The translations under genes and the position numbers were made by a program. Shown in pieces: positions 1-64,000 of a stretch of DNA of 64,000 nt (the first letter of the stretch is position 1; each line of letters opens with the position of its first letter). The stretch lies in the IMG/VR virus record IMGVR_UViG_3300035501_001058; one strand, given 5' to 3'. The notes beneath the pieces are model-generated. The model did no database searches. It was given only the letters and a program-made list of their open reading frames with translations, and had not been told where the DNA came from. The stretch comes from an uncultured virus (IMG/VR IMGVR_UViG_3300035501_001058). Taxonomy: Duplodnaviria > Heunggongvirae > Uroviricota > Caudoviricetes.

Positions 1-2
1 AT

Positions 3-290
3 GTAATAACTGTTATCTGGATGATTATTTTCTACTTCTGTGTTTACATGACAGTGGTTGTTTGGATAATGTACATTATTCTCGGAAAAGGATACGGTTT
101 AGCTTTCTTCAGAGCAGCAACTATTCCGTCAGGGAAAAATGGATATCTGAAACACGGTTTCGATTTAATAAAAATTTTTACATTTGGTACTTATAATATT
201 GATTCAATGCCAACACTAGCGCGAACTATGATAACAAGTTTTATCACTTTTTTCATTTCATACGCTATTGTATTTTGGCAGCCTTTTTAG
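3..290 (+). CDS. Membrane protein, probably 5'-truncated by the window edge
   Basis: Reading frame is open from base 3 to the ATG at 21; two hydrophobic segments. Confidence 0.6.
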   Translation, partial: VITVIWMIIFYFCVYMTVVVWIMYIILGKGYGLAFFRAATIPSGKNGYLKHGFDLIKIFTFGTYNIDSMPTLARTMITSFITFFISYAIVFWQPF

Positions 291-305
291 AAAGGAGGAT
301 TTTAT

Positions 306-1430
306 ATGCAACATGTTTTTGCAGTTACATCTACTGAATTAACTGATTTGTTTTACACGGAAGCTTTTAGCGGCTCCTGGGCAATTTTTTCGAAGTTTAA
401 TTGGTTAGGTGCTTTAATGCAGTTTATAATTTCTGCATTTTGTTTAATTGGAATTTTTCTTACAATGTATCAATTACTTGTAACTATGCTATACTTAAGT
501 TCGAGAACATTATTTGATAGAATACATGAATTAAAGCAGGCAGGTAAGGGAGGCAAAGCTTTAGGTTTACCTAATTTATTTAAGGATAGCATAGCAACAG
601 CTAATAATGGTACAGGATTGGATGCAATATTATCCTTTCTGTTATCATTACTTCCTGACGTTAAAGCATACTCAGATTATAATGAGGGACAGCGTTCATA
701 CAATTTGCAGGACGATGATACTATTACAACTTACATTTTAAAGAAAGCATTACCTACTATTATGATAGTATTTTTCTTTGCAATGGGATTTAATGGTACA
801 TTGTTCAGGGCATATGGTATGGTAGTAGATGCTATGGCTACAGCTGCAGAAGAGGTCGTTTCAACAGATTTAACTGCTACTGTTAGCAAATGGATGAATT
901 CCGGAAAAGCATACAATTTTGCTTACAGTGCTGATGGCACTAATTATGGTGAGTTAAGGCAGAATATTGCTTCTTCAATGTATAATAAAACATTAGCCAA
1001 GACCGATGATTTATCAACTAATGCAAAATTATACATTGGACAGCAGATAGAATCGTGGATTAATAACAATACAGATATTTCTGAAGGAAGCAATAAAGTT
1101 GGCTCTGCTGAAGTGCCTGGTTTTGCTGGTACTGATGCAGATTGTGCTAATTTGCAAGTTTCTGTTGTTATTAATGGTACACAAAAAATTAATAACACAG
1201 AGAATTCTCAGGAGTTAACTGGTCAAGGTATAGCAATGTCAAACTTTGGTATTACTGGTGATAATGCTAATGATTATTATATGCATGTTTTTATTACAAA
1301 GAAGTCTAGTGCGAATGAGACAAACTACTTTAGTGTTGACGAAGACGATGCTACAAACGCTACTAGTAGTGGTGGTAGCTCAAGTAATAACTCTAATAAG
1401 CCAGCATCACAAATAGAAGTAGATGAGTAA
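306..1430 (+). CDS. Membrane protein of the conjugation block, function unknown
   Basis: AGGAGG RBS; 2-3 hydrophobic helices, then a polar Ser/Asn-rich domain; followed by a terminator. Confidence 0.7.
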   Translation: MQHVFAVTSTELTDLFYTEAFSGSWAIFSKFNWLGALMQFIISAFCLIGIFLTMYQLLVTMLYLSSRTLFDRIHELKQAGKGGKALGLPNLFKDSIATANNGTGLDAILSFLLSLLPDVKAYSDYNEGQRSYNLQDDDTITTYILKKALPTIMIVFFFAMGFNGTLFRAYGMVVDAMATAAEEVVSTDLTATVSKWMNSGKAYNFAYSADGTNYGELRQNIASSMYNKTLAKTDDLSTNAKLYIGQQIESWINNNTDISEGSNKVGSAEVPGFAGTDADCANLQVSVVINGTQKINNTENSQELTGQGIAMSNFGITGDNANDYYMHVFITKKSSANETNYFSVDEDDATNATSSGGSSSNNSNKPASQIEVDE

Positions 1431-1437
1431 TAAACAG

Positions 1438-1472
1438 GAGTACATAGTATAAAAGCTGTGTGCTCTTTTTTT
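1438..1472 (+). terminator. Intrinsic terminator-like hairpin
   Basis: gagtacatag/ctgtgtgctc stem (two G-U pairs) followed by a T7 run. Confidence 0.6.
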
Positions 1473-1503
1473 GTATAGTTCTGCGAATGGAGGTGTAAAA
1501 CAG

Positions 1504-4500
1504 GTGCAGACTAGAAAAATAGTTCTTACTGTCATTTTAATAGTTTGTATGATAATGTCAGATGTAACGCCAAACGTAGTATTAGCTGATGGAAGTTCTA
1601 ATACAGTGGAAACAGATACAGAGATTGCACAATACAAACTTGCTATAACGACAAGAATTTCTGAATTAGAAAGTGGCTTAAATAATGATTTACACAATCA
1701 AGTTGGTTTATTAATGAATTCAAGATATTTAGCTGAATACATGATGTATTATTTACATATATATCGAAATAAAGATGAATTGGGGTTTTCCTCTGCGGAA
1801 ATTTTATATTATGCAAAAAGGTTAAATCAATACATGGGTATTTTTAATGATTCATTTGGTGGTGATAATACTGAATTTGAGTGCTTAAACCTTGATTGTT
1901 TTGATAGTGATGATAATGTTAAATCTTCAAAGATAAAGGATAAATGTGTAAGTAATCTACAAAGTAAGTTACTAAATTATTATCAAAAAATCTTAAGTGA
2001 ATATAAATCTAAAATGCCTACTAGTGATCAAGAGAAGGAGCTTTATTTAAAAAGTAATTCTCAAATTTTAGAAGAACTATACAAATGTATTTTAATTTAT
2101 CAAAATGTACCAAATACTATTAGTAATTTAACACCAATGCTCAAAGATGCAACTTCAAGGAAGAGATTTTCTATTGATGGTACAGGAGATGCAAGTAGTG
2201 AGAATAATTATGTTAAACAGATAGTAAAGGACAACGAAGAGTTATTACAATATGGTAAAACGGTTTCACAGAAAAATGATAACGATACACTTGATGTTGA
2301 CTTAAGTAAGGACCCAATTGAAAATTTTACAAATATTGAAGTAGATACTAATGGAGAGTATTTATTTCCTGAGGAAGTAACTTTAAATCAGTCTTATCTT
2401 GCTATGCTGGCTTGTAGTAGTATATACACGCCATTTGTTAGTTATGCCGGGTGCTCAGAATTTACAAATAGTTTATATGCTTTAGCTGATACAGATGAGC
2501 AAGCAACAAATTTAGTGCAGTTATACAATAGCGTGAAGGATTACAGAAAACCTCTATACAAGAGAACTGTAAGTAGTGATGGTTCTGTGACTGGGCCTGC
2601 TACATTGATAACTATAGAAGATTTCATTAATGATATTCAAAATGGCACTGCAGGTGCATTAGTTACTGTACAAGGTGATTTTCATTATAATAGTGAGGCG
2701 CAATCCTGGATTTATAGTCAGAATGAATTAACATATGATTATTCATTAGGTACAACCGTAATCGATAGTAACAGTAGCTCTAGTGACAGTACTAATACAG
2801 AGGCAACTACTGAAAGTACAACAGAGAATAACTCAACCAGTAGTATATCTGAGAATAACTTAAATGTTTTTACTGCCACTACTGTAAGTGCTACGAATAC
2901 TACTACAGAAGCAACAACAGAGGCTAGTAGTGCAGTGAGCAGTATAGTAGATATTACATCTACAACAACTATGGCAAAAACTCTGAATAATATTATCTTT
3001 GTTGGAGATTCACGTACAGTACAGTTAAAAGACGCATTAGTATCCACTAGCACTGATGTTACAGCTAAATCATTAGAAAATAATAATGTTTATTTTGTAG
3101 CTGAAGATGGTAAAGGTTACGATTGGTTTAATGATACAGCAAAATCAAAAGTTACTAAAATTTTGAAGAACAATTCTGGAGTTAAATTTACAATTATTAT
3201 AAATCTAGGTGTAAATGATTTAAGTAATGTAAAAAAGTATTATAAGAAATATAATGCTTTAGCAAAGGATGCTTGGAAAAATGCTAATGTTGTTGTAGAG
3301 TCTGTTGGATTAGTAGATGAAACGAAGGAAGCCAGCAATGGTTATAGTGTAAAGAATACTGATATAAATTCTTTTAATGTAGCCATGCAATCAAATCTAG
3401 CACAAAATGTCACTTTTGTTGATGTATCTAGTGCTATGTTAGATTCGACAGGAAATAGTCTGTTATCAGAATATGCCACAACTGATGGAGTTCATTATTC
3501 TAACTCAGTAAGCTTAAAATTGTGCATGAACACTGTTATGGAGTGTGTTGATACTAATAAAAATAATACTACTACTGGTAATAATGGTAGTGAAAATAGT
3601 AGCACAGAAGAGAATACATCGACAGAGTCTGCTACTAATGATACAGAACTAGTCTCAGATGATTTAAGTAATGCAGTATATGCATATGATACTATAACAG
3701 ATGAGACATACTTAACTCAGCCAATAGTTTTTTATGGTACTAAGTATTCACGTGCTATTGATAATACAACAACAGCTATACTTCAAAATGTAATAAATGA
3801 TTCTGCTAGTGTTGACAGTTTAGAGAATAAAGGATCGAGATATTTATATGTCAATATGTTTGGTGATGTGGTTACTGATGATAATTTGGTGATTCTTCCA
3901 GGATATTGTAATCCTTTAATCTATAGTTCAAATATTAGTTATAATCCATACACAGTAACATTTATGAATTATTATCCAGTATTAACTAATAGAGGTTTAT
4001 ATTTTCAGGTTTCAACAAATAAATCAATTGGTAAATATGTTTTAATGTCTAGCAGTTTAAGTGAAGATATAACAAATGCTACATTACGGTGGACTTTGAT
4101 AACTGGTAACAGTACTGTTTCTAGCACTAATTTGAAGCAGAGTGTAAATCTTGAGGATACATTTTACACAAATACTGTAGATGAAAATGTAATAATGTCT
4201 AGTCAGAGATGTGTTTTTGGAAGTGTTGCTAATTGGATTACTTCACCTTTATATGATTATAATGTTGTGATGCAAACATATAAACCAACAATAAATGAAA
4301 GTTTGCTATTCCCTTACAGCAGTGCAGATGATCTAAATTACGAATTAGCAAATGTAATTACAAAAAATGCATATGAGTATATAGCATATAGCAGAACAGA
4401 ATATGCATATAAGAATAATAATTCGTTAAATGATAATTACCTTGCACATAATTTTATAATTAGTGGACGGTTTGGAAATAAGAATCCGAAGGGTTTTGCA

Positions 4501-6468
4501 GAAGATAGATCTTTAGAATACTCAAACTATCTAGAGTCTAAGAAGGATCAGATAGAAGAGCAAGTTGTTAATCTAAGCGAGAAATTAGTAGATAATTTAA
4601 CACAAGTTAATGGCACACTTGGTCTTGAATCAAGCTATAAGAGTACAATACTCGGTAGATTTATACAAATTGGTAGAGAATACTTCTGGGTTATTCTTAT
4701 TTGTTCATTATTAATACTCTTAGTAGCTTTTTTGAAATTTCATAGAGATTTATTTGAAATTGGAGTATTAACAATGGTAGCAGCCCTAATTATAACATTA
4801 GGGGTGTACTATTTACCTATTTATCTTCCTATGGCATATAACTTTATTGTTGATAATACAAGTACTTCTACAGCTTTTAAGGTATTGGGTGTAAATTCAG
4901 ATGAAAATTCTACACTAGATGCATCATTAATTCAATTAGATGAAGATGGTAATTATAAGTACAACACTTCAAGCGTGACTTTATACAAGGTAGACCCGTT
5001 ACATCTAAGTGAGTTTTATGATAATTTAGCTATAGATGCTACAGATGTGATGTATGGCAATACTTCTATTTTAAATCAGGAGGCAGGTGTATACGTTGAG
5101 GGTGATTCCATTAAGGTTAATACAGCTATACTTTTTGATACTTTACCAATAACAGGAAAATATACTACAGTAAGTGGTACATACTGTTGGCAGATAGAAG
5201 CAACAAAGACAGTTAGTAATAACGTAGATTATTATACACCATACTATTACTTTGTAGATGGTTTTATTGAAAAACTTAATCTACTATCTCAGGTATATGA
5301 TTTATCAAGGTGTACTAATGTATACAGTAATGGCTCAATAAAGGATAATTACTTAGTATATTCCTATGTAAATTCAAATGCTTTTTTATCACCAGGAGAT
5401 TATGATATTGTTCTACAGGAAGATGCTGAGGATTATATGAGCGATTATGCTAGTTTTATTTCAGATAGCGTAACATTATCAAATTATATGGAAGCTGCTT
5501 TTGGAACCAATTCTGATTGGTTGGGCGTTGCTAATGTATTTACTGGTCTTACTGAAGATGATAAAGCATCCTTATGGGCACAAACTCTTCAAGAGAATGG
5601 TTATTATGACTCAGATTGGGTACCAAATGAGGAAAAACTAACAAAGCTAATTAATTATATTAATAATCAGACTAGAAATTTTGTTTATGATATGAGCGAT
5701 GAAATTGGTGCAGTATCAGACGAAACTATGATAAAGCTAATAGCTCTAAGAGCAACTATAGCATTTTCAACGGAGGCTAGTCAATTTGGACATTGGATTT
5801 ATCCATCATCTATTGATTATTCTGATTTAACATTAGGTGACGTGTTAGGTGCTACATTTGTAAAAGACTATGAAACCTATGTTATAGCAGATGTGAGTTT
5901 AGCTGAATATATTGATAATGCACATGGTTGGTTTGTACTTATTATATTTGATTTATTGGTAGTTGTAGCTTTTCTTATAACTAACATTGTTAAAGTTATG
6001 ATTCCCGTGCTTTATTTATTGTTGCTTATTGTTTTATTTGCAAGATTCCTACAATTGGGTGATTTAAAAATACCAGTTAGAGGATACTTAAAAACTTCAG
6101 TTTCATTATTTGTTGCTTTTACGTTATTCAATCTTACATTTAACTTAGTAGGCAATTTTAGTGGTAGTACATGGGGTATTTTTCTGTGCTTGTTTATGGA
6201 TATTATTGTTTTATATGTTATCTGTAATACAATCATAGCAGTACTGATGAATGTTATGGATTTTGGTGATAGAGAGTTCTCTGCTAAATTAACAGCAGTC
6301 AGTGATAAGCTTAAACTTGGTGATGTTTTTAATCAAATACGATTTAATGTCAATAAATCAACACATAATGGTAACAATTCATCAAGACTCACTAGAAATA
6401 AAACAAAATCAAAGTACAGCTTTGATTCTTCAGTAGATAGTGTATATAATGATAGGTCATTACATTAA
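1504..6468 (+). CDS. Giant envelope protein: N-terminal signal/TM, SGNH(GDSL)-hydrolase domain, multiple C-terminal TM helices (VirB6-like position)
   Basis: GGAGG RBS before GTG at 1504; motifs FVGDSRT, NLGVNDL and DGVHY; Ser/Thr-rich linkers; hydrophobic clusters near residues ~1070-1130 and ~1490-1600; upstream of the VirB4-like gene. Confidence 0.7.
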   Translation: MQTRKIVLTVILIVCMIMSDVTPNVVLADGSSNTVETDTEIAQYKLAITTRISELESGLNNDLHNQVGLLMNSRYLAEYMMYYLHIYRNKDELGFSSAEILYYAKRLNQYMGIFNDSFGGDNTEFECLNLDCFDSDDNVKSSKIKDKCVSNLQSKLLNYYQKILSEYKSKMPTSDQEKELYLKSNSQILEELYKCILIYQNVPNTISNLTPMLKDATSRKRFSIDGTGDASSENNYVKQIVKDNEELLQYGKTVSQKNDNDTLDVDLSKDPIENFTNIEVDTNGEYLFPEEVTLNQSYLAMLACSSIYTPFVSYAGCSEFTNSLYALADTDEQATNLVQLYNSVKDYRKPLYKRTVSSDGSVTGPATLITIEDFINDIQNGTAGALVTVQGDFHYNSEAQSWIYSQNELTYDYSLGTTVIDSNSSSSDSTNTEATTESTTENNSTSSISENNLNVFTATTVSATNTTTEATTEASSAVSSIVDITSTTTMAKTLNNIIFVGDSRTVQLKDALVSTSTDVTAKSLENNNVYFVAEDGKGYDWFNDTAKSKVTKILKNNSGVKFTIIINLGVNDLSNVKKYYKKYNALAKDAWKNANVVVESVGLVDETKEASNGYSVKNTDINSFNVAMQSNLAQNVTFVDVSSAMLDSTGNSLLSEYATTDGVHYSNSVSLKLCMNTVMECVDTNKNNTTTGNNGSENSSTEENTSTESATNDTELVSDDLSNAVYAYDTITDETYLTQPIVFYGTKYSRAIDNTTTAILQNVINDSASVDSLENKGSRYLYVNMFGDVVTDDNLVILPGYCNPLIYSSNISYNPYTVTFMNYYPVLTNRGLYFQVSTNKSIGKYVLMSSSLSEDITNATLRWTLITGNSTVSSTNLKQSVNLEDTFYTNTVDENVIMSSQRCVFGSVANWITSPLYDYNVVMQTYKPTINESLLFPYSSADDLNYELANVITKNAYEYIAYSRTEYAYKNNNSLNDNYLAHNFIISGRFGNKNPKGFAEDRSLEYSNYLESKKDQIEEQVVNLSEKLVDNLTQVNGTLGLESSYKSTILGRFIQIGREYFWVILICSLLILLVAFLKFHRDLFEIGVLTMVAALIITLGVYYLPIYLPMAYNFIVDNTSTSTAFKVLGVNSDENSTLDASLIQLDEDGNYKYNTSSVTLYKVDPLHLSEFYDNLAIDATDVMYGNTSILNQEAGVYVEGDSIKVNTAILFDTLPITGKYTTVSGTYCWQIEATKTVSNNVDYYTPYYYFVDGFIEKLNLLSQVYDLSRCTNVYSNGSIKDNYLVYSYVNSNAFLSPGDYDIVLQEDAEDYMSDYASFISDSVTLSNYMEAAFGTNSDWLGVANVFTGLTEDDKASLWAQTLQENGYYDSDWVPNEEKLTKLINYINNQTRNFVYDMSDEIGAVSDETMIKLIALRATIAFSTEASQFGHWIYPSSIDYSDLTLGDVLGATFVKDYETYVIADVSLAEYIDNAHGWFVLIIFDLLVVVAFLITNIVKVMIPVLYLLLLIVLFARFLQLGDLKIPVRGYLKTSVSLFVAFTLFNLTFNLVGNFSGSTWGIFLCLFMDIIVLYVICNTIIAVLMNVMDFGDREFSAKLTAVSDKLKLGDVFNQIRFNVNKSTHNGNNSSRLTRNKTKSKYSFDSSVDSVYNDRSLH

Positions 6469-6479
6469 GGAGGGTAATA

Positions 6480-7460
6480 ATGGTATTTCCAACTGACGTA
6501 TACAGGAGAGCTGTAAATTCAAGAAAGTTACTAGCTCAGGATAAAGCTGCTATAATTACGCAACTATTTATAGTTGGTAACATAGGTTGCTTTTTTGTTT
6601 TACGATTCGTTTTTAGGAATATACTAGGCATTGGAACCGGCTGGGCTATAATAGTCCAGCTGATTCTTTTTATTAGCTTAGGTATTTTCCTATTTCGTTT
6701 TTTTATTTTTAAAGAAGATGAAAAATTACAAGAGCAACGTGGTGAAGAAAGTGATTCTTTTGCTCGGTTCCTGTATGTAAAAAAAGATAATAATGAAGAA
6801 AAATACATTAAACAGAAAAGAGTTAGTGTATTTGAGTTTACTAATGGCTGTGTAGCAGCAACCATGATGTTTAAATTTGGAAGTAATACTGACTCTGTAG
6901 CTACAAGTACTAGAGCAGTTTTAGAAGAGATTTATAGTATTATTTGTAGATATAATTTTAAATTCCGTACTATTACAGGACCAGAAATATTTAGTGAATC
7001 CGAAGAGTTTAAAAGACACGTTAAGCAAATAAATTCTATTAAAAATAAGAAACTTTCATTACATTTAAGAACTATTAGTAATGCATCAATTACAATTGCT
7101 AATAATGAAAGTAATTCAGATGCATTTTATCTAGAATTAGAATCTAGAATACCGGGAGATAAAGAGCAGCTAGAACATATTCTTGTGGAAATAATAAAGT
7201 TATTACAGGAGAATATTACATGTTTTAGAAGTTTTGAGTTTTTAGACATTAATGGTTTATTGGAGTTTTATAGATACTTTTATAAAATAGAGGCTATCGA
7301 TTTAGCTATGCTTAAAGCTATCGATTTGAGTACAGCTATAGATAATGATTATTCAAAATTAATTCAGTTATACAGTTTGCAGGCACAAGATGGCAAGTCG
7401 TATCGTACAAATTTTGAATTAAGGAATGAATTTAAAACGAAAGAGAGGGATATTCAATGA
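6480..7460 (+). CDS. Two-TM membrane protein with cytoplasmic domain (possible PrgI/TcpE/VirB3-like T4SS component)
   Basis: Two N-terminal TM helices; operonic with the VirB4-like gene. Family assignment rests on topology and context only. Confidence 0.5.
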   Translation: MVFPTDVYRRAVNSRKLLAQDKAAIITQLFIVGNIGCFFVLRFVFRNILGIGTGWAIIVQLILFISLGIFLFRFFIFKEDEKLQEQRGEESDSFARFLYVKKDNNEEKYIKQKRVSVFEFTNGCVAATMMFKFGSNTDSVATSTRAVLEEIYSIICRYNFKFRTITGPEIFSESEEFKRHVKQINSIKNKKLSLHLRTISNASITIANNESNSDAFYLELESRIPGDKEQLEHILVEIIKLLQENITCFRSFEFLDINGLLEFYRYFYKIEAIDLAMLKAIDLSTAIDNDYSKLIQLYSLQAQDGKSYRTNFELRNEFKTKERDIQ

Positions 7461-8764
7461 TAAATATAATGCTAATTGCTGGAGATAAAACTGATAAGTT
7501 AGCTAAGTTTTTAGAGCAAAAAGGCACTTTTGAATTACCCTATGTTTATAGATCTTTTTCAGAAGAGCTTAGTAAAATAAAGGATAGTATAATAAATGTA
7601 GACAAGCTTGTATATTTGCTTGATGAGACTCATATAAATATAAGAACAGAGATGCAGATACTTGAAGAGCTTTTAGTTGGTGAAGATTTTTTCACAGTTA
7701 GTGAAATAATCTTTCTTGTTACTGATAATGCTGATGTAGATAAGGCAATAATGTATTTTCAAACTGTAATGAATGAATCGCAATTCAGTAATTATGTGAT
7801 ACACAATACGAAAGCTAAAGTTTCTTTTGCTGAAGTATTTGAGTACATTATTGGTATATCGGGTAATTCATCATTTAAGAATTCTTATAATAATGTATAC
7901 AGAGTTGAGCGTAATAGTGAATCTAATGTTGCTTACGTAGGTACAGATAATTTTGATTTAAGTATTGAACCTTTTTCATATAGTAAAGTTAATAAATATG
8001 AAGAAAATAAAGAATTAAGTAAAAGAACAGAATCCGGTGTGTATCACCATGATAATAACAGTGGAGTCAATGTTGAGACTTTTGATAATGTAAAACTAGG
8101 CGATTTAGATTTTACTAATAAAATAGCAGAGACTAGGGTAATTGTTGTGACAGGGGCGCAGAAGACGGGTGTATCTATTTGGTCAGCTGCATTAGCAATA
8201 TCTGCATTGGCATTCGGTAATTCTGTTATGCTTGTTGATTATACTGAAAATAGAGATATTGCTAATTTGTTTACGTTAACAGATGTAAGTTTAAAGCAAG
8301 TATCAATGTATGATTTACTGCATAATTATAAAGCTTCTTCAACAGATATAAACTATGTTTGTTCAGCAAATCAGCAAGAAAAAGCAGTTCAGTGTGAATT
8401 TATACAGCATCTCTTTAATAGCAAAACATCTTTAACAAATTTATGTGTTATTGCTATTCATGATGAAGAATTACAGGGTGTACTAGATGTTTTACATAAT
8501 GATATATCCGATATAGTCTACTGCATACATACAATTAAATCTGATGTAGAAAGTAAACAGAGAATAATAAGTGAATTATCTGAACAATACAGGACTTCAG
8601 TGATACTAAATGATAGATTAAATTTGATTGATAATAGCCAGGAGATGCCCTTCATCACAATAAAAGATGCATTACCTGATAATACACGTGTTGCACAACC
8701 AATTAATTTTGATAATTTAAATCTCGATGGAAGTCTGTTTAGTAGTTTACTAATGGAGGTGTGA
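7457..8764 (+). CDS. Protein with degenerate MinD/ParA(CpaE/TadZ)-like P-loop domain
   Basis: VIVVTGAQKTGVSIWSAALAI...VMLVDY resembles the SIMIBI Walker A helix and DxD strand but lacks the catalytic Lys. Confidence 0.5.
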   Translation: MINIMLIAGDKTDKLAKFLEQKGTFELPYVYRSFSEELSKIKDSIINVDKLVYLLDETHINIRTEMQILEELLVGEDFFTVSEIIFLVTDNADVDKAIMYFQTVMNESQFSNYVIHNTKAKVSFAEVFEYIIGISGNSSFKNSYNNVYRVERNSESNVAYVGTDNFDLSIEPFSYSKVNKYEENKELSKRTESGVYHHDNNSGVNVETFDNVKLGDLDFTNKIAETRVIVVTGAQKTGVSIWSAALAISALAFGNSVMLVDYTENRDIANLFTLTDVSLKQVSMYDLLHNYKASSTDINYVCSANQQEKAVQCEFIQHLFNSKTSLTNLCVIAIHDEELQGVLDVLHNDISDIVYCIHTIKSDVESKQRIISELSEQYRTSVILNDRLNLIDNSQEMPFITIKDALPDNTRVAQPINFDNLNLDGSLFSSLLMEV

Positions 8765-8767
8765 TAG

Positions 8768-10039
8768 ATGACAGAGAAAATAGCTATCATTCTGCTAGAC
8801 CCTATTAGTAGAAAATTTGTAAATAGTAATATCATGGATACTGTAGTTCGCGGTGTTGAGATTATAAATAATTTAAATGAGATTACTAAAGAAATGGTAC
8901 AAGAATGTCCTAATGTTATTGTATTTGAAAGCTTCATTCAAAATTCTTATGGCTATGCTGACTTAAAACTATTTAAAGCTATACTTAATATAAAATATAC
9001 TTTTATAGGAGTAAATGATGATACATTAGACACATTAAAGGAGTATGGAAATACATTTAGATGCTCATTAGATGAAGTTGATTTTGATATTATACAGTCA
9101 GCTATTTTTCAAGATTTTGCAGCAGAGGATAATTCTGCAAGTGTGAATGGATATAATGGAAATTTACGATTTGCAGAAAATATATTAAGTAATGAACATA
9201 ATTTTGATGAAAATATAGTGAATTTAGCAAGGGAGTACACAAGTAATCTTTTTGAGTGGATGAAAGATAGAGATAGCTTAAAATTATTGAAGAATAAATT
9301 TCAGCATTTAAACACGGTCAATGATAAGCTTCAGACTGAGAATAGCATTTTGGTAGAGGGCTTTCAGGGATTAATTCAAGACGCTGCTAAACTAAATGGT
9401 AATATAAAAGAATATGAAAAGATAATGTCTAGGGACATTTATGAAAAGATTGATGCTACAAAATACCCCAATAGACCATTGATTATTTATTTGAAGGAGT
9501 TTGAGGAGCTTATTCATGAGAATTCTTTTATAGAAACATTATATGAGATGTTACGTTTTCAAGGTCGTAACTCTGTAAAGGTTCTCAGATTATATGATGG
9601 TTCTAATTGTAGAAAGGTAAAAGTTCTTCCAGATTATTATTACAGAATGCGTAATCAATTCCTTGTATCTGATGTAATTGCTAATGATTTTTTGGTTAAA
9701 GTGGGAGCATACAATGATGTTTTAGACATTATACTAAACAATAAAACGGGTTTGGATGTTTTGGTTATAATTGACTGTAAATCTATGGACGATGTTATTA
9801 TGAGTAATGCTTCTTTATACTTAAATCTTTGTAGAAGTAGCAATAATGTAGTAGCGTACGGGTTGGATTATGCTAATACTGTTATAAATGGTGTAGAGCA
9901 GGAAGATTATCTTGTATGGTCGCATTATACAGAATTAAGTCAAATAGACTCAAAAGAAACAAAATTTCTATTTTTAGCATCTCGACCAGTAATGCGAACT
10001 ATATATGATTCTTTCCGATTAGTGTCTACTAGTATCTAG
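8768..10039 (+). CDS. Hypothetical protein with central coiled coil
   Basis: Long ORF, GGAGG RBS, heptad-like segment (LKNKFQHLNTVNDKLQTENSILVE). Confidence 0.7.
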   Translation: MTEKIAIILLDPISRKFVNSNIMDTVVRGVEIINNLNEITKEMVQECPNVIVFESFIQNSYGYADLKLFKAILNIKYTFIGVNDDTLDTLKEYGNTFRCSLDEVDFDIIQSAIFQDFAAEDNSASVNGYNGNLRFAENILSNEHNFDENIVNLAREYTSNLFEWMKDRDSLKLLKNKFQHLNTVNDKLQTENSILVEGFQGLIQDAAKLNGNIKEYEKIMSRDIYEKIDATKYPNRPLIIYLKEFEELIHENSFIETLYEMLRFQGRNSVKVLRLYDGSNCRKVKVLPDYYYRMRNQFLVSDVIANDFLVKVGAYNDVLDIILNNKTGLDVLVIIDCKSMDDVIMSNASLYLNLCRSSNNVVAYGLDYANTVINGVEQEDYLVWSHYTELSQIDSKETKFLFLASRPVMRTIYDSFRLVSTSI

Positions 10040-10050
10040 GAGGTGATACA

Positions 10051-12015
10051 ATGCAATTAGCAGATTTATATGCTGAGTATATTGCTAACTGGATAAGTGG
10101 TGGTAATTTAATTACCAAAGATAAGATTTCTTTGCTTGGTATTAAACCATTATATGATAGATTTATTACACATGGGTATATAACTAAGATTTGGTGCATT
10201 ACAGGTTTACCTGTTGATTACTCCAATAACCTGACGCAGGCAATTAGACAAGAAATGTTTAAGGTCTGCCCAAATGTTAAAACAATTGTTAGTACAGTTA
10301 ATACACCAGTGCAGATAAATCCTAGAAGTGAGGTTTTCACTAGGCAGTTGAAAAGAGCTGCATCAGCTTATAATCAGTATAAAGAAGTTTTTGATAATCT
10401 ATCAGAAGATGAACAGTTAACAGGGACAGTTTCATACGATAATCATGGTCATAGAAACTATGTAAATGCTGAAACATTAAATGTGATAAAAGATTTGTAT
10501 GATTCATATAGTTATGTATTTGAGCAAAGTACTCACAATGTCGAGTTTATGGAAACCTACTATTTTGTACAAGCATCTGCACAAAAGAAATCTGACTTAA
10601 GAGATTTCAGGAAAAGCTTTAATAATTTTGCTGCAGGAGAAGGTGCCACTATAGTCGAACTAAAAGGGAATATTACACAATACTTAAATAATTTTTGTCC
10701 GGCTAGCTATGAGCAAGATAATGTCAGAAAAATACAACCAATGCTATTATCGCAGGAGAACTTAGCTTTTATAACTAATTATAAAAGTAAAGGTTTAGTA
10801 GGCGATAGGGGAGCTTTATGTGCACAAGATTGGCAGACAAAGCTCCCTTTTATGATGGACTTTTTTCATAGTGGTTCTGCGCAGGTAATCATGGCGTTAG
10901 CAGAGTCAGGTTGGGGTAAAACATATCTGATGTTTGAAACAGCTTTAAGTATTATGGGTTATCATGACACTCATTGTAGTGTAATAGATATTAAGGGAAA
11001 TGAATGGAATAAATTACTTGAGTTTGTAGATGGAAGAGTGATTGATATGGACAAGGGAGTTTTCGTAAACACTCTCCGTCTTGATGACTTAGATGTCAAT
11101 GAATCCGATTGTAGGGAGTTCTTTGAATTAGCTGTAAGAGATACCGTGCAGGTTTTTAAGAGAGTAATTAATTTACAGGAATCAGAGGGTAACATAAAGG
11201 ATTTAGAGGATATTCTGACTGCCGGTGTTATGAAAATGTATTCCAAGCGTGATATTAATCCAGATAACTATAAATCATTTAAAAATACTTATGATATGCA
11301 TTATTCTGAAATAATTGATATTTTGGAGTCATTAACTGCATCTGCGTCATATACAGATGCACAAAAGAATATTTGTGCTATTGCAAAAACTAGATGTGCA
11401 GCTTTTTTCCTTTCTGAGTCGGGCAAGGGGTCCTCGATGACAAAGGAAATAACTGTACAAGATGTACTTAATTCACCACTTACGATATATGCTTTTAATA
11501 AAAATTCAAATTCAAATCTGGATATGTTGGATTCGTTACGTGTTCTAATGGTACAAACATTGGATAATCGTGTAGCTATGATAAGAAAGAAAGCAGGTTT
11601 ATTTACTGCTGCTTTTTATGAAGAATTACAACGGTGTGTAAATTCAGTGGAGTTAATTCAGTATATTAGTAGTAGAGTTACTGGTAGTAGAAGCGATAAC
11701 TTAATTATTTTCTTGATTCTTAATTCAATAAGTGCTTTTGAAGAGCATGCTTTGGCACAAATAAGAAGTAATATTACTTCTTATTTCATTGGTAAAGTGA
11801 AAACCCATGAGATAGATAAAATAGCAACCAGTTTTGATTGTGCAAGCATAAAAGATTATATTGTATTGATTAACGAGCAAACAACTGAATTTTATAGAAA
11901 TTGTTTTGCCGTAAAATTTGATACTGGATATAAGGTTGACAATTGTATAATTAAAGCTGTTGTTCCTGAGGAAGTTAGTAAGAAATTTAGAACAAGGGAG
12001 ATTTTAAATGATTAG
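10051..12015 (+). CDS. VirB4/TcpF-like conjugation ATPase
   Basis: Walker A AESGWGKT, IDIKGNEW (DxKxE motif), Walker B-like FYEELQR; adjacent to a wall hydrolase. Confidence 0.8.
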   Translation: MQLADLYAEYIANWISGGNLITKDKISLLGIKPLYDRFITHGYITKIWCITGLPVDYSNNLTQAIRQEMFKVCPNVKTIVSTVNTPVQINPRSEVFTRQLKRAASAYNQYKEVFDNLSEDEQLTGTVSYDNHGHRNYVNAETLNVIKDLYDSYSYVFEQSTHNVEFMETYYFVQASAQKKSDLRDFRKSFNNFAAGEGATIVELKGNITQYLNNFCPASYEQDNVRKIQPMLLSQENLAFITNYKSKGLVGDRGALCAQDWQTKLPFMMDFFHSGSAQVIMALAESGWGKTYLMFETALSIMGYHDTHCSVIDIKGNEWNKLLEFVDGRVIDMDKGVFVNTLRLDDLDVNESDCREFFELAVRDTVQVFKRVINLQESEGNIKDLEDILTAGVMKMYSKRDINPDNYKSFKNTYDMHYSEIIDILESLTASASYTDAQKNICAIAKTRCAAFFLSESGKGSSMTKEITVQDVLNSPLTIYAFNKNSNSNLDMLDSLRVLMVQTLDNRVAMIRKKAGLFTAAFYEELQRCVNSVELIQYISSRVTGSRSDNLIIFLILNSISAFEEHALAQIRSNITSYFIGKVKTHEIDKIATSFDCASIKDYIVLINEQTTEFYRNCFAVKFDTGYKVDNCIIKAVVPEEVSKKFRTREILND

Positions 12016-14134
12016 ATCTAAGGCAATAAAATGGCTATCCATTAGTCTTATTGTCATTATGACCTTTCTAGGTATTCTAATTTTCTCAGAATGTCTATCT
12101 GATGATACTTATATGATAATGCGTGCAAGGCATAAGAATGTTGAGGAAATAAAATATACTATAAAAAAGTTAAACTCTTCTGAAAGTGCAAGTGATTCCA
12201 CTACTCAAGCTGATTCAGTAACTAATGGAACTGGCTTAAATTTAATGCTCATTGATGATTTAACGGAGTCATACGCTAAGGAGCTACTTACATGTATGCG
12301 TAACTCATACAATGGTGTATACGACGACTCAGCATTGAGGCTAACTGTTGAGTCAATGTGTGGTCTACAGGCAATAGAAACTGGTTTTTACAGTGGTACA
12401 AAATTATTAAAATCATATTTGCCATTTGAAAATGGTAATGTAGTTTGGAATACTCAATACAATGGAGTAGCTGCAGAAAACATGACATTAAGTAAATATG
12501 ATAGCACAATAGCTTCTAAGGCATGCTATAGCGGTATTGATCATGGAAGTACAGTTTCAGTTTTTCAATATGATTCATGGAGTACTAGAGCTGTAAAATC
12601 TAAAGTGAATGGTGCAGGTAACTCTAGTAGAAGTGAGGGTGATCATTATTTTTATCCAGATGTATTAGCCACAAATAATAATTATATGACAAAATTCATT
12701 AGAACTTCATTAGGTCTAACTGCTGCAGAGCAATCAGATTTTAGTACAGTATGGATGGCATTTGCGTACGCTGTAGCTCATAACAGAGGTGAGAGTGGGT
12801 TTCTCAGATATACTTTTGGCTTTAGATTTGATGAGGAAGCTAATATAGATGTTAGTAGTGATAATATACAGCAATCAGAATTACTTGAAGCTACAAATAG
12901 CTTAATGTCATTATATACTGATTATAGAGAAGATTATCCAAATAATTATGATGTTGCTAATGTTATCTCCGGAGCAGATACATACAATTATGTAGTATTA
13001 ATGTTAGCTACGCATGATGATGATTGGTATTTATCGCAGAAGTCTTGTAGCTATGCTAAAAGTAATATTAGTAGATGTTTAACTTTTTGGAAGGCTTTAT
13101 TTCCAAATGAAGATATTACGGAGGAAGAATTAAAAAGTAAAATTGATGCATCTACAGCAAATTATGATGATGCTATAAAGGAAAAGACTGGATACAACAT
13201 AAGTATTTCCGAGTGTCAATCAGTATACAGTACAATTAATCCTGATGATTATAATCGCTGGACTGAAAGTAATCCGGGATATGTTTTTAAGGTTACAACT
13301 ACACGAAGTGCTGCATATAATAATAAGTACTCAGATGGTACAGACCCATATATAGTTCAGTGCATGGATGTTTTGTGTGCTAGGGAGGCTCTTGGTGCAT
13401 GTTTCGGTGATATAGTATACGCTAACATGTTATACTATGCAGGTTTAGGTGATGTTGACCCAACTAACCCTGAAACTTATTATAGTAAAATAACAGAAAG
13501 TGCAGATGATAGCTTTGTACCAAGTAGCAGTAATAGTAGTACTGCGTGGATGGAAGCATATGGTGTAGATGTTAGTTCTTTAAGTGTAAATCAGATTAAT
13601 GAACTACAAACTGCATACAATTTAGTGAATTTACCAAATTGTACATATGAACAAGATGGTCCAACAATGGATAAAGAAATGAACAGCGATAGCACACCTA
13701 CAGTTCTAGACTGCTCTGGATTTGTTTCAAGAGTGCTAGATGATACAGGATTCACAGGAAGATATCATATCAGACAAACGTGTACAGGTTTAATGTATAG
13801 TGATGATTTTGAATGTATTGATCCTTCAGATTTGCAACCAGGTGATATTTTAGTGAATGGTAATCACACCATGATTTATCTCAGTGGATACACTGGTGGT
13901 TCTACATTGGCAAATGTTACTATAATGGAGAGTAACAGAGCTGGTGAAGAATATAATAGCAGTTGTTGGAATTATACATACAACAGATGGGGTCCTAATA
14001 TTCGAACATTGGGAAGTCAAAGTAGCTGTGTTCTGGCAACAGATGGTGAACCTAAAATGGATGGTTATAATACATACATACTTAGAATAAAGACTAGGGA
14101 TACTGATACAACTACAATAGGTACATACGATTAA
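12008..14134 (+). CDS. Membrane-anchored peptidoglycan hydrolase (putative lysozyme-like domain + C-terminal NlpC/P60); VirB1/CwlT-like
   Basis: N-terminal TM; LDCSGFV...LQPGDIL...NHTMIY matches NlpC/P60; QAIETG, VFQY and AYAVAHNRG resemble lytic-transglycosylase motifs. Confidence 0.8.
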   Translation: MIRSKAIKWLSISLIVIMTFLGILIFSECLSDDTYMIMRARHKNVEEIKYTIKKLNSSESASDSTTQADSVTNGTGLNLMLIDDLTESYAKELLTCMRNSYNGVYDDSALRLTVESMCGLQAIETGFYSGTKLLKSYLPFENGNVVWNTQYNGVAAENMTLSKYDSTIASKACYSGIDHGSTVSVFQYDSWSTRAVKSKVNGAGNSSRSEGDHYFYPDVLATNNNYMTKFIRTSLGLTAAEQSDFSTVWMAFAYAVAHNRGESGFLRYTFGFRFDEEANIDVSSDNIQQSELLEATNSLMSLYTDYREDYPNNYDVANVISGADTYNYVVLMLATHDDDWYLSQKSCSYAKSNISRCLTFWKALFPNEDITEEELKSKIDASTANYDDAIKEKTGYNISISECQSVYSTINPDDYNRWTESNPGYVFKVTTTRSAAYNNKYSDGTDPYIVQCMDVLCAREALGACFGDIVYANMLYYAGLGDVDPTNPETYYSKITESADDSFVPSSSNSSTAWMEAYGVDVSSLSVNQINELQTAYNLVNLPNCTYEQDGPTMDKEMNSDSTPTVLDCSGFVSRVLDDTGFTGRYHIRQTCTGLMYSDDFECIDPSDLQPGDILVNGNHTMIYLSGYTGGSTLANVTIMESNRAGEEYNSSCWNYTYNRWGPNIRTLGSQSSCVLATDGEPKMDGYNTYILRIKTRDTDTTTIGTYD

Positions 14135-14162
14135 TGGGGTGTTAAGTAACACCCCATTTTTT
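14133..14162 (+). terminator. Intrinsic terminator ending the conjugation block
   Basis: Perfect inverted repeat aatggggtgtta/taacaccccatt followed by T-run. Confidence 0.85.
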
Positions 14163-14242
14163 AAGATAGGTATAATAACCGAAATTGTAACTTTTTTCCC
14201 TTATTATTAATTAACAATGAATAAAAAAAGGAGTGCATTAAG

Positions 14243-14557
14243 ATGAATGATAAAACCGCATTACAACGTAGATTATTAGTAGATTTACGTTCCAAATTAG
14301 TAGGAGCGAATCATACTTTGCCATTTACGATTTACAATGATGATACTATAGAAGAACTTTTAAAAGCGCAACCAACTAGCATGGAAGAATTAACACAGGT
14401 AAAAGGTTTTCCAGCAGAGGGAAAACGGGTAAAAGGTTTTGGTGAGTCAATTGTACGTATTTTTACAGAAACAGAGAAGATAATTTCAATGAAGGTAGAT
14501 ACTACAGAATCAGAACTGATAGTAGGTGTGGAACTTAAACCAATGAGTATTTTTTAG
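14243..14557 (+). CDS. Stand-alone HRDC-domain protein
   Basis: PFTIYNDDTIEELLKAQPTSMEELTQVKGF...KGFGESIV matches the HRDC pattern. Confidence 0.75.
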   Translation: MNDKTALQRRLLVDLRSKLVGANHTLPFTIYNDDTIEELLKAQPTSMEELTQVKGFPAEGKRVKGFGESIVRIFTETEKIISMKVDTTESELIVGVELKPMSIF

Positions 14558-14570
14558 GATAAGGTGAATT

Positions 14571-15101
14571 ATGGCAAATTTAAATAGAGGACGTCTGGAA
14601 GAACTTGGCGCCGTATTTGAGTTAGAAATAATGGATTATTTAGCAGAAAAATTCCCCAATAGTATCATTATGCATAATCTGGAAGTATTTTGTAAACCTT
14701 TGGAAAAAGATACACAGATAGATATAATAATGCTTACTGATAAAAATGTATATTTGATTGAAGCAAAAAATTGGACAGGTTATATTGAAGGCGAATACAA
14801 TAATGAGCATTGGACAGGTATAAGCAGAGCAAGAGTTAAGATGGAGGTATTTAATCCAATAAATCAAAACGATTTACATATTAGAGCTTTACGAAATGCT
14901 CTAAGAAATGAAGGGTTAAATCCTCCATATTTTAATAATTTTGTTGTTGTGCCTGATGGAACTGCTATAAAGTCTACTTGCAGAGAAGTTGTAAATAAAA
15001 GCTTTTTAATAAATAGGATAACAAGAGCTGAAAAAACACTAAGTAATAATTATGATAAACAATCTTTAGCAGAAAAAATAAGAAAGGTGTGTACAAAATG
15101 A
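14571..15101 (+). CDS. NERD (nuclease-related domain) protein
   Basis: G..FE, TQIDIIML, LIEAKNWTG and NPINQN..H motifs. Confidence 0.85.
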   Translation: MANLNRGRLEELGAVFELEIMDYLAEKFPNSIIMHNLEVFCKPLEKDTQIDIIMLTDKNVYLIEAKNWTGYIEGEYNNEHWTGISRARVKMEVFNPINQNDLHIRALRNALRNEGLNPPYFNNFVVVPDGTAIKSTCREVVNKSFLINRITRAEKTLSNNYDKQSLAEKIRKVCTK

Positions 15102-15844
15102 AACATTGTTTTACATGTGGTGGACAGGGTTTTATTGATAAAGAATGCCCGGAGTGTGGTAGGGAACCTCGTAACAAATCACTCAACTTAGATAAAATGG
15201 AAAATGTACAGGAATTTGTAAAAAAGATAAATAACACCATGATACCTAGTAAGTATCATGGTGTATTTTGGAGCAAAGATATACTTGAGAGGGAGTATTC
15301 TAGTAAATTATCTAAATACAATGATACAGGTTTTGATGATCAATTGTTTATTGGATATGTTGCACAGTTAGATAAAATTAATACTATTTACTCAGAGAAT
15401 AGATTACCCCACAAAAGCGCTATAATAATTGCTCCAGCTGGTTATAGTAAAATAACTTTTGCTTACTCTTGTATGCAAAGAGCCTTGAATGCTGGGTACA
15501 GTGTTGCACCATTACTTGATACAAGTGAAGTAAAGAGAGCATTAATTTTATCATCAGAAAATGTAAGATATAAGATTAATGGTTATTTAAGTTATGAGGA
15601 TTATATAATGTCAGATGTTATGTTTGTAACTGTTACAAAGTTATATACATACGGAGAGGCATATCAGGTTATTCAAGAATTGATTGATAGAAGGTCAAGA
15701 AAGGGACTATCTACTTTCATTCTATCAAGATTTAGCTTGAATGAGTTGTCTCAAACTGACAGAAGTCATAGTTTTGAAGCTATAAAGAAGGTAAGCTACG
15801 ATGCTTTTAAGTATCCTGCCATAATACAATATAAGGAGAGGTGA
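15098..15844 (+). CDS. DnaC/IstB-like helicase-loader homologue with N-terminal Zn knuckle and degenerate Walker A
   Basis: CxxC..CxxC N-terminus; APAGYSKITF; QELIDRRSRKGLSTFILS resembles the DnaC/IstB Arg-finger segment. Confidence 0.55.
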   Translation: MKHCFTCGGQGFIDKECPECGREPRNKSLNLDKMENVQEFVKKINNTMIPSKYHGVFWSKDILEREYSSKLSKYNDTGFDDQLFIGYVAQLDKINTIYSENRLPHKSAIIIAPAGYSKITFAYSCMQRALNAGYSVAPLLDTSEVKRALILSSENVRYKINGYLSYEDYIMSDVMFVTVTKLYTYGEAYQVIQELIDRRSRKGLSTFILSRFSLNELSQTDRSHSFEAIKKVSYDAFKYPAIIQYKER

Positions 15845-15849
15845 CTATA

Positions 15850-16311
15850 ATGGAGTTTACATTACAAGAAGTGCAAGAGAAGGAAATAAGATTAACAGAA
15901 ATAGAAGCTAGTTTATCTGATGCAAGACAAGCATACCAAGAAGCTGGTGCTTTTGGAGACAGAAGTGAGAATTCAGAATTAGATGCGGTCAAGCAAACAA
16001 TTAATCAGTTAATTAGTGAGAAGCAGGTGCTTGAGACAGAGTTATCTGACTATACTATTATTAGACCAAGTAAAGGCCCTAGAATAGTGATAGGTGATTA
16101 TATAAATGTTCAAAAAGTGTCTGATCGTGGAGAACCTGTAGGGGATATAAGAACCTTAAGGATAGCATCTCAAGGAGATACAATACATAAAGAAACCTTG
16201 GGAGTAGAGTCTCCTTTAGGAAAGCTAATACTTAATGGTACTGATGGCATTTACACAGTGCAGGCACCAGGGGGTGTAGTTAAATATAATGTTAAAAAAG
16301 CAAACAGATAG
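15850..16311 (+). CDS. greA: Transcription elongation factor GreA/GreB family
   Basis: AFGDRSENSELDAVK and ESPLGKLIL signatures. Confidence 0.85.
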   Translation: MEFTLQEVQEKEIRLTEIEASLSDARQAYQEAGAFGDRSENSELDAVKQTINQLISEKQVLETELSDYTIIRPSKGPRIVIGDYINVQKVSDRGEPVGDIRTLRIASQGDTIHKETLGVESPLGKLILNGTDGIYTVQAPGGVVKYNVKKANR

Positions 16312-16795
16312 AAAAAAAGATAGAAAAAATTTGATTTTGATTTTACTTATTATACCTTTAAGTATTATAGTTATCAGTTTGTCAATTTGTGGTATGATGT
16401 TTCTTCGAGGAAAAACAATAGATGATTACATGGGAAAAGAATATGAGACAGAATCTATAGGTCTTGAGCTTGTAAATGCACTATATAATTTTAGTAGCCC
16501 ATATGAATTAAATAGACAAATGGAGATTGTAAATGCAATCACCACAGAATCAGTTTATAATGATTTAACTATTGATAATGAAGAACGAACCATGCTCACA
16601 TATCTAAAGTTTAAGGATTCAGCAGTTACAGTACATGTGATTGATAATGGTCCAAATTACGTTAGATATTATCTTGAAACTGATGCTATAGACAGCTCCA
16701 GAGAATTTATTTTATTTTATCAAATAAATGATGATGGTTTAATTTCAGAAGTAGAGGAGGCTGAATATGTTAAATTTATTGATACTATTTATTAA
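16289..16795 (+). CDS. Single-pass membrane protein (possible NTF2-like extracellular domain)
   Basis: Basic N-terminus, one TM helix, beta-rich C-terminus. Confidence 0.6.
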   Translation: MLKKQTDRKKDRKNLILILLIIPLSIIVISLSICGMMFLRGKTIDDYMGKEYETESIGLELVNALYNFSSPYELNRQMEIVNAITTESVYNDLTIDNEERTMLTYLKFKDSAVTVHVIDNGPNYVRYYLETDAIDSSREFILFYQINDDGLISEVEEAEYVKFIDTIY

Positions 16796-16932
16796 GCTTC
16801 TGACATTAATACTGTTATACTTTATGGCAGCATATGTTATACTTTGTGGAAAAAGTAAGACTGGAATTAATTCAGATTTTGCAATAACAGCTACTATTTT
16901 GGTGGCTGTTTTAATTATTTTGTGAGGTATTT

Positions 16933-17880
16933 ATGAGATACACAGAAAAAGAATATAACTATGAATATGATAATATGAAAGATTGGCTGCAGAATTCTGC
17001 AGCCTTAATTATTGTTGCACCGCTAAGGTTATTTAATGAAGTTAGTACTAAGTTTATATATTTAGATAGAAGACTTATAAACAAGATATTAAATTTAGCT
17101 TTTGTAATAGATGCAGTTTGTACAGGGTTGTATGCAGGGGTCAATTATTGGCTTGGCTCTTTTGATTTTCTTGTGGGTAAGGTACCACTCATATTGCAAG
17201 TTGTGAGTTTAATTATAATCGCAGTTTTTAACTTGTGGTATAAAATGTATGATTTTGTGATTTACAAGCAATTAGAATACTTACTACCAGCATTATCTAA
17301 TGGCATTAATGAACACTCAGAAAATGACAATATTGAAGATACTAAATCTATGACTGATTTTGATGGGGAAGTTAAAAAACAGGATTATGCTGATTTTGAG
17401 AGTTCAATACTTACTGAACTAAAAGATTTAGAGATACCAGATATTACACCAGCAGATAGTAAAGTAGATATTAGCACTCTAACTTCTGCATTAGCAGATG
17501 ATAACCATATAAATGTAGAAGATGTTTATTTAGATGAGCCTAACAAAGAAACTGTTGCTAAAAGCAATAACACTACTGCAAATATTATAGAGCTTGATGA
17601 TATTAATGATGAATTAATGTCATTATTGAATGAAGACTTATTAGATGATGAAAGTGTTATAGAGTATCAGAATAAGTCTGAATATGAAATAAAAAATCTT
17701 GATCTAGGGGTTGATAATACAAATCTTGAGACAGAAATGGATGATTCTACTGACCCTTCTAAGTATGTTTCTGAAGATGGTTTGTTCAAGTTTCTTAATG
17801 AGATTGGAGCAGAATCAATGGGAGATTTTGATACATTTGATACATTTACCGTACCAGATAATTTCGATTTAGTTAGTTAA
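16933..17880 (+). CDS. Two-TM membrane protein with long acidic tail
   Basis: Two hydrophobic helices; D/E-rich C-terminal half. Confidence 0.7.
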   Translation: MRYTEKEYNYEYDNMKDWLQNSAALIIVAPLRLFNEVSTKFIYLDRRLINKILNLAFVIDAVCTGLYAGVNYWLGSFDFLVGKVPLILQVVSLIIIAVFNLWYKMYDFVIYKQLEYLLPALSNGINEHSENDNIEDTKSMTDFDGEVKKQDYADFESSILTELKDLEIPDITPADSKVDISTLTSALADDNHINVEDVYLDEPNKETVAKSNNTTANIIELDDINDELMSLLNEDLLDDESVIEYQNKSEYEIKNLDLGVDNTNLETEMDDSTDPSKYVSEDGLFKFLNEIGAESMGDFDTFDTFTVPDNFDLVS

Positions 17881-17896
17881 TCAAAGGAGGATTAAT

Positions 17897-18652
17897 ATGA
17901 TAGTAAAGCATGATTTTAGTAATTTAGTAATGACACCTAAGAGAGAAAACTTTTTTGATTTCTTTTTACAGGCGTATGATGCTATAAATAAGTTACAGAG
18001 CACAATAGATGTGATTGATGATTACCATAGTGGCGAATTAGATGAATTAGATGAATTAGATGAACTAGAGAATCAAAACTTAGATAGTGTAGAAGCTATA
18101 GTGCTTTTTTCACGTGGAGGATTTTCTACAAAACCTGCGATGTATATATGTGCTAGAAACGTTGTGGTTCATATAAATGACTATAACACTTTTTTGTCAG
18201 AACATGTGGATTATGGAATGACATTAGAGGATTCTGAGCAAGATTTATTAAGTGCAAAGTGTAAAAAGATAATCTCAGAATTATTATATTTGCTCTGGTA
18301 TGAATTTGATGTAGAAGAGCAACTTAATAGAATTAAGGCTGGAGAGGATTTCATAGATGAAATTGTTAAGATGTATTGTGACTCTTTTTGTATAGAGCAA
18401 AAGGTCATTTTAGAAAACATTGAGACTCTAAGGGACAAGTTTCCTTTCCATTTATCAATTTTTGAGGATTATCCTGAATACGAAAGTCAATTTGAAGCAT
18501 TAATGGGACCTTTATTAGGTGCAGTTGATGAAGCAAAAATTTCTATTGAGTTAGTAAAAAAAGTTATTGATGGAAGATTAACACCTGATGAATTACTTGA
18601 AGAATTAAATGGTCTTGACGCTGATTTTGATGGAATGAATTGCTTCAATTAG
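17897..18652 (+). CDS. Acidic hypothetical protein
   Basis: AGGAGG RBS; contains an ELD tandem repeat; ends GMNCFN. Confidence 0.7.
   Translation: MIVKHDFSNLVMTPKRENFFDFFLQAYDAINKLQSTIDVIDDYHSGELDELDELDELENQNLDSVEAIVLFSRGGFSTKPAMYICARNVVVHINDYNTFLSEHVDYGMTLEDSEQDLLSAKCKKIISELLYLLWYEFDVEEQLNRIKAGEDFIDEIVKMYCDSFCIEQKVILENIETLRDKFPFHLSIFEDYPEYESQFEALMGPLLGAVDEAKISIELVKKVIDGRLTPDELLEELNGLDADFDGMNCFN
18035..18070 (+). repeat. 9-bp in-frame tandem repeat (gaattagat x3 plus one degenerate copy)
   Basis: Read directly; encodes ELDELDELDELE. Confidence 0.9.
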
Positions 18653-18666
18653 ATTTGGAGGTATTT

Positions 18667-19200
18667 ATGACTAAAAAGGATAGATATGTAGTTACTCTAA
18701 ATAAGATATTAGATAACTTAGAAGAAATATATGGCCTTAATGCAACTGTGAATGGTGATAGATTGGCTAATCTACAAATTGCAGATGTTGTAGCTTTTTA
18801 TAATAATCAGATTAATGGTTTTCAGAAACAAGATGTCAGCAATTTGAATGCGGCAGCTGGAAAGGAGCTTATACTTTTAAGTTACTTATCACAAAGAATG
18901 CATTATTTTAATAAGAAGCGTATAGATTTTTCGCATTATCCTAATATGAAGATAGTAAGTAAAATTCTTATCTCATTTACAAAAGCTTCTTCTATCAATG
19001 AGAAGAGCATGAGATCCATAAATAAGATTATTTCTTTGCTTGTTGAAATTGATAAAAGACACATTAATTTACACAATTCATTAAGTTATCGTTACTTACG
19101 AATTTTTATAATTTTAGTAATGTTCGGAAATTTCTGCAATGCATCAGTTGTTGCAGATTTTCTGCTTAATCAGATTATAGTAAGGGAGGATTTACATTGA
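18667..19200 (+). CDS. Hypothetical protein
   Basis: GGAGG RBS before ATG at 18667; operonic. Confidence 0.65.
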   Translation: MTKKDRYVVTLNKILDNLEEIYGLNATVNGDRLANLQIADVVAFYNNQINGFQKQDVSNLNAAAGKELILLSYLSQRMHYFNKKRIDFSHYPNMKIVSKILISFTKASSINEKSMRSINKIISLLVEIDKRHINLHNSLSYRYLRIFIILVMFGNFCNASVVADFLLNQIIVREDLH

Positions 19201-19499
19201 ATATTGTCGATGTATTAGCTAGTAAGTTTAATAAAATAAAAGATGGTGGTGATATTGTTAGCGTCACTGCTGAAGAACTTAACATTCTATGTGATAAAAG
19301 ACAGCTAAACACTCTAAAATTATACAGGGGATTACCAAAAAATTTTATTAGAGAAAGTAATTTTTTGCATAGTTTAAGTAGAATAAGAGAGATAGATACA
19401 GCAGATAGTTCAGAAGCTCTGTACTATACATTAGATTATTTAAGTTTGACAAATAATGCATTGAGCACTATTTGGAGCAATTTTGACTTGGAGGGATAA
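19197..19499 (+). CDS. Hypothetical protein
   Basis: Overlaps both neighbours; GGAGG RBS. Confidence 0.6.
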   Translation: MNIVDVLASKFNKIKDGGDIVSVTAEELNILCDKRQLNTLKLYRGLPKNFIRESNFLHSLSRIREIDTADSSEALYYTLDYLSLTNNALSTIWSNFDLEG

Positions 19500-20808
19500 T
19501 GTGCTAATTGATGAATTATGCAAAAGAACAAGCTACTTAGCTATGAATGATGTACTAGCAGACACCACTTTACATGATTTGCAATGCGTTGATGTTCTTA
19601 AAATGATAGCAAACAAAAAAGCTTTGGTAATTTATGATACAGGTACTGGTAAAACGTTACTTGCAGCTGCAGCTATGAAATTATTAATAAGAGAAGACCC
19701 AAGTAGAATGTTTATTATGTTTGTAAAGAAAGACCAAATAGTGCAAACTCCTAAAAAATTAAAGGAGTTTGCCGGTCTTTCTTGTGTTGTTACTACAGCA
19801 GATACAAAAAAATCAGTTAATAGCTTTTTACAAAAGGATTTAACAGGTTACAACGTAATAATGCTCACACATAATTGTTTAAATAGCTCAGCTGTTCTTG
19901 AAGCTATCTATAATATACGTAAAAAAATTACAGGAGTAATTATTGATGAAGCTCACGAGTACAATAATTTTAATGGTGCTAATTCATCTGGAGTTTTAAA
20001 GGCTATGATTAGCTCATTTGAGTATGTATGGGGGCTTACTGCAACTCCCATAGTTAGTGACTTAATGCAACTTGCAAGAATTACAAGCTTAATTAATAAT
20101 GAAGTATATCCAAATCCCAAAAAGCTTTATAACTCTTTAATAAATGGTAGCTTTAAATTGGAATATGACCCTGGATTCTTTATCAACAGAAAAGCTTCAG
20201 ATTTAGGTAGATACAGCTCACCACGAGGTTTTGTAATTAGTGTTGAACCACACCCTTATCAGTTAAATTGTAATACCGGAGGTGTTGAATTATTTCAAGT
20301 GTGCAAGGGAGAAGGTGCTTATAACCAAGTGAATGCACTAATAGAACTGATAATTCAAAAAAATAAACTTAATGAAAGAGGATTGGTTTACATTAGCCAA
20401 GGTACTGTGCTTGCATGGGTTATAGAGAATTTAAGTAAAAGTAGTGTAAAGTTTACTTGTATTAATGGTAGTACATCTTTAGAGGAGCGTAGTTTAATTG
20501 AAAAGGATTTTGCTGATGGAAAATTTGATGTAATACTTACATCAATAACAACAGCAGTTGACTTAGATTGTGAATATGTAGTTTTTTATGAATTTACCGT
20601 ATTAGTTAATCAGATGATTGGTCGAGCTCATAGAGGACTAAAACCGAAGAACCTAGAAGTGTACTTTATTATAACTAAAGACACAAAAGAAGAAGATTAT
20701 TTTGTAAATAATATTTATGCAAAGTGTCAAATAATAAAGGAGATCCTTGGAAAGGAAAATAAAGCTGTTGGTGAAATTGCCAACCAGCTAGGGGTAGCAG
20801 ATGATTAG
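19483..20808 (+). CDS. Superfamily 2 (DEAH) helicase
   Basis: DTGTGKT, IIDEAH, GLTAT and QMIGRAHR motifs. Confidence 0.9.
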   Translation: MTWRDNVLIDELCKRTSYLAMNDVLADTTLHDLQCVDVLKMIANKKALVIYDTGTGKTLLAAAAMKLLIREDPSRMFIMFVKKDQIVQTPKKLKEFAGLSCVVTTADTKKSVNSFLQKDLTGYNVIMLTHNCLNSSAVLEAIYNIRKKITGVIIDEAHEYNNFNGANSSGVLKAMISSFEYVWGLTATPIVSDLMQLARITSLINNEVYPNPKKLYNSLINGSFKLEYDPGFFINRKASDLGRYSSPRGFVISVEPHPYQLNCNTGGVELFQVCKGEGAYNQVNALIELIIQKNKLNERGLVYISQGTVLAWVIENLSKSSVKFTCINGSTSLEERSLIEKDFADGKFDVILTSITTAVDLDCEYVVFYEFTVLVNQMIGRAHRGLKPKNLEVYFIITKDTKEEDYFVNNIYAKCQIIKEILGKENKAVGEIANQLGVADD

Positions 20809-22414
20809 TGTTAACGTTATAGAAGATGAAGATTTACAAAATGTTTTAAAGAAGTTTTTAAGTAGTCTATTGCCACATAAAAATTTTGATGCATCATTTT
20901 TTAGTAATGTGCTAAAAAGTGTATTTAAATATGTGCACTTAGAAGAGTTATCAATGGAGTATTATATTCTGTTTAAAATTCTAAACGATTTAAACAAGAT
21001 TAGGAGTTTACATGCATCATACATACCAAGTTTGACTAGACCTGTTTTACATGATGTAATTACAAACTCCATAGGAGATGAAATAACAAATCCTCAATTA
21101 GGTGTAAAGTCTTGGTTACTATATGAACATCTTGATAATAACTTAGAGGTAGAAACAATTAGGCAGGAAGCTTGCACAAAAGTATACAGCAGGTGCATGG
21201 AATTGTTTGATGAATGTATGGAGATGGCAGAGCCATCAAGTACAATTCTTAATAATTTACCAGCACTAAAAGCTGCATTTATTTCACATGTATGTAATCA
21301 GTCTTTGAATGCACAGGCAAGAATTATACAAGGTTCATATAGATTAGGAAGAAAAGAATATGCTGGTTACACAGATTGGTTAGATTATACATCTCGTATG
21401 GTTGCTGAGTTAAATGCTAGATTGAATAGTGCAGAAGATGATAATGTTATTGCATTAGATTCATTTGATAAAGCCAGCACATTATTAAAATCTCTAAATG
21501 AGATGTTCGTACCAATAGCAAGTTATGGTATTCCTGAGATAGATGGTGAGGATGCTTACAATGGTACACCAATGATGCGTCATCGTTTTGTAGTAGTAGT
21601 TGGTAATGAAAATATTGGTAAATCGATGTTTGCAAAAGACCAAGCTATAAACTTAATTCTTGCAGGAAATAAGGTTTTATATATGTGTGGTGAAAATGCA
21701 ATTAATAAAATGTATAGTGAGTTATTAGTAAATTATATTTATAAGAAATATCAGTACTTTGTAACTCCAAGTCACATTCAGCACTTGGAAGATTGCCCTG
21801 AGCATATCAGAAAGGTCATTAATTTAGCTGTTGCTGAGTTAATTGATACGGGCTCATTGATTCTTAGGAATAGTTACTCATACGATAATTTATATACAGA
21901 GCTTGTTACTGATTATGATCAGTTTAAGTTTGATGCAGTTATTATTGATCATAGCTTTGCATTAACTGGTGGATATGACGGTGACAATGGTAAGAGGAAT
22001 ATTGATAAGTTAGCTGAAGATATGAGAAATTTCAGAAAGTATTATCCTATATATGCGTTAGTATTGTCGCACCCTTCAACAGCTGCAAAAGACGCAATCT
22101 CTAAGGATAAGACTATAGAATATTCAGCTACTAAAGGAAGTACTAATCTATCTACTGATGCTGATGATGTTTTTGTTTTAAGAGATAACGAGACTTTGCG
22201 TAAGGAAGGCCTAATTGCTGTAGAAAATACAAAACGTAGAGATGCTGACAGAATTAACAATAACATAATTCTACGAAAAATGTTTGAGGTTAGCCATTTC
22301 GAATATGATGAACAATATCAAGCGAAAGCCTCTAGTTTATCTGTAGAAGCTGATGCAGCATTAAAGAGTTTAGAGGAGTTCTACAATGTAGGGTCAGATG
22401 AATTTACTTTATAG
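20801..22414 (+). CDS. DnaB-like (SF4) replicative helicase
   Basis: GNENIGKS, YMCGEN, VIIDH, LSHP, KGSTNLSTDADDVFVL and KRR motifs in SF4 order. Confidence 0.75.
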   Translation: MISVNVIEDEDLQNVLKKFLSSLLPHKNFDASFFSNVLKSVFKYVHLEELSMEYYILFKILNDLNKIRSLHASYIPSLTRPVLHDVITNSIGDEITNPQLGVKSWLLYEHLDNNLEVETIRQEACTKVYSRCMELFDECMEMAEPSSTILNNLPALKAAFISHVCNQSLNAQARIIQGSYRLGRKEYAGYTDWLDYTSRMVAELNARLNSAEDDNVIALDSFDKASTLLKSLNEMFVPIASYGIPEIDGEDAYNGTPMMRHRFVVVVGNENIGKSMFAKDQAINLILAGNKVLYMCGENAINKMYSELLVNYIYKKYQYFVTPSHIQHLEDCPEHIRKVINLAVAELIDTGSLILRNSYSYDNLYTELVTDYDQFKFDAVIIDHSFALTGGYDGDNGKRNIDKLAEDMRNFRKYYPIYALVLSHPSTAAKDAISKDKTIEYSATKGSTNLSTDADDVFVLRDNETLRKEGLIAVENTKRRDADRINNNIILRKMFEVSHFEYDEQYQAKASSLSVEADAALKSLEEFYNVGSDEFTL

Positions 22415-22441
22415 TAATAAAAGAAAAGTGAGGCATTTAAA

Positions 22442-22708
22442 ATGGATAATATGCAGTTTTTCGATAATAGGGAAAAGGATGAAGTACAACTTCAATCTTT
22501 ATTAGCTGAATTTAAAGAAGAGTTACAGGATAGAAAGGACATTCTATCCTGTAACAGATACAAATGGATGTCTGGTTTTATAGAAAGTCCATGTAAAGAT
22601 AAAGCTTTAGTTATACACGGATACTTAATGGGAATACATGATAGTGGAGTTAATGTTGGTTCTTTATCTGGTTTAATGTCAAAAATAATTATAAGTTTTG
22701 ATCTTTAG
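22442..22708 (+). CDS. Hypothetical protein
   Basis: GAGG RBS; starts MDNMQFFD. Confidence 0.65.
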   Translation: MDNMQFFDNREKDEVQLQSLLAEFKEELQDRKDILSCNRYKWMSGFIESPCKDKALVIHGYLMGIHDSGVNVGSLSGLMSKIIISFDL

Positions 22709-22724
22709 GAAGAATGGTGATGAA

Positions 22725-23423
22725 ATGATATACATAACAGGTGATACCCATGGGAACTTTGACAGAGTAGAGAGTTTTTGTGAAAAATTTGAAACATGTC
22801 GAGAGGATGTACTTATTATTCTTGGGGATGCAGGGATTAACTACAATGGATACACATATGATAGAGTAAAGAAAAAGATGTTGGAGGAACTTCCGATTAC
22901 AATATTTGCAATTCATGGTAATCATGAGCGGAGACCTAGTACTATTGAATCATACAAGGAGCAGTTGTGGAATGGCGGAACTATTTACTATGAGGAGGAG
23001 TTCCCACATATTTTATTTGCAAAAGATGGTGAAATATTTAACCTTGATGGTAAGAAAACAATAGTTATAGGAGGAGCATATAGTGTAGATAAAGCATACA
23101 GGTTGACATATGGTTATCATTGGTGGAAAGATGAGCAACCTTCTGAGGAAATTAAGCAATATGTAGAGAAACAATTGTCTACAGTAGATTGGGAAGTTGA
23201 TGTTGTCCTTAGTCATACAACGCCATTGAAGTACGAACCAGTCGAAGTGTTTATGGCGAGTGTTGATCAAAGCAAAGTTGATAAATCAACAGAAATCTGG
23301 CTTGATAAAATTGAAAATCAATTAGTATATCAGAAATGGTATTGTGGACATTATCACACTAAAAAGAAAATTGATAAGTTGGAAATTATGTTTGAAAACT
23401 TTGGAGAGTTTAGTTTACTATAG
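22725..23423 (+). CDS. Calcineurin-like metallophosphoesterase
   Basis: GDTHG, LGDAG, GNHE, SHT and GHYH motifs. Confidence 0.9.
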   Translation: MIYITGDTHGNFDRVESFCEKFETCREDVLIILGDAGINYNGYTYDRVKKKMLEELPITIFAIHGNHERRPSTIESYKEQLWNGGTIYYEEEFPHILFAKDGEIFNLDGKKTIVIGGAYSVDKAYRLTYGYHWWKDEQPSEEIKQYVEKQLSTVDWEVDVVLSHTTPLKYEPVEVFMASVDQSKVDKSTEIWLDKIENQLVYQKWYCGHYHTKKKIDKLEIMFENFGEFSLL

Positions 23424-23481
23424 TTAATCATAGCTAATTAATAAAATAATAATACTACTGTTTCATTTAGTAAATTAAATG

Positions 23482-23490
23482 TGATATAAT
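23482..23490 (+). promoter_or_regulatory. Extended -10 (TGnTATAAT) sigma-A-type promoter upstream of fic
   Basis: tgatataat in intergenic DNA about 90 bp before the start codon. Confidence 0.5.
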
Positions 23491-23579
23491 AGACATAACT
23501 TAAATAAAATTCTGTTAAAGATTTAGATAAGGAAAGTGTAATATAGATTATATTAGTAGATAAAAGTGAGGTATAAATA

Positions 23580-24359
23580 ATGAGCTATGAAAATGTAGTT
23601 AGATGGTGGCAAGATAGGGATATAAAAACTGGGGATGATTTAGAGGTTGCTCTGAACAACTTTAGCATTGTCTTTGCTACAAATTCTAATTGTATAGAAG
23701 GTAACAAATTAAATTATCACACAACAAGGGAAATTTTTGAGGGTAAACCTTTGGTTAATTTTACTGGTGACCTACGGGATATATTTGAGGCTCAAAATCA
23801 AAAGCTTGCTGCTAATTTTATTATTGAGAGTTTTAATAGCAAGCAAGAAATAGATATTGACTTCATTTTAAAATTGCATTCAATTTTGCTATATGGATGC
23901 TATGATAGCATTCGGTGGTCCAAGGGTGAACGACCAGGTACTTTTAAGGTAAATGATTATGAAGTCGGTATTAGTGGAGTAGGTTCATTTCCTGATGAAG
24001 TAGAAGAGGATCTCAAAGAAATATTATATGAACTAGATAATAATAAAGAGTCTGCAGATATTCTTATGAAAGCTACTTATCTACATGCAAATTTTGAGAG
24101 TATACACCCTTTCGCTGATGGTAATGGTAGAGTAGGGAGAACTCTGTTAAATTATTATTTATTACTTAATAATTATCCTCCATTGATAATTTTTTCTGAG
24201 GATAAAGACACATACTACTTAGCATTAGAGGTATTCGACCGTACAGGAGAACTCAAAAATTTTAAATTATTTTTGCAAGAGCAGACATGTAAGACATGGA
24301 AGTTAAAAAAAGATAAATCAAAAGAAATGAGTATTAATAAATATTTAGATTGCTTTTAA
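23580..24359 (+). CDS. Fic-domain protein (AMPylase), class II-like
   Basis: Canonical HPFADGNGRVGR; N-terminal SNCIEGN inhibitory-type motif. Confidence 0.92.
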   Translation: MSYENVVRWWQDRDIKTGDDLEVALNNFSIVFATNSNCIEGNKLNYHTTREIFEGKPLVNFTGDLRDIFEAQNQKLAANFIIESFNSKQEIDIDFILKLHSILLYGCYDSIRWSKGERPGTFKVNDYEVGISGVGSFPDEVEEDLKEILYELDNNKESADILMKATYLHANFESIHPFADGNGRVGRTLLNYYLLLNNYPPLIIFSEDKDTYYLALEVFDRTGELKNFKLFLQEQTCKTWKLKKDKSKEMSINKYLDCF

Positions 24360-24414
24360 TAATGAATTAAGCTGAGTATTTAAGCTAGAAATTAGCATAG
24401 ATTATGATAATAAA

Positions 24415-24446
24415 TGGGAGATACACAACTGTATCTCCCAATTTTG
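24415..24446 (+). terminator. Intrinsic terminator
   Basis: Perfect 11-bp stem tgggagataca/tgtatctccca followed by T-rich sequence. Confidence 0.75.
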
Positions 24447-24720
24447 TTTATAAAAGTTTATTAGCGTAGCATTATGTGTTATTTTCATAGATTTTAATAA
24501 TCAATTATTAATCTAAGTGTACACATGTAATTTTGTCTTTGTTTAAATCTAAAATATTGTCAATCTAGAAAAACCTAAAAATACAGTAGTTTTCTTTATA
24601 TATTATTATAAAAGTAATAGTAAAGTATGCTGTTATCTAAACAATCAAACAAAATTAAATAATTCTAGTTTAGAGAGGTATTTCATTACTAAATAATACA
24701 TTTAGTTAGGAGAAGAGACC

Positions 24721-25338
24721 TTGTTTACTTTATTCAAAAATAATAATAGTAATATTGTGTTTAAGTATAAAGGAAGAACATATAAAATTGATGAATCTAA
24801 GTGGAATACAGCTAAAGCTAATAAGTTCTACAAGAAAACAGGTTTGTCCACATTTAGGGAGCAAACAGGAAATAGAAATCTTGTATTTTATAATCCAAGT
24901 TTATATGAGATTCGAGGAAAAAATGTAGAATACTTAAAATATGTTGGTCCAGTTAATGACCCAATAGAGCAACCTTTAAATTGTAGTTCATTATACAGAA
25001 TGTTCGAATTTGATTTTCGCATCAAACATTTGAATTTGGAGAATTGGGAAATATCTAAGGTAGTGTGTTTTGATGAAATGTGTCAATACTGCTATCATTT
25101 AAAATCCGTAGTATTGAATGTAAAACAGATTAGTAAAGCTTGCACTGTACATAGTATGTTTAAAAAATGTACTTTACTTAAGGACGTGAGTTTTATGAGA
25201 TGTAAACTCCCAGAAAATTTTAGTGCTGATGATATGTTTTATGGCTGTGATAATTTACACAGTAAATTTCCATCGGCTAGTGAAGATGATATTCTGAGAA
25301 TAATTATTCTAAATGGTTCAGAGGAATCTATGATTTAA
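24721..25338 (+). CDS. Divergent BspA/DUF285-type repeat protein
   Basis: FREQTGNRNLVFYNP...YLKYVG...PLNCSSLYRMF aligns with the N-cap of the 31.9-36 kb paralogues; degenerate MFxxC repeats. Confidence 0.7.
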   Translation: MFTLFKNNNSNIVFKYKGRTYKIDESKWNTAKANKFYKKTGLSTFREQTGNRNLVFYNPSLYEIRGKNVEYLKYVGPVNDPIEQPLNCSSLYRMFEFDFRIKHLNLENWEISKVVCFDEMCQYCYHLKSVVLNVKQISKACTVHSMFKKCTLLKDVSFMRCKLPENFSADDMFYGCDNLHSKFPSASEDDILRIIILNGSEESMI

Positions 25339-25356
25339 ATAATGGAGGTGTTATAA

Positions 25357-25929
25357 ATGTCTACAGTTACAATGTTAACTATAATACCTAAAAATGTGGC
25401 AGAAGGATTAACGGGTAAGACTAAAATAGAAAATTTTAATAACTTACCTCAGCTACGTAAAGAGGTATTAGGAGTCTTACGTGAATTTGTCAGGGACGAG
25501 ATTGGATTTGAATCTATGCCCTTAGCGGGTTTGTGTCAGCGACGAGATTTAAATGGAAAAGTTCTCATAAAGAAAGATTTCGCAGATTATATTCCAGTTA
25601 ATGCAAAAGATAGTGTATTGCTTATACTTGAAATCCCTGAAGATCAGATTGTGTCTATCAATTATAAGACATTGTTGGATATGTCTGAGAAAATTGAAGA
25701 TGCTGCTGATGATCGAATGGAGGTTGAGTACTTAAAGGATAGTTTATATGAGTCCTTAAGATTAGGCCCAAGTACAGCAAGTAATGATATTTCATTCATT
25801 CCTTTTCTTGATTGCAAGAAGTGTAAATATTTTGCTGTATTTAATTCTCAGCTTGAAGCAGATAAATCATTTAATATACCTGGTGTTAATAAAATACCTA
25901 TGCAAGAGCTTACTTTCTTCAACAATTAG
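25357..25929 (+). CDS. Hypothetical protein
   Basis: GGAGG RBS; ends QELTFFNN; followed by a hairpin at 25943-25969. Confidence 0.7.
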   Translation: MSTVTMLTIIPKNVAEGLTGKTKIENFNNLPQLRKEVLGVLREFVRDEIGFESMPLAGLCQRRDLNGKVLIKKDFADYIPVNAKDSVLLILEIPEDQIVSINYKTLLDMSEKIEDAADDRMEVEYLKDSLYESLRLGPSTASNDISFIPFLDCKKCKYFAVFNSQLEADKSFNIPGVNKIPMQELTFFNN

Positions 25930-26141
25930 GGCAAAAATCCAGAGACGGAAAAATAATAAATTTCCGTCTTTGTTTAAAAATTTATCTAAAAGATTGAGTT
26001 TGTTCTGAAATAAACATAAATCGCTGAATTTCTTGATAAATGGATAGAGACGAAAAAACCATAATTCTCTTTTTTGGTATTTATAACTAAGTACAAATAA
26101 GAAAGTAAGTAGTTAATACGAAAGTGAAGGAGGTTATTAAA

Positions 26142-26324
26142 ATGGTGTTGGATTCAGTAATTTGGAATAGTGGAGCGGAAAGATACTATGATAATAAAAC
26201 TGATAAAACTTATCATTTATCAAGGGCTATTACAAAAAGTAATGGAAGCATTAGTGTTCCTGTCTCAAGGCATGGAATACTATTAGGAGTTGAAGTAATT
26301 TATGTGAAAGGTGGAATAAGATAA
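26142..26324 (+). CDS. Small hypothetical protein
   Basis: AGGAGG RBS before ATG at 26142. Confidence 0.55.
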   Translation: MVLDSVIWNSGAERYYDNKTDKTYHLSRAITKSNGSISVPVSRHGILLGVEVIYVKGGIR

Positions 26325-26659
26325 TGAAGATAATGAATAGAATTATAGAATGGTTATACAGTAAAATGGCTATGGATAACATAGAAGCAGAAGATATGGA
26401 AGATGATGAAGTATACAAAAAATACGAACTAAGGGTTACTTTTGAAGTTGCTGCTAGTAATGAAGCTACAGATTTAGCAGCCCTTAAAAGATCTATTATT
26501 AATAAGCTCGATCATGATTATTGTAATAGAGAAATCTATTTTGATAATTATGAAATAAATGAAATAGCAGCAAGTGGCATTCCAGAGATTATTCCATTTA
26601 ATGCTGCTAATAGCAAAGTTGTCTTTGAGGATGTCAATGACTTAACTATAAATTCTTAG
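26324..26659 (+). CDS. Hypothetical protein
   Basis: Stop/start overlap with the previous ORF. Confidence 0.6.
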   Translation: MKIMNRIIEWLYSKMAMDNIEAEDMEDDEVYKKYELRVTFEVAASNEATDLAALKRSIINKLDHDYCNREIYFDNYEINEIAASGIPEIIPFNAANSKVVFEDVNDLTINS

Positions 26660-26686
26660 GGAGGGTAATACCTCCCTAATTTTGTT
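26656..26686 (+). terminator. Intrinsic terminator
   Basis: ttagggagg/cctccctaa stem followed by T-rich tail. Confidence 0.7.
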
Positions 26687-26715
26687 TAAGGGTAAATGAT
26701 GAAAGGAGCACTTCT

Positions 26716-27528
26716 ATGAAAGTTTATGTAGTTAATGGTTCCGGTCGTGTAGGAAAGGACACATTTGTAGACATGTGCATAGAAAATTTAGAGAAGGCTG
26801 GCTTAAAAGCCAGAAAATACTCTTCGATAGATTATATTAAAGAGATAGCAGCTTTGTTAGGTTGGAAAGGCAAAAAGACGGATAAGGACCGGAAATTTTT
26901 ATCCGATTTAAAATTGTTGAGTAGTGAGTACAATGACTTACCTTTAGAGAAATTAAGGGAGTATTATGCTGGAGGGTTAAAACTCGATATAGATTTTATT
27001 TTCTTTATGATCAGAGAACCAAATGAGATAGCGAAAGCTGTAACAGAATTCGGTTCAGATACCATTTTAGTTACAAATACAAATGTTGCAGAAATAACAA
27101 GTAACACGGCAGATGCTAATGTTTTGAATTATTGTTATGATTATGAAATTTACAATAATGGCTCTTTGGAGGAATTACGTGCTAAATCACAATGCTTTTG
27201 TAATATGATTATGAAAACAGATTCTTTGTGTTGGAAAAAGAAGATGTCTGTTAAAAATGATAATACAATTTATGAACTGTGGAAAGGTGAAGATTTGTTA
27301 TTTTCAATAAAGAGTAGAATATCAAATGGTCTTACATATTACTACACTGTATTGCCTAAGGATGCACCCGCAAAGAGTAAATCAATCTTCAGAGATGTAG
27401 CTGTATTAGAATCAAATGAGAAATATGGTTGCATTTCAGATACAAATGTCATGAGAGTGGTTCGTTATAATTTACTTCATGATTATAGAAAGCAGATTCT
27501 TAATCCTGAAATTATAAATAAGGAGTAA
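26716..27528 (+). CDS. P-loop (deoxy)nucleoside monophosphate kinase-like protein with extra C-terminal domain
   Basis: N-terminal VVNGSGRVGKDT, IREPNE and DYEIYNNGSLEEL resemble phage-type dNMP kinases. Confidence 0.7.
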   Translation: MKVYVVNGSGRVGKDTFVDMCIENLEKAGLKARKYSSIDYIKEIAALLGWKGKKTDKDRKFLSDLKLLSSEYNDLPLEKLREYYAGGLKLDIDFIFFMIREPNEIAKAVTEFGSDTILVTNTNVAEITSNTADANVLNYCYDYEIYNNGSLEELRAKSQCFCNMIMKTDSLCWKKKMSVKNDNTIYELWKGEDLLFSIKSRISNGLTYYYTVLPKDAPAKSKSIFRDVAVLESNEKYGCISDTNVMRVVRYNLLHDYRKQILNPEIINKE

Positions 27529-27532
27529 TAGT

Positions 27533-27679
27533 ATGAGTAATGTCAATATCTTAAATAAGCAAATAGAACTAATTTTTTCTTACTGGAATGGAGATGTTTC
27601 TGAAGAAGAATTTGATAAACAAAAATTATTTAATGTCAGTGAAGAGACTGATAGAGAAGCACAACTTGATGCTTGTTAG
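27533..27679 (+). CDS. Small ORF (48 aa) absent from the ORF track
   Basis: AAGGAG RBS; MSNVNILNK...AQLDAC*; fills the gap between co-oriented genes. Confidence 0.5.
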   Translation: MSNVNILNKQIELIFSYWNGDVSEEEFDKQKLFNVSEETDREAQLDAC

Positions 27680-27694
27680 TGAATAGGAGGTTTA

Positions 27695-27889
27695 ATGTAT
27701 AAGTGTAGTAATTGTAACAATGTATTTGATTTTCCTGATATAAGGCCTCTCGATTGTGGTCCAGTTTATGCCTATGGAATACTCGGACCTGTTAAAAATA
27801 ACACAGTTAATTTGTGCCCAGAGTGCCTATCAGAGAAAATAGAAAGGAGAAATTTACATGAAAAATTATGTATTGAAAAAGGACGGTAA
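27695..27889 (+). CDS. Small Zn-ribbon protein
   Basis: MYKCSNC...CPECLS; AGGAGG RBS. Confidence 0.65.
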   Translation: MYKCSNCNNVFDFPDIRPLDCGPVYAYGILGPVKNNTVNLCPECLSEKIERRNLHEKLCIEKGR

Positions 27890-28106
27890 GGAAATAGAAC
27901 TAAATGAAGATGACATGCTGAAAATACATCAGTACTATGAAATGCAGAACACAGCAGATTATGTCAGGGATAACTATGAAAAGCTTAATGAAGAGCAGAT
28001 ACAGAGAATTGCAGCATGGACAAGAGAGCTAATGTTGAAGAATTTAGATATTAGTGAAGAAGATGCAATTAAAAATGTAATGTCAAATATGAATTGTTTT
28101 GAATAG
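27858..28106 (+). CDS. Small hypothetical protein
   Basis: AAGGAG RBS; ends SNMNCFE. Confidence 0.65.
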   Translation: MKNYVLKKDGKEIELNEDDMLKIHQYYEMQNTADYVRDNYEKLNEEQIQRIAAWTRELMLKNLDISEEDAIKNVMSNMNCFE

Positions 28107-28189
28107 GGGGAGATGATTATGACTATTGCAATAGCAGACGGTGATAATACACCATTAGATAATTTTCTAAAGAACTCATTAAAATCTAA

Positions 28190-28432
28190 ATGGGAAGTGT
28201 GTATCCTCCTATAAGAAACGGTAAACCATGCAGTCCAATATTAAGTCGTTATAATGATGGAAGTACAATAATGAACTATACCTGCGTATTATGCAATGAA
28301 TCACTGTGTCTATACAGCGCAAGTTGGCAGATACCAGAAGAGGATAAAGAAGTATGGAAACAATATCAGAAAGAGATTGCTGAATACAATGAAAAGCATG
28401 CTAATTTAATAGGTGTTAAAGAAATGAGGTAA
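28190..28432 (+). CDS. Small Cys-containing hypothetical protein (start uncertain)
   Basis: ORF track; the best RBS lies upstream at ~28106-28119 in another frame. Confidence 0.45.
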   Translation: MGSVYPPIRNGKPCSPILSRYNDGSTIMNYTCVLCNESLCLYSASWQIPEEDKEVWKQYQKEIAEYNEKHANLIGVKEMR

Positions 28433-28439
28433 AGATATT

Positions 28440-28664
28440 ATGACTATGAAAGAGTTTTTAAATTATTGTTCTGCATGTGGTGGTAATTGGGGTGCTATGT
28501 TGTTAACAGGTATTAAACGAGTCTTCCCAGAGGAATACAATGATGTGTGCAAACAATACGATAGTATCCCATGCACAGGAGGTGGAATACATAAATTTGC
28601 ATTTCTGTGTGAATGGTTAGATAAACATGGAGTTAAATCTGAAACAGATAGTGTTAAGGAGTGA
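28440..28664 (+). CDS. Small hypothetical protein
   Basis: GAGG RBS; CSACGGNW motif. Confidence 0.6.
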   Translation: MTMKEFLNYCSACGGNWGAMLLTGIKRVFPEEYNDVCKQYDSIPCTGGGIHKFAFLCEWLDKHGVKSETDSVKE

Positions 28665-28668
28665 TGAT

Positions 28669-28854
28669 ATGCAAACTTACGTACTTAGAAATAGAAAAAC
28701 TAAAGAAGTATGGGCAGGTGAAGCATGGTCTCTAGAAGCAGCTAAAAAATATATTGCATTTTGTAGAGGTGATACCCCTGATTTATGGGAAGATACTTCT
28801 GATTTGGAATATGAAGAATACATGGAAATTATACATGAGCTGCAAGCATTTTAA
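28669..28854 (+). CDS. Small hypothetical protein
   Basis: AAGGAG RBS before ATG at 28669; ends HELQAF within a hairpin. Confidence 0.6.
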   Translation: MQTYVLRNRKTKEVWAGEAWSLEAAKKYIAFCRGDTPDLWEDTSDLEYEEYMEIIHELQAF

Positions 28855-28927
28855 TACAAAGTGTTGTAGCTTTTTTTGGTCTTAATAAGGCTGTGCGCAT
28901 CTACAATGTTTAGTAAGGAGTGATATA

Positions 28928-29641
28928 ATGAGAAATGAATGTAAAATAAGTAACATGTATGTAATGGGAAATGAATATAAAATAGCTAATATACACGCAA
29001 AAGTAATACAAGATTTAATAAATGGTACAAGAGAGTTAAGTCATATTAATAACTTTAGAGAGTTAGATGATATTATTAAATATCAACGTTATTCTGAAGA
29101 ATCAGAAATTGTACAATTTCTATTAAAAAATAATGTTAATATCTTACCTTGTGGTAATGATGAAAATATTTTGCCAGAAGAATGTGATTTAAGAAATAAT
29201 GTTTTGATAAGAGAGTTCATTAATAGTAGAAATTATTGCGAGTTAAGCGAGTATATACGGCTTGAGTTTTATATGATAATTAGGCTTGGAATGGAGAAAA
29301 CAAAATCAAATAAAAGATTTTTTAGATTTTGTCAACTGATGACTAGCGATTTTATATGGGAAAATTATGTCATAAAACGTAATTTTCAAGAGCAAGAGCC
29401 ACAAAAGAAGTGGTTTGAGTTTTTGAATGAAAAAGACAATTTAGACACTTACATAGATAAGTATAAGCAGGCTAATGAAAACAGGTGGGAATTTATAAGT
29501 CCATGTATCAAAGAGTATTGCATAGGTAAGACAGAATTTAACATAGTAGATAGTCTATTTGGATTAGATGACTTAATTGTAGAACAATTTCATTTTTATT
29601 CGGAATATATTTCTGCTTCCTTATCCGCTATGTCAGAATAA
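28928..29641 (+). CDS. Hypothetical protein
   Basis: AAGGAG RBS; 237-aa ORF. Confidence 0.65.
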   Translation: MRNECKISNMYVMGNEYKIANIHAKVIQDLINGTRELSHINNFRELDDIIKYQRYSEESEIVQFLLKNNVNILPCGNDENILPEECDLRNNVLIREFINSRNYCELSEYIRLEFYMIIRLGMEKTKSNKRFFRFCQLMTSDFIWENYVIKRNFQEQEPQKKWFEFLNEKDNLDTYIDKYKQANENRWEFISPCIKEYCIGKTEFNIVDSLFGLDDLIVEQFHFYSEYISASLSAMSE

Positions 29642-29841
29642 ATTAATATACTCTTTGCTAAAAAATTTTCGTCATTAATACAAGTACACAATAGTGCATA
29701 ATACATTATCAGTATCATCTATTTGTAGATTAGAATATAGCATTGTAGTTTTGTAACTACTGTATTGAGTAAGAGGAGTATAAAAGCTCCTCTTACTTTT
29801 AGAAAAAGTAATTTATGACTTAGTAGAAAGGACAGATAATA

Positions 29842-30906
29842 ATGAATGATTATAGCATTTACAAAGGAGCGCTTAAAGACTCCGACAAAACAGCACCATT
29901 GTGGCATATCTATAGTAAAGATATGCCACAATTTATATTAGATTTAGCCAATACTCCAGCAATGTTAAGACTCAAAGATATTGGAATGGGTTGCGGTACA
30001 CAATATGCTAATTTTAAGATACATGGTAATATTGCAGATTATAGTAAATGGGAGCACAGTGTTGGAGTCGCTTTAATTGTTTGGAATTTTACCATGGATG
30101 TTAAGCAGACTGTAGCAGGATTACTGCATGATATAGCGACGCCAGTATTTGCACATGTTATAGACTTAGTGAATGGTGATTATGTTACACAGGAGTCTAC
30201 TGAGAAAGGAACAAAAGAGATAATAGAAAACTCGGCTGAGATTCAGCAGATACTTTCTGGGTTATCTTTGACAACAGAAGATGTTTATGATTATCACAGA
30301 TATCCAATAGCAGATAATACCTCACCATTATTATCTGCTGATAGACTGGAATACTCTTTAGGTGACTTCTACTACTATGGTTTATGCAATTTAAATCAGA
30401 TTAGGGAGCTCTACAAGCAGCTAATAATAATAAGAAATGAAAGTGGAGAGCCAGAGCTAGGTTTTAACACTAAAGCTTCTGCAGATTTATTTGCTGAGTT
30501 ATCAATGAAATGCTCTAATGTTTATGTATCTGATGAAACATTAATTACAATGGCTTATGTCAGGGATGTAATTAAATACAATTTAGAAATAGGTGCTATA
30601 AGCAGAGATGATTTATATACAGATGAAACAACTATAATTAAGTTAATTCAGAACAGTTCAGCAGGATCAAGAATGTGGGATATTTTGGGTATGTTCAAAA
30701 AAGTACATCGTGAATCAGAAAAGAGTATGCTTACTTATAGCACAAAGATAGAAGATAATAAAAGGCGTTATATAGACCCATTAATTAAGACAGGTGAGCG
30801 TGTTTCTGCTTATAGAAAGTCACATAGAAAAGCTATAAATGAGCTTCTAAATAAAAAGTTTGATTATTACTTAACATTAAATTTTTGGTGTGATGTACCT
30901 TTTTAG
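29842..30906 (+). CDS. HD-domain phosphohydrolase (dNTPase/YwfO-like)
   Basis: RLKDI, EHSVGV, LLHDIA..FAH and ADRLEY motifs. Confidence 0.88.
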   Translation: MNDYSIYKGALKDSDKTAPLWHIYSKDMPQFILDLANTPAMLRLKDIGMGCGTQYANFKIHGNIADYSKWEHSVGVALIVWNFTMDVKQTVAGLLHDIATPVFAHVIDLVNGDYVTQESTEKGTKEIIENSAEIQQILSGLSLTTEDVYDYHRYPIADNTSPLLSADRLEYSLGDFYYYGLCNLNQIRELYKQLIIIRNESGEPELGFNTKASADLFAELSMKCSNVYVSDETLITMAYVRDVIKYNLEIGAISRDDLYTDETTIIKLIQNSSAGSRMWDILGMFKKVHRESEKSMLTYSTKIEDNKRRYIDPLIKTGERVSAYRKSHRKAINELLNKKFDYYLTLNFWCDVPF

Positions 30907-30933
30907 GTAAATAATAATAGGAAGGATAACGAT

Positions 30934-31461
30934 ATGAATGTTGAAATTATTAGTTTAGATAATAAAGAAATTAAAGTTTTACGCAGAGTGAATACTCATA
31001 ATGGAGCTGCTATAAAACAAGAAGCTTTTATTGTTAGTGACATTATTTCTCTTGCACAAAATATTGAAGAAGTAAAAGAGATAAAATTTGTAAATGGATA
31101 TTATATGGCACAGGAAGATAAAGCTTCATTTATTCATGATTATGCAGCTTCTCAAGATGATAATGCAATTATTGCGATAACTGCACATCTCAGTACATTA
31201 GAGTTTCCACGTGAGGAATATTATGATCCAGATAATGCACGTGACATCGAGAGTAAGGGTAATAGAAAACCTTTGCCTTGGGATAGCATTTTAGAGAGAG
31301 AAAGTTGTATGCTAGCAGACGCAGGATTTATAAATATAAATCATTATGTGGACTATGAATATAAAATTGCTTTTATTTATAACAACGCCGCAGGTAGAAA
31401 AGTAGCTGAAAAGATTACAGAAATTATGTCACAGGAGTTGAAAGAGCTACAGTCATTTTAG
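30934..31461 (+). CDS. Hypothetical protein
   Basis: RBS; ends SQELKELQSF. Confidence 0.7.
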   Translation: MNVEIISLDNKEIKVLRRVNTHNGAAIKQEAFIVSDIISLAQNIEEVKEIKFVNGYYMAQEDKASFIHDYAASQDDNAIIAITAHLSTLEFPREEYYDPDNARDIESKGNRKPLPWDSILERESCMLADAGFININHYVDYEYKIAFIYNNAAGRKVAEKITEIMSQELKELQSF

Positions 31462-31489
31462 CTGCTATAGGTGTTTGTAGCTCTTTCAA
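31438..31489 (+). terminator. 14-bp inverted repeat overlapping the last codons of 30934..31461
   Basis: ttgaaagagctaca / tgtagctctttcaa. Confidence 0.7.
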
Positions 31490-31553
31490 TGAAACCTAAC
31501 AATTTTAACAATTAAATAATTTTAAGAGTATTAAATTAAGGAGAAATGAATAT

Positions 31554-32849
31554 ATGAAAAAGGTATTATTAAATGGGCACAAGATGAATGAGGTACTAGC
31601 CATTCTTAAAAAGGCAATACAGGAAGAGCTTCCACAGCATTTTGTAGTACAGTGTAAAAATTGTACTCTGTCAATTGTAGCTAGTAATCAGCTTGGGCAT
31701 AATAAAGGTACAATCGAAATTGCTTTACGCAATATGAATGATTCTGATTTTCTATTAGATGAGGAATATACGATTATACCAGCATTTCCACTAATAGCAT
31801 TTCCTGCATTTGTAACACAATTTAAGGAACTAGATGAAATAAATTTTAAAGAAGTATGGGATGCATGGGATATCATAGCCAGCCATTATAGTGCATCACA
31901 GGAGTTGAAAGAGCCAAAGGAGAATAAGCTTATGAAAGATATGAATTTATTTGATGATGAAGAGAGTAACAAAGAATCAAAGTTAGAAAAACCCGAAGGT
32001 TGGGAAGAGTTTAAGGAAGAAACTGGTAATAAAAACTTAGTGTACTATGACCCTAATGAATGGGAGATTTGTTATAAAAGACTTGCTGATACTCATTATT
32101 TACACTATAAAGGAAAAGGTAAGATTAAAAATACACCAATTAATATAAGTTCTTGCTACAGGATGTTTCATGAATGTGAAAATTTAATAGAATTAGATCT
32201 CTCTAATTTTGATACTAGTAAGGTTATTAATATGTGTGGCATGTTTTGGGGTTGTAAGAGTTTGGAAGAATTAGATCTTTCTAATTTTGATACTAGTAAA
32301 GTTACTAATATGCATGGTGTGTTTTGTGGATGTGAGAGTCTGAAAGAACTAGATCTCTCTAGCTTTGACACTAGTAATGTTATTTATATGTCTGCTATGT
32401 TTGAAGCCTGCGGCAAATTAGAGAGATTAGATCTTTCTAATTTTGACACTAGTAAAGTTACCAATATGGATGAAATGTTTACAGGTTGTGTGAGTATGAA
32501 AGAGCTGAATCTTTCTAGTTTCGATACAAGCAATGTTACTGATATGTGGGAAATGTTTATGCATTGTAGAAGCTTAGAAAAAGTAGATCTTTCTAATTTT
32601 GATACTAGTAAGGTTGATAATATGGGTTATATGTTTTATGAATGCGTGAAGTTAAAAGAATTAGATCTTTCTAGTTTTCGCTCTGATAATGTTACTAATA
32701 TAGCTGGTATGTTTGCAGTTTGTAATAAGTTAGAAAGATTAAATCTTTCTAACTTTGATACAGAATATGTCATTGGTACGGAAGATATGTTTAGTGAATG
32801 TTTTAATTTACCTCAAAGTATAAAAGACAAGATAGTAAATATACAATAA
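31554..32849 (+). CDS. Fusion: unknown 126-aa domain + BspA/DUF285-type 26-aa repeat protein (8 repeats)
   Basis: MFxxCxxLxxLDLSNFDTSxVxxM repeats; internal RBS and in-frame ATG at 31932 (MKDMNLF). Confidence 0.85.
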   Translation: MKKVLLNGHKMNEVLAILKKAIQEELPQHFVVQCKNCTLSIVASNQLGHNKGTIEIALRNMNDSDFLLDEEYTIIPAFPLIAFPAFVTQFKELDEINFKEVWDAWDIIASHYSASQELKEPKENKLMKDMNLFDDEESNKESKLEKPEGWEEFKEETGNKNLVYYDPNEWEICYKRLADTHYLHYKGKGKIKNTPINISSCYRMFHECENLIELDLSNFDTSKVINMCGMFWGCKSLEELDLSNFDTSKVTNMHGVFCGCESLKELDLSSFDTSNVIYMSAMFEACGKLERLDLSNFDTSKVTNMDEMFTGCVSMKELNLSSFDTSNVTDMWEMFMHCRSLEKVDLSNFDTSKVDNMGYMFYECVKLKELDLSSFRSDNVTNIAGMFAVCNKLERLNLSNFDTEYVIGTEDMFSECFNLPQSIKDKIVNIQ

Positions 32850-32933
32850 TTTCAGGAGAATGGTAAGTAAAATTACCATTCTCCTACTATTTTAGAATAA
32901 GGAGGTTTAACAATGAAAGATATGAATTTATTT
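32841..32933 (+). repeat. Intergenic cassette copy 1: stop - hairpin - RBS - MKxMxxF
   Basis: 13-bp perfect stem aggagaatggtaa/ttaccattctcct, then aataaggaggtttaacaATGAAA. Confidence 0.9.
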
Positions 32934-33968
32934 AATGAAATAAAAAAACCAGAAGGATGGAAAGAATTTAGAGAGGAAACAGGTAATAAAAACTTAGTGT
33001 ACTATGACCCTAATGAATGGGAAATTGAATTAGATGAGGACATTACTGATATTCTTTATTTACATTACAAGGGAGATGATAAGCTAAAAAATGCTCCAAT
33101 TAATATTAGTTCTTGTTACAGCATGTTTTTTGGTTGTATGAATCTAAAAGAATTAGATCTTTCTAAATTTGATACAAGTAAGGTTACTAATATGTATGGT
33201 ATGTTTGAAGGTTGTGATAGTTTAGAAAAGTTAGATCTTTCTAAATTTGATACAAGTAAAGTTACTGATATGTCTTATATGTTTAATGAATGTACAAGCT
33301 TAGAAAAATTAGATCTTTCTAAATTTGATACAAGTAAAGTTACTGATATGTCTTATATGTTTTGTGAATGTGAAAATTTAGAAAAATTAGATATTTCTAA
33401 TTTTGACACTAGCAAGGTTACTAATATGAGAAGTATGTTTAGTGAATGTACAAGCTTAGAAAAATTAGATCTTTCTAGTTTTAACACTAGTAATGTTACT
33501 GATATGTATGCTATGTTTTATCATTGCAAGAGTTTAGAAAAATTGGATCTTTCTAGCTTTGATACAAGTAATGTTTGTGATATGACAGGTATGTTTTATG
33601 GATGTAATAGTTTGGAAAGATTAGACCTTTCTAATTTTGACACTAGTAAAGTTACTGATATGAGTTACATGTTTTTTGTATGTAAGAAATTAAAAACTTT
33701 AAATGTTTCTAATTTTGACACAAGTAATGTTACTGATATGAGGTATATGTTTTGTGCATGTAACAATTTAAAAGAATTAGATCTTTCTAGTTTTGATACA
33801 AGAAATGTTACCGATATGTCTGAAATGTTTCGTTGTTGTATGAAATTAAAAGAATTAGATCTTTCTAATTTTGATACTAGTAATGTTACTGATATGTCTG
33901 AAATGTTTCGTGAATGTTTTAATTTACCTCTAAGTATGAAAGACAGAATTAGAAATAATATACAATAA
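32913..33968 (+). CDS. BspA/DUF285-type repeat protein (10 repeats), no signal peptide
   Basis: Ten 26-aa repeats between a conserved N-cap (KPEGWKEFREETGNKNLVYYDPNEW) and C-cap (NLPxSxK). Confidence 0.9.
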   Translation: MKDMNLFNEIKKPEGWKEFREETGNKNLVYYDPNEWEIELDEDITDILYLHYKGDDKLKNAPINISSCYSMFFGCMNLKELDLSKFDTSKVTNMYGMFEGCDSLEKLDLSKFDTSKVTDMSYMFNECTSLEKLDLSKFDTSKVTDMSYMFCECENLEKLDISNFDTSKVTNMRSMFSECTSLEKLDLSSFNTSNVTDMYAMFYHCKSLEKLDLSSFDTSNVCDMTGMFYGCNSLERLDLSNFDTSKVTDMSYMFFVCKKLKTLNVSNFDTSNVTDMRYMFCACNNLKELDLSSFDTRNVTDMSEMFRCCMKLKELDLSNFDTSNVTDMSEMFRECFNLPLSMKDRIRNNIQ

Positions 33969-34072
33969 TTCCAGGAGAATGGTAAGTAAAATTACCATTC
34001 TCTTTTACCATTTTAAAATAAGGAGGTTTAACAATGAAATCTATGGATTTTTTCGACAATGAAAAGAGTAGT
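33960..34072 (+). repeat. Intergenic cassette copy 2
   Basis: Near-identical hairpin and RBS; continues ATGAAATCTATGGATTTTTTC. Confidence 0.9.
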
Positions 34073-34614
34073 ATAGTAAAACCTAAGGCTGGAAAGAGTT
34101 TAGGGAAGAAACAGGTAATAAGAATTTAGTATTGTACGATCCTGATGAGTGGAAGATTAGTTTAGATGAGGAAACTGGTGTATATTATTTGCATTATAAG
34201 GGAAATGATAAGATTAAGAGTGCTCCAATTAATATAAGTTCTTGTTATAAAATGTTTGCATATTGTGATCTTTTAAAAGAACTAGATCTTTCCAATTTTG
34301 ATACTAGTAAAGTTACTAATATGTGTGGCATGTTCTGGGGGTGTAAGAATTTAAGGGGGCTTAAACTTTCTAATTTTGATACAAGTAATGTCACTGATAT
34401 GAGCTGGATGTTTAGTGAATGTAAGAGATTAGAAAGTTTGGATCTTTCTAATTTTGACACAAGCAATGTTACTGCTATGGGGCATATGTTTGAAAAGTGT
34501 AAGAAATTAGAAGAGTTGAACATTTCCGGTTTTAATACAAATAAAGTTACTAATACATATGAAATGTTCACTGAATGTAAAAGTTTACCTCAGAGTATAG
34601 AAAATAGATTTTAA
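34034..34614 (+). pseudogene. Frameshifted BspA/DUF285-type repeat gene (4 repeats)
   Basis: True start at 34034 (MKSMDFFD). One base is missing at 34084/34085 (cct-aa-ggc vs cct-gaa-ggc in the 35088 paralogue); restoring it joins the 34132..34614 frame. Could be a sequencing error. Confidence 0.75.
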
Positions 34615-34617
34615 AAT

Positions 34618-34760
34618 AAGGAAGATGAGCTTATGAAAGCTATGAATTTATTTGTGACTAAGACGGTAAAGAATCCAATTTAGGTAATCCCAAAGTACCT
34701 TTAGGATCCATGGAAGAAACCGCTAATAAGAATTTAATACTTTATTATTCTAATAAGTGA
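34618..34760 (+). pseudogene. Decayed remnant of a further repeat-gene 5' end
   Basis: aaggaagatgagcttATGAAAGCTATGAATTTATTT resembles 31917-31952; later encodes EETANKNLILYYSNK* (cf. EETGNKNLVYYDPNEW). Confidence 0.65.
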
Positions 34761-35087
34761 AAAGTTAAGGGTGCAGTTAGTTATTACAGAAAATAAAGCT
34801 AAACTTCAATAAAACTTAAAGCATACCTAGCCTTAGTAAAATAATAAATGAAAATTTATTTTCTTTTCACTTAAATTTAAAATGATAAGGGGGATTTATA
34901 ATGAGTATTTATCAGTTTCTTAAAATCAGATTTTAAAGCAATGGATACTAGTTGTAGTAGTTTATTAGTGCATAGACATAAAGTAGTTTGTAGTTTAATC
35001 ATTTGCTTATAATTGTGCAATTTGAAATACTATATGGTAAATGATAAAAATATTTAAAGATTATTTAATTATGGAGGCCAAATAAAT

Positions 35088-36080
35088 ATGATAAATAGAT
35101 TTAGAGGAAAATATAGTTTTCTTAGTAACTTTTTTGATTCACCAGTAACTTATAATGGGATAACTTACTTAAATAGTGAAGCTGCATTTCAGGCACAGAA
35201 GACTTTTGATGATAGAGAACGTTTTAGTTATTTACCACCAGCATCAGCGAAGAGATTAGGTAGAAGAGTACAGATGAGAAAAGATTGGGAGATCGTTAAA
35301 ACTGATGAAATGTATAAAATTGTGAAAGCAAAGTTTTCTCAGAATGAGGATTTAAAAAATAAACTTATTGAAACAGGCGATGAATATCTAGAAGAAGGAA
35401 ATACTTGGGGAGATAGAACCTGGGGCACAGTAAACGGTGTTGGAGAAAATAGACTAGGAAAAATCCTGATGAAAGTTAGAAAAGAATTGCAGTCTGGAAT
35501 ATCTGATAATAAATTGAATGAAAATAGCTATGATACAGTGAACTTCCATGAGGAAAGCTCTAGTATACATAAAGCAGACTTGAATTTGGATAATACTCTT
35601 ATAAAAGCAACTAGTACTAAGCCTGAAGGCTGGAAAGAATTTAGAGAAAAAACTGGTAATCATAATTTAGTATACTATGATCCTAATGAATGGGAAGTTG
35701 TTATAGAAGTTGCTACAGAATACTTACATTATAAGGGAGATAGTAAAATTAAGAATGTTCCAGTTAATATAAGTTCTTGCTATTATATGTTTTATGGATA
35801 TAATCTTGAAATTTTGGACCTTTCTAATTTCGAGACAAGTAATATAATTAATATGGAAGGCATGTTTTGTTGCTGTATGAGATTAAAAGAATTGAATCTT
35901 TCTAATTTTAATACAAGTAAGGTTACTAATATGGAAGCTATGTTTTATGCTTGTGCTAATCTAAAAAAACTAGATATTTCTAGTTTTAACATGGGCAATG
36001 TTATTGCTAATGGAAGCATGCTTGCTGGATGCAATAATTTACCACAAAGTGTAAGAGAAAAAATTCAAAATAATAGATAA
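35088..36080 (+). CDS. NADAR (YbiA-like) domain fused to BspA/DUF285-type repeat module (3 repeats)
   Basis: FLSNF, SEAAFQAQK, KFSQN..LK..LI.TG, DRTWG and GENRLGKILMKVR motifs, then the KPEGWKEF N-cap and repeats. Confidence 0.88.
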   Translation: MINRFRGKYSFLSNFFDSPVTYNGITYLNSEAAFQAQKTFDDRERFSYLPPASAKRLGRRVQMRKDWEIVKTDEMYKIVKAKFSQNEDLKNKLIETGDEYLEEGNTWGDRTWGTVNGVGENRLGKILMKVRKELQSGISDNKLNENSYDTVNFHEESSSIHKADLNLDNTLIKATSTKPEGWKEFREKTGNHNLVYYDPNEWEVVIEVATEYLHYKGDSKIKNVPVNISSCYYMFYGYNLEILDLSNFETSNIINMEGMFCCCMRLKELNLSNFNTSKVTNMEAMFYACANLKKLDISSFNMGNVIANGSMLAGCNNLPQSVREKIQNNR

Positions 36081-36184
36081 TTTTAGGAGAATGATAAGTA
36101 AAATTATCATTCTCTTTTACTATTTTAGAATAAGGAGGATTTATAATGAAATCTATGGATTTTTTCGGTAATGAAAAGAGTAGT
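36075..36184 (+). repeat. Intergenic cassette copy 3
   Basis: Same hairpin with a compensatory G-C to A-T pair change (gagaatgataa/ttatcattctc); RBS; first 13 codons nearly identical to those at 34034. Confidence 0.9.
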
Positions 36185-38482
36185 AAGAAACCAAAGGAGA
36201 ATATACATACCTCTAAATATAAAACAAATATGATTCTTGATGGAGGTGCTTATAAAATAACTTATACAAAAGATAAGAAACAAGCCAAAATAACAATTGG
36301 AAATGAAAAAATCATGACAGTTATGTCAGCGAGAAGAATTTATAATGAAGTTAAAGAAATACTTGACTCGGAATTTGATTATGAGCTTCTGGATAAGTTA
36401 TACCTAATGAATCGCGATACAAATAGATGTGGATATAAGAGTATATTAAAATATCAAAATATATCTATAGAATTGGCTGTAAAGATAATGCAACTAAAAA
36501 ATATGGATAATCTTGGTAATGATAATAAAGATATAAAGTCAAATGTATTAGAAATTTTAAATATCGGTCGTACAAGTTCAGGAAAAACCAGATTTATTTT
36601 AGGCTCTTTTTTATCTAAAGACACTTTGAAAAATTTTGTACCTGCACTAACTAGTTTGACAGAAACTACAGCATGTTCGATCATATATCATTTAAACTCT
36701 CAAACAGTCAAAATTGAAGATAACTATGACTTTAGAGTCGATGTAAAACTAAAGAATGAAGAGGAAATTCGTGATAGCATTAGGGGGTTAATAATAGAGG
36801 CTATTGAAGAATATATTATAACAGTAAAAGAAAATTCAAAGAATATTGCAGATGTTGAAGAACTTTGTGAAAAATGTAAAGAGGCAGTAATAATGAGTCT
36901 AGAATCAAATTATGATAAAACTTTTGGTCTTGGAAAAAGAGAGTCAAATATTAGTTTGGCAAAAGATGTGGAGAAATTAACTATAAGTGCACTTGTAGAA
37001 TATTACGGAAATAGCAAATCTATCGATAAGATAATAGACGAAGACAGATATTTTATAATAAGGCAACTTATAAGTGAGTGTAAAGATGAGCGGTTTGATA
37101 TAAGCTGTGATGAAATAAATGACATGCTTAATAGATTTAATACTAAAAAGGCTTATTTAAATCTTGTAAATGGCATTTATGGAAAAATTAAAGATGATTT
37201 GGATTCATATAAAGATGACTACAGCTCCAATGCTTGTATAGGAGAAATTATTAGTTATAGCGGAAATGCTTCAGGGGAAGATACTCTTAATCAGTTAAGT
37301 CATATATTTGGTAATAAAAGGAAACAGAAAAGTGGATACTTTTATACGATTAAACCTATTGTGAAAATGGCTGAGTTTTATTTCAACGTTAAAGAATTAG
37401 AAGAAATAAGTGACAAAGAAATAGTCTTATCAGATAGTGTAGGTATTAACCAAGGTCAGAAAGATTTAAACATAATAAATGAAGTAGTGCTTAATAGAAT
37501 CCAAGAATCTGTCCAAACTAGAAAACCAGATATTATTCTTTATCATACTAGACTTGATGATAAGGACGATAATATGTATGATATTGTAAGCAACTTAAAT
37601 GCTCAAGGATACGGAAAATCAATATGTATAGTTTCTGGAATGCTAGATAGTGTATTAACTTCATATCTTAAAGAGCAGAGTCTAGAAATAGATCATTTAG
37701 ACAAAGAGTTGTTTGATAATTTTCTTGAAGAAATTAATCAAATATATGTTGAGTCCGATAGTGCTACATTGAATTCGATTGTAGAAAATAGATATTTTAT
37801 TTGTGACAAAACTAATGAGTTAGCAGACAAGTTCCCGTATGCAACTGACTATAGTTGTACTGAAATTCTAAAAAAGGTTATTGCATTTCATTCATTTCAT
37901 TCAATAAATGAAAGAAGTGGCACGTTATATGATGATATTGATTTTATGAAAATGATACAAGATAATTATGTGCCTGAAAGTGTATATCAGCAGTATCAAG
38001 AACAAATTAAGTCGATGATATCTATGTCAAATAATATGAGGTGGAGTACATTACAGAAAGCAATAGAAGAGTTAAGGTGTAATAGGTATGGGTACGATAT
38101 ATTGTATCCTGCTTTTAATGTAAGAAATGCATTAGCTGAGGAATTAAATAAAGATGAAATAAAAAACAAGTTTATAGAAAAATTTGGTAATGATGTCGAT
38201 AAAATAAAAATACGCTATCTTCTAGAGGTAACAGATGTGGCACAAATAGTTTTAGTTACTGAATATAAGGCATTTATGAAACGACTTTTACAAATGCAAT
38301 ATGATGCTGATTTAAGAACAGATTTAAGTACATCATTGACAAATGATCGTAAGTATAATTTACAAATGTTGTATAAATCATGTTTAGAAAAGAAAGATAT
38401 AGATGGGGTATCTAGTCTTAAAATAGTATTTCATATAGCATGGATTAGGACACTAGAATATTTTAATAAGAAGTGTAATTAA
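36146..38482 (+). CDS. Large P-loop GTPase (dynamin-like/TRAFAC)
   Basis: G1 GRTSSGKT, G2-like TETT, G3 DSVG, G4-like TRLD; long helical inserts. Confidence 0.65.
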   Translation: MKSMDFFGNEKSSKKPKENIHTSKYKTNMILDGGAYKITYTKDKKQAKITIGNEKIMTVMSARRIYNEVKEILDSEFDYELLDKLYLMNRDTNRCGYKSILKYQNISIELAVKIMQLKNMDNLGNDNKDIKSNVLEILNIGRTSSGKTRFILGSFLSKDTLKNFVPALTSLTETTACSIIYHLNSQTVKIEDNYDFRVDVKLKNEEEIRDSIRGLIIEAIEEYIITVKENSKNIADVEELCEKCKEAVIMSLESNYDKTFGLGKRESNISLAKDVEKLTISALVEYYGNSKSIDKIIDEDRYFIIRQLISECKDERFDISCDEINDMLNRFNTKKAYLNLVNGIYGKIKDDLDSYKDDYSSNACIGEIISYSGNASGEDTLNQLSHIFGNKRKQKSGYFYTIKPIVKMAEFYFNVKELEEISDKEIVLSDSVGINQGQKDLNIINEVVLNRIQESVQTRKPDIILYHTRLDDKDDNMYDIVSNLNAQGYGKSICIVSGMLDSVLTSYLKEQSLEIDHLDKELFDNFLEEINQIYVESDSATLNSIVENRYFICDKTNELADKFPYATDYSCTEILKKVIAFHSFHSINERSGTLYDDIDFMKMIQDNYVPESVYQQYQEQIKSMISMSNNMRWSTLQKAIEELRCNRYGYDILYPAFNVRNALAEELNKDEIKNKFIEKFGNDVDKIKIRYLLEVTDVAQIVLVTEYKAFMKRLLQMQYDADLRTDLSTSLTNDRKYNLQMLYKSCLEKKDIDGVSSLKIVFHIAWIRTLEYFNKKCN

Positions 38483-38801
38483 GTAGAATAGAGAAGAGTA
38501 CAAATATGCTTGTTTTGGTGTTGTAGCATTTAATGAAGATCGTCATAAAGGTAGTTTTGTGTTTATAGTCAATAATGAAATTCAGAGAATTTAAAGCATA
38601 ACTCTATTGTTTAATCATAATATTTCACTTTTATGCTATACAGAGAAAGAAGACTTTGAAGACTTCGATGATATTAATAAGTACTTAAGTTATAAATAAC
38701 CACAAATAGGTGAGAATTTTTGTATTAAATTCTAGTGCTTTATTGACACCAAGACTATTCTTAAATAACTGTTATAATTTGGGAATAAATTATGGAGTGA
38801 G

Positions 38802-39005
38802 GTGATTAATATGGATGATACACCAGAAAGTGTAAAAATAGCTACAGAATGGGGTATAAAGGAGTATGCACATTTAAAAAAAGAGCATGAAGAAGCAGTG
38901 GCTCAAGCAAAACACGCTGCAGCGATAGCTGATAGAAAATTAAATCTTACACCAGAGGAGATTAAATTAAGTAATCGTGGCATGCCATGGGAAAATGATG
39001 AATAG
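38802..39005 (+). CDS. Small hypothetical protein
   Basis: GGAG/GAGG RBS; TGnTATAAT at 38770-38778 upstream. Confidence 0.55.
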   Translation: MINMDDTPESVKIATEWGIKEYAHLKKEHEEAVAQAKHAAAIADRKLNLTPEEIKLSNRGMPWENDE

Positions 39006-39093
39006 AGGAAAATACGGAAATATCATAGAAAGATACTTAACTGAGCTATAAACGAGTATGTTTTAATTATAATAAAATACAATTCTAATACAC

Positions 39094-39153
39094 CATTATA
39101 AAAAGAGAGGAAGTAACACATTGAGTGCTAACTATTCCTCTCTTTTTATAATG
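39094..39153. repeat. Perfect 19-bp inverted repeat with 22-nt spacer
   Basis: cattataaaaagagaggaa / ttcctctctttttataatg. Confidence 0.85.
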
Positions 39154-39206
39154 TAGAAATTAATATAGAATCGCAGAACTTAAACACACTGAAAGGAGTC
39201 AAAATT

Positions 39207-39923
39207 ATGAAGAAAAAGGTAAGCATTGTAATAAGCATAGTGCTAATTTTAGCATTCGCTTTTGTTTCACCAGCAACTATATTAAATACAAATGCTGAGA
39301 CATGGGAAAATAATTATAAAAGCGGTAATTATGTGAAACGTATCTATAGTGACAAGAGCTACAATTATTATTTGTACAATTCAAAAAATAAAAAGATTAC
39401 TAAGAGTGGATGGTATTGTGGCTCTTACAAGAAAGCAACTTATTATGTTAAAAAAGATGGTAAATTAGCACGTAATGAATGGATTAGTATAAAAGATAAA
39501 AATGGTCATATAACAAAATATTATTTTGACAGTGGTTGTATGCTTGAGTATGAATACTATGTATGGAAAAAGCAAATGATTCAATATGATTTAATTATGT
39601 GCAGTGCATCTACTGATACAAAGTCAAATAGAAAGTTATATCGTGCTGCATGTGATTATGTTGTTCAAATGCCTGATGGAAAATATTACGCCTTTCGTAA
39701 TGGCAAGATAGATAAAAGAGTATCTAAATGGCTTATAAATGGAAGAACTGATACAGAACCATATCAGTATTATTATCTAAATAAAGATGGCTCAGTTGAA
39801 TATAAGATATCTTATTACACACTTTATAAGTGGAATAATACTAAAAAGAGATTTGAAAAATGCACAAACTTTAGTACGAAACCGATAAGGCTTTTGCCTA
39901 AGAACTCTTACAGAAAAGGTTGA
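39207..39923 (+). CDS. Secreted Tyr/Lys-rich protein with cell-wall-binding-like repeats
   Basis: Signal peptide ending TNA-E; GWY...TYYVKKDG, NEWI...KYYFDSG and YYYLNKDG repeats. Confidence 0.7.
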   Translation: MKKKVSIVISIVLILAFAFVSPATILNTNAETWENNYKSGNYVKRIYSDKSYNYYLYNSKNKKITKSGWYCGSYKKATYYVKKDGKLARNEWISIKDKNGHITKYYFDSGCMLEYEYYVWKKQMIQYDLIMCSASTDTKSNRKLYRAACDYVVQMPDGKYYAFRNGKIDKRVSKWLINGRTDTEPYQYYYLNKDGSVEYKISYYTLYKWNNTKKRFEKCTNFSTKPIRLLPKNSYRKG

Positions 39924-40058
39924 AATATTAACTAGATACTCTAATGGATCTAGTAATTAGGTCATTGTAATTGATAAAATTATAATGACTTTTTATAAAT
40001 AAATAATAGTTACACCTATGATACTTGTATAGTAAATTACAATATAAATCTATTAAGG

Positions 40059-40202
40059 TTTGGTAGTTCTATTACAAATAAATGTGATCCTCGAAGCGAT
40101 TTAGGTAATTGTGATATTGCACATATGAGTTATTTAAGTGGAACTATGATAGAGGATGCAGCAAAGGAAGGAGTTTTAGTTTATGTGTCAAATGATAAAT
40201 AG
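40059..40202 (+). pseudogene. Remnant of a minimal nucleotidyltransferase (MNT) antitoxin
   Basis: Translates FGSSITNKCDPRSDLG...KEGVLVY; no ATG upstream in frame, second catalytic Asp absent, shortened; overlaps the HEPN start. Confidence 0.65.
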
Positions 40203-40608
40203 GAGTAAAGTTTCTTTGAAGAAGTCAAAAGACGCGTTAGAAACTTTTGAAATATGTAATGGAGGGGAATGGTTAGATAGCGCGTGTTATGATGCACAGC
40301 AAGCAATTGAGTTTTTAATAAAAGGTATATTGTTAAATAATGGAATATATTTTGATAAAACTCATGATATTGTGTACTTAAATAGTTTGCTTGAAGAAAA
40401 TGATATTGTTTTTCCAAAACAGCAAGATCTGAACTCATTAGCTAGTACTATAATATCCTGGGAAGACAGTTTTAAATATGGCACAGGAATAAAAACAACT
40501 GTAAATACAGTGCGCAGAATTTATAATATCTATAATGATTTGCTAGATACTTTTTTGAAGAATCAAGAAGAATTGAATAGTGATATCAATCACATGCAAC
40601 AATTATAA
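40183..40608 (+). CDS. HEPN-domain protein
   Basis: ACYDAQQAIEFLIKGIL...KTHDIVYL signature. Confidence 0.85.
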   Translation: MCQMINRSKVSLKKSKDALETFEICNGGEWLDSACYDAQQAIEFLIKGILLNNGIYFDKTHDIVYLNSLLEENDIVFPKQQDLNSLASTIISWEDSFKYGTGIKTTVNTVRRIYNIYNDLLDTFLKNQEELNSDINHMQQL

Positions 40609-40718
40609 ATGAAGTTAATGTACTGGGGTCTACAAAATACAGAATATACTTGTCAAAAATTAAATACTTTTTGATGAAAAGAAGGTTAAACCTTCTTCTT
40701 TTTTATAAGGAGAGAAAT

Positions 40719-41045
40719 ATGAGATATTTATTAAATGTAACTTTTTATGCGGGTAGTGATGATATTGAGGATACAGATACTGGGTTGTACATATTAGAAA
40801 TTAATAACTTAGTATTTAAAACTGAAATGGAAAGGATATTTGATAAAGTGAATTCACTTTGTAATATATCTTTAAATGAGGAAGATGCAAAAGATATAAA
40901 TTTTGCTACATATAAAGATGGCGCTAATATTGATACGCTAATGAATGGTGTAGAGGCATATACTAAAGGAAAAATTATAAAAATGGAATCTAATTGTGGT
41001 TCTTTGTGTATTGATAATTATTATGATATTGAACAATGGCAATAA
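40719..41045 (+). CDS. Hypothetical protein
   Basis: AAGGAG RBS before ATG at 40719. Confidence 0.6.
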   Translation: MRYLLNVTFYAGSDDIEDTDTGLYILEINNLVFKTEMERIFDKVNSLCNISLNEEDAKDINFATYKDGANIDTLMNGVEAYTKGKIIKMESNCGSLCIDNYYDIEQWQ

Positions 41046-41113
41046 TTTATGTTATCTAGATACAAGAAACAAAAGTGTTAAGTGAAAGCATAATTCAGTT
41101 AGGAGGATATAAA

Positions 41114-41284
41114 ATGGGTGAAGAAGATATAGTAGTAAGTAATGAAAATGATTGTCCATATGCTTACAATAAGAGAGATTGTGATGGCGATTGGGACACT
41201 TATTGTATGAAAAATGGTTATTGTCCGCAACAAAATAATTCTAGAGATTGCGATGGGGATATTATCAGTTTATGTAGAATGTAA
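41114..41284 (+). CDS. Small Cys-rich protein with duplicated CPxxxNxRDCDGD motif
   Basis: AGGAGG RBS before ATG at 41114; motif present twice. Confidence 0.6.
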   Translation: MGEEDIVVSNENDCPYAYNKRDCDGDWDTYCMKNGYCPQQNNSRDCDGDIISLCRM

Positions 41285-41328
41285 ACAGAATGATAATTTT
41301 GTAGAGTTAAGACAATAGGAGGAAGATT

Positions 41329-41556
41329 ATGAATAGTATGACTTTTTTTGATACAAAAGCTGGACATGAATTTACAGATTTTATTATACCAAAGTTAGTT
41401 GATTACACAGATAAGATAGCTAATAAGAAACAGTATACAGTAAGATGTCAGCCTGCAGCTGTAATTGATACTATTGAGGCAAGAGTAAAGGATGGCTATA
41501 GATATGTGAATCATATAGATTTTGATAAGACTACATTAATTATATTTGAAAAATAG
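41329..41556 (+). CDS. Small hypothetical protein
   Basis: AGGAGG RBS; starts MNSMTFFD. Confidence 0.65.
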   Translation: MNSMTFFDTKAGHEFTDFIIPKLVDYTDKIANKKQYTVRCQPAAVIDTIEARVKDGYRYVNHIDFDKTTLIIFEK

Positions 41557-41569
41557 TAGGAGGAAAATT

Positions 41570-43342
41570 ATGAAGAATATGGATGTTTTTGAACCTGCTA
41601 CTCAGCAGGAGAAAGATAATATTATTAAAGATTTGACTAAAAATACTGCGGCTTTTGGAATAGATTTAGGTACAACAAATTCAGCTATTTCAGTTATACC
41701 ACGTGGTACAGCACCAGTAATAATATCATTAAAAGGTGGTAGATCAACAATTCCTTCTTGTGTGATGTGGCTTGGGGGAGATAATTTTATAGTTGGAAAA
41801 GAAGCATATGAACAGCGATACAGAGAGAATTGTTGCTATTCAGTAAAAAGGTTTATGCAAGACCCAAAAGCTTTGATAACACTTGTTTACAATGGTGAGA
41901 AAAAGATAATGACACCTGCAGAGGTTTCAGCTGAGATTCTTAAAGGTTTAGTTGCAGAAACTGGTGATGTATATGGGGACATAAAAGATGTAGTTATTAC
42001 CGTTCCTGCTAAGTTTAACGAAATAGGTAGATCAAATACAAAGAAAGCTGCTGAATTAGCAGGTTTAAATGTATTAGGTATAATTGCGGAGCCAACAGCT
42101 GCATCTATGTGCTACGAATTGAAACCAACAGATGGTGGTAATAGGGATTTACTTGTATACGATTTAGGTGGCGGTACTTTTGATGTATCCTTAGTACGAG
42201 TAACAGGGGAACAGGACTATAGTAAGGTTGAAGATGTTTATGGTATACCAGAAGCAGAGAGAAGAGTTAGTACTAAAACAACAATAAGAGCTATAGACGG
42301 TGACGGAAATGTTACTCTAGGTGGAGATGATATTGACAGAGAGATATATAATAATTGCATCAAGGAGCTAGAGGAGAGAGGCTGTGACGTTTCTCATATT
42401 TCTACAGAAGAAGAAAATAGGTTAATACTTCTTATAGAGCAGTTAAAGAAAAGTGACATACATAGTATCACCCAATTACATTTCCATTTAGGTAATGATG
42501 AAACATACGAAGTTGTTTCTTTAAATTATGATTCATTTAAAGCAGGTTTGTTACCTACATACAATAAAACGAAAACTATCGTAAATGAAGTATTAAAGAG
42601 AAATAGAAATTCTAGCACTGACACTATAGTCTTAGTGGGCGGTTCAACAAAAAATCCAATTTTAAAAGAATTACTTGAAAAAGATTACCCTGGATATGAA
42701 ATTAATGATGCGTTCCCTCAGGATGAAGCTGTTGCTTTAGGAGCCGGAATACATTCACGTTTCTTAAAATATGGTGATAATAATATTAGCGTGTTTGATA
42801 GTTTGATAGATAGTATAGGTGTTGATAGTTCTGATAAAATGTCAGTTATAATACCAAGAGGTTCACAGTTTCCTGTTACAAAGTTTAAGTTATATGAGAC
42901 ATCTGAAGACGACCAAGCAGCTATTGATGTTGATATACTTCAGGGAAATTCATCAGTTGCTGCAGAAAATTGTAAGTTGGGAACAATGGTCATAGATAAT
43001 TTACCAAAAGGTAAGGCTGGAACTGTTGATATTCGAATACAGCTATCTATAAATGTGCGTGGCTTATTAAAGTGCTCTGTAACAATTACTAAAAATGATG
43101 AAGATATCTCTAAGAGAGAGGTTATCAATAGAGAAATGAGTCTTGAGTTAAGCTCAGGAAATGCACCTACTGAAAAGCTTAGTAAAGATGAAAAGCTTAA
43201 AATAAAATGGAGAGCTTTTGCTAGAAATTTGAAGGAAACAGATGCATCAGAATTCCTTCAGATGGTAGATGCATACCCAAATAATCACAGTTTAGCAGAC
43301 ATACAGCAGAAGATGAAGGAGTTGCGAAATGTATGTAAATAA
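41570..43342 (+). CDS. Hsp70/DnaK-family chaperone (divergent, short lid)
   Basis: GIDLGTTNS, EPTAA, YDLGGGTFDVS, LGGDDID, LVGGST and DEAVALGA; AGGAGG RBS before ATG at 41570. Confidence 0.93.
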   Translation: MKNMDVFEPATQQEKDNIIKDLTKNTAAFGIDLGTTNSAISVIPRGTAPVIISLKGGRSTIPSCVMWLGGDNFIVGKEAYEQRYRENCCYSVKRFMQDPKALITLVYNGEKKIMTPAEVSAEILKGLVAETGDVYGDIKDVVITVPAKFNEIGRSNTKKAAELAGLNVLGIIAEPTAASMCYELKPTDGGNRDLLVYDLGGGTFDVSLVRVTGEQDYSKVEDVYGIPEAERRVSTKTTIRAIDGDGNVTLGGDDIDREIYNNCIKELEERGCDVSHISTEEENRLILLIEQLKKSDIHSITQLHFHLGNDETYEVVSLNYDSFKAGLLPTYNKTKTIVNEVLKRNRNSSTDTIVLVGGSTKNPILKELLEKDYPGYEINDAFPQDEAVALGAGIHSRFLKYGDNNISVFDSLIDSIGVDSSDKMSVIIPRGSQFPVTKFKLYETSEDDQAAIDVDILQGNSSVAAENCKLGTMVIDNLPKGKAGTVDIRIQLSINVRGLLKCSVTITKNDEDISKREVINREMSLELSSGNAPTEKLSKDEKLKIKWRAFARNLKETDASEFLQMVDAYPNNHSLADIQQKMKELRNVCK

Positions 43343-44033
43343 AGATAGAGTAAAAGAAGCTACTGATTATATGAAGAAGGTTAATCTTGAGTGGGTTACT
43401 TCTGGTGTAAATACTAAAATAGCTGTACAAACAGATGAGCGAGCTAGATTTAGCTTTCACAAATTTTTGTATGATAATAATTTAGTAGTTGATGAAATGG
43501 AACGAGGGTCTGATTTATGGATTGCTTGCCCTTTTCATGATGATGCAAGCCCTTCCTGCTCAATTAATGAAGAAAAATATATTTATCATTGTTTTTCTTG
43601 CGGAAGTAAAGGTAACTTAATTAATTTAATAGTTGATTATAAAAATAAATTTGAGGACTCTGGTACTGGCTACTATAGAGTCCTCAATTCATTCTTACAA
43701 AATGATAAAGTAATGCAGGCAGAATTAGGGTATGATTCTATTTATGTTAATCAAGCAGAAGACAAATTTGACTTTAATGAGGCATTACAAAAATTTAGAT
43801 TTGACCCACCTAAAGGATTTGTCTATCCAAGTTCATACTGTGAATTAGCAGATTTACTTATAAAACGAAAAGCAACTATTAATCAGATAAAGTTATTTAT
43901 AATACTAATGCAAGAAGAAGTAAGTGTAAGAGAAATATATAATGAACTTTATGATGAAGGGCTTGATGATAATGATAATGATAATAATACAGCAGAAACC
44001 ATTTCATTAGAAAGTCTGATGGCTTTTGATTAG
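43329..44033 (+). CDS. CHC2 zinc-finger (primase Zn-binding domain) protein without TOPRIM domain
   Basis: CPFHDDASPSC...YHCFSCGSKGN. Confidence 0.85.
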   Translation: MYVNKDRVKEATDYMKKVNLEWVTSGVNTKIAVQTDERARFSFHKFLYDNNLVVDEMERGSDLWIACPFHDDASPSCSINEEKYIYHCFSCGSKGNLINLIVDYKNKFEDSGTGYYRVLNSFLQNDKVMQAELGYDSIYVNQAEDKFDFNEALQKFRFDPPKGFVYPSSYCELADLLIKRKATINQIKLFIILMQEEVSVREIYNELYDEGLDDNDNDNNTAETISLESLMAFD

Positions 44034-44066
44034 GAGAATTATTGTAAAGAGATAATTCTCTTTTTT
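44034..44066 (+). terminator. Intrinsic terminator
   Basis: gagaattat/ataattctc stem followed by T6. Confidence 0.6.
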
Positions 44067-44093
44067 ATTAAATTAGAGAGTGAGGCGAATAAT

Positions 44094-45095
44094 ATGTCTA
44101 TAGTTTCAGCAGCTGTTTCAGTAAGATCAAAAAATTTTGTTAAATGTATTGGTCCAATGAAATCAGATGTTTTTGGAATTAAACTACTGAGTAATAAAAT
44201 GTATGATATAGGATTAGATCAATCCAGTTCTTGTTCTGGAATAGCTATTAGTAGTATAGATAATGATATAAATGTGCTTATAGAAGTACAGAATGACCTA
44301 TTTGATAAGAATTCTTTTTATAGAGAGTTAAAAGGTATAATCAGAAAATTGGTAAGGGGACAGAAAATACGAACTGTAGTTTGCGAAGATCCACCTCCGG
44401 TAAAAGGAAAAATGTATGCTTCACGTGTCTTATTAGAATTAAGAGGACGCGTTGCAGATTGGGTAGAAGAGATTCCAGAGTTTATTGATGCTAAATTTTA
44501 TAGTATTTATCCACAGACATGGAAATCTTTAGTTGTAAATAAAACAAAAGGGAAAAATCGCGGAAGTGATAAATCATTAATTGCAGAAGATGTTTGTGAT
44601 ATTATACCTGAATTTAATGAATACAGGCTAAATTATGCTGCAAAAAGTTATGATGGATTTGATGCATTTGGAATTTTGATGGGTTATAAAAAATACGCCT
44701 ATACTGAAGATGGATTACCATTAATCTGTGGTAAGCAGGAGAGACGTCATACTTCTTTTGTGGGATATAGATATGTAGATGAGTCAGTTATACGAGATGG
44801 GACAGTTAATGATTTTTTGGGTAAAGCAATTAATATACTGAAGCCTCAATTCCTTTTATATAATGACAGATACAATCAGTTTGAAAATACAAGAATGGCT
44901 ACGAGTAATTGGGATTGCTCATATACTATAATGCCAAGTAAAGCACTAGAGGTATTAAAGTGGAAATATGACCTAGAGATAAAAGATGATTGCGTTTTAT
45001 TAGCATACTTCTTTAATTATTCGCATTATCCACAGGCCACTAAATCATACTTAAGGGAATTATTCCCTATGAATGAGGAGGTTGTTACATGTTAA
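44094..45095 (+). CDS. RuvC-like (RNase H fold) nuclease/resolvase
   Basis: IGLDQSSSCSGIA, VVCED, PQTWKS and DGFDAFGI motifs. Confidence 0.7.
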   Translation: MSIVSAAVSVRSKNFVKCIGPMKSDVFGIKLLSNKMYDIGLDQSSSCSGIAISSIDNDINVLIEVQNDLFDKNSFYRELKGIIRKLVRGQKIRTVVCEDPPPVKGKMYASRVLLELRGRVADWVEEIPEFIDAKFYSIYPQTWKSLVVNKTKGKNRGSDKSLIAEDVCDIIPEFNEYRLNYAAKSYDGFDAFGILMGYKKYAYTEDGLPLICGKQERRHTSFVGYRYVDESVIRDGTVNDFLGKAINILKPQFLLYNDRYNQFENTRMATSNWDCSYTIMPSKALEVLKWKYDLEIKDDCVLLAYFFNYSHYPQATKSYLRELFPMNEEVVTC

Positions 45096-45361
45096 ACTTT
45101 GATTTAGATGACGATATTGATATTGTACGATATCTTGATAATAAACTAGATAGCGCAATTAGTGAACTGCTACAACAACGAGAAAGAAATTATTACACTC
45201 TTGAAGATTTAGACAAAGCAGTTAATAGCAGTGGTGAAACTCTAAGAGAGTACATACGAGATAGTGAAGATGAGTTTGGTTTAAGTAAAAAGGATCTTAC
45301 TAAAATAACAACTAAGAAACTAAATAGTTATGTGAATTATTTAGATAGTCTCTGGAACTGA
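45089..45361 (+). CDS. Small hypothetical protein
   Basis: GAGGAGG RBS; overlaps the upstream stop. Confidence 0.6.
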   Translation: MLNFDLDDDIDIVRYLDNKLDSAISELLQQRERNYYTLEDLDKAVNSSGETLREYIRDSEDEFGLSKKDLTKITTKKLNSYVNYLDSLWN

Positions 45362-45419
45362 TAATTATATCATTTAATAGAGTAGTAATATTTTTAAGGA
45401 AAAAGAATTTAAATAAGAG

Positions 45420-45806
45420 GTGATAGCTATGATAGTTTTATGTTCATTTAAAGATTTGAGTGCTATTCAGCGTAGTGCAAGGGATATAAATTTTGCAATT
45501 GTTAGAAACTATAAAGAAACAATAACAGGAGTTCAACAATTTAGTAGATTAGCACCGTCAACTGATTTATATCATTTTGCTATGTGTAATAAAGATAAAG
45601 ATGGTTTCTGGGAGTTATATCATGAGGCTTTTAATAGAGAGCTCTTGTGTAATGAGAAACAGGTAGGTTTGGCTATAATAGAGGATATGTATAATCAGGG
45701 ATTTGAAATAAATCTTATGTGTTATTGTAAAGATCCAAAACAATGTCATAGAAGTGATGTATATGATGCATTAGTTGCTAGAGGTTTGGAGTGCAGATTA
45801 TTATGA
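45420..45806 (+). CDS. DUF488-like protein
   Basis: LAPSTDL...Y..AF..EL...LMCYCKDPKQCHRS. Confidence 0.7.
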   Translation: MIAMIVLCSFKDLSAIQRSARDINFAIVRNYKETITGVQQFSRLAPSTDLYHFAMCNKDKDGFWELYHEAFNRELLCNEKQVGLAIIEDMYNQGFEINLMCYCKDPKQCHRSDVYDALVARGLECRLL

Positions 45807-46312
45807 AGAGAATAAAAGTTGCAATAATTATAATTGTTCCATTAATCATAATCATTGTTTTGCTTAGTTTAACAAAGTACTTTAGGGCAGTCATACCAAG
45901 TAGTAGTATGTCACCAACAATAGAGGTAGGTGACCAACTACTAGTTGAAAAAATAGAGTATACAGATATAAATCGTGGTGATTTAATAGTATTTGAAAAA
46001 GATGGTGAATTATTAATTAAACGATTAATTGGGTTGCCAGGCGATACTGTTTTATTGCAAGATGGTAAAGTATATGTAAATGGTTGCTTATTAAATGAGG
46101 AATATGTTGTAAATAATGATTGTGATTATTCAGGACAGTATTTTGTTTCAGATAATTCTTATTTTCTATTAGGAGATAATCGTGCAGATTCAAAGGATTC
46201 TAGATATTGGGATTATCCATTTATTAATAATAAAGCTATTGTAGGTAAAGCTGTTATGCGTATTTATCCCGAAATAGATATATTAAAAAGGTGGTTATAT
46301 GAAATATATTAA
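45791..46312 (+). CDS. lepB: Signal peptidase I (S26)
   Basis: SSSMSPT, IKRLIGLPGD, LGDNRADSKDSR; N-terminal TM. Confidence 0.92.
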   Translation: MQIIMKRIKVAIIIIVPLIIIIVLLSLTKYFRAVIPSSSMSPTIEVGDQLLVEKIEYTDINRGDLIVFEKDGELLIKRLIGLPGDTVLLQDGKVYVNGCLLNEEYVVNNDCDYSGQYFVSDNSYFLLGDNRADSKDSRYWDYPFINNKAIVGKAVMRIYPEIDILKRWLYEIY

Positions 46313-47519
46313 GTTTATAGTTCTACATGTTATACTTGATATTTTCTTTGTAGTCGGTTTGTGCTATGCATATTTATATGGTGCAGCTGGTTCGGTTATT
46401 ATTCGAGAAATTCCATTAGGGGTTATGATAACAATAATAATCATCATAGGTGTGAGAAATTTTAACTTAAAGAAGCCTTTTGAGTCGATAGGTGACATTG
46501 TATTAACCATAGCTATGTTTATGTTATACGTATGGGCTACAAAGGATAATTATGATATCTTAGCATCAAATATTTGGTTTATCAGGCTTTTGAGGGGAAT
46601 TATTTTGATAGCCTGTTTTTACCTGGTGCTAGAATTAGTAAAAAATTTTTTGAGCTCGTTTGTAAAGAGTGGACAGATTTATTATGTTGCATGTAATAAT
46701 GAAGATGCATCAGTAATCGACTGTTTAGTTGGAGCCTCATTTAGGTTTAAATACACTATAGCTATTCCGGTGTTTAATAAAATCATACGTAATTGTATTA
46801 ATGAAATTGTTAATACGGCCAAAAAAGAAATTAATAATCAAAGTGGAGAAGATACTAGTAATGATTCAAATACATTAAGTGCTATTTTTTCTGGTCTAGA
46901 AAATTCAAAAATTTTGAAGGCACCAAAGTTAATTTTAAAGATGTACACAGATTATGTAGATGAATGTGTGCTTGCATATTGCTATGCTAATCCAGATAGA
47001 TCTATGCTAAAATCTGCAGCAGAAGCCATAGGTATTTTTTTAAGTCATGGATTTAAGATAATAGAAAAAATGTCAGTGGTTGTTATACTACAGGTTTTAT
47101 TAAAAATTGGAGTAATTATTGGTAGTATTATGACATTAATATCAGTAAAAGCGCTAACCCTAAATAAAATAATTATAATTATAATTATTTTTAAAGTAGT
47201 GGATTTTATAATACAAGATGCCATTATAGAACCTATGCTAATGCAAAGTATACTATCCACATTTATTAAGTATGATGCAGAGAAAGGAATGGCAAATAAT
47301 ATAATTGAAAAATTTCCTATACTAAATAAGATAAAGAAGTTACAAGGTGTTTCAGAAAAAGATGATGTTAATGATGACAATGATATGCAGAATGCAGAAG
47401 TCAATGAAAGCGCTGAAGTAAATACTGAATCTCATGAAAAACCTGACGCAGATTTAGACGCAGTTATAAATAGTGGAAAAGAAAATGAGGCTAAAAAAGA
47501 GCGCGAGACACTACTCTAA
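46299..47519 (+). CDS. Multi-pass membrane protein
   Basis: About six hydrophobic helices; acidic tail. Confidence 0.7.
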   Translation: MKYIKFIVLHVILDIFFVVGLCYAYLYGAAGSVIIREIPLGVMITIIIIIGVRNFNLKKPFESIGDIVLTIAMFMLYVWATKDNYDILASNIWFIRLLRGIILIACFYLVLELVKNFLSSFVKSGQIYYVACNNEDASVIDCLVGASFRFKYTIAIPVFNKIIRNCINEIVNTAKKEINNQSGEDTSNDSNTLSAIFSGLENSKILKAPKLILKMYTDYVDECVLAYCYANPDRSMLKSAAEAIGIFLSHGFKIIEKMSVVVILQVLLKIGVIIGSIMTLISVKALTLNKIIIIIIIFKVVDFIIQDAIIEPMLMQSILSTFIKYDAEKGMANNIIEKFPILNKIKKLQGVSEKDDVNDDNDMQNAEVNESAEVNTESHEKPDADLDAVINSGKENEAKKERETLL

Positions 47520-47569
47520 ATCGAGCTAGTTATGATTGTGTAAATATAAAATTTGGAAAGGTAGTTGCT

Positions 47570-48112
47570 ATGAAGAATATTGTTATAGTGGTGGATATGC
47601 AAGAGGGGTTTACAAAACACGAGCAGCCAAATAAATTAACTGAGAGAATTATTAATTTGTTAAATAGAAATATTTTCGATATTGTAATAGCTACAAAGTT
47701 CATAAATGAAAGAAATAGTGTTTATGAAAAGCTGTTTGAGTGGCAAGAATTGGAAACAGAGGAAGAACAAACTATCCCTGGTGAAATTATAGCACATGCT
47801 AACTATGTTATTGAAAAGCATATTTATAATTGTGTAAATACTGATTTCATTCAAAAACTTTGTCAATTAAATGATGGAATTTATCCTGAAAAAATTTTTG
47901 TTGTTGGTGTTGATACCGACTGCTGCGTATTAGCAATTGCAACAGCATTATTTGAAAATAATATCAGACCAATTATTCTTTCAAATTATGTCGCTTCAAA
48001 TGGTGGGCTACATTCACATGAAGCAGGTCTTACTTGTTTATGTAGATTAATAGGTGCTAAGCAAATAACAAATATAGTTCCATTTTCACGAGAAGATTTA
48101 GAAAATATATGA
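47570..48112 (+). CDS. Isochorismatase/cysteine hydrolase family protein
   Basis: VVDMQEGF, EKH and GVDTDCCV (Asp-Lys-Cys triad). Confidence 0.88.
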   Translation: MKNIVIVVDMQEGFTKHEQPNKLTERIINLLNRNIFDIVIATKFINERNSVYEKLFEWQELETEEEQTIPGEIIAHANYVIEKHIYNCVNTDFIQKLCQLNDGIYPEKIFVVGVDTDCCVLAIATALFENNIRPIILSNYVASNGGLHSHEAGLTCLCRLIGAKQITNIVPFSREDLENI

Positions 48113-48368
48113 GTAAAGGTTAACTGAATGGTAATAAATAGTTATATGGTGGCTAATAAATTAATTTATTATCAAAATGGTAAGTTTTTCTCTTATAAGT
48201 AATAAATTTTTCATTGATGTTCACAATTGGTTACTTACATAAAAAAACCGTAAAATTTAATTCTTATTACTATTAAATAGTAATAAAGGAAGATAAAAAA
48301 TGAAAACTAAATATGAAAATATTAGTTTATAGAAGACTAGTTGTCTAGGGCTCTAAGAGAGAGCTAAC

Positions 48369-48399
48369 AAGGGTCTGGATTAAATTCTGGACCCTTTTT
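48369..48399 (+). terminator. Intrinsic terminator-like hairpin
   Basis: aagggtc.../...gaccctt followed by T-run. Confidence 0.6.
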
Positions 48400-48424
48400 A
48401 ATCCAAATTAAGTGAAAATGGAGG

Positions 48425-48697
48425 TTGAAAGCTATGATTTGTCCAATTTGTAGAGCAGAAAATAGTGATGATAGAACATACTGCTATAATTGTGGTTATA
48501 ACAAATTGCAGGAAGAAATAAATAAACAATCAGATAATAAACCAATAGATAATCCGAGTATCAATAAAGACAATTCTTTAATGATTGATCCATCAGATGA
48601 TACATCTATTGGTACTTTAAATTATGTGGCAATCGTAATTATAGGCTTAATAGTCTTGATTGCATTGGTAGTAGTAAAGTGTATAGGGCTTTTTTAA
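48425..48697 (+). CDS. Zinc-ribbon + C-terminal TM protein
   Basis: CPICRAEN...YCYNCG; hydrophobic C-terminal helix. Confidence 0.75.
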   Translation: MKAMICPICRAENSDDRTYCYNCGYNKLQEEINKQSDNKPIDNPSINKDNSLMIDPSDDTSIGTLNYVAIVIIGLIVLIALVVVKCIGLF

Positions 48698-48738
48698 GCC
48701 CTATTTTGTATTTATACAGGTAGGTGATGATTTAGCAA

Positions 48739-50352
48739 ATGTTATTAGCAGCAAAGAATGTAAAATCAGCCTTAATAAAAAAAGGGTGGTTTTTAACAAA
48801 AGATAATTCTATTTTAGTGAAAAATAATTGTTTTTTACATTTGAGTATTGATGTTTCCCCAATGATAGAAACAGATAGTTTTTCTTATAATAAAGAAGAT
48901 ATAGAAGCTTTAAAGGATAATAATTATTGCACTAATGAACTTAAACTTAGTCCAGCAATTCGTTTATTACCTTCAAATATCACTCTTAGGAATGAACAAT
49001 TTTATTTAGAGAAGTTTGGCTGGCTATTGCTAAAAGGTAAATATCCTAGTGCTTGTAATGAGATTAAAGAAGATGAGTTAACCTCTGATTTTTATAACTT
49101 TATTGATAATATCGATAATATTGCTCAGAAGGACTCAGTAGCGATAAAGAGCATAAAGCAGCATTTAGTTACTAGAAAAAAGCCTAAAACAGTTTTTCAG
49201 GCAATAGCTACTAATAAAGCTATAGCAGAGGAAAGCTTAATAGAAGTGCAAAAAGACTCAATCAGATGTGATATTTTTAAAGCTAGTGCTATTTTTAAGG
49301 TAGTGCTAATAGCAGATAGTGGAGTGATAGTAACTGCTGTTAATAAAAAAGGTGCACTTACTAATAAGAATTTTCAAATTGATCCAGATGTATTCCTTAA
49401 TGAAGCTTTAGAGAAGAATATAATCGCTGTAGAATATCTCCCTAGTACTGTTGAAGAGGAATATCAGGACTGGGAAGTGTTTTCAAGTAAAGACTTTGAC
49501 ACTAAACTGCCAGATAAAGTTTCGTCTCTGATATCAAATAAAACGCAAGAGGTTTACATTAGAGAATTATTTAACTCTTGTTACAATTATTCTGCTTTAC
49601 TTAATGATAATATTGCTGAAGATGCAATACCTCTAGTAGCTGATTTATTAAAAGAGAATTACGTAACACCAGAGATATTTTATGGACGTATAAGAGAAAG
49701 TAATATACGTTTAATTAAAGAACATTTTCATCTAGGCCTAGACCCAAAAAGGTTCTTTGATGATTCTTTAGATAGTTATACTCTTGAAACAGAATTACAA
49801 TATAATTTGCAAAAATGTGAAAATTATAAAAATAGCTTATCTAGCAACATTAGCGATAATGTTAAAGATATTGCATATAAATATTTGTTTAAATATGGAG
49901 AGGAGCTTTCAGATACTCTAGATGATACAACGAGATGGCAATTTTTAATTCCATGGTTTTATAAAGAAAATTTTAGTAAAGAGCAAATAATGACGTTTGT
50001 CAGCTTAATAAAAGCATACGGAACTTTACATGATGATGGTGCTTCTATAAAGATAGGTTATTTTGATGCCTTAAGTAAAGGTTCAATAATTAATTATTAT
50101 AAGGTGCCAAATTATTTAGAATATAATGGAAAATCATGGAATGATTTTTTGCTAGAGTTATTAAGTAATGATGTAAAAATTAATTTCACTATAAATAATC
50201 TGGAAGTAATAGGTGCTTCTTATAGATTACGTAGAGATTATAATAGTGTTGCTATATATTACTATGGTAACCAACCTGTATGGAGATGTGTTTTTATAAA
50301 TGAAGAGAATTTTATTAGTAGTGACACTAGTCATGATGTTATGTTTTATTAG
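48739..50352 (+). CDS. Large hypothetical protein
   Basis: 537-aa ORF; no motif recognised. Confidence 0.7.
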   Translation: MLLAAKNVKSALIKKGWFLTKDNSILVKNNCFLHLSIDVSPMIETDSFSYNKEDIEALKDNNYCTNELKLSPAIRLLPSNITLRNEQFYLEKFGWLLLKGKYPSACNEIKEDELTSDFYNFIDNIDNIAQKDSVAIKSIKQHLVTRKKPKTVFQAIATNKAIAEESLIEVQKDSIRCDIFKASAIFKVVLIADSGVIVTAVNKKGALTNKNFQIDPDVFLNEALEKNIIAVEYLPSTVEEEYQDWEVFSSKDFDTKLPDKVSSLISNKTQEVYIRELFNSCYNYSALLNDNIAEDAIPLVADLLKENYVTPEIFYGRIRESNIRLIKEHFHLGLDPKRFFDDSLDSYTLETELQYNLQKCENYKNSLSSNISDNVKDIAYKYLFKYGEELSDTLDDTTRWQFLIPWFYKENFSKEQIMTFVSLIKAYGTLHDDGASIKIGYFDALSKGSIINYYKVPNYLEYNGKSWNDFLLELLSNDVKINFTINNLEVIGASYRLRRDYNSVAIYYYGNQPVWRCVFINEENFISSDTSHDVMFY

Positions 50353-50980
50353 CTCATGCGATGATAATATTTATGATGACTTACCTACTGGTATTGTTTA
50401 TACTGATAATGAAGATAGTGACCCAGGAGATGAATTAGAGAGCTTATCTGATTATGTGGGTGGATATACATCTGTTGATTCTGAGGTTTTAGAATTTGAT
50501 AAAATATCTGGTGTGGGAGACACAACAATACAGCTGGTTAATATTGAGAGAAGATATACAAAATGCGTAATTATTCTTTATGCCAATGTTAGTGGATTGT
50601 TGCATAATTTCACTATTAATTTAGAATATTACGATTCTGAAAATAATAGTTTAGGAATCCTTAATTCTGAACCAGTGGATTTAATTGGTTGCATGTATAA
50701 TACCATTATCATTGATTTACCTGATAATGCACAGTCCTTTAGTTTCGCAGGATACAATGCTGATAGTGTGATGGAGATTATACAATTAATTTTATATGAT
50801 TTTGATGATAATCTACAAAGGGAATCTCAAACAACATTTGTATCTAATTATGAGAATGCTAATATTGTTTTTCTCGCTGATAATAGAGTGGTTGCTATTG
50901 AAATGGGGGCAGAAAAGGGACTGATAGTTGAAGGAATGACTGGTATTAATAGATATGGTGTCTTGGAGGTGAAAAATTAA
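50300..50980 (+). CDS. Putative lipoprotein
   Basis: MKR + hydrophobic core + ISS-C lipobox. Confidence 0.65.
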   Translation: MKRILLVVTLVMMLCFISSCDDNIYDDLPTGIVYTDNEDSDPGDELESLSDYVGGYTSVDSEVLEFDKISGVGDTTIQLVNIERRYTKCVIILYANVSGLLHNFTINLEYYDSENNSLGILNSEPVDLIGCMYNTIIIDLPDNAQSFSFAGYNADSVMEIIQLILYDFDDNLQRESQTTFVSNYENANIVFLADNRVVAIEMGAEKGLIVEGMTGINRYGVLEVKN

Positions 50981-53079
50981 TGGACGCAAGTTCTTTTTAC
51001 AATGCATGGAATAATGCTGTGGCTAATACTAATAAGGCTGATACACATGAAAGAATGGTTGTATTTGATGATTTAGATATTGATGATTTTCTAGATGATA
51101 GCACAGATAGTTTACCCAAAGATGATACTACATTAAGTGATAATGTGGCCCAAACTCCTGTAAATATTGATACTGCTAAAAGTAATGATTATGCTATAAC
51201 AAATTTCATCAAAACAAGTAAGTCAGTTTCTACAGAGAAAATAGCAAAGTTCCCATTGTTTGATGCTATACAGCAACTAAGCGATGAATTTGATTATGAA
51301 TTTAAGAATGATAATGTTTCTTCCCTATTAAAAGGGATAACTGGTCAAGAATATTCTAATGATAAGGCAATAAAAGAATGGTTGTTTATGTTTTATGGTA
51401 TAAAAGATAACGCTGATTTGAATGACAGTATTTTGCAATTCAGTAAAGACGAGTTAGATTCAATTTGTTCAGTAAATAGAAATATGCAACTCAGTGAATT
51501 GTGCATGATTGCTGATTATAAAAATGATGATAACTTTGATGCGTCTATAATAAAAAAATACTCATTGGAAGCTCGTGATACAAGCTTACTACTAGAACTT
51601 ATGCGTAATTCATTATTAGATGAAGAGGAGCTCATAAATTATGTATTGGATACGGATGTATTTAATTCATATTTGACATTAAAAGTTACAAATAAGTTCA
51701 ATAAAGAAGATTTTGATATAATTAATGCTCAGTCAATTAATGTAGATAGTTACACTAAATGTTTATTATCTTCGAATCCTTGGGCAGAGTTAGGAATTCG
51801 TTCAGATTTTAATGAGATATATAAAATGGTCACAGAGAATGATATACCTTATGAGCTGGGTATTACATACAAAGATAATAAATGGTTATTGCAAATACTT
51901 ACAGCTTATGTAAAACATTTTTATAGTGATAAGTTCATAGAGAGATACTTAAATGATTCTAATAAGTTTGCTGAGAAAATGGCAAATGATTATGCTAACT
52001 TAAACATAGACTTAGAAACACTTAATGCTTATGATGGAAACTATTTTTTGGCAAAGGCAGTCGTTGATGTAAAATCTTTTTCAGATAAAAAATTAGCATT
52101 AACCGAAGATTTAGCAATATTTCTAGAAATAATAGTGACAGCTATATGGGAAAATAATATAGCGGAAATCAATTATAAGGAATTCCTTTTTTGTGTAAGT
52201 GAAGGTTCATACCATTTATGTAAGGAATACAACAGATTATTTAAGAAGAAGGGTGCTGTTACATTTAATCAATTTTGGATTTATAGGATACTTGAAGAAT
52301 TTGGAATAGATACAACACTTCCAGATGATGTTGGCAGTGTAATTGCATACCAGATTAGTAATGGATTATCTTACTGTAATGTACAGATGATACATGAGGT
52401 TTTAGATAAGTTTGTTAATGCTATAAAGAGTAAAAATTATAATCTTACTGTTAAGTTACTACCTGGACACTCAGGTATTCTTATTTGTGATTCATTATAT
52501 AGTGAGATATCGAGAGAGCGTGCAAGAATACAGAATTTTTGTAATGCATCATGTTCTATTGAAAGTGCCATTAAGTTGAATGCGAAAAGTAATATTGCCA
52601 GATACAATGTAATAAGAGTTATTAATTTAGCTCAATCACAGTCACCTGGTGCTATTTCAGAAAGCTTTAAGCAGTTATTAATTTTGAGATCAGAGAGCTA
52701 TTTATTATTTGATACAGTACTAAGTATTATTGCTGACACATTTAATGAATTTGCTGGGCTGTGCATGTGTTCGGAAGCAACGCAATGTTTAAAGATATTT
52801 AATAACGCGCTATTACAAAAAAATAGATTTTGCATACAAGCTGAGTTCTTAAAGACTTATTTGACACTTAAGTTTGGGAATCGTATTAAATTTGATAGAT
52901 ATGACCCAGATTCCGTAGACAGTATTAGTATTATAGAAATAAGCAATTCTTACATTTATGGATCTGTTTCAATTTTTAATGTATTGGCATCTCTTGATAA
53001 TTTCACTACAGAATTAAATAAGCATAGTAGGATTATTTGTAGATTTAATGAAAATACTGTTAGATTTGAAGGAGTTTAA
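50980..53079 (+). CDS. Large hypothetical protein
   Basis: 699-aa ORF; acidic N-terminus. Confidence 0.7.
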   Translation: MDASSFYNAWNNAVANTNKADTHERMVVFDDLDIDDFLDDSTDSLPKDDTTLSDNVAQTPVNIDTAKSNDYAITNFIKTSKSVSTEKIAKFPLFDAIQQLSDEFDYEFKNDNVSSLLKGITGQEYSNDKAIKEWLFMFYGIKDNADLNDSILQFSKDELDSICSVNRNMQLSELCMIADYKNDDNFDASIIKKYSLEARDTSLLLELMRNSLLDEEELINYVLDTDVFNSYLTLKVTNKFNKEDFDIINAQSINVDSYTKCLLSSNPWAELGIRSDFNEIYKMVTENDIPYELGITYKDNKWLLQILTAYVKHFYSDKFIERYLNDSNKFAEKMANDYANLNIDLETLNAYDGNYFLAKAVVDVKSFSDKKLALTEDLAIFLEIIVTAIWENNIAEINYKEFLFCVSEGSYHLCKEYNRLFKKKGAVTFNQFWIYRILEEFGIDTTLPDDVGSVIAYQISNGLSYCNVQMIHEVLDKFVNAIKSKNYNLTVKLLPGHSGILICDSLYSEISRERARIQNFCNASCSIESAIKLNAKSNIARYNVIRVINLAQSQSPGAISESFKQLLILRSESYLLFDTVLSIIADTFNEFAGLCMCSEATQCLKIFNNALLQKNRFCIQAEFLKTYLTLKFGNRIKFDRYDPDSVDSISIIEISNSYIYGSVSIFNVLASLDNFTTELNKHSRIICRFNENTVRFEGV

Positions 53080-53523
53080 ATGGAAGAATTACATGTATTT
53101 GATGATTTATACAGTGCTGAGGAACAGCAGGAAATTAAAATAGATGAATCTCTTGCATCTACTTTCTCAGATATAAAGCAAAAATTGATAGAAGGAAAAT
53201 ATAGCTACGCAAAAGATTATTTAAAAAATGCAACCTCTGTAGAAGAAATTGTCATTACAGCTGCAGCATACAGAATTGGGGAAGAATATGCTGCAGCACT
53301 ACAAGACGATTTAGACATTGAGGAAAAGAAAGTTGCGTTATTTGGTTTTAAAAATGAATTAAACGTCATTGAGCAAATAAAAGGTGGCGAAGCATTACCT
53401 GATTTAGTTACTTTAATAGAAGCTTCAAAAATTCCAGGATTTGAGTTGATGAGTTTTTTCGATGAAACGGGTTCTTATATCAATTATCCAAAGATTAGAA
53501 AATTCATACAAGAAAATTCATAA
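53080..53523 (+). CDS. Hypothetical protein
   Basis: AAGGAG RBS; starts MEELHVFDD. Confidence 0.7.
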   Translation: MEELHVFDDLYSAEEQQEIKIDESLASTFSDIKQKLIEGKYSYAKDYLKNATSVEEIVITAAAYRIGEEYAAALQDDLDIEEKKVALFGFKNELNVIEQIKGGEALPDLVTLIEASKIPGFELMSFFDETGSYINYPKIRKFIQENS

Positions 53524-53585
53524 TAAAGAGGAAATTAAAAATAAAAATGTACATAAATGTCTTAAAACACAGGAGGTTTATGTAC

Positions 53586-54227
53586 ATGACAAATGAGGAA
53601 ATTCAATTAATTAAAGAAATTAAACAGGGTAACTTAGAAGCAAGCTATGATTTATTAACAGTAAATCATAGCTTTTTGGTTAATTTGTATCGAAAATTGC
53701 ATGTATACGGATACTATTATGAAGAATTTGAAATGATTTGTTATGAGGCTTTAATTAAAGCAGCAAATCATGCTGACCTGACAAAAGGTTATTGTTTTAA
53801 TGCTTACTGGAAAAAATATATTTTACATGAATATCTTTTAGAGAAGATACAGCTACAATATGCATTTTCCTTAACTACTGCAGAATACAGTACAGCAAAA
53901 AGAGATAATGTTGATTTAATTAATAACTATTACAGAAGATCTACCAGTAAACAGGAAGGTCTTATTATTAATGATGTATATGAGTGTGTATTTCAGGCAG
54001 AGTTGCGTAAATTGGTATGGATAGAAGTAAGTAAAACGGTCACTAATGAAAATGCTTATATTTTATGGGAGCTATTTAGTAAAAATAGAACTTTAACCTC
54101 ATTAGCACAAGAGTTACATATTGGCACTGATAGGGTTAGAATGCGTAAGATTAGGAGTTTAAAAAAGTTAAAAGAGAATAAAAAATTAAGAGAGTTAGCA
54201 TATGACTATTATGGAATATTATGCTGA
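53586..54227 (+). CDS. Sigma-70 family alternative RNA polymerase sigma factor
   Basis: MTNEE..LIKEIKQGNLEA, region-2-like ALIKAA...F.AY..KYI, region-4 HTH TLTSLAQELHIGTDRVRMRKIRSLKKL. Confidence 0.8.
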   Translation: MTNEEIQLIKEIKQGNLEASYDLLTVNHSFLVNLYRKLHVYGYYYEEFEMICYEALIKAANHADLTKGYCFNAYWKKYILHEYLLEKIQLQYAFSLTTAEYSTAKRDNVDLINNYYRRSTSKQEGLIINDVYECVFQAELRKLVWIEVSKTVTNENAYILWELFSKNRTLTSLAQELHIGTDRVRMRKIRSLKKLKENKKLRELAYDYYGILC

Positions 54228-54245
54228 CTAAAGGAGGTATAAGAT

Positions 54246-54716
54246 TTGATAGCAAATGACGTAATGCAATATTTTTTGGAACAATGTTCTTCAATATCTA
54301 GAAATTATTATAGAGATTTGGGGAAAATCAATTCATCAACGGATGAAGATATTGACAGAATATTGCAACTGCAAAGTTATTATGGCACACAGCTTGAAGC
54401 TGTGGCTAATATAATCTTAGAGGAAAACATGACAGAAGAATACTTGAAGAAAGGTAATATTATTGAGATGTCTAATGGTAATGTAGAATACATAGATGAA
54501 AGTATGAAGACCTATGTAATGAATAATACGGAAATCTTAAAACGAAAAGGTTTAATAGATGTGTGCGATATCAATACTGAGTGCTTAGTTTGTGGACGCA
54601 GAATACTTGGTATCGGTTTACAAGATGACTCTGATGCAGGATATGCTATTTGCTTCTCTTGTATAACAGAGGAAAATTATGTTGGTGGTGGTTGTAATTT
54701 TAAAGTATTTAAGTAA
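54246..54716 (+). CDS. Hypothetical protein with C-terminal CxxC..CxxC
   Basis: AGGAGG RBS; CLVCG and CFSC. Confidence 0.65.
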   Translation: MIANDVMQYFLEQCSSISRNYYRDLGKINSSTDEDIDRILQLQSYYGTQLEAVANIILEENMTEEYLKKGNIIEMSNGNVEYIDESMKTYVMNNTEILKRKGLIDVCDINTECLVCGRRILGIGLQDDSDAGYAICFSCITEENYVGGGCNFKVFK

Positions 54717-54915
54717 ATTTATAATAATTATAGGTATAACTGCGTGCTTAACCGGATGCAGAGAAATTAATTATTTTGAAGATACAACAGAGACTACCAC
54801 TGTTGTAGATGATGAAGTAACTAGTGAGGAGAAATCAACTGTTCATGTCGATATTTTTCCTCAAAGTGTTTATGACTATGATGTAAAGGATACTATTTTG
54901 GTTCCTAAAGAGTAA
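54679..54915 (+). CDS. Small putative lipoprotein
   Basis: Hydrophobic stretch + LTG-C lipobox; start uncertain. Confidence 0.55.
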   Translation: MLVVVVILKYLSKFIIIIGITACLTGCREINYFEDTTETTTVVDDEVTSEEKSTVHVDIFPQSVYDYDVKDTILVPKE

Positions 54916-54927
54916 AGGAGTGAGTAA

Positions 54928-56922
54928 ATGGGTGAATTAAAAGAGATGAATCTTTTCTCTTCTAATGCAGACGCTAAACCATCTTTTGATGAAGCATATG
55001 AACAATTTTGTCGAGAGCTGGGGTTGGATTACAGATATAATAAATTAAGATGTAAGGCTTTTGATAAATACCTACTAGAATTATTTAGCCAAGGAAATTT
55101 ATTACATAATCCGGATTTAGATAAATTGGTTAAGGAATCATTTTCTTCATATCAAGAAGAATTTGATGTTAAGTATAGCAACTGCTGGGCAATTGCTAAA
55201 TGTTTAGAAGCTGGTGCAGATTTGCATAAAATTATGACTAGTGGTAGCTTGCGTGCAGAAGCAGTTATAGAGGCAATTAGTCTTGATAGTACAGTTGATA
55301 TCAATTTAGCAATTGATATACAGAAAGTTCTCAACATAAATAATGAATTTGAGAAAATCGTGAAAATGATAACAGGAAATAGTTATCGAAAGAAAAATTC
55401 ATATGGATACACATTACTAACAGTGTACAATCTTATAAAAAGTTATCCAGAGGTGCAAGCTCATTTAGACTCGTGGAGTGATAATTATTGTCTTGTGATT
55501 ATAGGAAATTATTTACAAGAAGGTATAGCATACTACGAAGCAATTCAACGTGTTGATAGATACAAAGGTAAAAAATATTCTTGGCAACTAGCTAAATTAA
55601 TGGATATAAAATTCCCAAATGATAATGTATTACCTAAAAACACAGATTTATTTGAGATAGTAGCGCAAAATGAAATAAAATACTGTAATAGTTTACAGGA
55701 ATTAGAGGCTAGATTTACTAGCTTACAAGAATTGTTACATAAAGATAATGCTACAATTACAGCCAAAGATATTAGTGATGTTGCTTCTGTATACGAGACA
55801 GGTTTTTCCATTGGTAAATTAATGGAGATGTATCCTGAGATAAGAGAATCTATTGCTATACAAAAGTTTATTTCATTGTGCAAATTAGCACGTTCAATTA
55901 TTGACAGAAATTCTATAAGTAGTTCTATGCATAGAAGAGACACTACAGGACTGTATAGTGAATATGTTTTTGGTGGAGAAATAGTAAAGGTATATAAACC
56001 GGAACTGCTTTTCGATCTATTCAGGCATGTTATTGATAACCTTTCTACTGAAGCTATAGGAAATTTTAGTAAAGTAGATTATGTTTCTTATTATGTAGAA
56101 AATTGGATAAATGGTATTTCTGGAACAGTGATGTGCTTACAAGATAAAAGTGAAGTAAAAGCTATACTATCTAGAAATTTTTCAGAAGTACAAATAGCAT
56201 ACAATGGAAGAATTATGAATCATTTTCCAGCAGATTTCTTTATTGAATACGGTGAAGAAGTTATCTTTTGGGTAAAGAAGAATAGACCTAAGTATTTCAT
56301 AATTAAGCATGAATTTGTAACACAAAAATCTGATATTGATAAAACTGCTGATAATCTAGTCATAGATTTTAGCGATAATAATGATTTAGGATACGTGTTA
56401 CATGAATGCTGTTTAGGTTTATCTGTAGACTTTGCTACTAAAAAGAGAACTGTTCTTGAAAGTGGATATAGATTGGGTACTCCGTACTATAAAATATTGT
56501 TAAAGAACTATTTTAAGGAGCATGGACAAGATTACAATGAGATAGAAACTTTTGATGTTCAGACTGTTGTTGGTATGATACAAGCTTTAATTTTACAAAA
56601 GTCTAGTGAATACGAAGAGCTATTTAAGAAACATGATGTTTTTGTTGCAGTGATGCGTGGTCTTAAATGGTGTATTAGAAATGATGATAATTTATACAGT
56701 GCAGTAGTGCGATATGCTCTATTAGCTGCAGGTATCAATAGTAGATACACACGATGTAGGATTAGCCCTACTTTAAGCAGTACATTAGTTATTGATGATA
56801 AACAATATCCTATTTTGCAGTGTTTGACTAACAATAATAAGATAATTGAGTTTTTAAAAACAAACAGAGATTTTCTACAAATAGAATTGATAGGGGATCA
56901 AATACATGTTAAGGGTGCATAG
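54928..56922 (+). CDS. Large hypothetical protein
   Basis: 664-aa ORF; AAGGAG RBS; starts MGELKEMNLF. Confidence 0.7.
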   Translation: MGELKEMNLFSSNADAKPSFDEAYEQFCRELGLDYRYNKLRCKAFDKYLLELFSQGNLLHNPDLDKLVKESFSSYQEEFDVKYSNCWAIAKCLEAGADLHKIMTSGSLRAEAVIEAISLDSTVDINLAIDIQKVLNINNEFEKIVKMITGNSYRKKNSYGYTLLTVYNLIKSYPEVQAHLDSWSDNYCLVIIGNYLQEGIAYYEAIQRVDRYKGKKYSWQLAKLMDIKFPNDNVLPKNTDLFEIVAQNEIKYCNSLQELEARFTSLQELLHKDNATITAKDISDVASVYETGFSIGKLMEMYPEIRESIAIQKFISLCKLARSIIDRNSISSSMHRRDTTGLYSEYVFGGEIVKVYKPELLFDLFRHVIDNLSTEAIGNFSKVDYVSYYVENWINGISGTVMCLQDKSEVKAILSRNFSEVQIAYNGRIMNHFPADFFIEYGEEVIFWVKKNRPKYFIIKHEFVTQKSDIDKTADNLVIDFSDNNDLGYVLHECCLGLSVDFATKKRTVLESGYRLGTPYYKILLKNYFKEHGQDYNEIETFDVQTVVGMIQALILQKSSEYEELFKKHDVFVAVMRGLKWCIRNDDNLYSAVVRYALLAAGINSRYTRCRISPTLSSTLVIDDKQYPILQCLTNNNKIIEFLKTNRDFLQIELIGDQIHVKGA

Positions 56923-58114
56923 ATTTGCTCTCGCTATAGCTCTGTGCAGTTTATTAACTGGCTGTACTAAGCAAACTGAGCCGGTAGATGTTGCAACAAA
57001 TACAACAGAAGTTGTTGCAACATCAGGTGATGCAACAACCGAGCAAGGTGTTCATTATGATATTTTTGAAAATAATCCTGTTGTGTTTGATTCTAATGTA
57101 CAAATTCCTATTATGAAAGATTCCCAGATATCAGGTTGGTTAAACATAAATTATGTAGAAAAACTTGGTATTTGGGATATCAATAATAAATCTGCAACAG
57201 ATAATGGTGTAAAATTCAGTTATGCTATAAATTACTCTATTGATTTAACAGAATATCTGGAAGCAAATGAATTAATAGAAGTTAAAGTGACTCCTAAATT
57301 ATACGATAATGCAAATAATTTAGTTGGCTCTGTCGGATACGTAGGTTGGTCTGGCTTCACTGATACAGTTAGTTTATACAAGAGTAAAGCCTCTGGTTAT
57401 GCTGAAGTAGTTTTACAACCATACGATAAAGACATAAATAATTATAAATCATTAGTATTAGAAATAGCTGATCTAAATGGTGAAGTACAATTTGATGATG
57501 TATACATAGATGTAGGTTGTCTGTTAAATGCAAAAGATGGTCCAAGCATAATGACATTAGACGATACAGCAACTATAGAAAGTATTAATGGTGCTATTTA
57601 TACTATTAGTTTTCGTGATGTTTATTATGAACTAAATGATGTAAGCAACACTAAATTAGGTGATGATAAAATGGATTATTTTTATGACTTTACTTGTATA
57701 GTATCATATAAGCAACAGCCAACTAATGATATAGAGGTTACTACTTTTGACTCTTTTAATAATTTTGCAATGATAAAAATGCCATTAATTGAAGTCTTTA
57801 GTGATACAGATAGCACTAAGCTTTATAATGTGGTTGAAGGTGTAAAGCGCTATGTATACAGTGATAGCAACGATTTAGAAGAATACTTAACTGAGTTTCC
57901 TAGTGCTCTTGATGTAGGATACAGGGCCATAGTTAGTCAAAATAGAATTGTTCCAGAAACGACTGTTGAAGAGCCTACTTATATAAGGATAGTTCTACAA
58001 TTTCCCGAAGAAATAAAATCAAGAAGCTACTCAGAAATATCAGAATTTTCTGGTCGATATCTCGTTTGGCAATTGCCTTTATCTACACGAAGTCTGGAGG
58101 CGAAACCAAAATGA
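56906..58114 (+). CDS. Putative lipoprotein, beta-rich
   Basis: LTG-C lipobox; Thr-rich linker. Confidence 0.75.
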   Translation: MLRVHRFALAIALCSLLTGCTKQTEPVDVATNTTEVVATSGDATTEQGVHYDIFENNPVVFDSNVQIPIMKDSQISGWLNINYVEKLGIWDINNKSATDNGVKFSYAINYSIDLTEYLEANELIEVKVTPKLYDNANNLVGSVGYVGWSGFTDTVSLYKSKASGYAEVVLQPYDKDINNYKSLVLEIADLNGEVQFDDVYIDVGCLLNAKDGPSIMTLDDTATIESINGAIYTISFRDVYYELNDVSNTKLGDDKMDYFYDFTCIVSYKQQPTNDIEVTTFDSFNNFAMIKMPLIEVFSDTDSTKLYNVVEGVKRYVYSDSNDLEEYLTEFPSALDVGYRAIVSQNRIVPETTVEEPTYIRIVLQFPEEIKSRSYSEISEFSGRYLVWQLPLSTRSLEAKPK

Positions 58115-59112
58115 AAAAGATAATATTGATAGCTATACTGATACTGTGTACTGCATGTAGCTCTAATAACTTTAGTTATGATAATTCATTGAAAGCACTT
58201 GTTGAAGAATATAACAAAGACGGCACCGTAGCAACCGACGAATTAGAAACTTTGATGCTAGATAAATCTAGCAGTTATAAAAAATTAATAAGGTCATTAA
58301 AGCAAAGTGCACAGATAGTTGATTATGCATCAGATGGTACTTCTATCAAATGTCAAGTAAGTTTTATTGGATATGAAAATGCCTGTAATTTGATGGCAAG
58401 TGATAAGTCTGGATTTGTGCACGATATTAGAAATTTAAAAAGTCTTGATATGTCAATGGAAGACTTACAAGAATATGCTTATGATTATTTATACCTACTT
58501 ATTGATAAATGTAACACTGCTACATATGAAGTTACATTAAGCCTGACTCAGTGTACTAATGCTCCATTCGAGTTTAGTTCTAATAAGCCAATTATTGAAA
58601 TTATTGAGACAGAAGTAGATAAAATAGTATACGATAGTATACAAATGGCATTAGAGGTTTCTGATGATGAAGAGACTTCTAATAATAAAATTGAATATCG
58701 AAAGATGGAAGTTGGTAAATCTTACTTGCTTAATTATGCAGTAGATGATAAAACCACTGTACCAGTTATACTTACTATTAAGTCTTTACAGACTGGTGAA
58801 GATGCAGTAAATGCAATAAATGATTTAAGTATAACTAATAGTTCTCTGATTAGTAGTAATGTCTGCTATCTTGAATATGAAGTCTATAATTGTAGCAATC
58901 AAGATATTATTTTTAGCGATAAATTTTATGATGCAGATATTTCACTATGTAATTTATTTATAGACGATACAAAATATGTTGGATTAAATAAGACTTGTAA
59001 TATTAATGCTGGCTCAACCACTATGATAAATAGTATATCCAAGATGAATCACGATGGTTTAGTATGGTATGATAGTCAAGCTTCTGAGTTGTACCTTCTA
59101 AACTATAAATAA
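58111..59112 (+). CDS. Putative lipoprotein
   Basis: GGAGG RBS; MKKIILIAILILCTA-C. Confidence 0.75.
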   Translation: MKKIILIAILILCTACSSNNFSYDNSLKALVEEYNKDGTVATDELETLMLDKSSSYKKLIRSLKQSAQIVDYASDGTSIKCQVSFIGYENACNLMASDKSGFVHDIRNLKSLDMSMEDLQEYAYDYLYLLIDKCNTATYEVTLSLTQCTNAPFEFSSNKPIIEIIETEVDKIVYDSIQMALEVSDDEETSNNKIEYRKMEVGKSYLLNYAVDDKTTVPVILTIKSLQTGEDAVNAINDLSITNSSLISSNVCYLEYEVYNCSNQDIIFSDKFYDADISLCNLFIDDTKYVGLNKTCNINAGSTTMINSISKMNHDGLVWYDSQASELYLLNYK

Positions 59113-59128
59113 ATTCTAGGAGGTACTT

Positions 59129-59920
59129 ATGAGTACAATATTAATTTTTATAGATGCAGAGAATATGTCAAAATCGCAGGCATTGAAAGCATATGAGGAA
59201 GCTAAGAGAATGTCTTCACCAGAAGATATTATACTTGGTAAATTTTATGGTGTTAAAGAGAATCTTGGTGACCTTGTACAATTTTATTTATCTTTGGGTT
59301 TTGAATTTGTTGACACTAGTATTTATGCAGAACAGAAAAAGAATTTAACGGATATGAAGATAATCACAGATACAGTTTTTGATATAGTCAACGTATTTCC
59401 AAATGAGTTAAAAGCTGTTTTTATCTTGAGTAATGATTGCGACTTTAATCCGTTAATTTGCAAATTGAAAGCATACAACACACAGGTAATTGGTGCTTCT
59501 TCTTTTTTATTTGGGTCTATAGACTCAGTAGATGCATTAGCAAGTTATTTAAAGATTCAAAGATTTACACCTGCATCAGTACATACTATTAATAATGTAC
59601 TATATGATAGTATAGTTGATTTAACAAGAGATATGTTATTAGATGATACGTTAATTATTAAATTTTTGCGTACAAGAATAAATAAGTTAGCAAGTGCAAC
59701 TTTAGCTAAATACAGATATGCTATGAGAGAATTGTCTGATGATGAAATTAGACAATTCTCTTTTGCTTCATACAACAACTTACTAGAACAAGCAGGATAC
59801 TGTAACGTGGAAGAAAATTTAAAGTTATTTACTAACAAGATGTTTGGTTCAACTTTAGATAAAAACGGAGTTGCACAAGTAGTAATGAAGATTAGAGGTG
59901 ATAATAATGCAATTAACTGA
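59129..59920 (+). CDS. NYN (LabA/PIN-like) domain nuclease
   Basis: IFIDAEN, KNLTDMKIITD and LSNDCDFNPL motifs. Confidence 0.85.
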   Translation: MSTILIFIDAENMSKSQALKAYEEAKRMSSPEDIILGKFYGVKENLGDLVQFYLSLGFEFVDTSIYAEQKKNLTDMKIITDTVFDIVNVFPNELKAVFILSNDCDFNPLICKLKAYNTQVIGASSFLFGSIDSVDALASYLKIQRFTPASVHTINNVLYDSIVDLTRDMLLDDTLIIKFLRTRINKLASATLAKYRYAMRELSDDEIRQFSFASYNNLLEQAGYCNVEENLKLFTNKMFGSTLDKNGVAQVVMKIRGDNNAIN

Positions 59921-60917
59921 TGCTAATTTTTTAGGAGATATTAAATCTGATAAAGAAACGCCTAAGGAAGAGAAAGTATTATCACAGGCGGATACTAATT
60001 TTTTGGAAGAGTTTGATACTGTATCTATTGTAACCGTTGATAAAGATGATACAACAGTAAAATCAGATACTGCTGTAATTAATAAAAATTCTGAGGATAA
60101 GATAGAAGAGCAAGAGCTAGAAAAAAAGTTAATTGAGCAACCTCTAGAAGAATTGGAATTTGATGCTGATGCTATCGAGAAAAAGAAAGAAACATCAGAA
60201 ACATCACAGCAAGTAAACAGTACAGCAGATGAATCTACACAACTTAGTGAATTAAGTACATATGAAAAGTTGTGCTCAACTGCAGCAATACTTGATGATA
60301 AAGCTGAAGATGCTTTTTCGAGAGTGAAACAGAAAGCGAGTATTCTTGCTAACAGCGCTTTAGCAGTTTTTAATAATAATAAAAATCTTAAAGTGTTTGA
60401 AAACGGTAAATTAGTCATTTGTGGAGATTTTGAATTTTTGCTACATAAAGATGAATTAATGTTATTGAAATACACCGGCATGAGTTCTAGAGTTATTTGT
60501 CCGGATGAAGTTGGTGGAAAACCTGTGAGATATATACATTCTAATGCTTTTAAAATTGGTCATTTTAATGGTACTAATAAAATTAAAGCAGTGTTTAGGG
60601 TACTCAAGAATGAAGATATACTATTACATGATGTAGATAGTTTGAAATATGCTGCTATGCAAATAACATACTTGCAATTGCCAGTTGGTTTACAGTTTAT
60701 ACCAAATGATTTATTTAGATTTTGTCCAGGACTATACTCTATAGAGATACCACAAAGTGTAGTTAGTATAGCCCCGGCAGCGTTTAATAATAGCAAACTT
60801 AATACAATTTTCTTTAGTAATAATTGTGTTAAAAATATGAAGTTTGTTAAATTTCAAGAAAATACCAGGTTATTTGTAAAGAAAAATGTCGTTCGTTCTT
60901 ACAGGGTGGTGAGCTAA
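59907..60917 (+). CDS. Acidic N-terminal region + TpLRR (LRR_5)-type leucine-rich repeats
   Basis: LPVGLQFIPNDLFRFCPGLYSIEIPQSVVSIAPAAFNNSKL. Confidence 0.75.
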   Translation: MQLTDANFLGDIKSDKETPKEEKVLSQADTNFLEEFDTVSIVTVDKDDTTVKSDTAVINKNSEDKIEEQELEKKLIEQPLEELEFDADAIEKKKETSETSQQVNSTADESTQLSELSTYEKLCSTAAILDDKAEDAFSRVKQKASILANSALAVFNNNKNLKVFENGKLVICGDFEFLLHKDELMLLKYTGMSSRVICPDEVGGKPVRYIHSNAFKIGHFNGTNKIKAVFRVLKNEDILLHDVDSLKYAAMQITYLQLPVGLQFIPNDLFRFCPGLYSIEIPQSVVSIAPAAFNNSKLNTIFFSNNCVKNMKFVKFQENTRLFVKKNVVRSYRVVS

Positions 60918-61270
60918 TGAGTGAAAAACTTGTAAAGGTACTTTGGAAAGTAGACATAGTAATAGTACTAGTTAAATTTGTTTTGGCTTGGATCAGTACA
61001 TTAGGAGATATTACTTTTAGTAAGATATGGAATAAGAAACTCAGTGTTCTCTTTGATGTGCAATCTATCAAGACTATAATGTTTCAACGCAATCTAACTT
61101 TTTGGATAATACTTGCTTTAGTCAATGTTCTAATAATCGGTATGTGGTTATTATCTTCTAATGGTAAAAAGCAAAAAGAAGACACTGCAGAAACAAAAGT
61201 AATTATTGTGCCACAAAACAATGATAGTACTGTAAAACAGCATGAAGAAACAGAAATGAAAGTATTCTAG
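60917..61270 (+). CDS. Two-TM membrane protein
   Basis: Two hydrophobic helices; tail ends TEMKVF. Confidence 0.7.
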   Translation: MSEKLVKVLWKVDIVIVLVKFVLAWISTLGDITFSKIWNKKLSVLFDVQSIKTIMFQRNLTFWIILALVNVLIIGMWLLSSNGKKQKEDTAETKVIIVPQNNDSTVKQHEETEMKVF

Positions 61271-61281
61271 GGGGAATAGAA

Positions 61282-61662
61282 ATGAATAAAGTACAATCGC
61301 TCTTTTTACTTATAATTATTGATGCAATAGTACTAGTGTACTGTTTCAAAGCAACTATAACCTTATTGATTTTACCAGACAAGTTAGTTACGTGGTTATT
61401 CGATAAAGTCTTTAAAACCTTAGATATGGGTAGTACCACAATGGTTGTAGCTGCAGCAGAAGCAGCGTCCCATAAGACTAGTTTGATAGTTTTATTAATA
61501 GTAAATATTCTAGTAATAGTTTTTAAATTATTAGCCTCAAAAGGCAGAAAAAGATCCAAATCAAATGGCACTAAGCAGTTATTAACTACTGTAAATAATG
61601 CACAGACTACTTCTGTTGAGCCGGATTTAGCAGAACGAAATAAAGATCTTAATGTTTTTTAA
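61282..61662 (+). CDS. Two-TM membrane protein
   Basis: Two hydrophobic helices; tail ends KDLNVF. Confidence 0.7.
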   Translation: MNKVQSLFLLIIIDAIVLVYCFKATITLLILPDKLVTWLFDKVFKTLDMGSTTMVVAAAEAASHKTSLIVLLIVNILVIVFKLLASKGRKRSKSNGTKQLLTTVNNAQTTSVEPDLAERNKDLNVF

Positions 61663-61664
61663 TC

Positions 61665-61699
61665 AAATTCTAGTGGTGTAGTAGCCACTAGAATTTTTT
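61665..61699 (+). terminator. Intrinsic terminator
   Basis: 12-bp stem aaattctagtgg/ccactagaattt followed by T-run. Confidence 0.75.
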
Positions 61700-61711
61700 A
61701 GGAGGTAAATT

Positions 61712-62110
61712 ATGTTGGTTTATAGTCCAGATGATGTAATGAAAATGAATAGTGCTAATGCAATTATTACAAAATATAATCATAGTCACAGAGTAAAGGC
61801 TATTTATTTTATGGCGCTAGGGTTGGATAGATTTATACCAGAACTATGGTTTAAACGTTTGCTCTTTAGTGAAGATAGCGAAGAATATGTTGGATACATG
61901 GATTATTATTTAGATCCATGTGCAAATTTTACATGCAGGATAATGGATATTGAATTAGATGATTGTAGTAAAACCGATATTGAAGAATTAGAAATTTATC
62001 TAAGACAGTATGGTACAACAATACAATTCTTAATAAAAGATGAAAGAGATAAAAGGCTAGCATCGATATTTTCGGATGCAGTAGAAAAGATTTATAAGGA
62101 GGATTTATAA
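61712..62110 (+). CDS. Hypothetical protein
   Basis: AGGAGG RBS. Confidence 0.65.
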   Translation: MLVYSPDDVMKMNSANAIITKYNHSHRVKAIYFMALGLDRFIPELWFKRLLFSEDSEEYVGYMDYYLDPCANFTCRIMDIELDDCSKTDIEELEIYLRQYGTTIQFLIKDERDKRLASIFSDAVEKIYKEDL

Positions 62111-62111
62111 A

Positions 62112-62534
62112 ATGGTAGTTTATTATGTTAATAAAAATAGTTTAGGTGTTGAAGTTTTCAATGGTATAAATGATTTGCTCAATAATGTAGATAATAGAGA
62201 TACATTAAAAAATGCAGATTTAATGAGTTTGCGCTCAGGAGAATTATTTATAGAGAGGATTAATAGTGTCGAGCAGCTTAAAGAGTTTGTTTTGCAGATA
62301 CCAGCTAAAAGTAAGGATTTTGATTTAGAGGTATACAGAGAACCAATGCAGACATTTATAGGTAAAGAAGCTGTTATTAACAAGATTAAAGAAAAATATG
62401 ATATTGATGATGGGCTTATAAATGAAATGTTATTTATTATGAAGCCGGATTGTTTTTATGGTTTGTTATCTAAACGAGAATTTAACGAGGAACTTGATAC
62501 TGTACATAATATGGTGCTTCAGGAGGTAGAATAA
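62112..62534 (+). CDS. Hypothetical protein
   Basis: AGGAGG RBS; operonic. Confidence 0.65.
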   Translation: MVVYYVNKNSLGVEVFNGINDLLNNVDNRDTLKNADLMSLRSGELFIERINSVEQLKEFVLQIPAKSKDFDLEVYREPMQTFIGKEAVINKIKEKYDIDDGLINEMLFIMKPDCFYGLLSKREFNEELDTVHNMVLQEVE

Positions 62535-63442
62535 TGATTTCTGTTTCTATACTTGGTACTAGTGGTATGACACCGTTACCAAATAGGCATTTAAGCTCAT
62601 GTGTCTTTAGACATGATGGTGTACAGTTTTTAATTGATTGTGGGGAAGGCACACAGGTAGCTTTAAAAGAGGCAGGATATAGTTTAAAGAAGATTGATTA
62701 TATCCTTTTAACTCATTATCATACAGATCATGTTGGAGGCTTGGCAGGTTTATTGGCTAGTATGGCTAATAGTGAAAAGGATAATACAGTTACCATAATA
62801 GGTCCTAAAGGTTTAAATCGAGTGGTAAATGCTGTAAAGAGCTTAGTGTCTAAATTACCATTCACCATAAAAACTATTGAAATAGTTGATGAAGATGTAG
62901 TCTTAGAGTTAAATGGACTTAAGATAACACCTTTTTCTGTAGAACATAAGATTCCTTGCTTTGGATACAAAGTTATACTGCCAAGAGAGGGCAAATGCTT
63001 ACCAGAAAAGGCAGCTAGTAATGATGTTCCAATAGAGATTTGGAGTGAATTACAGCATAATAAAGTTGTTGAACGTGATGGTAGAATTTTTACAAAAGAT
63101 TTAATTATGACAGATGCAAGAAAAGAAATTAAGTTTGTTTACACTACTGACACAAGACCTTGTAATAATATTGTGGAAGCAGCAAAAAATGCAGACCTGT
63201 TTGTGTGTGAGGGTATGTATGGTGATTATGAACAAATAACGAAAGCAAAGAAGAATTATCACATGATGATGCAGGAAGCAGCAGAGATTGCATCAAAAGC
63301 CGGACCAGCAAAATTAGTTCTTACTCATTATAGCCCAAGTATGGTAAAACCTGAACAATACTTAAGTGAATTACGGTATGTATTTAATAAGGTAGAAATG
63401 GGTTATGACGGTTACACAGTTGAGTTAGATTATGAGAAGTAG
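62534..63442 (+). CDS. rnz: Ribonuclease Z (tRNA 3' processing, metallo-beta-lactamase fold)
   Basis: LGTSG..P...R, LIDCGEGTQ, THYHTDH, exosite insert, YTTDTRP and LTHYSP. Confidence 0.92.
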   Translation: MISVSILGTSGMTPLPNRHLSSCVFRHDGVQFLIDCGEGTQVALKEAGYSLKKIDYILLTHYHTDHVGGLAGLLASMANSEKDNTVTIIGPKGLNRVVNAVKSLVSKLPFTIKTIEIVDEDVVLELNGLKITPFSVEHKIPCFGYKVILPREGKCLPEKAASNDVPIEIWSELQHNKVVERDGRIFTKDLIMTDARKEIKFVYTTDTRPCNNIVEAAKNADLFVCEGMYGDYEQITKAKKNYHMMMQEAAEIASKAGPAKLVLTHYSPSMVKPEQYLSELRYVFNKVEMGYDGYTVELDYEK

Positions 63443-63459
63443 ATTGTGGGGGTGCTACT

Positions 63460-64000
63460 ATGAAGAATGAATTTGCGAAGACTCGTGAAGAGGAATTAGC
63501 TGAAGCTTTAAATAAGGAAAAAAAGAAACAGGCAACTAAGAAAATCATAGGTGCCGTAGTTGCTTTAATACTAGCAATACTTTATTGTCCACTTCCTGAC
63601 CCTTTACCCGGACCTGTAGATGATGCATCATTTCTAGGTGTAGCCTCTATATATTTGGTATACGCTATTCATTATGCAAGAAATGTTGCAGCCACATTAG
63701 TTGTCACTACACAATTAGTAAATCAGGCAGATAAGTCCATAGAAAATGCAACAGCAACAGCTAAAAGTGCTGTAGGGGTAACTAATAATGTTAAGGATAT
63801 TGCAGTATCATTTAAAGATGCTGATTCTATTGATGAATTAGAAAAAAGAAAGCTGGCTGTGGATAATAGTATACAAGAAACTCAGAATAGATTTGAGAGC
63901 ACCAAGCAATCTTTAGCAGAAACGCAAGAGATGTTTAATAGTTTAAAAAATAATAGAAAGACTAATGAGAGCGTAGATAGTCTAGATACAATTCACACTC
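63460..64000 (+). CDS. Membrane protein with YkvA/DUF1232-like re-entrant motif and coiled coil; truncated by window end
   Basis: Open frame from ATG at 63460: MKNEFAK...LILAILYCPLPDPLPGPVDDASFL...; no stop before 64000. Confidence 0.6.
   Translation, partial: MKNEFAKTREEELAEALNKEKKKQATKKIIGAVVALILAILYCPLPDPLPGPVDDASFLGVASIYLVYAIHYARNVAATLVVTTQLVNQADKSIENATATAKSAVGVTNNVKDIAVSFKDADSIDELEKRKLAVDNSIQETQNRFESTKQSLAETQEMFNSLKNNRKTNESVDSLDTIHT

Follow-up and report, generated by a model that had tools for sequence, protein, structure and literature searches.

In phage T4, a single hydrophobic, acidic C-terminal motif, borne on a divergent flexible linker, is found on the polymerase, a sigma-like factor and a co-activator, and is interchangeable and tolerated internally, according to PMC2988020. 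Binding to the bacterial sliding clamp rests mostly on positions 1, 4 and 5 of its motif, as described in PMC11952451. An FtsK-like ATPase recognises the C-terminal LxxxMxF of EsxB, as reported in PMC6954902; plasmid proteins are carried into recipients by conjugative T4SSs, as outlined in PMC8406263, and injection of phage and plasmid proteins with DNA is proposed in PMC5512222. Here we describe a seven-residue peptide, present at one free end of about a quarter of the proteins of an uncultured gut-bacterial conjugative element, which is kept in distant relatives and is mobile between unrelated proteins. Literature searches returned no published description of this tag.

The element, a very divergent conjugative element of Lachnospiraceae, was analysed over a window of 64 kb (the whole stretch of DNA studied) with 30% G+C and abundant F, N, K and M codons. 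It is marked as conjugative by an untagged VirB4/TraC-like ATPase of 654 aa (10051..12015; like all genes listed here, on the + strand), with Walker A motif AESGWGKT and a structural match to VirB4/TraC clusters (TM 0.57–0.64). An NlpC/P60 hydrolase is also encoded, and a weak pilin-like match lies at the end of the window. The tag occurs in 0/7 genes of the T4SS-like block (306–14134), in 13/47 genes of 14243–48112, in 4/18 genes of 48434–63442 and on none of the lipobox proteins of the window, in agreement with a preliminary description in which neither the T4SS block nor the lipoproteins had it. Four tagged core proteins are encoded in a replication-type gene block that also contains a RuvC-like protein and, flanked by the tagged genes, helicases of the SNF2 and DnaB-like types.

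As a short linear motif, the tag is portable; its consensus is phi(-6)-[EK]-x-[ML](-3)-polar-[small or hydrophobic]-F(0), in which positions -6, -3 and 0 are conserved and the Phe usually has a G, D, N or E after it, or else the end of the chain. A polar flexible linker bears the motif, either at a free end or within disordered sequence near a terminus; in N-terminal tags phi(-6) is the initiator Met, and therefore [ML] falls at residue 4. All twenty peptides quoted in the preliminary description, ten N-terminal and ten C-terminal, are present at their coordinates. The PSSM scores given below come from a matrix whose training set consisted of Hsp70 leaders from other elements alone.

N-terminal tags are carried by an 88-aa protein (MDNMQFFD, 22442..22708, PSSM 14.0), a DUF285/LRR protein (MKDMNLFN, 32913..33968), a 778-aa P-loop protein without a family match (MKSMDFFG, 36146..38482), an Hsp70-family protein with complete NBD and SBD-beta (MKNMDVFE on a 25-residue N-terminal extension, 41570..43342), a 147-aa protein (MEELHVFDD, 53080..53523) in which a further copy, FELMSFFDE, lies internally at F127, and a 664-aa protein of no known family starting MGELKEMNLFS (54928..56922, PSSM 15.3), whose tag starts at residue 4 when counted from phi(-6) = L4. 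A 75-aa protein (41329..41556) is tagged at both ends, with MNSMTFFD and ..TLIIFEK, the latter an extra, eleventh C-terminal case. The nine starts at residue 4 reported earlier all exist as peptides, but ATG 31932, whose MKDMNLFDD is the top PSSM match (18.2), is in frame and internal to the ORF of another DUF285/LRR protein (31554..32849, tag at residues 127–135), with its own RBS; the DUF285 paralogue at 34034..34614 (MKSMDFFD) is frameshifted, with tag and linker (MKSMDFFDNEKSS..) in one frame and the LRR body (ORF 34132–34614) in another; and MKAMNLFV (34633..34683) begins a 16-codon stump left over from a further paralogue. A Shine-Dalgarno match of 4–7 bases lies 5–9 nt upstream of the ATGs of the ten quoted tags, with 6 or 7 bases at nine and 4 at 22442. 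On the DUF285/LRR proteins, the tag occupies the place where a signal peptide might be expected.

C-terminal tags are found on an HRDC-domain protein of 104 aa (..LKPMSIF, 14243..14557, PSSM 13.3), a Fic-domain protein (..NKYLDCF, 23580..24359), a CHC2 zinc-finger (primase-type) protein (..LESLMAFD, 43329..44033), and proteins of 82 aa (..MSNMNCFE, 27858..28106), 61 aa (..IHELQAF, 28669..28854) and 175 aa (..LKELQSF, 30934..31461, PSSM 10.4). A 251-aa core protein without a known family (17897..18652) ends ..FDGMNCFN, and its 31% identical orthologue in the related locus L166 ends ..LDKMTDFS; a 190-aa core protein (..MQELTFFNN, 25357..25929) has orthologues ending ..RELTTFSN and ..RELRSFTN. 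Two 2-TM proteins, of 117 aa (..ETEMKVF, 60917..61270) and 126 aa (..NKDLNVF, 61282..61662), have a basic stretch after TM2 and a cytoplasmic tail that ends in the tag, which makes the tag a putative docking motif rather than a label for export alone. A tag-like HERMVVFDD (F29) occurs within an acidic N-terminal stretch of a 699-aa core protein (50980..53079), and its L166 orthologue (22% identical) has LTKLNAFGD at F67.

The tag is enriched at protein termini, which bears out the terminal signal of the preliminary description. Among 72 curated + strand proteins, [ML]xxF places its Phe in the last three residues of 11, against 1.55 expected from the internal rate (126 motifs in 17,593 positions; binomial p = 4e-7), and starts at residue 4 in 7, against ~0.5. 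When all 400 residue pairs were scanned blind, with the motif not chosen beforehand, the two best pairs at C-termini were L..F (7 vs 1.22 expected) and M..F (4 vs 0.33), and the best at N-termini was M..F (8 vs 0.77, p = 1e-6). In 5000 shuffles of the terminal 12 residues, the mean was 1.44 and the maximum 7 at C-termini, and 2.7 and 10 at N-termini, against 11 observed at either end; the reversed motif F..[ML] occurs at one C-terminus and five N-termini. In a control set of 337 ORFs taken from four genomes of the class Clostridia, none of them the host's, three have a C-terminal tag and three a tag at residue 4. Within other window proteins, a PSSM score of at least 13 was reached at 8/52 terminal Phe and 0/823 internal Phe. 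Five N-terminal cases share DNA, as the preliminary description had proposed, leaving 6 independent N-terminal events.

Purifying selection acts on the tag in several unrelated protein families. The preliminary description had named conservation in orthologues on related elements as a test of its claim, and Hsp70, CHC2 and further core proteins keep the tag there. The tag Phe of Hsp70 (F7) is invariant in 88 orthologues at 37–69% identity, and likewise in 36; the motif is present in 92 of 96 distinct leaders, 8–34 residues (from the Phe) ahead of the NBD, whereas ordinary DnaK genes are tagged in just 5/78 and 2/75 generic loci. Hsp70 is a core gene in eight of the nine related loci compared, the ninth (L162) holding merely a 65-aa end fragment. 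The C-terminal Phe of CHC2 (F233) is invariant in 12 orthologues despite linker insertions, with the terminal [ML]xxF retained beyond linkers of differing length, and two further core proteins retain their tags in 31–64% identical orthologues. Two syntenic relatives are similarly rich in C-terminal tags, with 5/25 (0.29 expected) in L161 and 4/27 (0.41 expected) in L166.

N- and C-termini are interchangeable as tag positions, and the tag has been transplanted between unrelated proteins. On the Fic protein, it is an add-on tail beyond the conserved KTW end of the domain; among 120 Fic homologues, 54 have the tail, 8 have it with the Phe replaced, 23 have no tail and 35 another extension, so that many homologues are untagged. 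A 109-nt 5' cassette (36077–36185; 90% identical to 33965–34073), consisting of a hairpin, an RBS and ~13 codons, is common to a DUF285 gene and the unrelated 778-aa protein, onto which it carried the tag. The tag is flexible and not part of a fold: in the AF2 model of Hsp70 (mean pLDDT 90.8), it is a floppy end with a pLDDT of 54 and no secondary structure. Tag-adjacent linkers are more polar than those of untagged proteins (0.67 vs 0.57 and 0.72 vs 0.54, p = 0.002), consistent with the earlier statement that tags on non-homologous proteins usually sit at the end of polar linkers. Overall, our analysis supports a real, selected, position-tolerant peptide signal, and supports the interpretation first given to it in part.

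A single putative partner for all tag-bearing proteins is most likely, and we consider it highly probable that the tag is recognised by one receptor, common to them all and equipped with a hydrophobic pocket. Our best guess, put forward tentatively, is that the tag docks on a substrate receptor of the conjugative transfer machinery. This receptor would be part of, or act at, that machinery, the likeliest being an FtsK/VirD4-type substrate receptor encoded outside the window. In favour of this are the VirB4/TraC-like ATPase, the NlpC/P60 hydrolase and the weak pilin-like match, the lack of tags on T4SS-block genes and lipobox proteins, the place of the tag on the DUF285/LRR proteins, and the EsxB, plasmid and phage precedents; against it, no coupling protein (Pfam, PHROGs, NCBIfam) and no relaxase were recognised in the 64 kb, which leaves the proposed reader unseen. 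The tag would bring soluble cargo to the channel, and this cargo (the primase-type zinc-finger protein, HRDC, Fic and LRR proteins and many small proteins) would, at least partly, enter the recipient along with the DNA. Two tagged membrane anchors, and a 590-aa Hsp70 as an odd passenger, indicate that not every tagged protein is cargo; the Hsp70 and the anchors would dock as helpers on the same multivalent receptor. An untagged 537-aa core protein (48739..50352), with an SH3-like barrel at ~158–232 in a poor model, is a weak candidate for a tag reader.

The four tagged core proteins in the replication-type block would also fit a replisome hub, and a less probable reading has a sliding clamp, the beta clamp of the host or one encoded elsewhere on the element, accept the tag in its hydrophobic pocket; this would hold proteins of replication, recombination and regulation on DNA. 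CHC2 and HRDC are DNA proteins, the tag is found at either terminus and within disordered stretches, its -6/-3/0 spacing is that of the PIP box consensus, and the C-terminal tails of T4 gp43, gp33 and gp55 are interchangeable on gp45. The 'clamp motif minus Gln' of the preliminary description survives as a surface match of [ML]-polar-hydrophobic-F to the last four residues of QL[S/D]LF, as given in PMC11952451, but the conserved positions are -6/-3/0 against 1/4/5 in the clamp motif. Position -4 is K in 45/92 leaders and Q in 3/92, and position -1 is L in merely 15/92 (A 19, V 16, C 9, S 7). Searches against Pfam, PHROGs and NCBIfam matched no clamp family in the window, and the helicases, RuvC-like protein and NERD nuclease are untagged, whereas Fic, LRR, Hsp70 and 2-TM proteins are tagged. 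Somewhat more doubtful again is that the reader is the Hsp70 of the element itself, by way of its substrate-binding domain, with tagged proteins as dedicated clients or adaptors, for example clients held unfolded for transfer, or a chaperone brought to targets and membrane. This core Hsp70, complete in NBD and SBD-beta, is the sole recognisable general peptide-binding module in the window, specialised Hsp70s such as HscA read one short motif (LPPVK), and anchors with a cytoplasmic tag fit chaperone recruitment to the channel; however, the most conserved tag copy is on Hsp70 itself, which places it among the tagged proteins, the hydrophobic spacing and Gly cap suggest a short helix instead of an extended strand, the tag has acidic flanks, which DnaK disfavours, it is not docked in cis in the AF2 model, and no J-domain protein was found in the window.

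Improbable, in our estimate, is a degron that marks proteins for a host protease or adaptor of the Clp or Lon type and keeps early proteins short-lived. Use of either free terminus, exposure on a flexible linker and occurrence on numerous small accessory proteins and on a Fic-type enzyme, the amount of which may have to be restricted, would suit it, and some proteases read N- as well as C-terminal motifs; yet a degron is hard to rationalise as invariant on a core chaperone and replication-block proteins across 37–69% identity, and the only linked protease or adaptor gene is that of an S26 signal peptidase, whose active site is presumably extracytoplasmic. Hardly credible is an absence of function, the tag being a product of composition or paralogy, of wrongly called starts or of a DNA-level signal at the borders of genes. 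The genome is indeed rich in F, N, K and M codons, the five N-terminal cases are paralogous, and four of the 11 N-terminal hits, all outside the cases first reported, look like chance: in 16767 (inside a TM segment), 28440 and 54246 the motif begins elsewhere than at residue 4, and in 45429 it begins there without a preceding polar residue. Against this, composition-matched shuffles never reached the observed counts, control ORFs rarely carry the tag, the C-terminal cases have no DNA similarity above null among them and varied codon usage, conservation is at the protein level despite variable x positions and start distance, and a Shine-Dalgarno match precedes each first ATG.

Two defining features of the bacterial clamp-binding motif, a Gln in position 1 and a Leu in position 4, are not those of the tag. 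Against docking at the transfer machinery, our tentative preference, speaks that T4SS translocation signals, as cited in PMC8406263, are C-terminal or internal, whereas six independent tags of this element are N-terminal.

The window (64 kb, 30% G+C) carries every long open reading frame on its plus strand, and we worked with a curated set of 72 complete genes, whose starts were picked by Shine-Dalgarno spacing. All 20 peptides on which the preliminary description had based a shared terminal tag, [ML]xxF, were found in the sequence, ten at N-termini and ten at C-termini. With Phe within the last three residues, the motif ends 11 of the 72 proteins, compared with 1.55 expected from its internal frequency (126 motifs at 17,593 positions; p = 4e-7), and it starts at residue 4 in seven of the 72. 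Scoring all 400 residue pairs a..b at the termini, which removes the post-hoc choice of motif, placed L..F and M..F as the top two pairs at C-termini and M..F first at N-termini (8 versus 0.77 expected, p = 1e-6), and the reversed motif, [ML]xxY and [ML]xxW showed no enrichment at termini. The observed counts were unmatched in 5000 shuffles of the terminal twelve residues, and in four Clostridia-class genomes used as a stand-in for the host chromosome, 3 of 337 ORFs end in the tag and 3 of 337 have it at residue 4.

Five of the N-terminal cases are indeed paralogous at the DNA level, as had been proposed, leaving six independent N-terminal events; four of the 11 N-terminal hits (16767, 28440, 45429 and 54246) were absent from the earlier list and look like chance. 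The C-terminal cases are no more similar in DNA than a shuffled null and use differing Leu and Phe codons, a comparison that rules out a nucleotide-level border signal and on which a DNA-level border motif was rejected. Mis-called starts were rejected as the source of the tag on the re-examined peptides and their Shine-Dalgarno matches, composition by the shuffles and the 337-ORF control, and pure paralogy by DNA comparisons among the tagged genes. Chance or artefact, being excluded by these controls, is hardly a credible origin of the pattern.

The Hsp70 encoded at 41570–43342 contains both an actin-like NBD and SBD-beta (Pfam HSP70 E = 7e-70), its profile aligns with DnaK chains across NBD and SBD (E = 2e-108), and it belongs to a large orthologue family. 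Its tag Phe, F7, was invariant in 36 and then in 88 aligned sequences of 37–69% identity, an invariance equal to that of the nucleotide-binding residues. Among 96 distinct leaders, the N-terminal extensions of these orthologues, 92 contain [MLIV]xxF, and the distance from Phe to the GIDLGT motif ranges from 8 to 34 residues across leaders; those without the motif are one fragment, one short leader and two with Ala at −3 (positions are counted back from Phe, at 0). The suggestion that ordinary DnaK homologues might lack the tag was borne out, the motif occurring at 5 of 78 genome loci and 2 of 75 viral-contig loci with the most generous start allowed, where the generic DnaK leader has a median of 5 residues. 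These generic loci, all that our Hsp70 alignment scans returned, were reused as the leader control. More distant Hsp70 clusters (proteins P0315–P0375, cluster representatives) share another leader, K-S-N-x-F-[TG], in which Ser occupies −3 and which may be a second dialect of the tag; Hsp70s beyond that group have short leaders without the tag.

Conservation extends to other tagged proteins. All 12 orthologues of the CHC2 zinc-finger protein (52–64% identity) have F or FD as their last residues, keeping terminal [ML]xxF despite linker insertions of 8–14 residues. On related elements, where the earlier claim called for orthologues to keep the tag, it is conserved in the 251-aa core protein (17897–18652) and the 190-aa protein (25357–25929) at 31–64% identity in five syntenic metagenome loci, whose non-orthologous neighbours are likewise tagged. 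Tagged C-termini number 5 of 25 in one related metagenome locus, L161 (0.29 expected), and 4 of 27 in another, L166 (0.41 expected). A position matrix (PSSM) trained solely on Hsp70 leaders from other elements was then scanned across the 875 Phe in the other 71 window proteins. The nine best matches were all terminal, and a score of at least 13 was reached by 8 of 52 terminal Phe and by none of 823 internal Phe.

The full form of the tag is phi-x-x-[ML]-polar-x-F. In the 92 Hsp70 leaders, position −6 is hydrophobic (M 58, L 12, V 10, T 5, S 4), −5 is E or K, −4 is mostly K (K 45, D 9, N 7, E 7, T 6, Q 3), −3 is M 71, L 11, I 7 or V 3, −2 is polar (N, K, D, T, Q, S), −1 is small or hydrophobic (A 19, V 16, L 15, F 9, C 9, S 7, I 6, M 5) and +1 is G 45, D 15, A 14 or F 2. 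All 92 have F at position 0, as the search itself required it; independently of that search, F7 is invariant in the 88 aligned sequences. The start of the motif at residue 4 is explained by the initiator Met serving as the −6 residue when Phe stands at residue 7, and about three quarters of the longer Hsp70 leaders have L, V, I or M at −6. The same −6/−3/0 pattern is common to most C-terminal window cases and to the tails of Fic homologues, and Phe is the final residue in six window cases. Polarity is higher in the 15 residues adjacent to a tag than it is in untagged proteins (p = 0.002 for N- and C-termini alike). AlphaFold2 modelled the Hsp70 with a mean pLDDT of 90.8; residues 1–10 have a mean of 54 and no secondary structure, so the tag is a free end outside the fold. 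Cis-docking of the Hsp70 tag was rejected on the same model, which is weak evidence on this point.

The tag also occurs within disordered near-terminal stretches, as in the 699-aa core protein (50980–53079), which has HERMVVFDD at F29, and in its 22%-identical orthologue, which has LTKLNAFGD at F67 inside an acidic run. Separately, the core membrane protein at 16933–17880 has a long acidic tail, probably disordered, with tag-like internal motifs, TKSMTDFDG at F143 and ..ESMGDFDTFDTF.. close to the end.

Fic homologues illustrate how the tag moves between proteins. After a conserved KTW, 54 of 120 homologues have a tag tail, made up of a basic linker and then L-[SN]-[MA]-F-L (position −1: M 14, A 12, S 4 of 39), and in 8 more the tail is present with another residue in place of F. 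The idea that Fic homologues lack the tag thus held in part: many do, 23 of the 120 stopping without a tail and 35 having another extension, but the 54 do not. In addition, a 109-nt cassette consisting of an inverted-repeat hairpin, an RBS and the first ~13 codons including the tag is 90% identical between 33965–34073, where it precedes a DUF285 gene, and 36077–36185, where it precedes the gene of an unrelated 778-aa P-loop protein (36146–38482).

A third copy of the cassette hairpin and RBS lies at 32838–32932. The DUF285 paralogue at 34034 is frameshifted after ~20–30 codons, with tag and linker in one frame and the LRR body (ORF 34132–34614) in another, and is followed at 34633 by a 16-codon stump of a further DUF285 copy (region 34034–34683). 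At 35088–36080, a NADAR domain is fused to a DUF285/LRR body; an 86-nt segment that follows tag and linker in the DUF285 paralogues also lies inside this gene (35614–35699), placing the NADAR domain where the paralogues have the tag.

Tags are found on 17 of the 72 curated proteins; besides these we count one case that starts internally (31932), the remnants of two genes, and the 699-aa protein. Carriers include the HRDC, Fic, CHC2 and Hsp70 proteins, DUF285/LRR proteins, the P-loop protein, many small proteins and two 2-TM proteins, whose tail, following a basic stretch, should be cytoplasmic. The earlier statement that the tag is missing from the type IV secretion system (T4SS) block and from lipoproteins stands, as the seven genes in the T4SS-like block and the lipobox proteins all lack it; both helicases, the RuvC-like protein, nucleases and the sigma factor lack it too. 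A 75-aa protein encoded immediately 5' of the Hsp70 gene (41329–41556) has the tag at both ends. Its stop codon abuts the Hsp70 RBS, with 13 nt between it and the start of Hsp70; the protein is not conserved in related loci, where other small genes occupy the same place.

Pfam, PHROGs and NCBIfam assigned families to a minority of the window genes, the NCBIfam search making almost no further assignments. The families recognised were HRDC, an SNF2-type helicase, a DnaB-like helicase, a CHC2 zinc finger, a RuvC-like protein, NERD, a GreA-like N-domain, a metallophosphatase, Fic, HEPN, Hsp70, DUF488, several DUF285/LRR proteins, one of them fused to NADAR, an S26 signal peptidase, an isochorismatase, a sigma-70-like factor, NYN and a metallo-beta-lactamase fold. 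The PHROGs search found no virion genes in the window, and no tRNA or Rfam matches were found there. The 654-aa protein at 10051–12015 has a Walker A box and groups with VirB4/TraC conjugative ATPases by ESM Atlas features and structure (TM 0.57–0.64), and after its gene lies that of an NlpC/P60 protein (Pfam), the two marking a T4SS encoded by the element. No coupling protein (VirD4/TcpA type) and no relaxase were recognised within the 64-kb window. The element is larger than the window, as the same CHC2 protein was found on a 191-kb contig. The Hsp70 clusters alone have hundreds of member sequences, with source names Coprococcus eutactus CAG:665, Coprococcus sp. and Lachnospiraceae bacterium and contigs of up to 1.1 Mb. 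Based on the VirB4/TraC-like ATPase, the NlpC/P60 protein, the lack of any virion gene and the Lachnospiraceae names, we read the window as a portion of a conjugative element, large and highly divergent, from gut Lachnospiraceae.

Several further genes deserve mention. The last, cut ORF (63460–63999) weakly matches a Mycoplasma-ICE family of pilin-like conjugal transfer proteins (E = 0.004), and further T4SS genes may follow it past the window end. Two proteins are encoded 5' of the VirB4-like gene (7457–10039). In the 435-aa protein, a P-loop region whose Walker A is degenerate weakly resembles ParA/Get3 (PDB 6bs3_A, E = 0.016); the 423-aa protein has no match. A 248-aa protein (15098–15844) has a zinc ribbon of the CxxCxGxG type at its start (CFTCGGQG..CPECG), and a degenerate stretch resembling a P-loop comes next; the family search gave no match, and the protein may be helicase-loader-like or co-chaperone-like. 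The DnaB-like helicase (20801–22414) is 60–73% identical among relatives (L161, L163, L164, L166 and L168), has a 250-residue N-terminal half without family assignment, and finishes in a conserved C-terminal sequence that is both acidic and aromatic (..SDEFTL, ..NDLYSL, ..QDDYTL). An HD-domain protein (29842–30906) ends in ..WCDVPF; HD-type (MOBH-related) relaxases have been reported from gut megaplasmids (PMC12934698).

Plasmid and phage collections queried with the Hsp70, the VirB4-like ATPase, the DnaB-like helicase and the tailed Fic protein gave no close relative, single-protein scans found nothing, and viral contigs scanned with CHC2, DnaB-like and Fic alignments gave nothing close. None of 399 sampled Clostridia-class genomes contained the Hsp70 at E <= 1e-90, a result of little weight given the strict cut-off and the three candidates scored per genome. 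PDB sequence searches with three large unassigned proteins were empty or weak, and an Atlas search with the 664-aa tagged protein (54928–56922) gave no usable match. The 'Hodor' megaplasmids were rejected as the identity of the element, forming an analogous class but another element, with 44–47% G+C (PMC12934698) against 30% here.

Together, these data show that the tag is a selected, flexible and portable terminal peptide, and a single receptor very probably reads it. Our best explanation so far, tentative as it is, is that the tag docks proteins on the substrate receptor of the transfer machine. This reading draws on the conjugative nature of the element, on the lack of tags on structural T4SS parts and exported lipoproteins, and on the position of the tag in LRR proteins, which might be expected to have a signal peptide there. 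Other T4SSs are known to carry primase-type and Fic proteins, which also speaks for it. Further support comes from reports that an FtsK-type ATPase in type VII secretion reads a very similar LxxxMxF tail (PMC6954902) and that plasmid proteins are moved by conjugative T4SSs (PMC8406263). Against it count the coupling protein and relaxase, both unseen in the window, the lack of a precedent for N-terminal translocation signals in the literature searched, and the membrane anchors and Hsp70, which are unlikely as cargo; these could instead act as helpers docking at the same multivalent receptor. A clamp-type hub as the reader we consider unlikely: the tails of T4 gp43, gp33 and gp55 are the best-matching precedent in logic (PMC2988020), but the tag fails the two most critical positions of the bacterial clamp motif, no clamp was seen in the window, and the range of tagged proteins fits such a hub poorly. 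Less likely still is the attractive idea that the element's own Hsp70 reads the tag, given that the best-conserved tag is on Hsp70 itself and that the hydrophobic spacing suggests a short helix. Invariance on core proteins is hard to square with a degron, which we regard as improbable. An untagged 537-aa core protein is a lead, not a finding, as a candidate reader; its model is poor (pLDDT 61), Foldseek gave no match at E <= 0.001, and the one similarity seen was a middling SH3-like match to 3e19_A (Z 6.8, rmsd 2.4, 62 residues).

In its strongest form, docking at the transfer machine would make the tag the first substrate-recognition signal to be defined for any Gram-positive conjugation machine, loading about a quarter of the element proteome for injection, which we consider possible but doubtful. 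A seven-residue address at either protein end would load proteins onto the coupling ATPase, and their injection into the recipient would precede gene expression there. Cargo would comprise the primase-type protein, Fic enzymes, LRR binders and many small proteins, while the element's Hsp70 and small membrane anchors would dock via the same tag and unfold cargo or hold it at the channel, the tagged set being an unfused counterpart of polyvalent proteins.

Full-text searches of the papers available found no description of the tag, nor did they turn up any Gram-positive conjugation system for which a translocation signal has been defined. If one receptor reads the tag, a simple sequence rule would predict which proteins of the Lachnospiraceae element act together, in an element family that is widespread in gut Lachnospiraceae and in which most predicted partner proteins have no family assignment. 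If that receptor is the transfer machine, the tag would be the first portable delivery signal for Gram-positive conjugation, an aid in finding anti-defence cargo and a handle for protein delivery between gut bacteria; if it is a clamp or Hsp70, the tag would represent a new hub logic for mobile elements.

The finding belongs with terminal docking and addressing motifs, with an unusually large and diverse tagged set and use of both protein ends. Of the systems compared, the clamp-binding tails of phage T4 are the best match in logic. There, gp43, gp33 and gp55 share one hydrophobic C-terminal motif on a divergent, variable-length unstructured linker, read by gp45, and the motif is interchangeable among proteins and tolerated internally (PMC2988020). 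Here, too, a short hydrophobic motif sits at a free end after an unstructured linker on functionally unrelated proteins. The T4 tails, however, are C-terminal only and on three proteins, whereas the present tag lies at either terminus of about a quarter of the genes, including those of chaperone, Fic, LRR and membrane proteins, with no clamp seen in the window. The bacterial clamp motif, QL[S/D]LF or QxxLF, can likewise be at either terminus or internal and ends in hydrophobic, polar, hydrophobic, Phe; Gln at position 1 and Leu at position 4 are critical (PMC11952451), whereas the tag conserves −6 and −3 instead. The match to this motif minus its Gln, as first described, stands for Phe at position 5 and for the missing Gln (at −4 in 0 of 20 window peptides and 3 of 92 Hsp70 leaders), but Leu/Met at position 4 is not conserved either.

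The PIP box of PCNA partners, Qxx[LIM]xx[FY][FY], is typically found at the extreme termini of unrelated DNA enzymes and shares the −6/−3/0 spacing, [LM] at −3 and an aromatic residue at 0, but the tag has a hydrophobic residue rather than Gln at −6, and G, D, A or the chain end rather than an aromatic residue at +1. Bacteria are not known to have PCNA. FtsK/SpoIIIE-type ATPases are the superfamily of T4SS coupling proteins. In type VII secretion, the C-terminal LxxxMxF of EsxB is bound in a pocket of the FtsK-like ATPase3 of EccC (PMC6954902). It is similarly a seven-residue Leu/Met/Phe protein end, but EsxB has Met at −2 where the tag has Met/Leu at −3, and the EsxB signal is C-terminal only, on WXG100 helical hairpins, whereas six independent tags are N-terminal here; Pfam and NCBIfam gave no WXG100 or EccC/EssC match in the window.

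Sog/TraC primases and the Fic-BID toxin VbhT are co-transferred conjugative proteins. In the case of the conjugative plasmid pED208, the coupling protein recognises soluble proteins that the plasmid encodes, and these pass into the recipient (PMC8406263). The T4SS signals described there are C-terminal tails bearing charge or folded domains inside the protein (TraI TSA/TSB), none of those described being a 7-residue motif usable at an N-terminus, unlike the tag. Finally, polyvalent proteins of phages and conjugative elements, with primase, SNF2-type helicase, nuclease and host-modifying activities, are proposed to enter the recipient with DNA (PMC5512222). The activity mix is similar here, but where polyvalent proteins fuse their domains in one giant polypeptide, this element has separate proteins sharing a tag, which could, by analogy, be an unfused route to the same co-delivery.

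Follow-up and report, generated by a model that had tools for sequence, protein, structure and literature searches.

The promoter-early stem-loop (PeSL) motifs of T4-type phages are described in PMC4122927 as small composite intergenic signals that punctuate variable accessory genes in hyperplastic regions, and they have been proposed there to serve as exchange points between unrelated sequences. The capsid targeting sequence of T-even phages is presented in PMC3012670 as a short N-terminal peptide at the head of diverse internal proteins; it is the sole common part of these fast-changing accessory proteins, and fusion can confer it on foreign proteins. Bacterial clamp-binding motifs are short, hydrophobic, end in F, and occur on many unrelated proteins. 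The account in PMC12309361 gives the consensus QL[S/D]LF or QxxLF, in which positions 1, 4, and 5 matter most, allows N-terminal, internal, or C-terminal placement, and includes the QMGLF used by Bacillus subtilis DnaE. Integron cassettes (attC, IntI) have repeated structured sites between co-oriented genes, and DUF285/BspA-type leucine-rich-repeat (LRR) arrays contain tandem copies, pseudogenes, and chimeras.

The locus analyzed here resembles each of these systems in part. It lies in a window (the whole stretch of DNA that was analyzed, 64,000 nucleotides) from a giant (at least 185 kb), one-strand mobile element of gut Clostridia. Three near-identical units, each containing a hairpin, a ribosome-binding site (RBS), and the first codons of a gene, punctuate co-oriented accessory genes, and the short N-terminal peptide encoded by these codons, the tag, is also found on unrelated proteins. 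The first-pass annotation had read the unit as the cassette of an integron-like capture array. Our results indicate that the copies are joints of a tandem DUF285 array and that a deletion fused one array gene to an unrelated gene.

Organization of the DUF285 array

The array, its three junction copies (cassettes), and the gene that follows them were as follows.

31554..32849 (+), gene 1: a 126-aa N-terminal part of no known type and DUF285 paralogue A, in frame (Pfam DUF285, E = 1.9e-54)
32838..32932 (+), cassette copy 1: gene 1 3' end and stop, hairpin (32854-32885), AAGGAGG (32899-32905), ATG (32913), tag codons
32913..33968 (+), DUF285 paralogue B: 351 aa, intact, start MKDMNLFNE (Pfam DUF285, E = 2.3e-75)
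33957..34073 (+), cassette copy 2: paralogue B 3' end, hairpin (33973-34004), AAGGAGG, ATG (34034)
34034..34614 (+), DUF285 paralogue C: pseudogene (Pfam DUF285, E = 4.4e-31 on 34132-34614; repeat family D3)
34633..34780 (+), paralogue D stump: RBS-only junction (AAGGAAG..GAGCTT-ATG), then MKAMNLF
35088..36080 (+), NADAR::DUF285 paralogue E: in-frame fusion (Pfam NADAR, E = 3.7e-25; DUF285, E = 1.5e-16)
36069..36185 (+), cassette copy 3: paralogue E 3' end, hairpin (36085-36116), AAGGAGG, ATG (36146), and 13 tag-bearing codons from the stump of paralogue F
36146..38482 (+), 778-aa P-loop protein: tentatively dynamin-like, Walker A GRTSSGKT at residues 141-148

DUF285 was detected by Pfam in four neighboring ORFs, and the repeat periodicity of 78 nt was like that of DUF285/BspA-type arrays. 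In contrast to such arrays, the paralogues here bore an element-wide tag, and one stump donated its tag to a foreign gene. Gene 1 kept an intact internal RBS (CCAAAGGAGAATA, 31914-31926) and a tag start with its ATG at 31932 (MKDMNLFDD). In the case of paralogue C, the tag frame ended after 31 codons, and three-frame translation revealed a 1-nt deletion near 34080 that shifted the DUF285 frame. The paralogue D stump continued after MKAMNLF as a decayed, stop-ridden remnant of a KPEGW..NKNL.. module (a D3 copy at 60%), and decayed tag codons (KADLNLDN, about 35571-35594) were found at the joint between NADAR and paralogue E in alignments A3 and A9.

The array was located in a variable region of about 19 kb. 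Synteny with a related element was lost at 22414 and regained at 41570, and the region contained domains of the defense or counter-defense type (NADAR, Fic, HEPN, and HD). In agreement with the earlier statement that no integrase was visible, a Pfam scan of the window's 73 ORFs turned up neither an integrase nor any other family of recombinases. Capsid, portal, terminase, prohead protease, relaxase, and VirB4/VirD4-type families were likewise not detected, either with Pfam (73 ORFs from the window and 214 from the related element) or with PHROGs (69 and 48 ORFs, respectively). The order of the duplication and deletion events proposed below is a reconstruction, given that the array had no close relative among the sequences searched.

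Anatomy of the junction copies

Repeat search, alignment, and folding bore out the three hairpin-RBS-tag copies reported in the first-pass annotation. Copies 2 and 3 (repeat D4) were 90% identical over 109 nt, and repeats D5 and D6 covered all three copies at 83 to 98% identity. Each copy contained a stop codon, AAGGAGG, and ATG-AAA-xxx-ATG-xAT-TTx-TTx, together with a hairpin that had a 12- to 13-bp stem and a GUAAAA loop. The folding energies were -21.3, -24.3, and -25.4 kcal/mol (z scores of -3.1, -3.3, and -4.0) for copies 1 to 3, and a 30-nt hairpin pattern occurred three times in the window versus zero times in 100 shuffles. The compensatory change claimed for copy 3 was also seen: A 36094 and T 36107 replaced the G and C of copies 1 and 2, which converted a G:C pair to A:U. 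With three copies, this is weak evidence of selection on structure (the probability of a chance occurrence is about 3%, as a rough estimate only), and template switching inside the palindrome could also have produced the pair.

Upstream of all three copies, homology extended into the 3'-terminal coding sequence of DUF285 genes, which argues that the copies are joints of a recently duplicated, decaying tandem array. The start motif had five exact copies in the window, all within the DUF285 array, and two of them had no hairpin (31932, inside the gene at 31554-32849, and 34633). A search for cassette DNA elsewhere, as the first-pass annotation had suggested, yielded no match in three public collections.

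The cassette hairpin was one of a family of terminator-like hairpins with a UAAAA loop that recurred across the element and included two intergenic members outside the array.

1433..1470 (+), UAAAA-loop hairpin: 15 pairs, intergenic
29765..29800 (+), UAAAA-loop hairpin: 13 pairs, intergenic, in the variable region

The hairpin of copy 1 was flagged as terminator-like, and transcription termination is the predicted role. The place of the hairpin at 1433..1470 was occupied in the related element by a hairpin with a different stem. All three copies aligned over the full length (positions 1-64 of 64) of the Rfam RF02948 cow-rumen-4 RNA model, which combines a hairpin whose loop contains GUAA with a U-rich spacer and AUAAGGAGG; however, the scores were 24 to 29.8 bits versus a gathering score of 48.5, with E-values of 0.72 and 2 on the whole-window scale.

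The fused 778-aa protein

In the 778-aa gene, 13 to 18 codons of a paralogue stump run in frame into a P-loop gene that is possibly dynamin-like. Specifically, residues 1 to 13 (and up to 18) derived from the paralogue F stump. As the first-pass annotation had noticed, the start of the 778-aa ORF (MKSMDFFGNEKSS) was nearly that of ORF 34034 (MKSMDFFDNEKSS), with 12 of 13 residues identical, and DNA identity between copies 3 and 2 stopped abruptly at 36185. The fusion point was located 40 to 55 nt into the coding sequence, away from the hairpin.

Homology to the P-loop family began at residue 22. MKSMDFF was absent from all 57 homologues, as predicted for relatives of what had been called a GTPase, and 54 of the 57 began 7 to 10 residues ahead of the conserved (I/L)ILDG (window residues 22-33). 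At 10 related loci, the P-loop gene had its own GGAGG and ATG. In alignment A6, the GGAG of the window (within AAAGGAG, 36193-36199) aligned with the relatives' own RBS, and the window had ACC at 36209-36211, where the relatives have ATG (two bases changed). No Shine-Dalgarno sequence was found upstream of Met29. All of the 130+ invariant family columns were kept, Walker A included, and the identical fused protein was recorded on three contigs; no homologue was found in the genome of the related element.

Judging from the sequence, translation most likely proceeds from the paralogue's RBS and ATG, in which case the 778-aa protein would carry the paralogue's N-terminal peptide. Thus, the proposal that expression signals and a tag were gained in one step holds for the 778-aa gene alone, and it is not supported as a description of repeated capture of foreign ORFs.

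Distribution and conservation of the N-terminal tag

The tag usually had the form M-x-x-M-x-hydrophobic-F-(G/D/N/E), with (M/L)-x-hydrophobic-F as its core. The core followed by G or D was found at the start of at least five other unrelated window genes. Tag-bearing genes outside the array included the following.

22442..22708 (+), 88-aa gene: unrelated, tag start (MDNMQFFDNREK), left edge of the variable region
41329..41556 (+), 75-aa gene: unrelated, tag start (MNSMTFFDT)
41570..43342 (+), Hsp70-like protein: 28-aa N-terminal extension with tag start (MKNMDVFEP), in the replication module (Pfam HSP70, E = 7e-70)
53080..53523 (+), 147-aa gene: unrelated, start MEELHVFDD; the related-element orthologue starts MQYMNLFGD
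54928..56922 (+), 664-aa gene: unrelated, start MGELKEMNLFSS

The pattern M..M.[FLVIM]F had nine matches in six frames; seven were at RBS-preceded ORF starts, and an eighth was the RBS-preceded internal start in gene 1 (31932). The core was present within the first 14 aa in 7 of the 73 window genes, where 0.98 would be expected. The related element had 7 such genes among 196, against 1.7 expected, and the 52 neighboring chromosomal genes had none. Gene starts for these counts were called by a simple RBS-scoring script, and the expected values are rough. Five of the tag copies in the window are paralogous and so are not independent. The 11 control loci around relatives of the P-loop gene had no tag matches at RBS-preceded starts.

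The tag was kept in 118 of 119 Hsp70-like homologues (106 by regular expression and 12, with (I/V/A)-x-x-F-(G/D), by eye), and the F was invariant in 28 of 28 aligned Hsp70-like sequences. All six N-terminally complete homologues of the 664-aa protein had the tag at an overall identity of just 25 to 32%. Orthologue pairs from the window and the related element likewise kept the tag, and the flanking residues differed. In the AlphaFold2 model of the Hsp70-like protein, residues 1 to 10 had a pLDDT of 48 (overall pLDDT, 86), as would be expected for a free linear motif. The tag named in the first-pass annotation was therefore real, in that a conserved peptide heads unrelated proteins.

Origin of the fusion and role of the tag

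We think it likely that array decay, illegitimate recombination, a deletion fusion, and an element-wide docking tag together account for the locus. Each joint holds a paralogue 3' end, a hairpin resembling a terminator, a strong RBS, and the opening codons of the paralogue that comes next. Illegitimate recombination in the array would have generated three in-frame chimeras, two of which (gene 1 and NADAR::DUF285) would have gained a foreign N-terminal part ahead of the paralogue. In the third, a deletion would have brought the first 13 to 18 paralogue codons up against the 5' untranslated region of a P-loop accessory gene. The native start codon of the P-loop gene is gone, and translation would now most likely begin from the RBS and ATG of the paralogue, which adds the paralogue's N-terminal peptide. 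The fusion need not have been selected, since chance would keep the frame in 1 of 3 cases.

It is very unlikely that the cassette is a dedicated recombination module of the integron or PeSL type, behind which foreign ORFs were repeatedly inserted. One unrelated gene does follow a copy, the array is in a hyperplastic region, hairpins of this family border variable genes in the related element, and PMC4122927 offers a precedent for small terminator/promoter motifs as exchange points. However, DUF285 paralogues lie on both sides of all three copies, each being a paralogue 3' end that leads into the 5' end or stump of another; the cassette occurs only between tandem paralogues, with the 778-aa gene as a one-off deletion, which is the outcome that the first-pass annotation had named as refuting capture. 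Paralogue duplication explains the three copies, unlike PeSL motifs, and the sole mappable junction is in coding sequence rather than at the hairpin. The other family hairpins have a common loop and tail, which is too little for homologous exchange, and unrelated stems, so they give no homology for it. The recognized parts of the cassette, unlike those of PeSL motifs, do not include a promoter; promoter-like matches were no commoner than chance (64 found versus 77 expected), and the cassette DNA was in none of the three collections. Unlike integron cassettes, the repeat takes in coding sequence at both ends, its hairpin has a perfect 13-bp stem and a U-tail and belongs to the element-wide terminator-like family, and no recombinase family was found in the ORFs of the window scanned with Pfam. 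It is rather doubtful that the fusion was a neutral or damaging accident that left the P-loop gene silent or translated untagged from Met29. The event was a one-off, chance could have kept the frame, and homologue P0034 is annotated with the start MILDGG, but the ORF remains open for all 778 codons and keeps every family-invariant residue, Met29 has no RBS, the native ATG is now ACC, and the same protein is on three contigs.

As for the tag, a strong RBS always precedes it and its codons are A/T-rich, as would suit an mRNA-level initiation feature (A/U-rich, unstructured, two ATGs) rather than a functional peptide. We regard this as quite improbable because the offset of the core from the start varies from 3 to 15 residues among homologues, position -1 is A, L, V, C, or F with unrelated codons next to an invariant F, and the tag survives at 25 to 32% protein identity. 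A targeting signal that loads cargo, including the dynamin-like protein, into a particle or transfer machine is possible but unlikely. In at least 10 unrelated families the tag sits strictly at the N terminus, ahead of acidic, disordered linkers, and the variable region contains defense- or counter-defense-type domains; against this, the Pfam and PHROGs searches found no virion or transfer families in the window and related-element ORFs scanned, and the carriers, unlike those of the capsid targeting sequence, include the Hsp70-like replication-module protein and large proteins in conserved modules. The tag also resembles a hydrophobic pentapeptide ending in F, some carriers are in the replication module, and the related element encodes its own clamp loader. 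Nevertheless, it is highly improbable that the tag holds its carriers at the replication clamp as a sliding-clamp-binding motif: among 106 tagged Hsp70-like homologues, Q was at position 1 in 4, L at position 4 in 16, and F in 106. In addition, the tag occurs at N termini only, with G/D and acidic residues after it, and LRR and other carriers have no obvious DNA link.

Our preferred reading is that the tag is likely to be a conserved short linear motif at disordered N termini, found element-wide rather than in the DUF285 genes alone. Acting as a peptide, it would most likely dock the proteins that carry it to a single shared partner or machine.

Cassette copies and the DUF285 tandem array

The first-pass annotation was accurate in describing three near-identical units in the window, and the repeats, hairpin, ribosome binding site (RBS), and start motif were all recovered. 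In a repeat search of the window, 33965-34073 and 36077-36185 were 90% identical over 109 nt. A 53-nt repeat was found at 32880, 34001, and 36113 (83 to 85% identity to the first copy), and a 46-nt repeat was found at 32838, 33957, and 36069 (85 to 98% identity to the first copy). A 30-nt hairpin pattern had three matches in the 64-kb window, compared to none in 100 shuffles. Folding placed a 12- to 13-bp stem with a GUAAAA loop in each copy (-21 to -25 kcal/mol; z-scores of -3.1 to -4.0), and all three copies contained the stop codon, AAGGAGG, and ATG-AAA-xxx-ATG-xAT-TTx-TTx. We also confirmed the compensatory stem change reported for copy 3, in which A 36094 and T 36107 replaced the G and C of copies 1 and 2 and the pair was kept, as well as the reported match between the start of the 778-aa ORF and that of the ORF at 34034 (12 of the first 13 residues were identical).

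As indicated by the alignment, the similarity among the three copies extended upstream past the stop codon and into about 60 nt of the 3' end of the preceding gene (..ECFNLPQS.K..I..). In addition, the genes before all three copies and the genes after copies 1 and 2 encoded DUF285 (PF03382) leucine-rich-repeat (LRR) proteins. Thus, each cassette was a joint of a tandem paralogue array that consisted of the 3' end of one unit, the intergenic hairpin, the RBS, and the 5' end of the next unit, and as a DNA repeat it was ordinary. The DUF285 Pfam scores were 183, 250, 108, and 61 bits (gathering cut-off, 25), and 78-nt repeats made up the DUF285 genes of the array, which was decaying and chimeric.

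Components of the DUF285 array
31554-32849: gene 1; an unknown 126-aa N-terminal part in frame with paralogue A; internal RBS and exact start motif at 31932
32913-33968: paralogue B; intact DUF285 gene
34034-34614: paralogue C; frameshift caused by a 1-nt deletion
34633 to ~34780: paralogue D stump; located behind an RBS-only junction
35088-36080: NADAR::paralogue E; in-frame join with decayed tag codons (KADLNLDN) at the joint
36069-36185: cassette copy 3 and 13 tag codons; remnant of a sixth paralogue

When the N-terminal module of paralogue B (residues 1 to 75) was compared with the protein collection, the sole match was the window's own NADAR::DUF285 protein. A 205-aa ORF outside the tandem array (24721-25338) had a subthreshold DUF285 match (23.5 bits; cut-off, 25).

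A related element and the variable region that holds the array

The closest fetched relative of the window was located within a 250-kb contig of a Lachnospiraceae metagenome-assembled genome (MAG). This contig consisted of about 62 kb of chromosome, followed by a tyrosine integrase and at least 185 kb in which all genes were on one strand. The related element carried genes for a fused RNA polymerase β-β' (2877 aa; e.g., 10047-18680 (-) of locus L120), a PolA-type polymerase (1401 aa), a clamp loader, an NAD-dependent DNA ligase, thymidylate synthase, a TubZ-like tubulin, a sortase, a SpaA-domain protein (1805 aa), a T2SSE-type ATPase, and an Hsp70-like protein; genes for a capsid, terminase, relaxase, or VirB4 were not recognised in it. 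The element was a candidate giant ICE, plasmid-like element, or very divergent prophage. Nothing relevant to such an element type was found among the literature matches listed, and a megablast search of 31000-39000 against phages and plasmids yielded no DNA match.

The window and the related element were syntenic from 21 to 22414 and from 41570 on. Synteny broke after the DnaB-like helicase gene and resumed at the Hsp70-like gene, and the intervening stretch, in which both the DUF285 array and the P-loop gene were located, was 19 kb in the window compared to 4.5 kb in the relative. Because of this difference, we placed the array in a hyperplastic region (22442-41556). The region carried defence- or counter-defence-type domains (metallophosphatase, Fic, HD, NADAR, HEPN, and DUF285 genes).

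Two observations were made outside this region. At 41570-44033, the end of the Hsp70-like gene ran 14 nt into the 5' end of a DnaG-type zinc-ribbon gene, and a RuvC-like gene followed. The related element had the same gene order, and a J-domain protein was seen in neither element. A metallo-β-lactamase-fold protein (62534-63442 in the window and 9954-10865 of L114 in the related element) was 69% identical between the elements and had a weak, partial match to the anti-Pycsar protein Apyc1 (37 bits; cut-off, 50).

Fusion of a DUF285 paralogue to a P-loop gene

The 778-aa protein (36146-38482 (+)) had 57 homologues with 42 to 62% identity. As the first-pass annotation had predicted, homologues elsewhere did not have the first ~20 aa: the tag was absent in all 57, and none started with MKSMDFF. 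In 54 of the 57, the start was 7 to 10 residues before a conserved (I/L)ILDG and, therefore, the alignment began at residue 22 of the window protein. At ten related loci (MAGs of Lachnospiraceae and others), the P-loop gene stood alone with its own GGAGG and ATG, and a TTGAC..TATAAT-like promoter was identified by eye upstream of it. An alignment of the 5' regions matched AAAGGAG at 36193-36199 with the RBS of the relatives and ACC at 36209-36211 with their ATG. Identity with cassette copy 2 stopped at 36185, and weak homology to the paralogue linker possibly continued up to about 36199.

The simplest history suggested by these alignments is one deletion, which would have joined codon 13 to 18 of a paralogue to the 5' untranslated region of a downstream accessory gene. 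The deletion may have used AAGG(A) microhomology. The open frame that it left would read through the old RBS (..KKPKENIH..), and the native start codon of the P-loop gene would since have been altered at two bases. Because the old start codon was lost and Met29 had no RBS before it, we infer that the fused protein likely starts at the paralogue RBS and ATG. An identical fused protein was found on three contigs, the longest of which was 191 kb. An identical 13-mer, CCAAAGGAGAATA, was present at 31914-31926 (upstream of the internal paralogue start of gene 1) and at 36191-36203 (the fusion point), compared to 0.10 expected occurrences. We did not count it as a second shared junction type, since it overlaps a Shine-Dalgarno sequence; it may be microhomology at the deletion point or a chance match around the Shine-Dalgarno sequence.

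The first-pass annotation had proposed that foreign ORFs are captured behind the cassette in an integron-like array and gain expression signals and the N-terminal tag in one step. The one-step gain stood for a single gene, the P-loop fusion, but the integron-like mechanism was not supported. The cassette copies bounded only paralogues, the foreign junction was in coding sequence, no integrase or other recombinase family was found by Pfam in the 73 window ORFs, and the cassette DNA patterns (hairpin; RBS plus start) had no matches in the genome, viral, or metagenome contig collection. In the related element, the only Phage_integrase match (Pfam; 214 of 224 called ORFs) was at the end of the element. 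We also rejected attC-type sites because the repeats bounded DUF285 paralogues only and had a perfect stem, a 6-nt loop, and a U-tail. The outcome was the one that the annotation had set against its own proposal, namely, a cassette found only between tandem paralogues and a P-loop case that appears to be a one-off deletion.

Exchange at hairpins of the PeSL type was likewise compared with the data. The DUF285 array resembles the PeSL-rich regions of T4-type phages, as described in the excerpted text of PMC4122927, in that it also lies in a hyperplastic region, but exchange at the hairpins was without support here. Promoter-like sequences with 9 of 12 matches were present at 33992-34019 and 36104-36131; however, 64 were found vs 77 expected, which was not above chance. 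Furthermore, the only mapped junction (36185-36199) was within coding sequence, and the nearest relative found, with 26 to 78% protein identity, was without the array.

The 778-aa protein was intact: all columns that were invariant across 20 aligned family sequences, Walker A among them, were conserved. Its P-loop G1 motif, GRTSSGKT, was located at residues 141 to 148, and G141, G146, K147, and T148 were invariant in the 20 sequences. No match was found in Pfam, PHROGs, PADLOC, or PDB sequences, which left the family without a name. The first-pass annotation had called the protein a GTPase. Since the ESM Atlas gave Dynamin_N clusters (feature score of 0.89 to 0.90, TM of 0.35 to 0.47; leads only), this label was a reasonable lead and not a result. 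No homologues were found among viral contigs or, via tblastn, among phages, and a search of the genome carrying the closest related element did not find a homologue of the P-loop protein. In three loci of P-loop relatives, a conserved 66-aa cysteine-rich (zinc-ribbon-like) ORF followed the P-loop gene (L001:10297-10497, L002:10313-10513, and L004:10313-10513). The contexts of the P-loop gene varied among these relatives, and the window copy had no obvious 66-aa counterpart downstream.

Distribution and conservation of the N-terminal tag

A six-frame search of the window for the pattern M..M.[FLVIM]F gave nine occurrences. Seven of the occurrences were at RBS-preceded ORF starts, and the eighth was the internal RBS-preceded start within gene 1 (31932). 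Three of the RBS-preceded starts were on genes unrelated to DUF285.

Tag carriers and looser forms of the tag
22442: 88-aa protein; MDNMQFFDN
41329: 75-aa protein; MNSMTFFDT
41570: Hsp70-like protein; MKNMDVFEP, with a 28-aa extension before FGIDLGTTN
53080: looser form; MEELHVFDD
54928: looser form; MGELKEMNLFSS

To count the core of the tag, we used [ML]-x-hydrophobic-F-[GDENS] in the first 14 residues, and the expected values were derived from the motif rate within the same proteins.

Genes with the tag core
Window genes: 7 of 73; expected, 0.98
Related-element genes: 7 of 196; expected, 1.7
Chromosomal genes adjoining the related element: 0 of 52; expected, 0.22

No tag was found at real gene starts in 11 control loci around the P-loop relatives.

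Conservation was a stronger argument for the tag than the enrichment counts. The Hsp70-like protein had 119 homologues that reached the N-terminus (38 to 69% identity). A regular expression found the core in 106 of them, (I/V/A)-x-x-F-(G/D) was recognized by eye in a further 12, and one was without the extension. In a 28-sequence alignment, F was invariant and M was at least 90% conserved. Similarly, the 664-aa protein encoded at 54928 had 11 matches among 1.8 billion representatives, and all six homologues that aligned from the N-terminus (25 to 32% identity) started with M-x-x-M-(N/D)-(L/I)-F-(G/D/E/N). In orthologue pairs from the window and the related element, the tag was kept and the adjoining residues were changed. 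The AF2 model of the Hsp70-like protein had a mean pLDDT of 86 and a pLDDT of 48 for residues 1 to 10; this would be expected of a linear motif that is free and disordered and has a linker behind it.

The core enrichment, the conservation across families, and the orthologue pairs therefore indicated that the tag is an element-wide N-terminal short linear motif and that the DUF285 paralogues are just one carrier family. Through the fusion, the dynamin-like protein has become a new carrier. The tag is apparently an undescribed conserved motif of little-known giant Clostridial elements: no family annotation covered it in the motif-bearing proteins, it departs from the clamp-binding consensus (see below), and it did not surface in the literature, which was a weak check because the peptide itself was not queried. 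A 699-aa ORF at 50980-53079 contained the tag-like sequence MVVFDDLDIDDF at residues 26 to 37; either translation of this ORF begins at that Met or the protein carries the motif internally.

A family of hairpins with a UAAAA loop

A covariance model of the cassette found weaker matches upstream of other related-element genes, and these matches had different stems and the same loop. We then used a script to find NTAAAA loops enclosed by stems of 8 or more pairs.

Hairpin counts
Coding strand of the window: 8, of which 5 (the three cassettes, 1433, and 29765) had 13 or more pairs
Opposite strand of the window: 1
Shuffled window sequence: 1.8 on average
Coding strand of the related contig: 19, of which 14 had 11 or more pairs and lay without exception within the element
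Opposite strand of the related contig: 2

UAAAA-loop hairpins on the coding strand
1433-1470
29765-29800
32852-32887
33971-34006
36083-36118
14 sites in loci L115-L123 of the related element

The hairpins had long stems (11 to 16 bp) that were otherwise unrelated, as well as a (G/A/U)UAAAA loop. They also shared features that the script did not select, namely, AGG at the 5' base of the stem, a CUUUU tail, and closing by U.G and a G-C pair, which gives GU(G/A)UAAAAGC. The family was absent from the chromosome adjoining the related element. Because the script selected sequences that pair, stem covariation over the 19 hairpins (96.7% paired) was circular and was rejected as evidence. We counted as evidence the strand bias, the excess over shuffled sequence, the conservation of the loop, closing pairs, and tail, and one case in which the stem differed at an orthologous position. 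In this case, the 1433 hairpin had a counterpart with an unrelated stem in the same syntenic intergenic gap of the related element.

Intrinsic-terminator features in the cassettes included 13-bp AT-rich stems and a U-rich tail, which was broken in copy 1 (CUACUAUUUUA) and read UUUUAC(U/C)AUUUUA in copies 2 and 3. Two of the three copies were flagged as terminator-like. The UAAAA-loop hairpins resemble punctuation of the terminator type that is specific to the element and has a conserved loop. Full-length subthreshold matches to the Rfam family cow-rumen-4 (RF02948) were found at 32854-32910 (27.9 bits), 33973-34031 (29.8 bits), and 36085-36144 (24.0 bits), compared to a gathering threshold of 48.5 bits; with E values of 0.72 and 2 at window scale, they were a lead only. 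Cow-rumen-4 was named in no paper text, and a search of 140 kb of the related element found no Rfam match at the gathering threshold.

Possible roles of the tag

The clamp-binding consensus is QL[S/D]LF or QxxLF, and positions 1, 4, and 5 are critical, as stated in an excerpt of PMC12309361. In the 106 tagged Hsp70-like homologues, position 1 was Q in 4, position 4 was L in 16, and F was present in all 106. On these counts, we rejected a canonical clamp motif, the one known class of short motifs compared. The tag could also be a client motif dedicated to the Hsp70-like protein of the element. Docking of that protein on its own tag was rejected on the low pLDDT of residues 1 to 10, a weak argument. 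The best functional analogy is the capsid targeting sequence of T-even phages, since the tag is likewise a short conserved N-terminal peptide on otherwise unrelated proteins. In contrast to the T4-type system, the element had no recognised prohead core or peptide-removing maturation protease. Capsid, portal, terminase, prohead-protease, and conjugative-transfer families were absent from the ORFs searched with Pfam (73 in the window and 214 in the related element) and PHROGs (69 and 48), searches that divergent genes or genes past the contig ends would escape.

A broader reading, which we consider tentative and rather doubtful, is that giant (at least 185 kb) integrative elements of gut Clostridia mark a changing set of proteins with one N-terminal address peptide (M-x-x-M-x-hydrophobic-F-G/D) that directs them to a common machine or compartment. 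Cargo would be recruited via 5' gene fusion, and the UAAAA-loop hairpins would serve the element to punctuate its transcripts, with its own polymerase or an RNA-binding factor as the reader. If this is true, the marked proteins include LRR proteins, an Hsp70, a Zn-ribbon protein, and several unknowns, and the dynamin-like GTPase, which has 57 relatives without the address, would be cargo recruitment caught in the act.

The window appears to record the transfer of a short N-terminal linear motif to a foreign protein by a single deletion. This transfer is backed by a clean outgroup, as the motif is absent from 57 homologues, and the new ORF still shows where the RBS and start codon used to be. 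The tag is kept across unrelated protein families of poorly known giant Clostridial mobile elements, and it would lend itself readily to pull-downs and to the prediction of cargo in metagenomes. Identification of its partner would reveal the way in which accessory proteins are organised or delivered by these elements.
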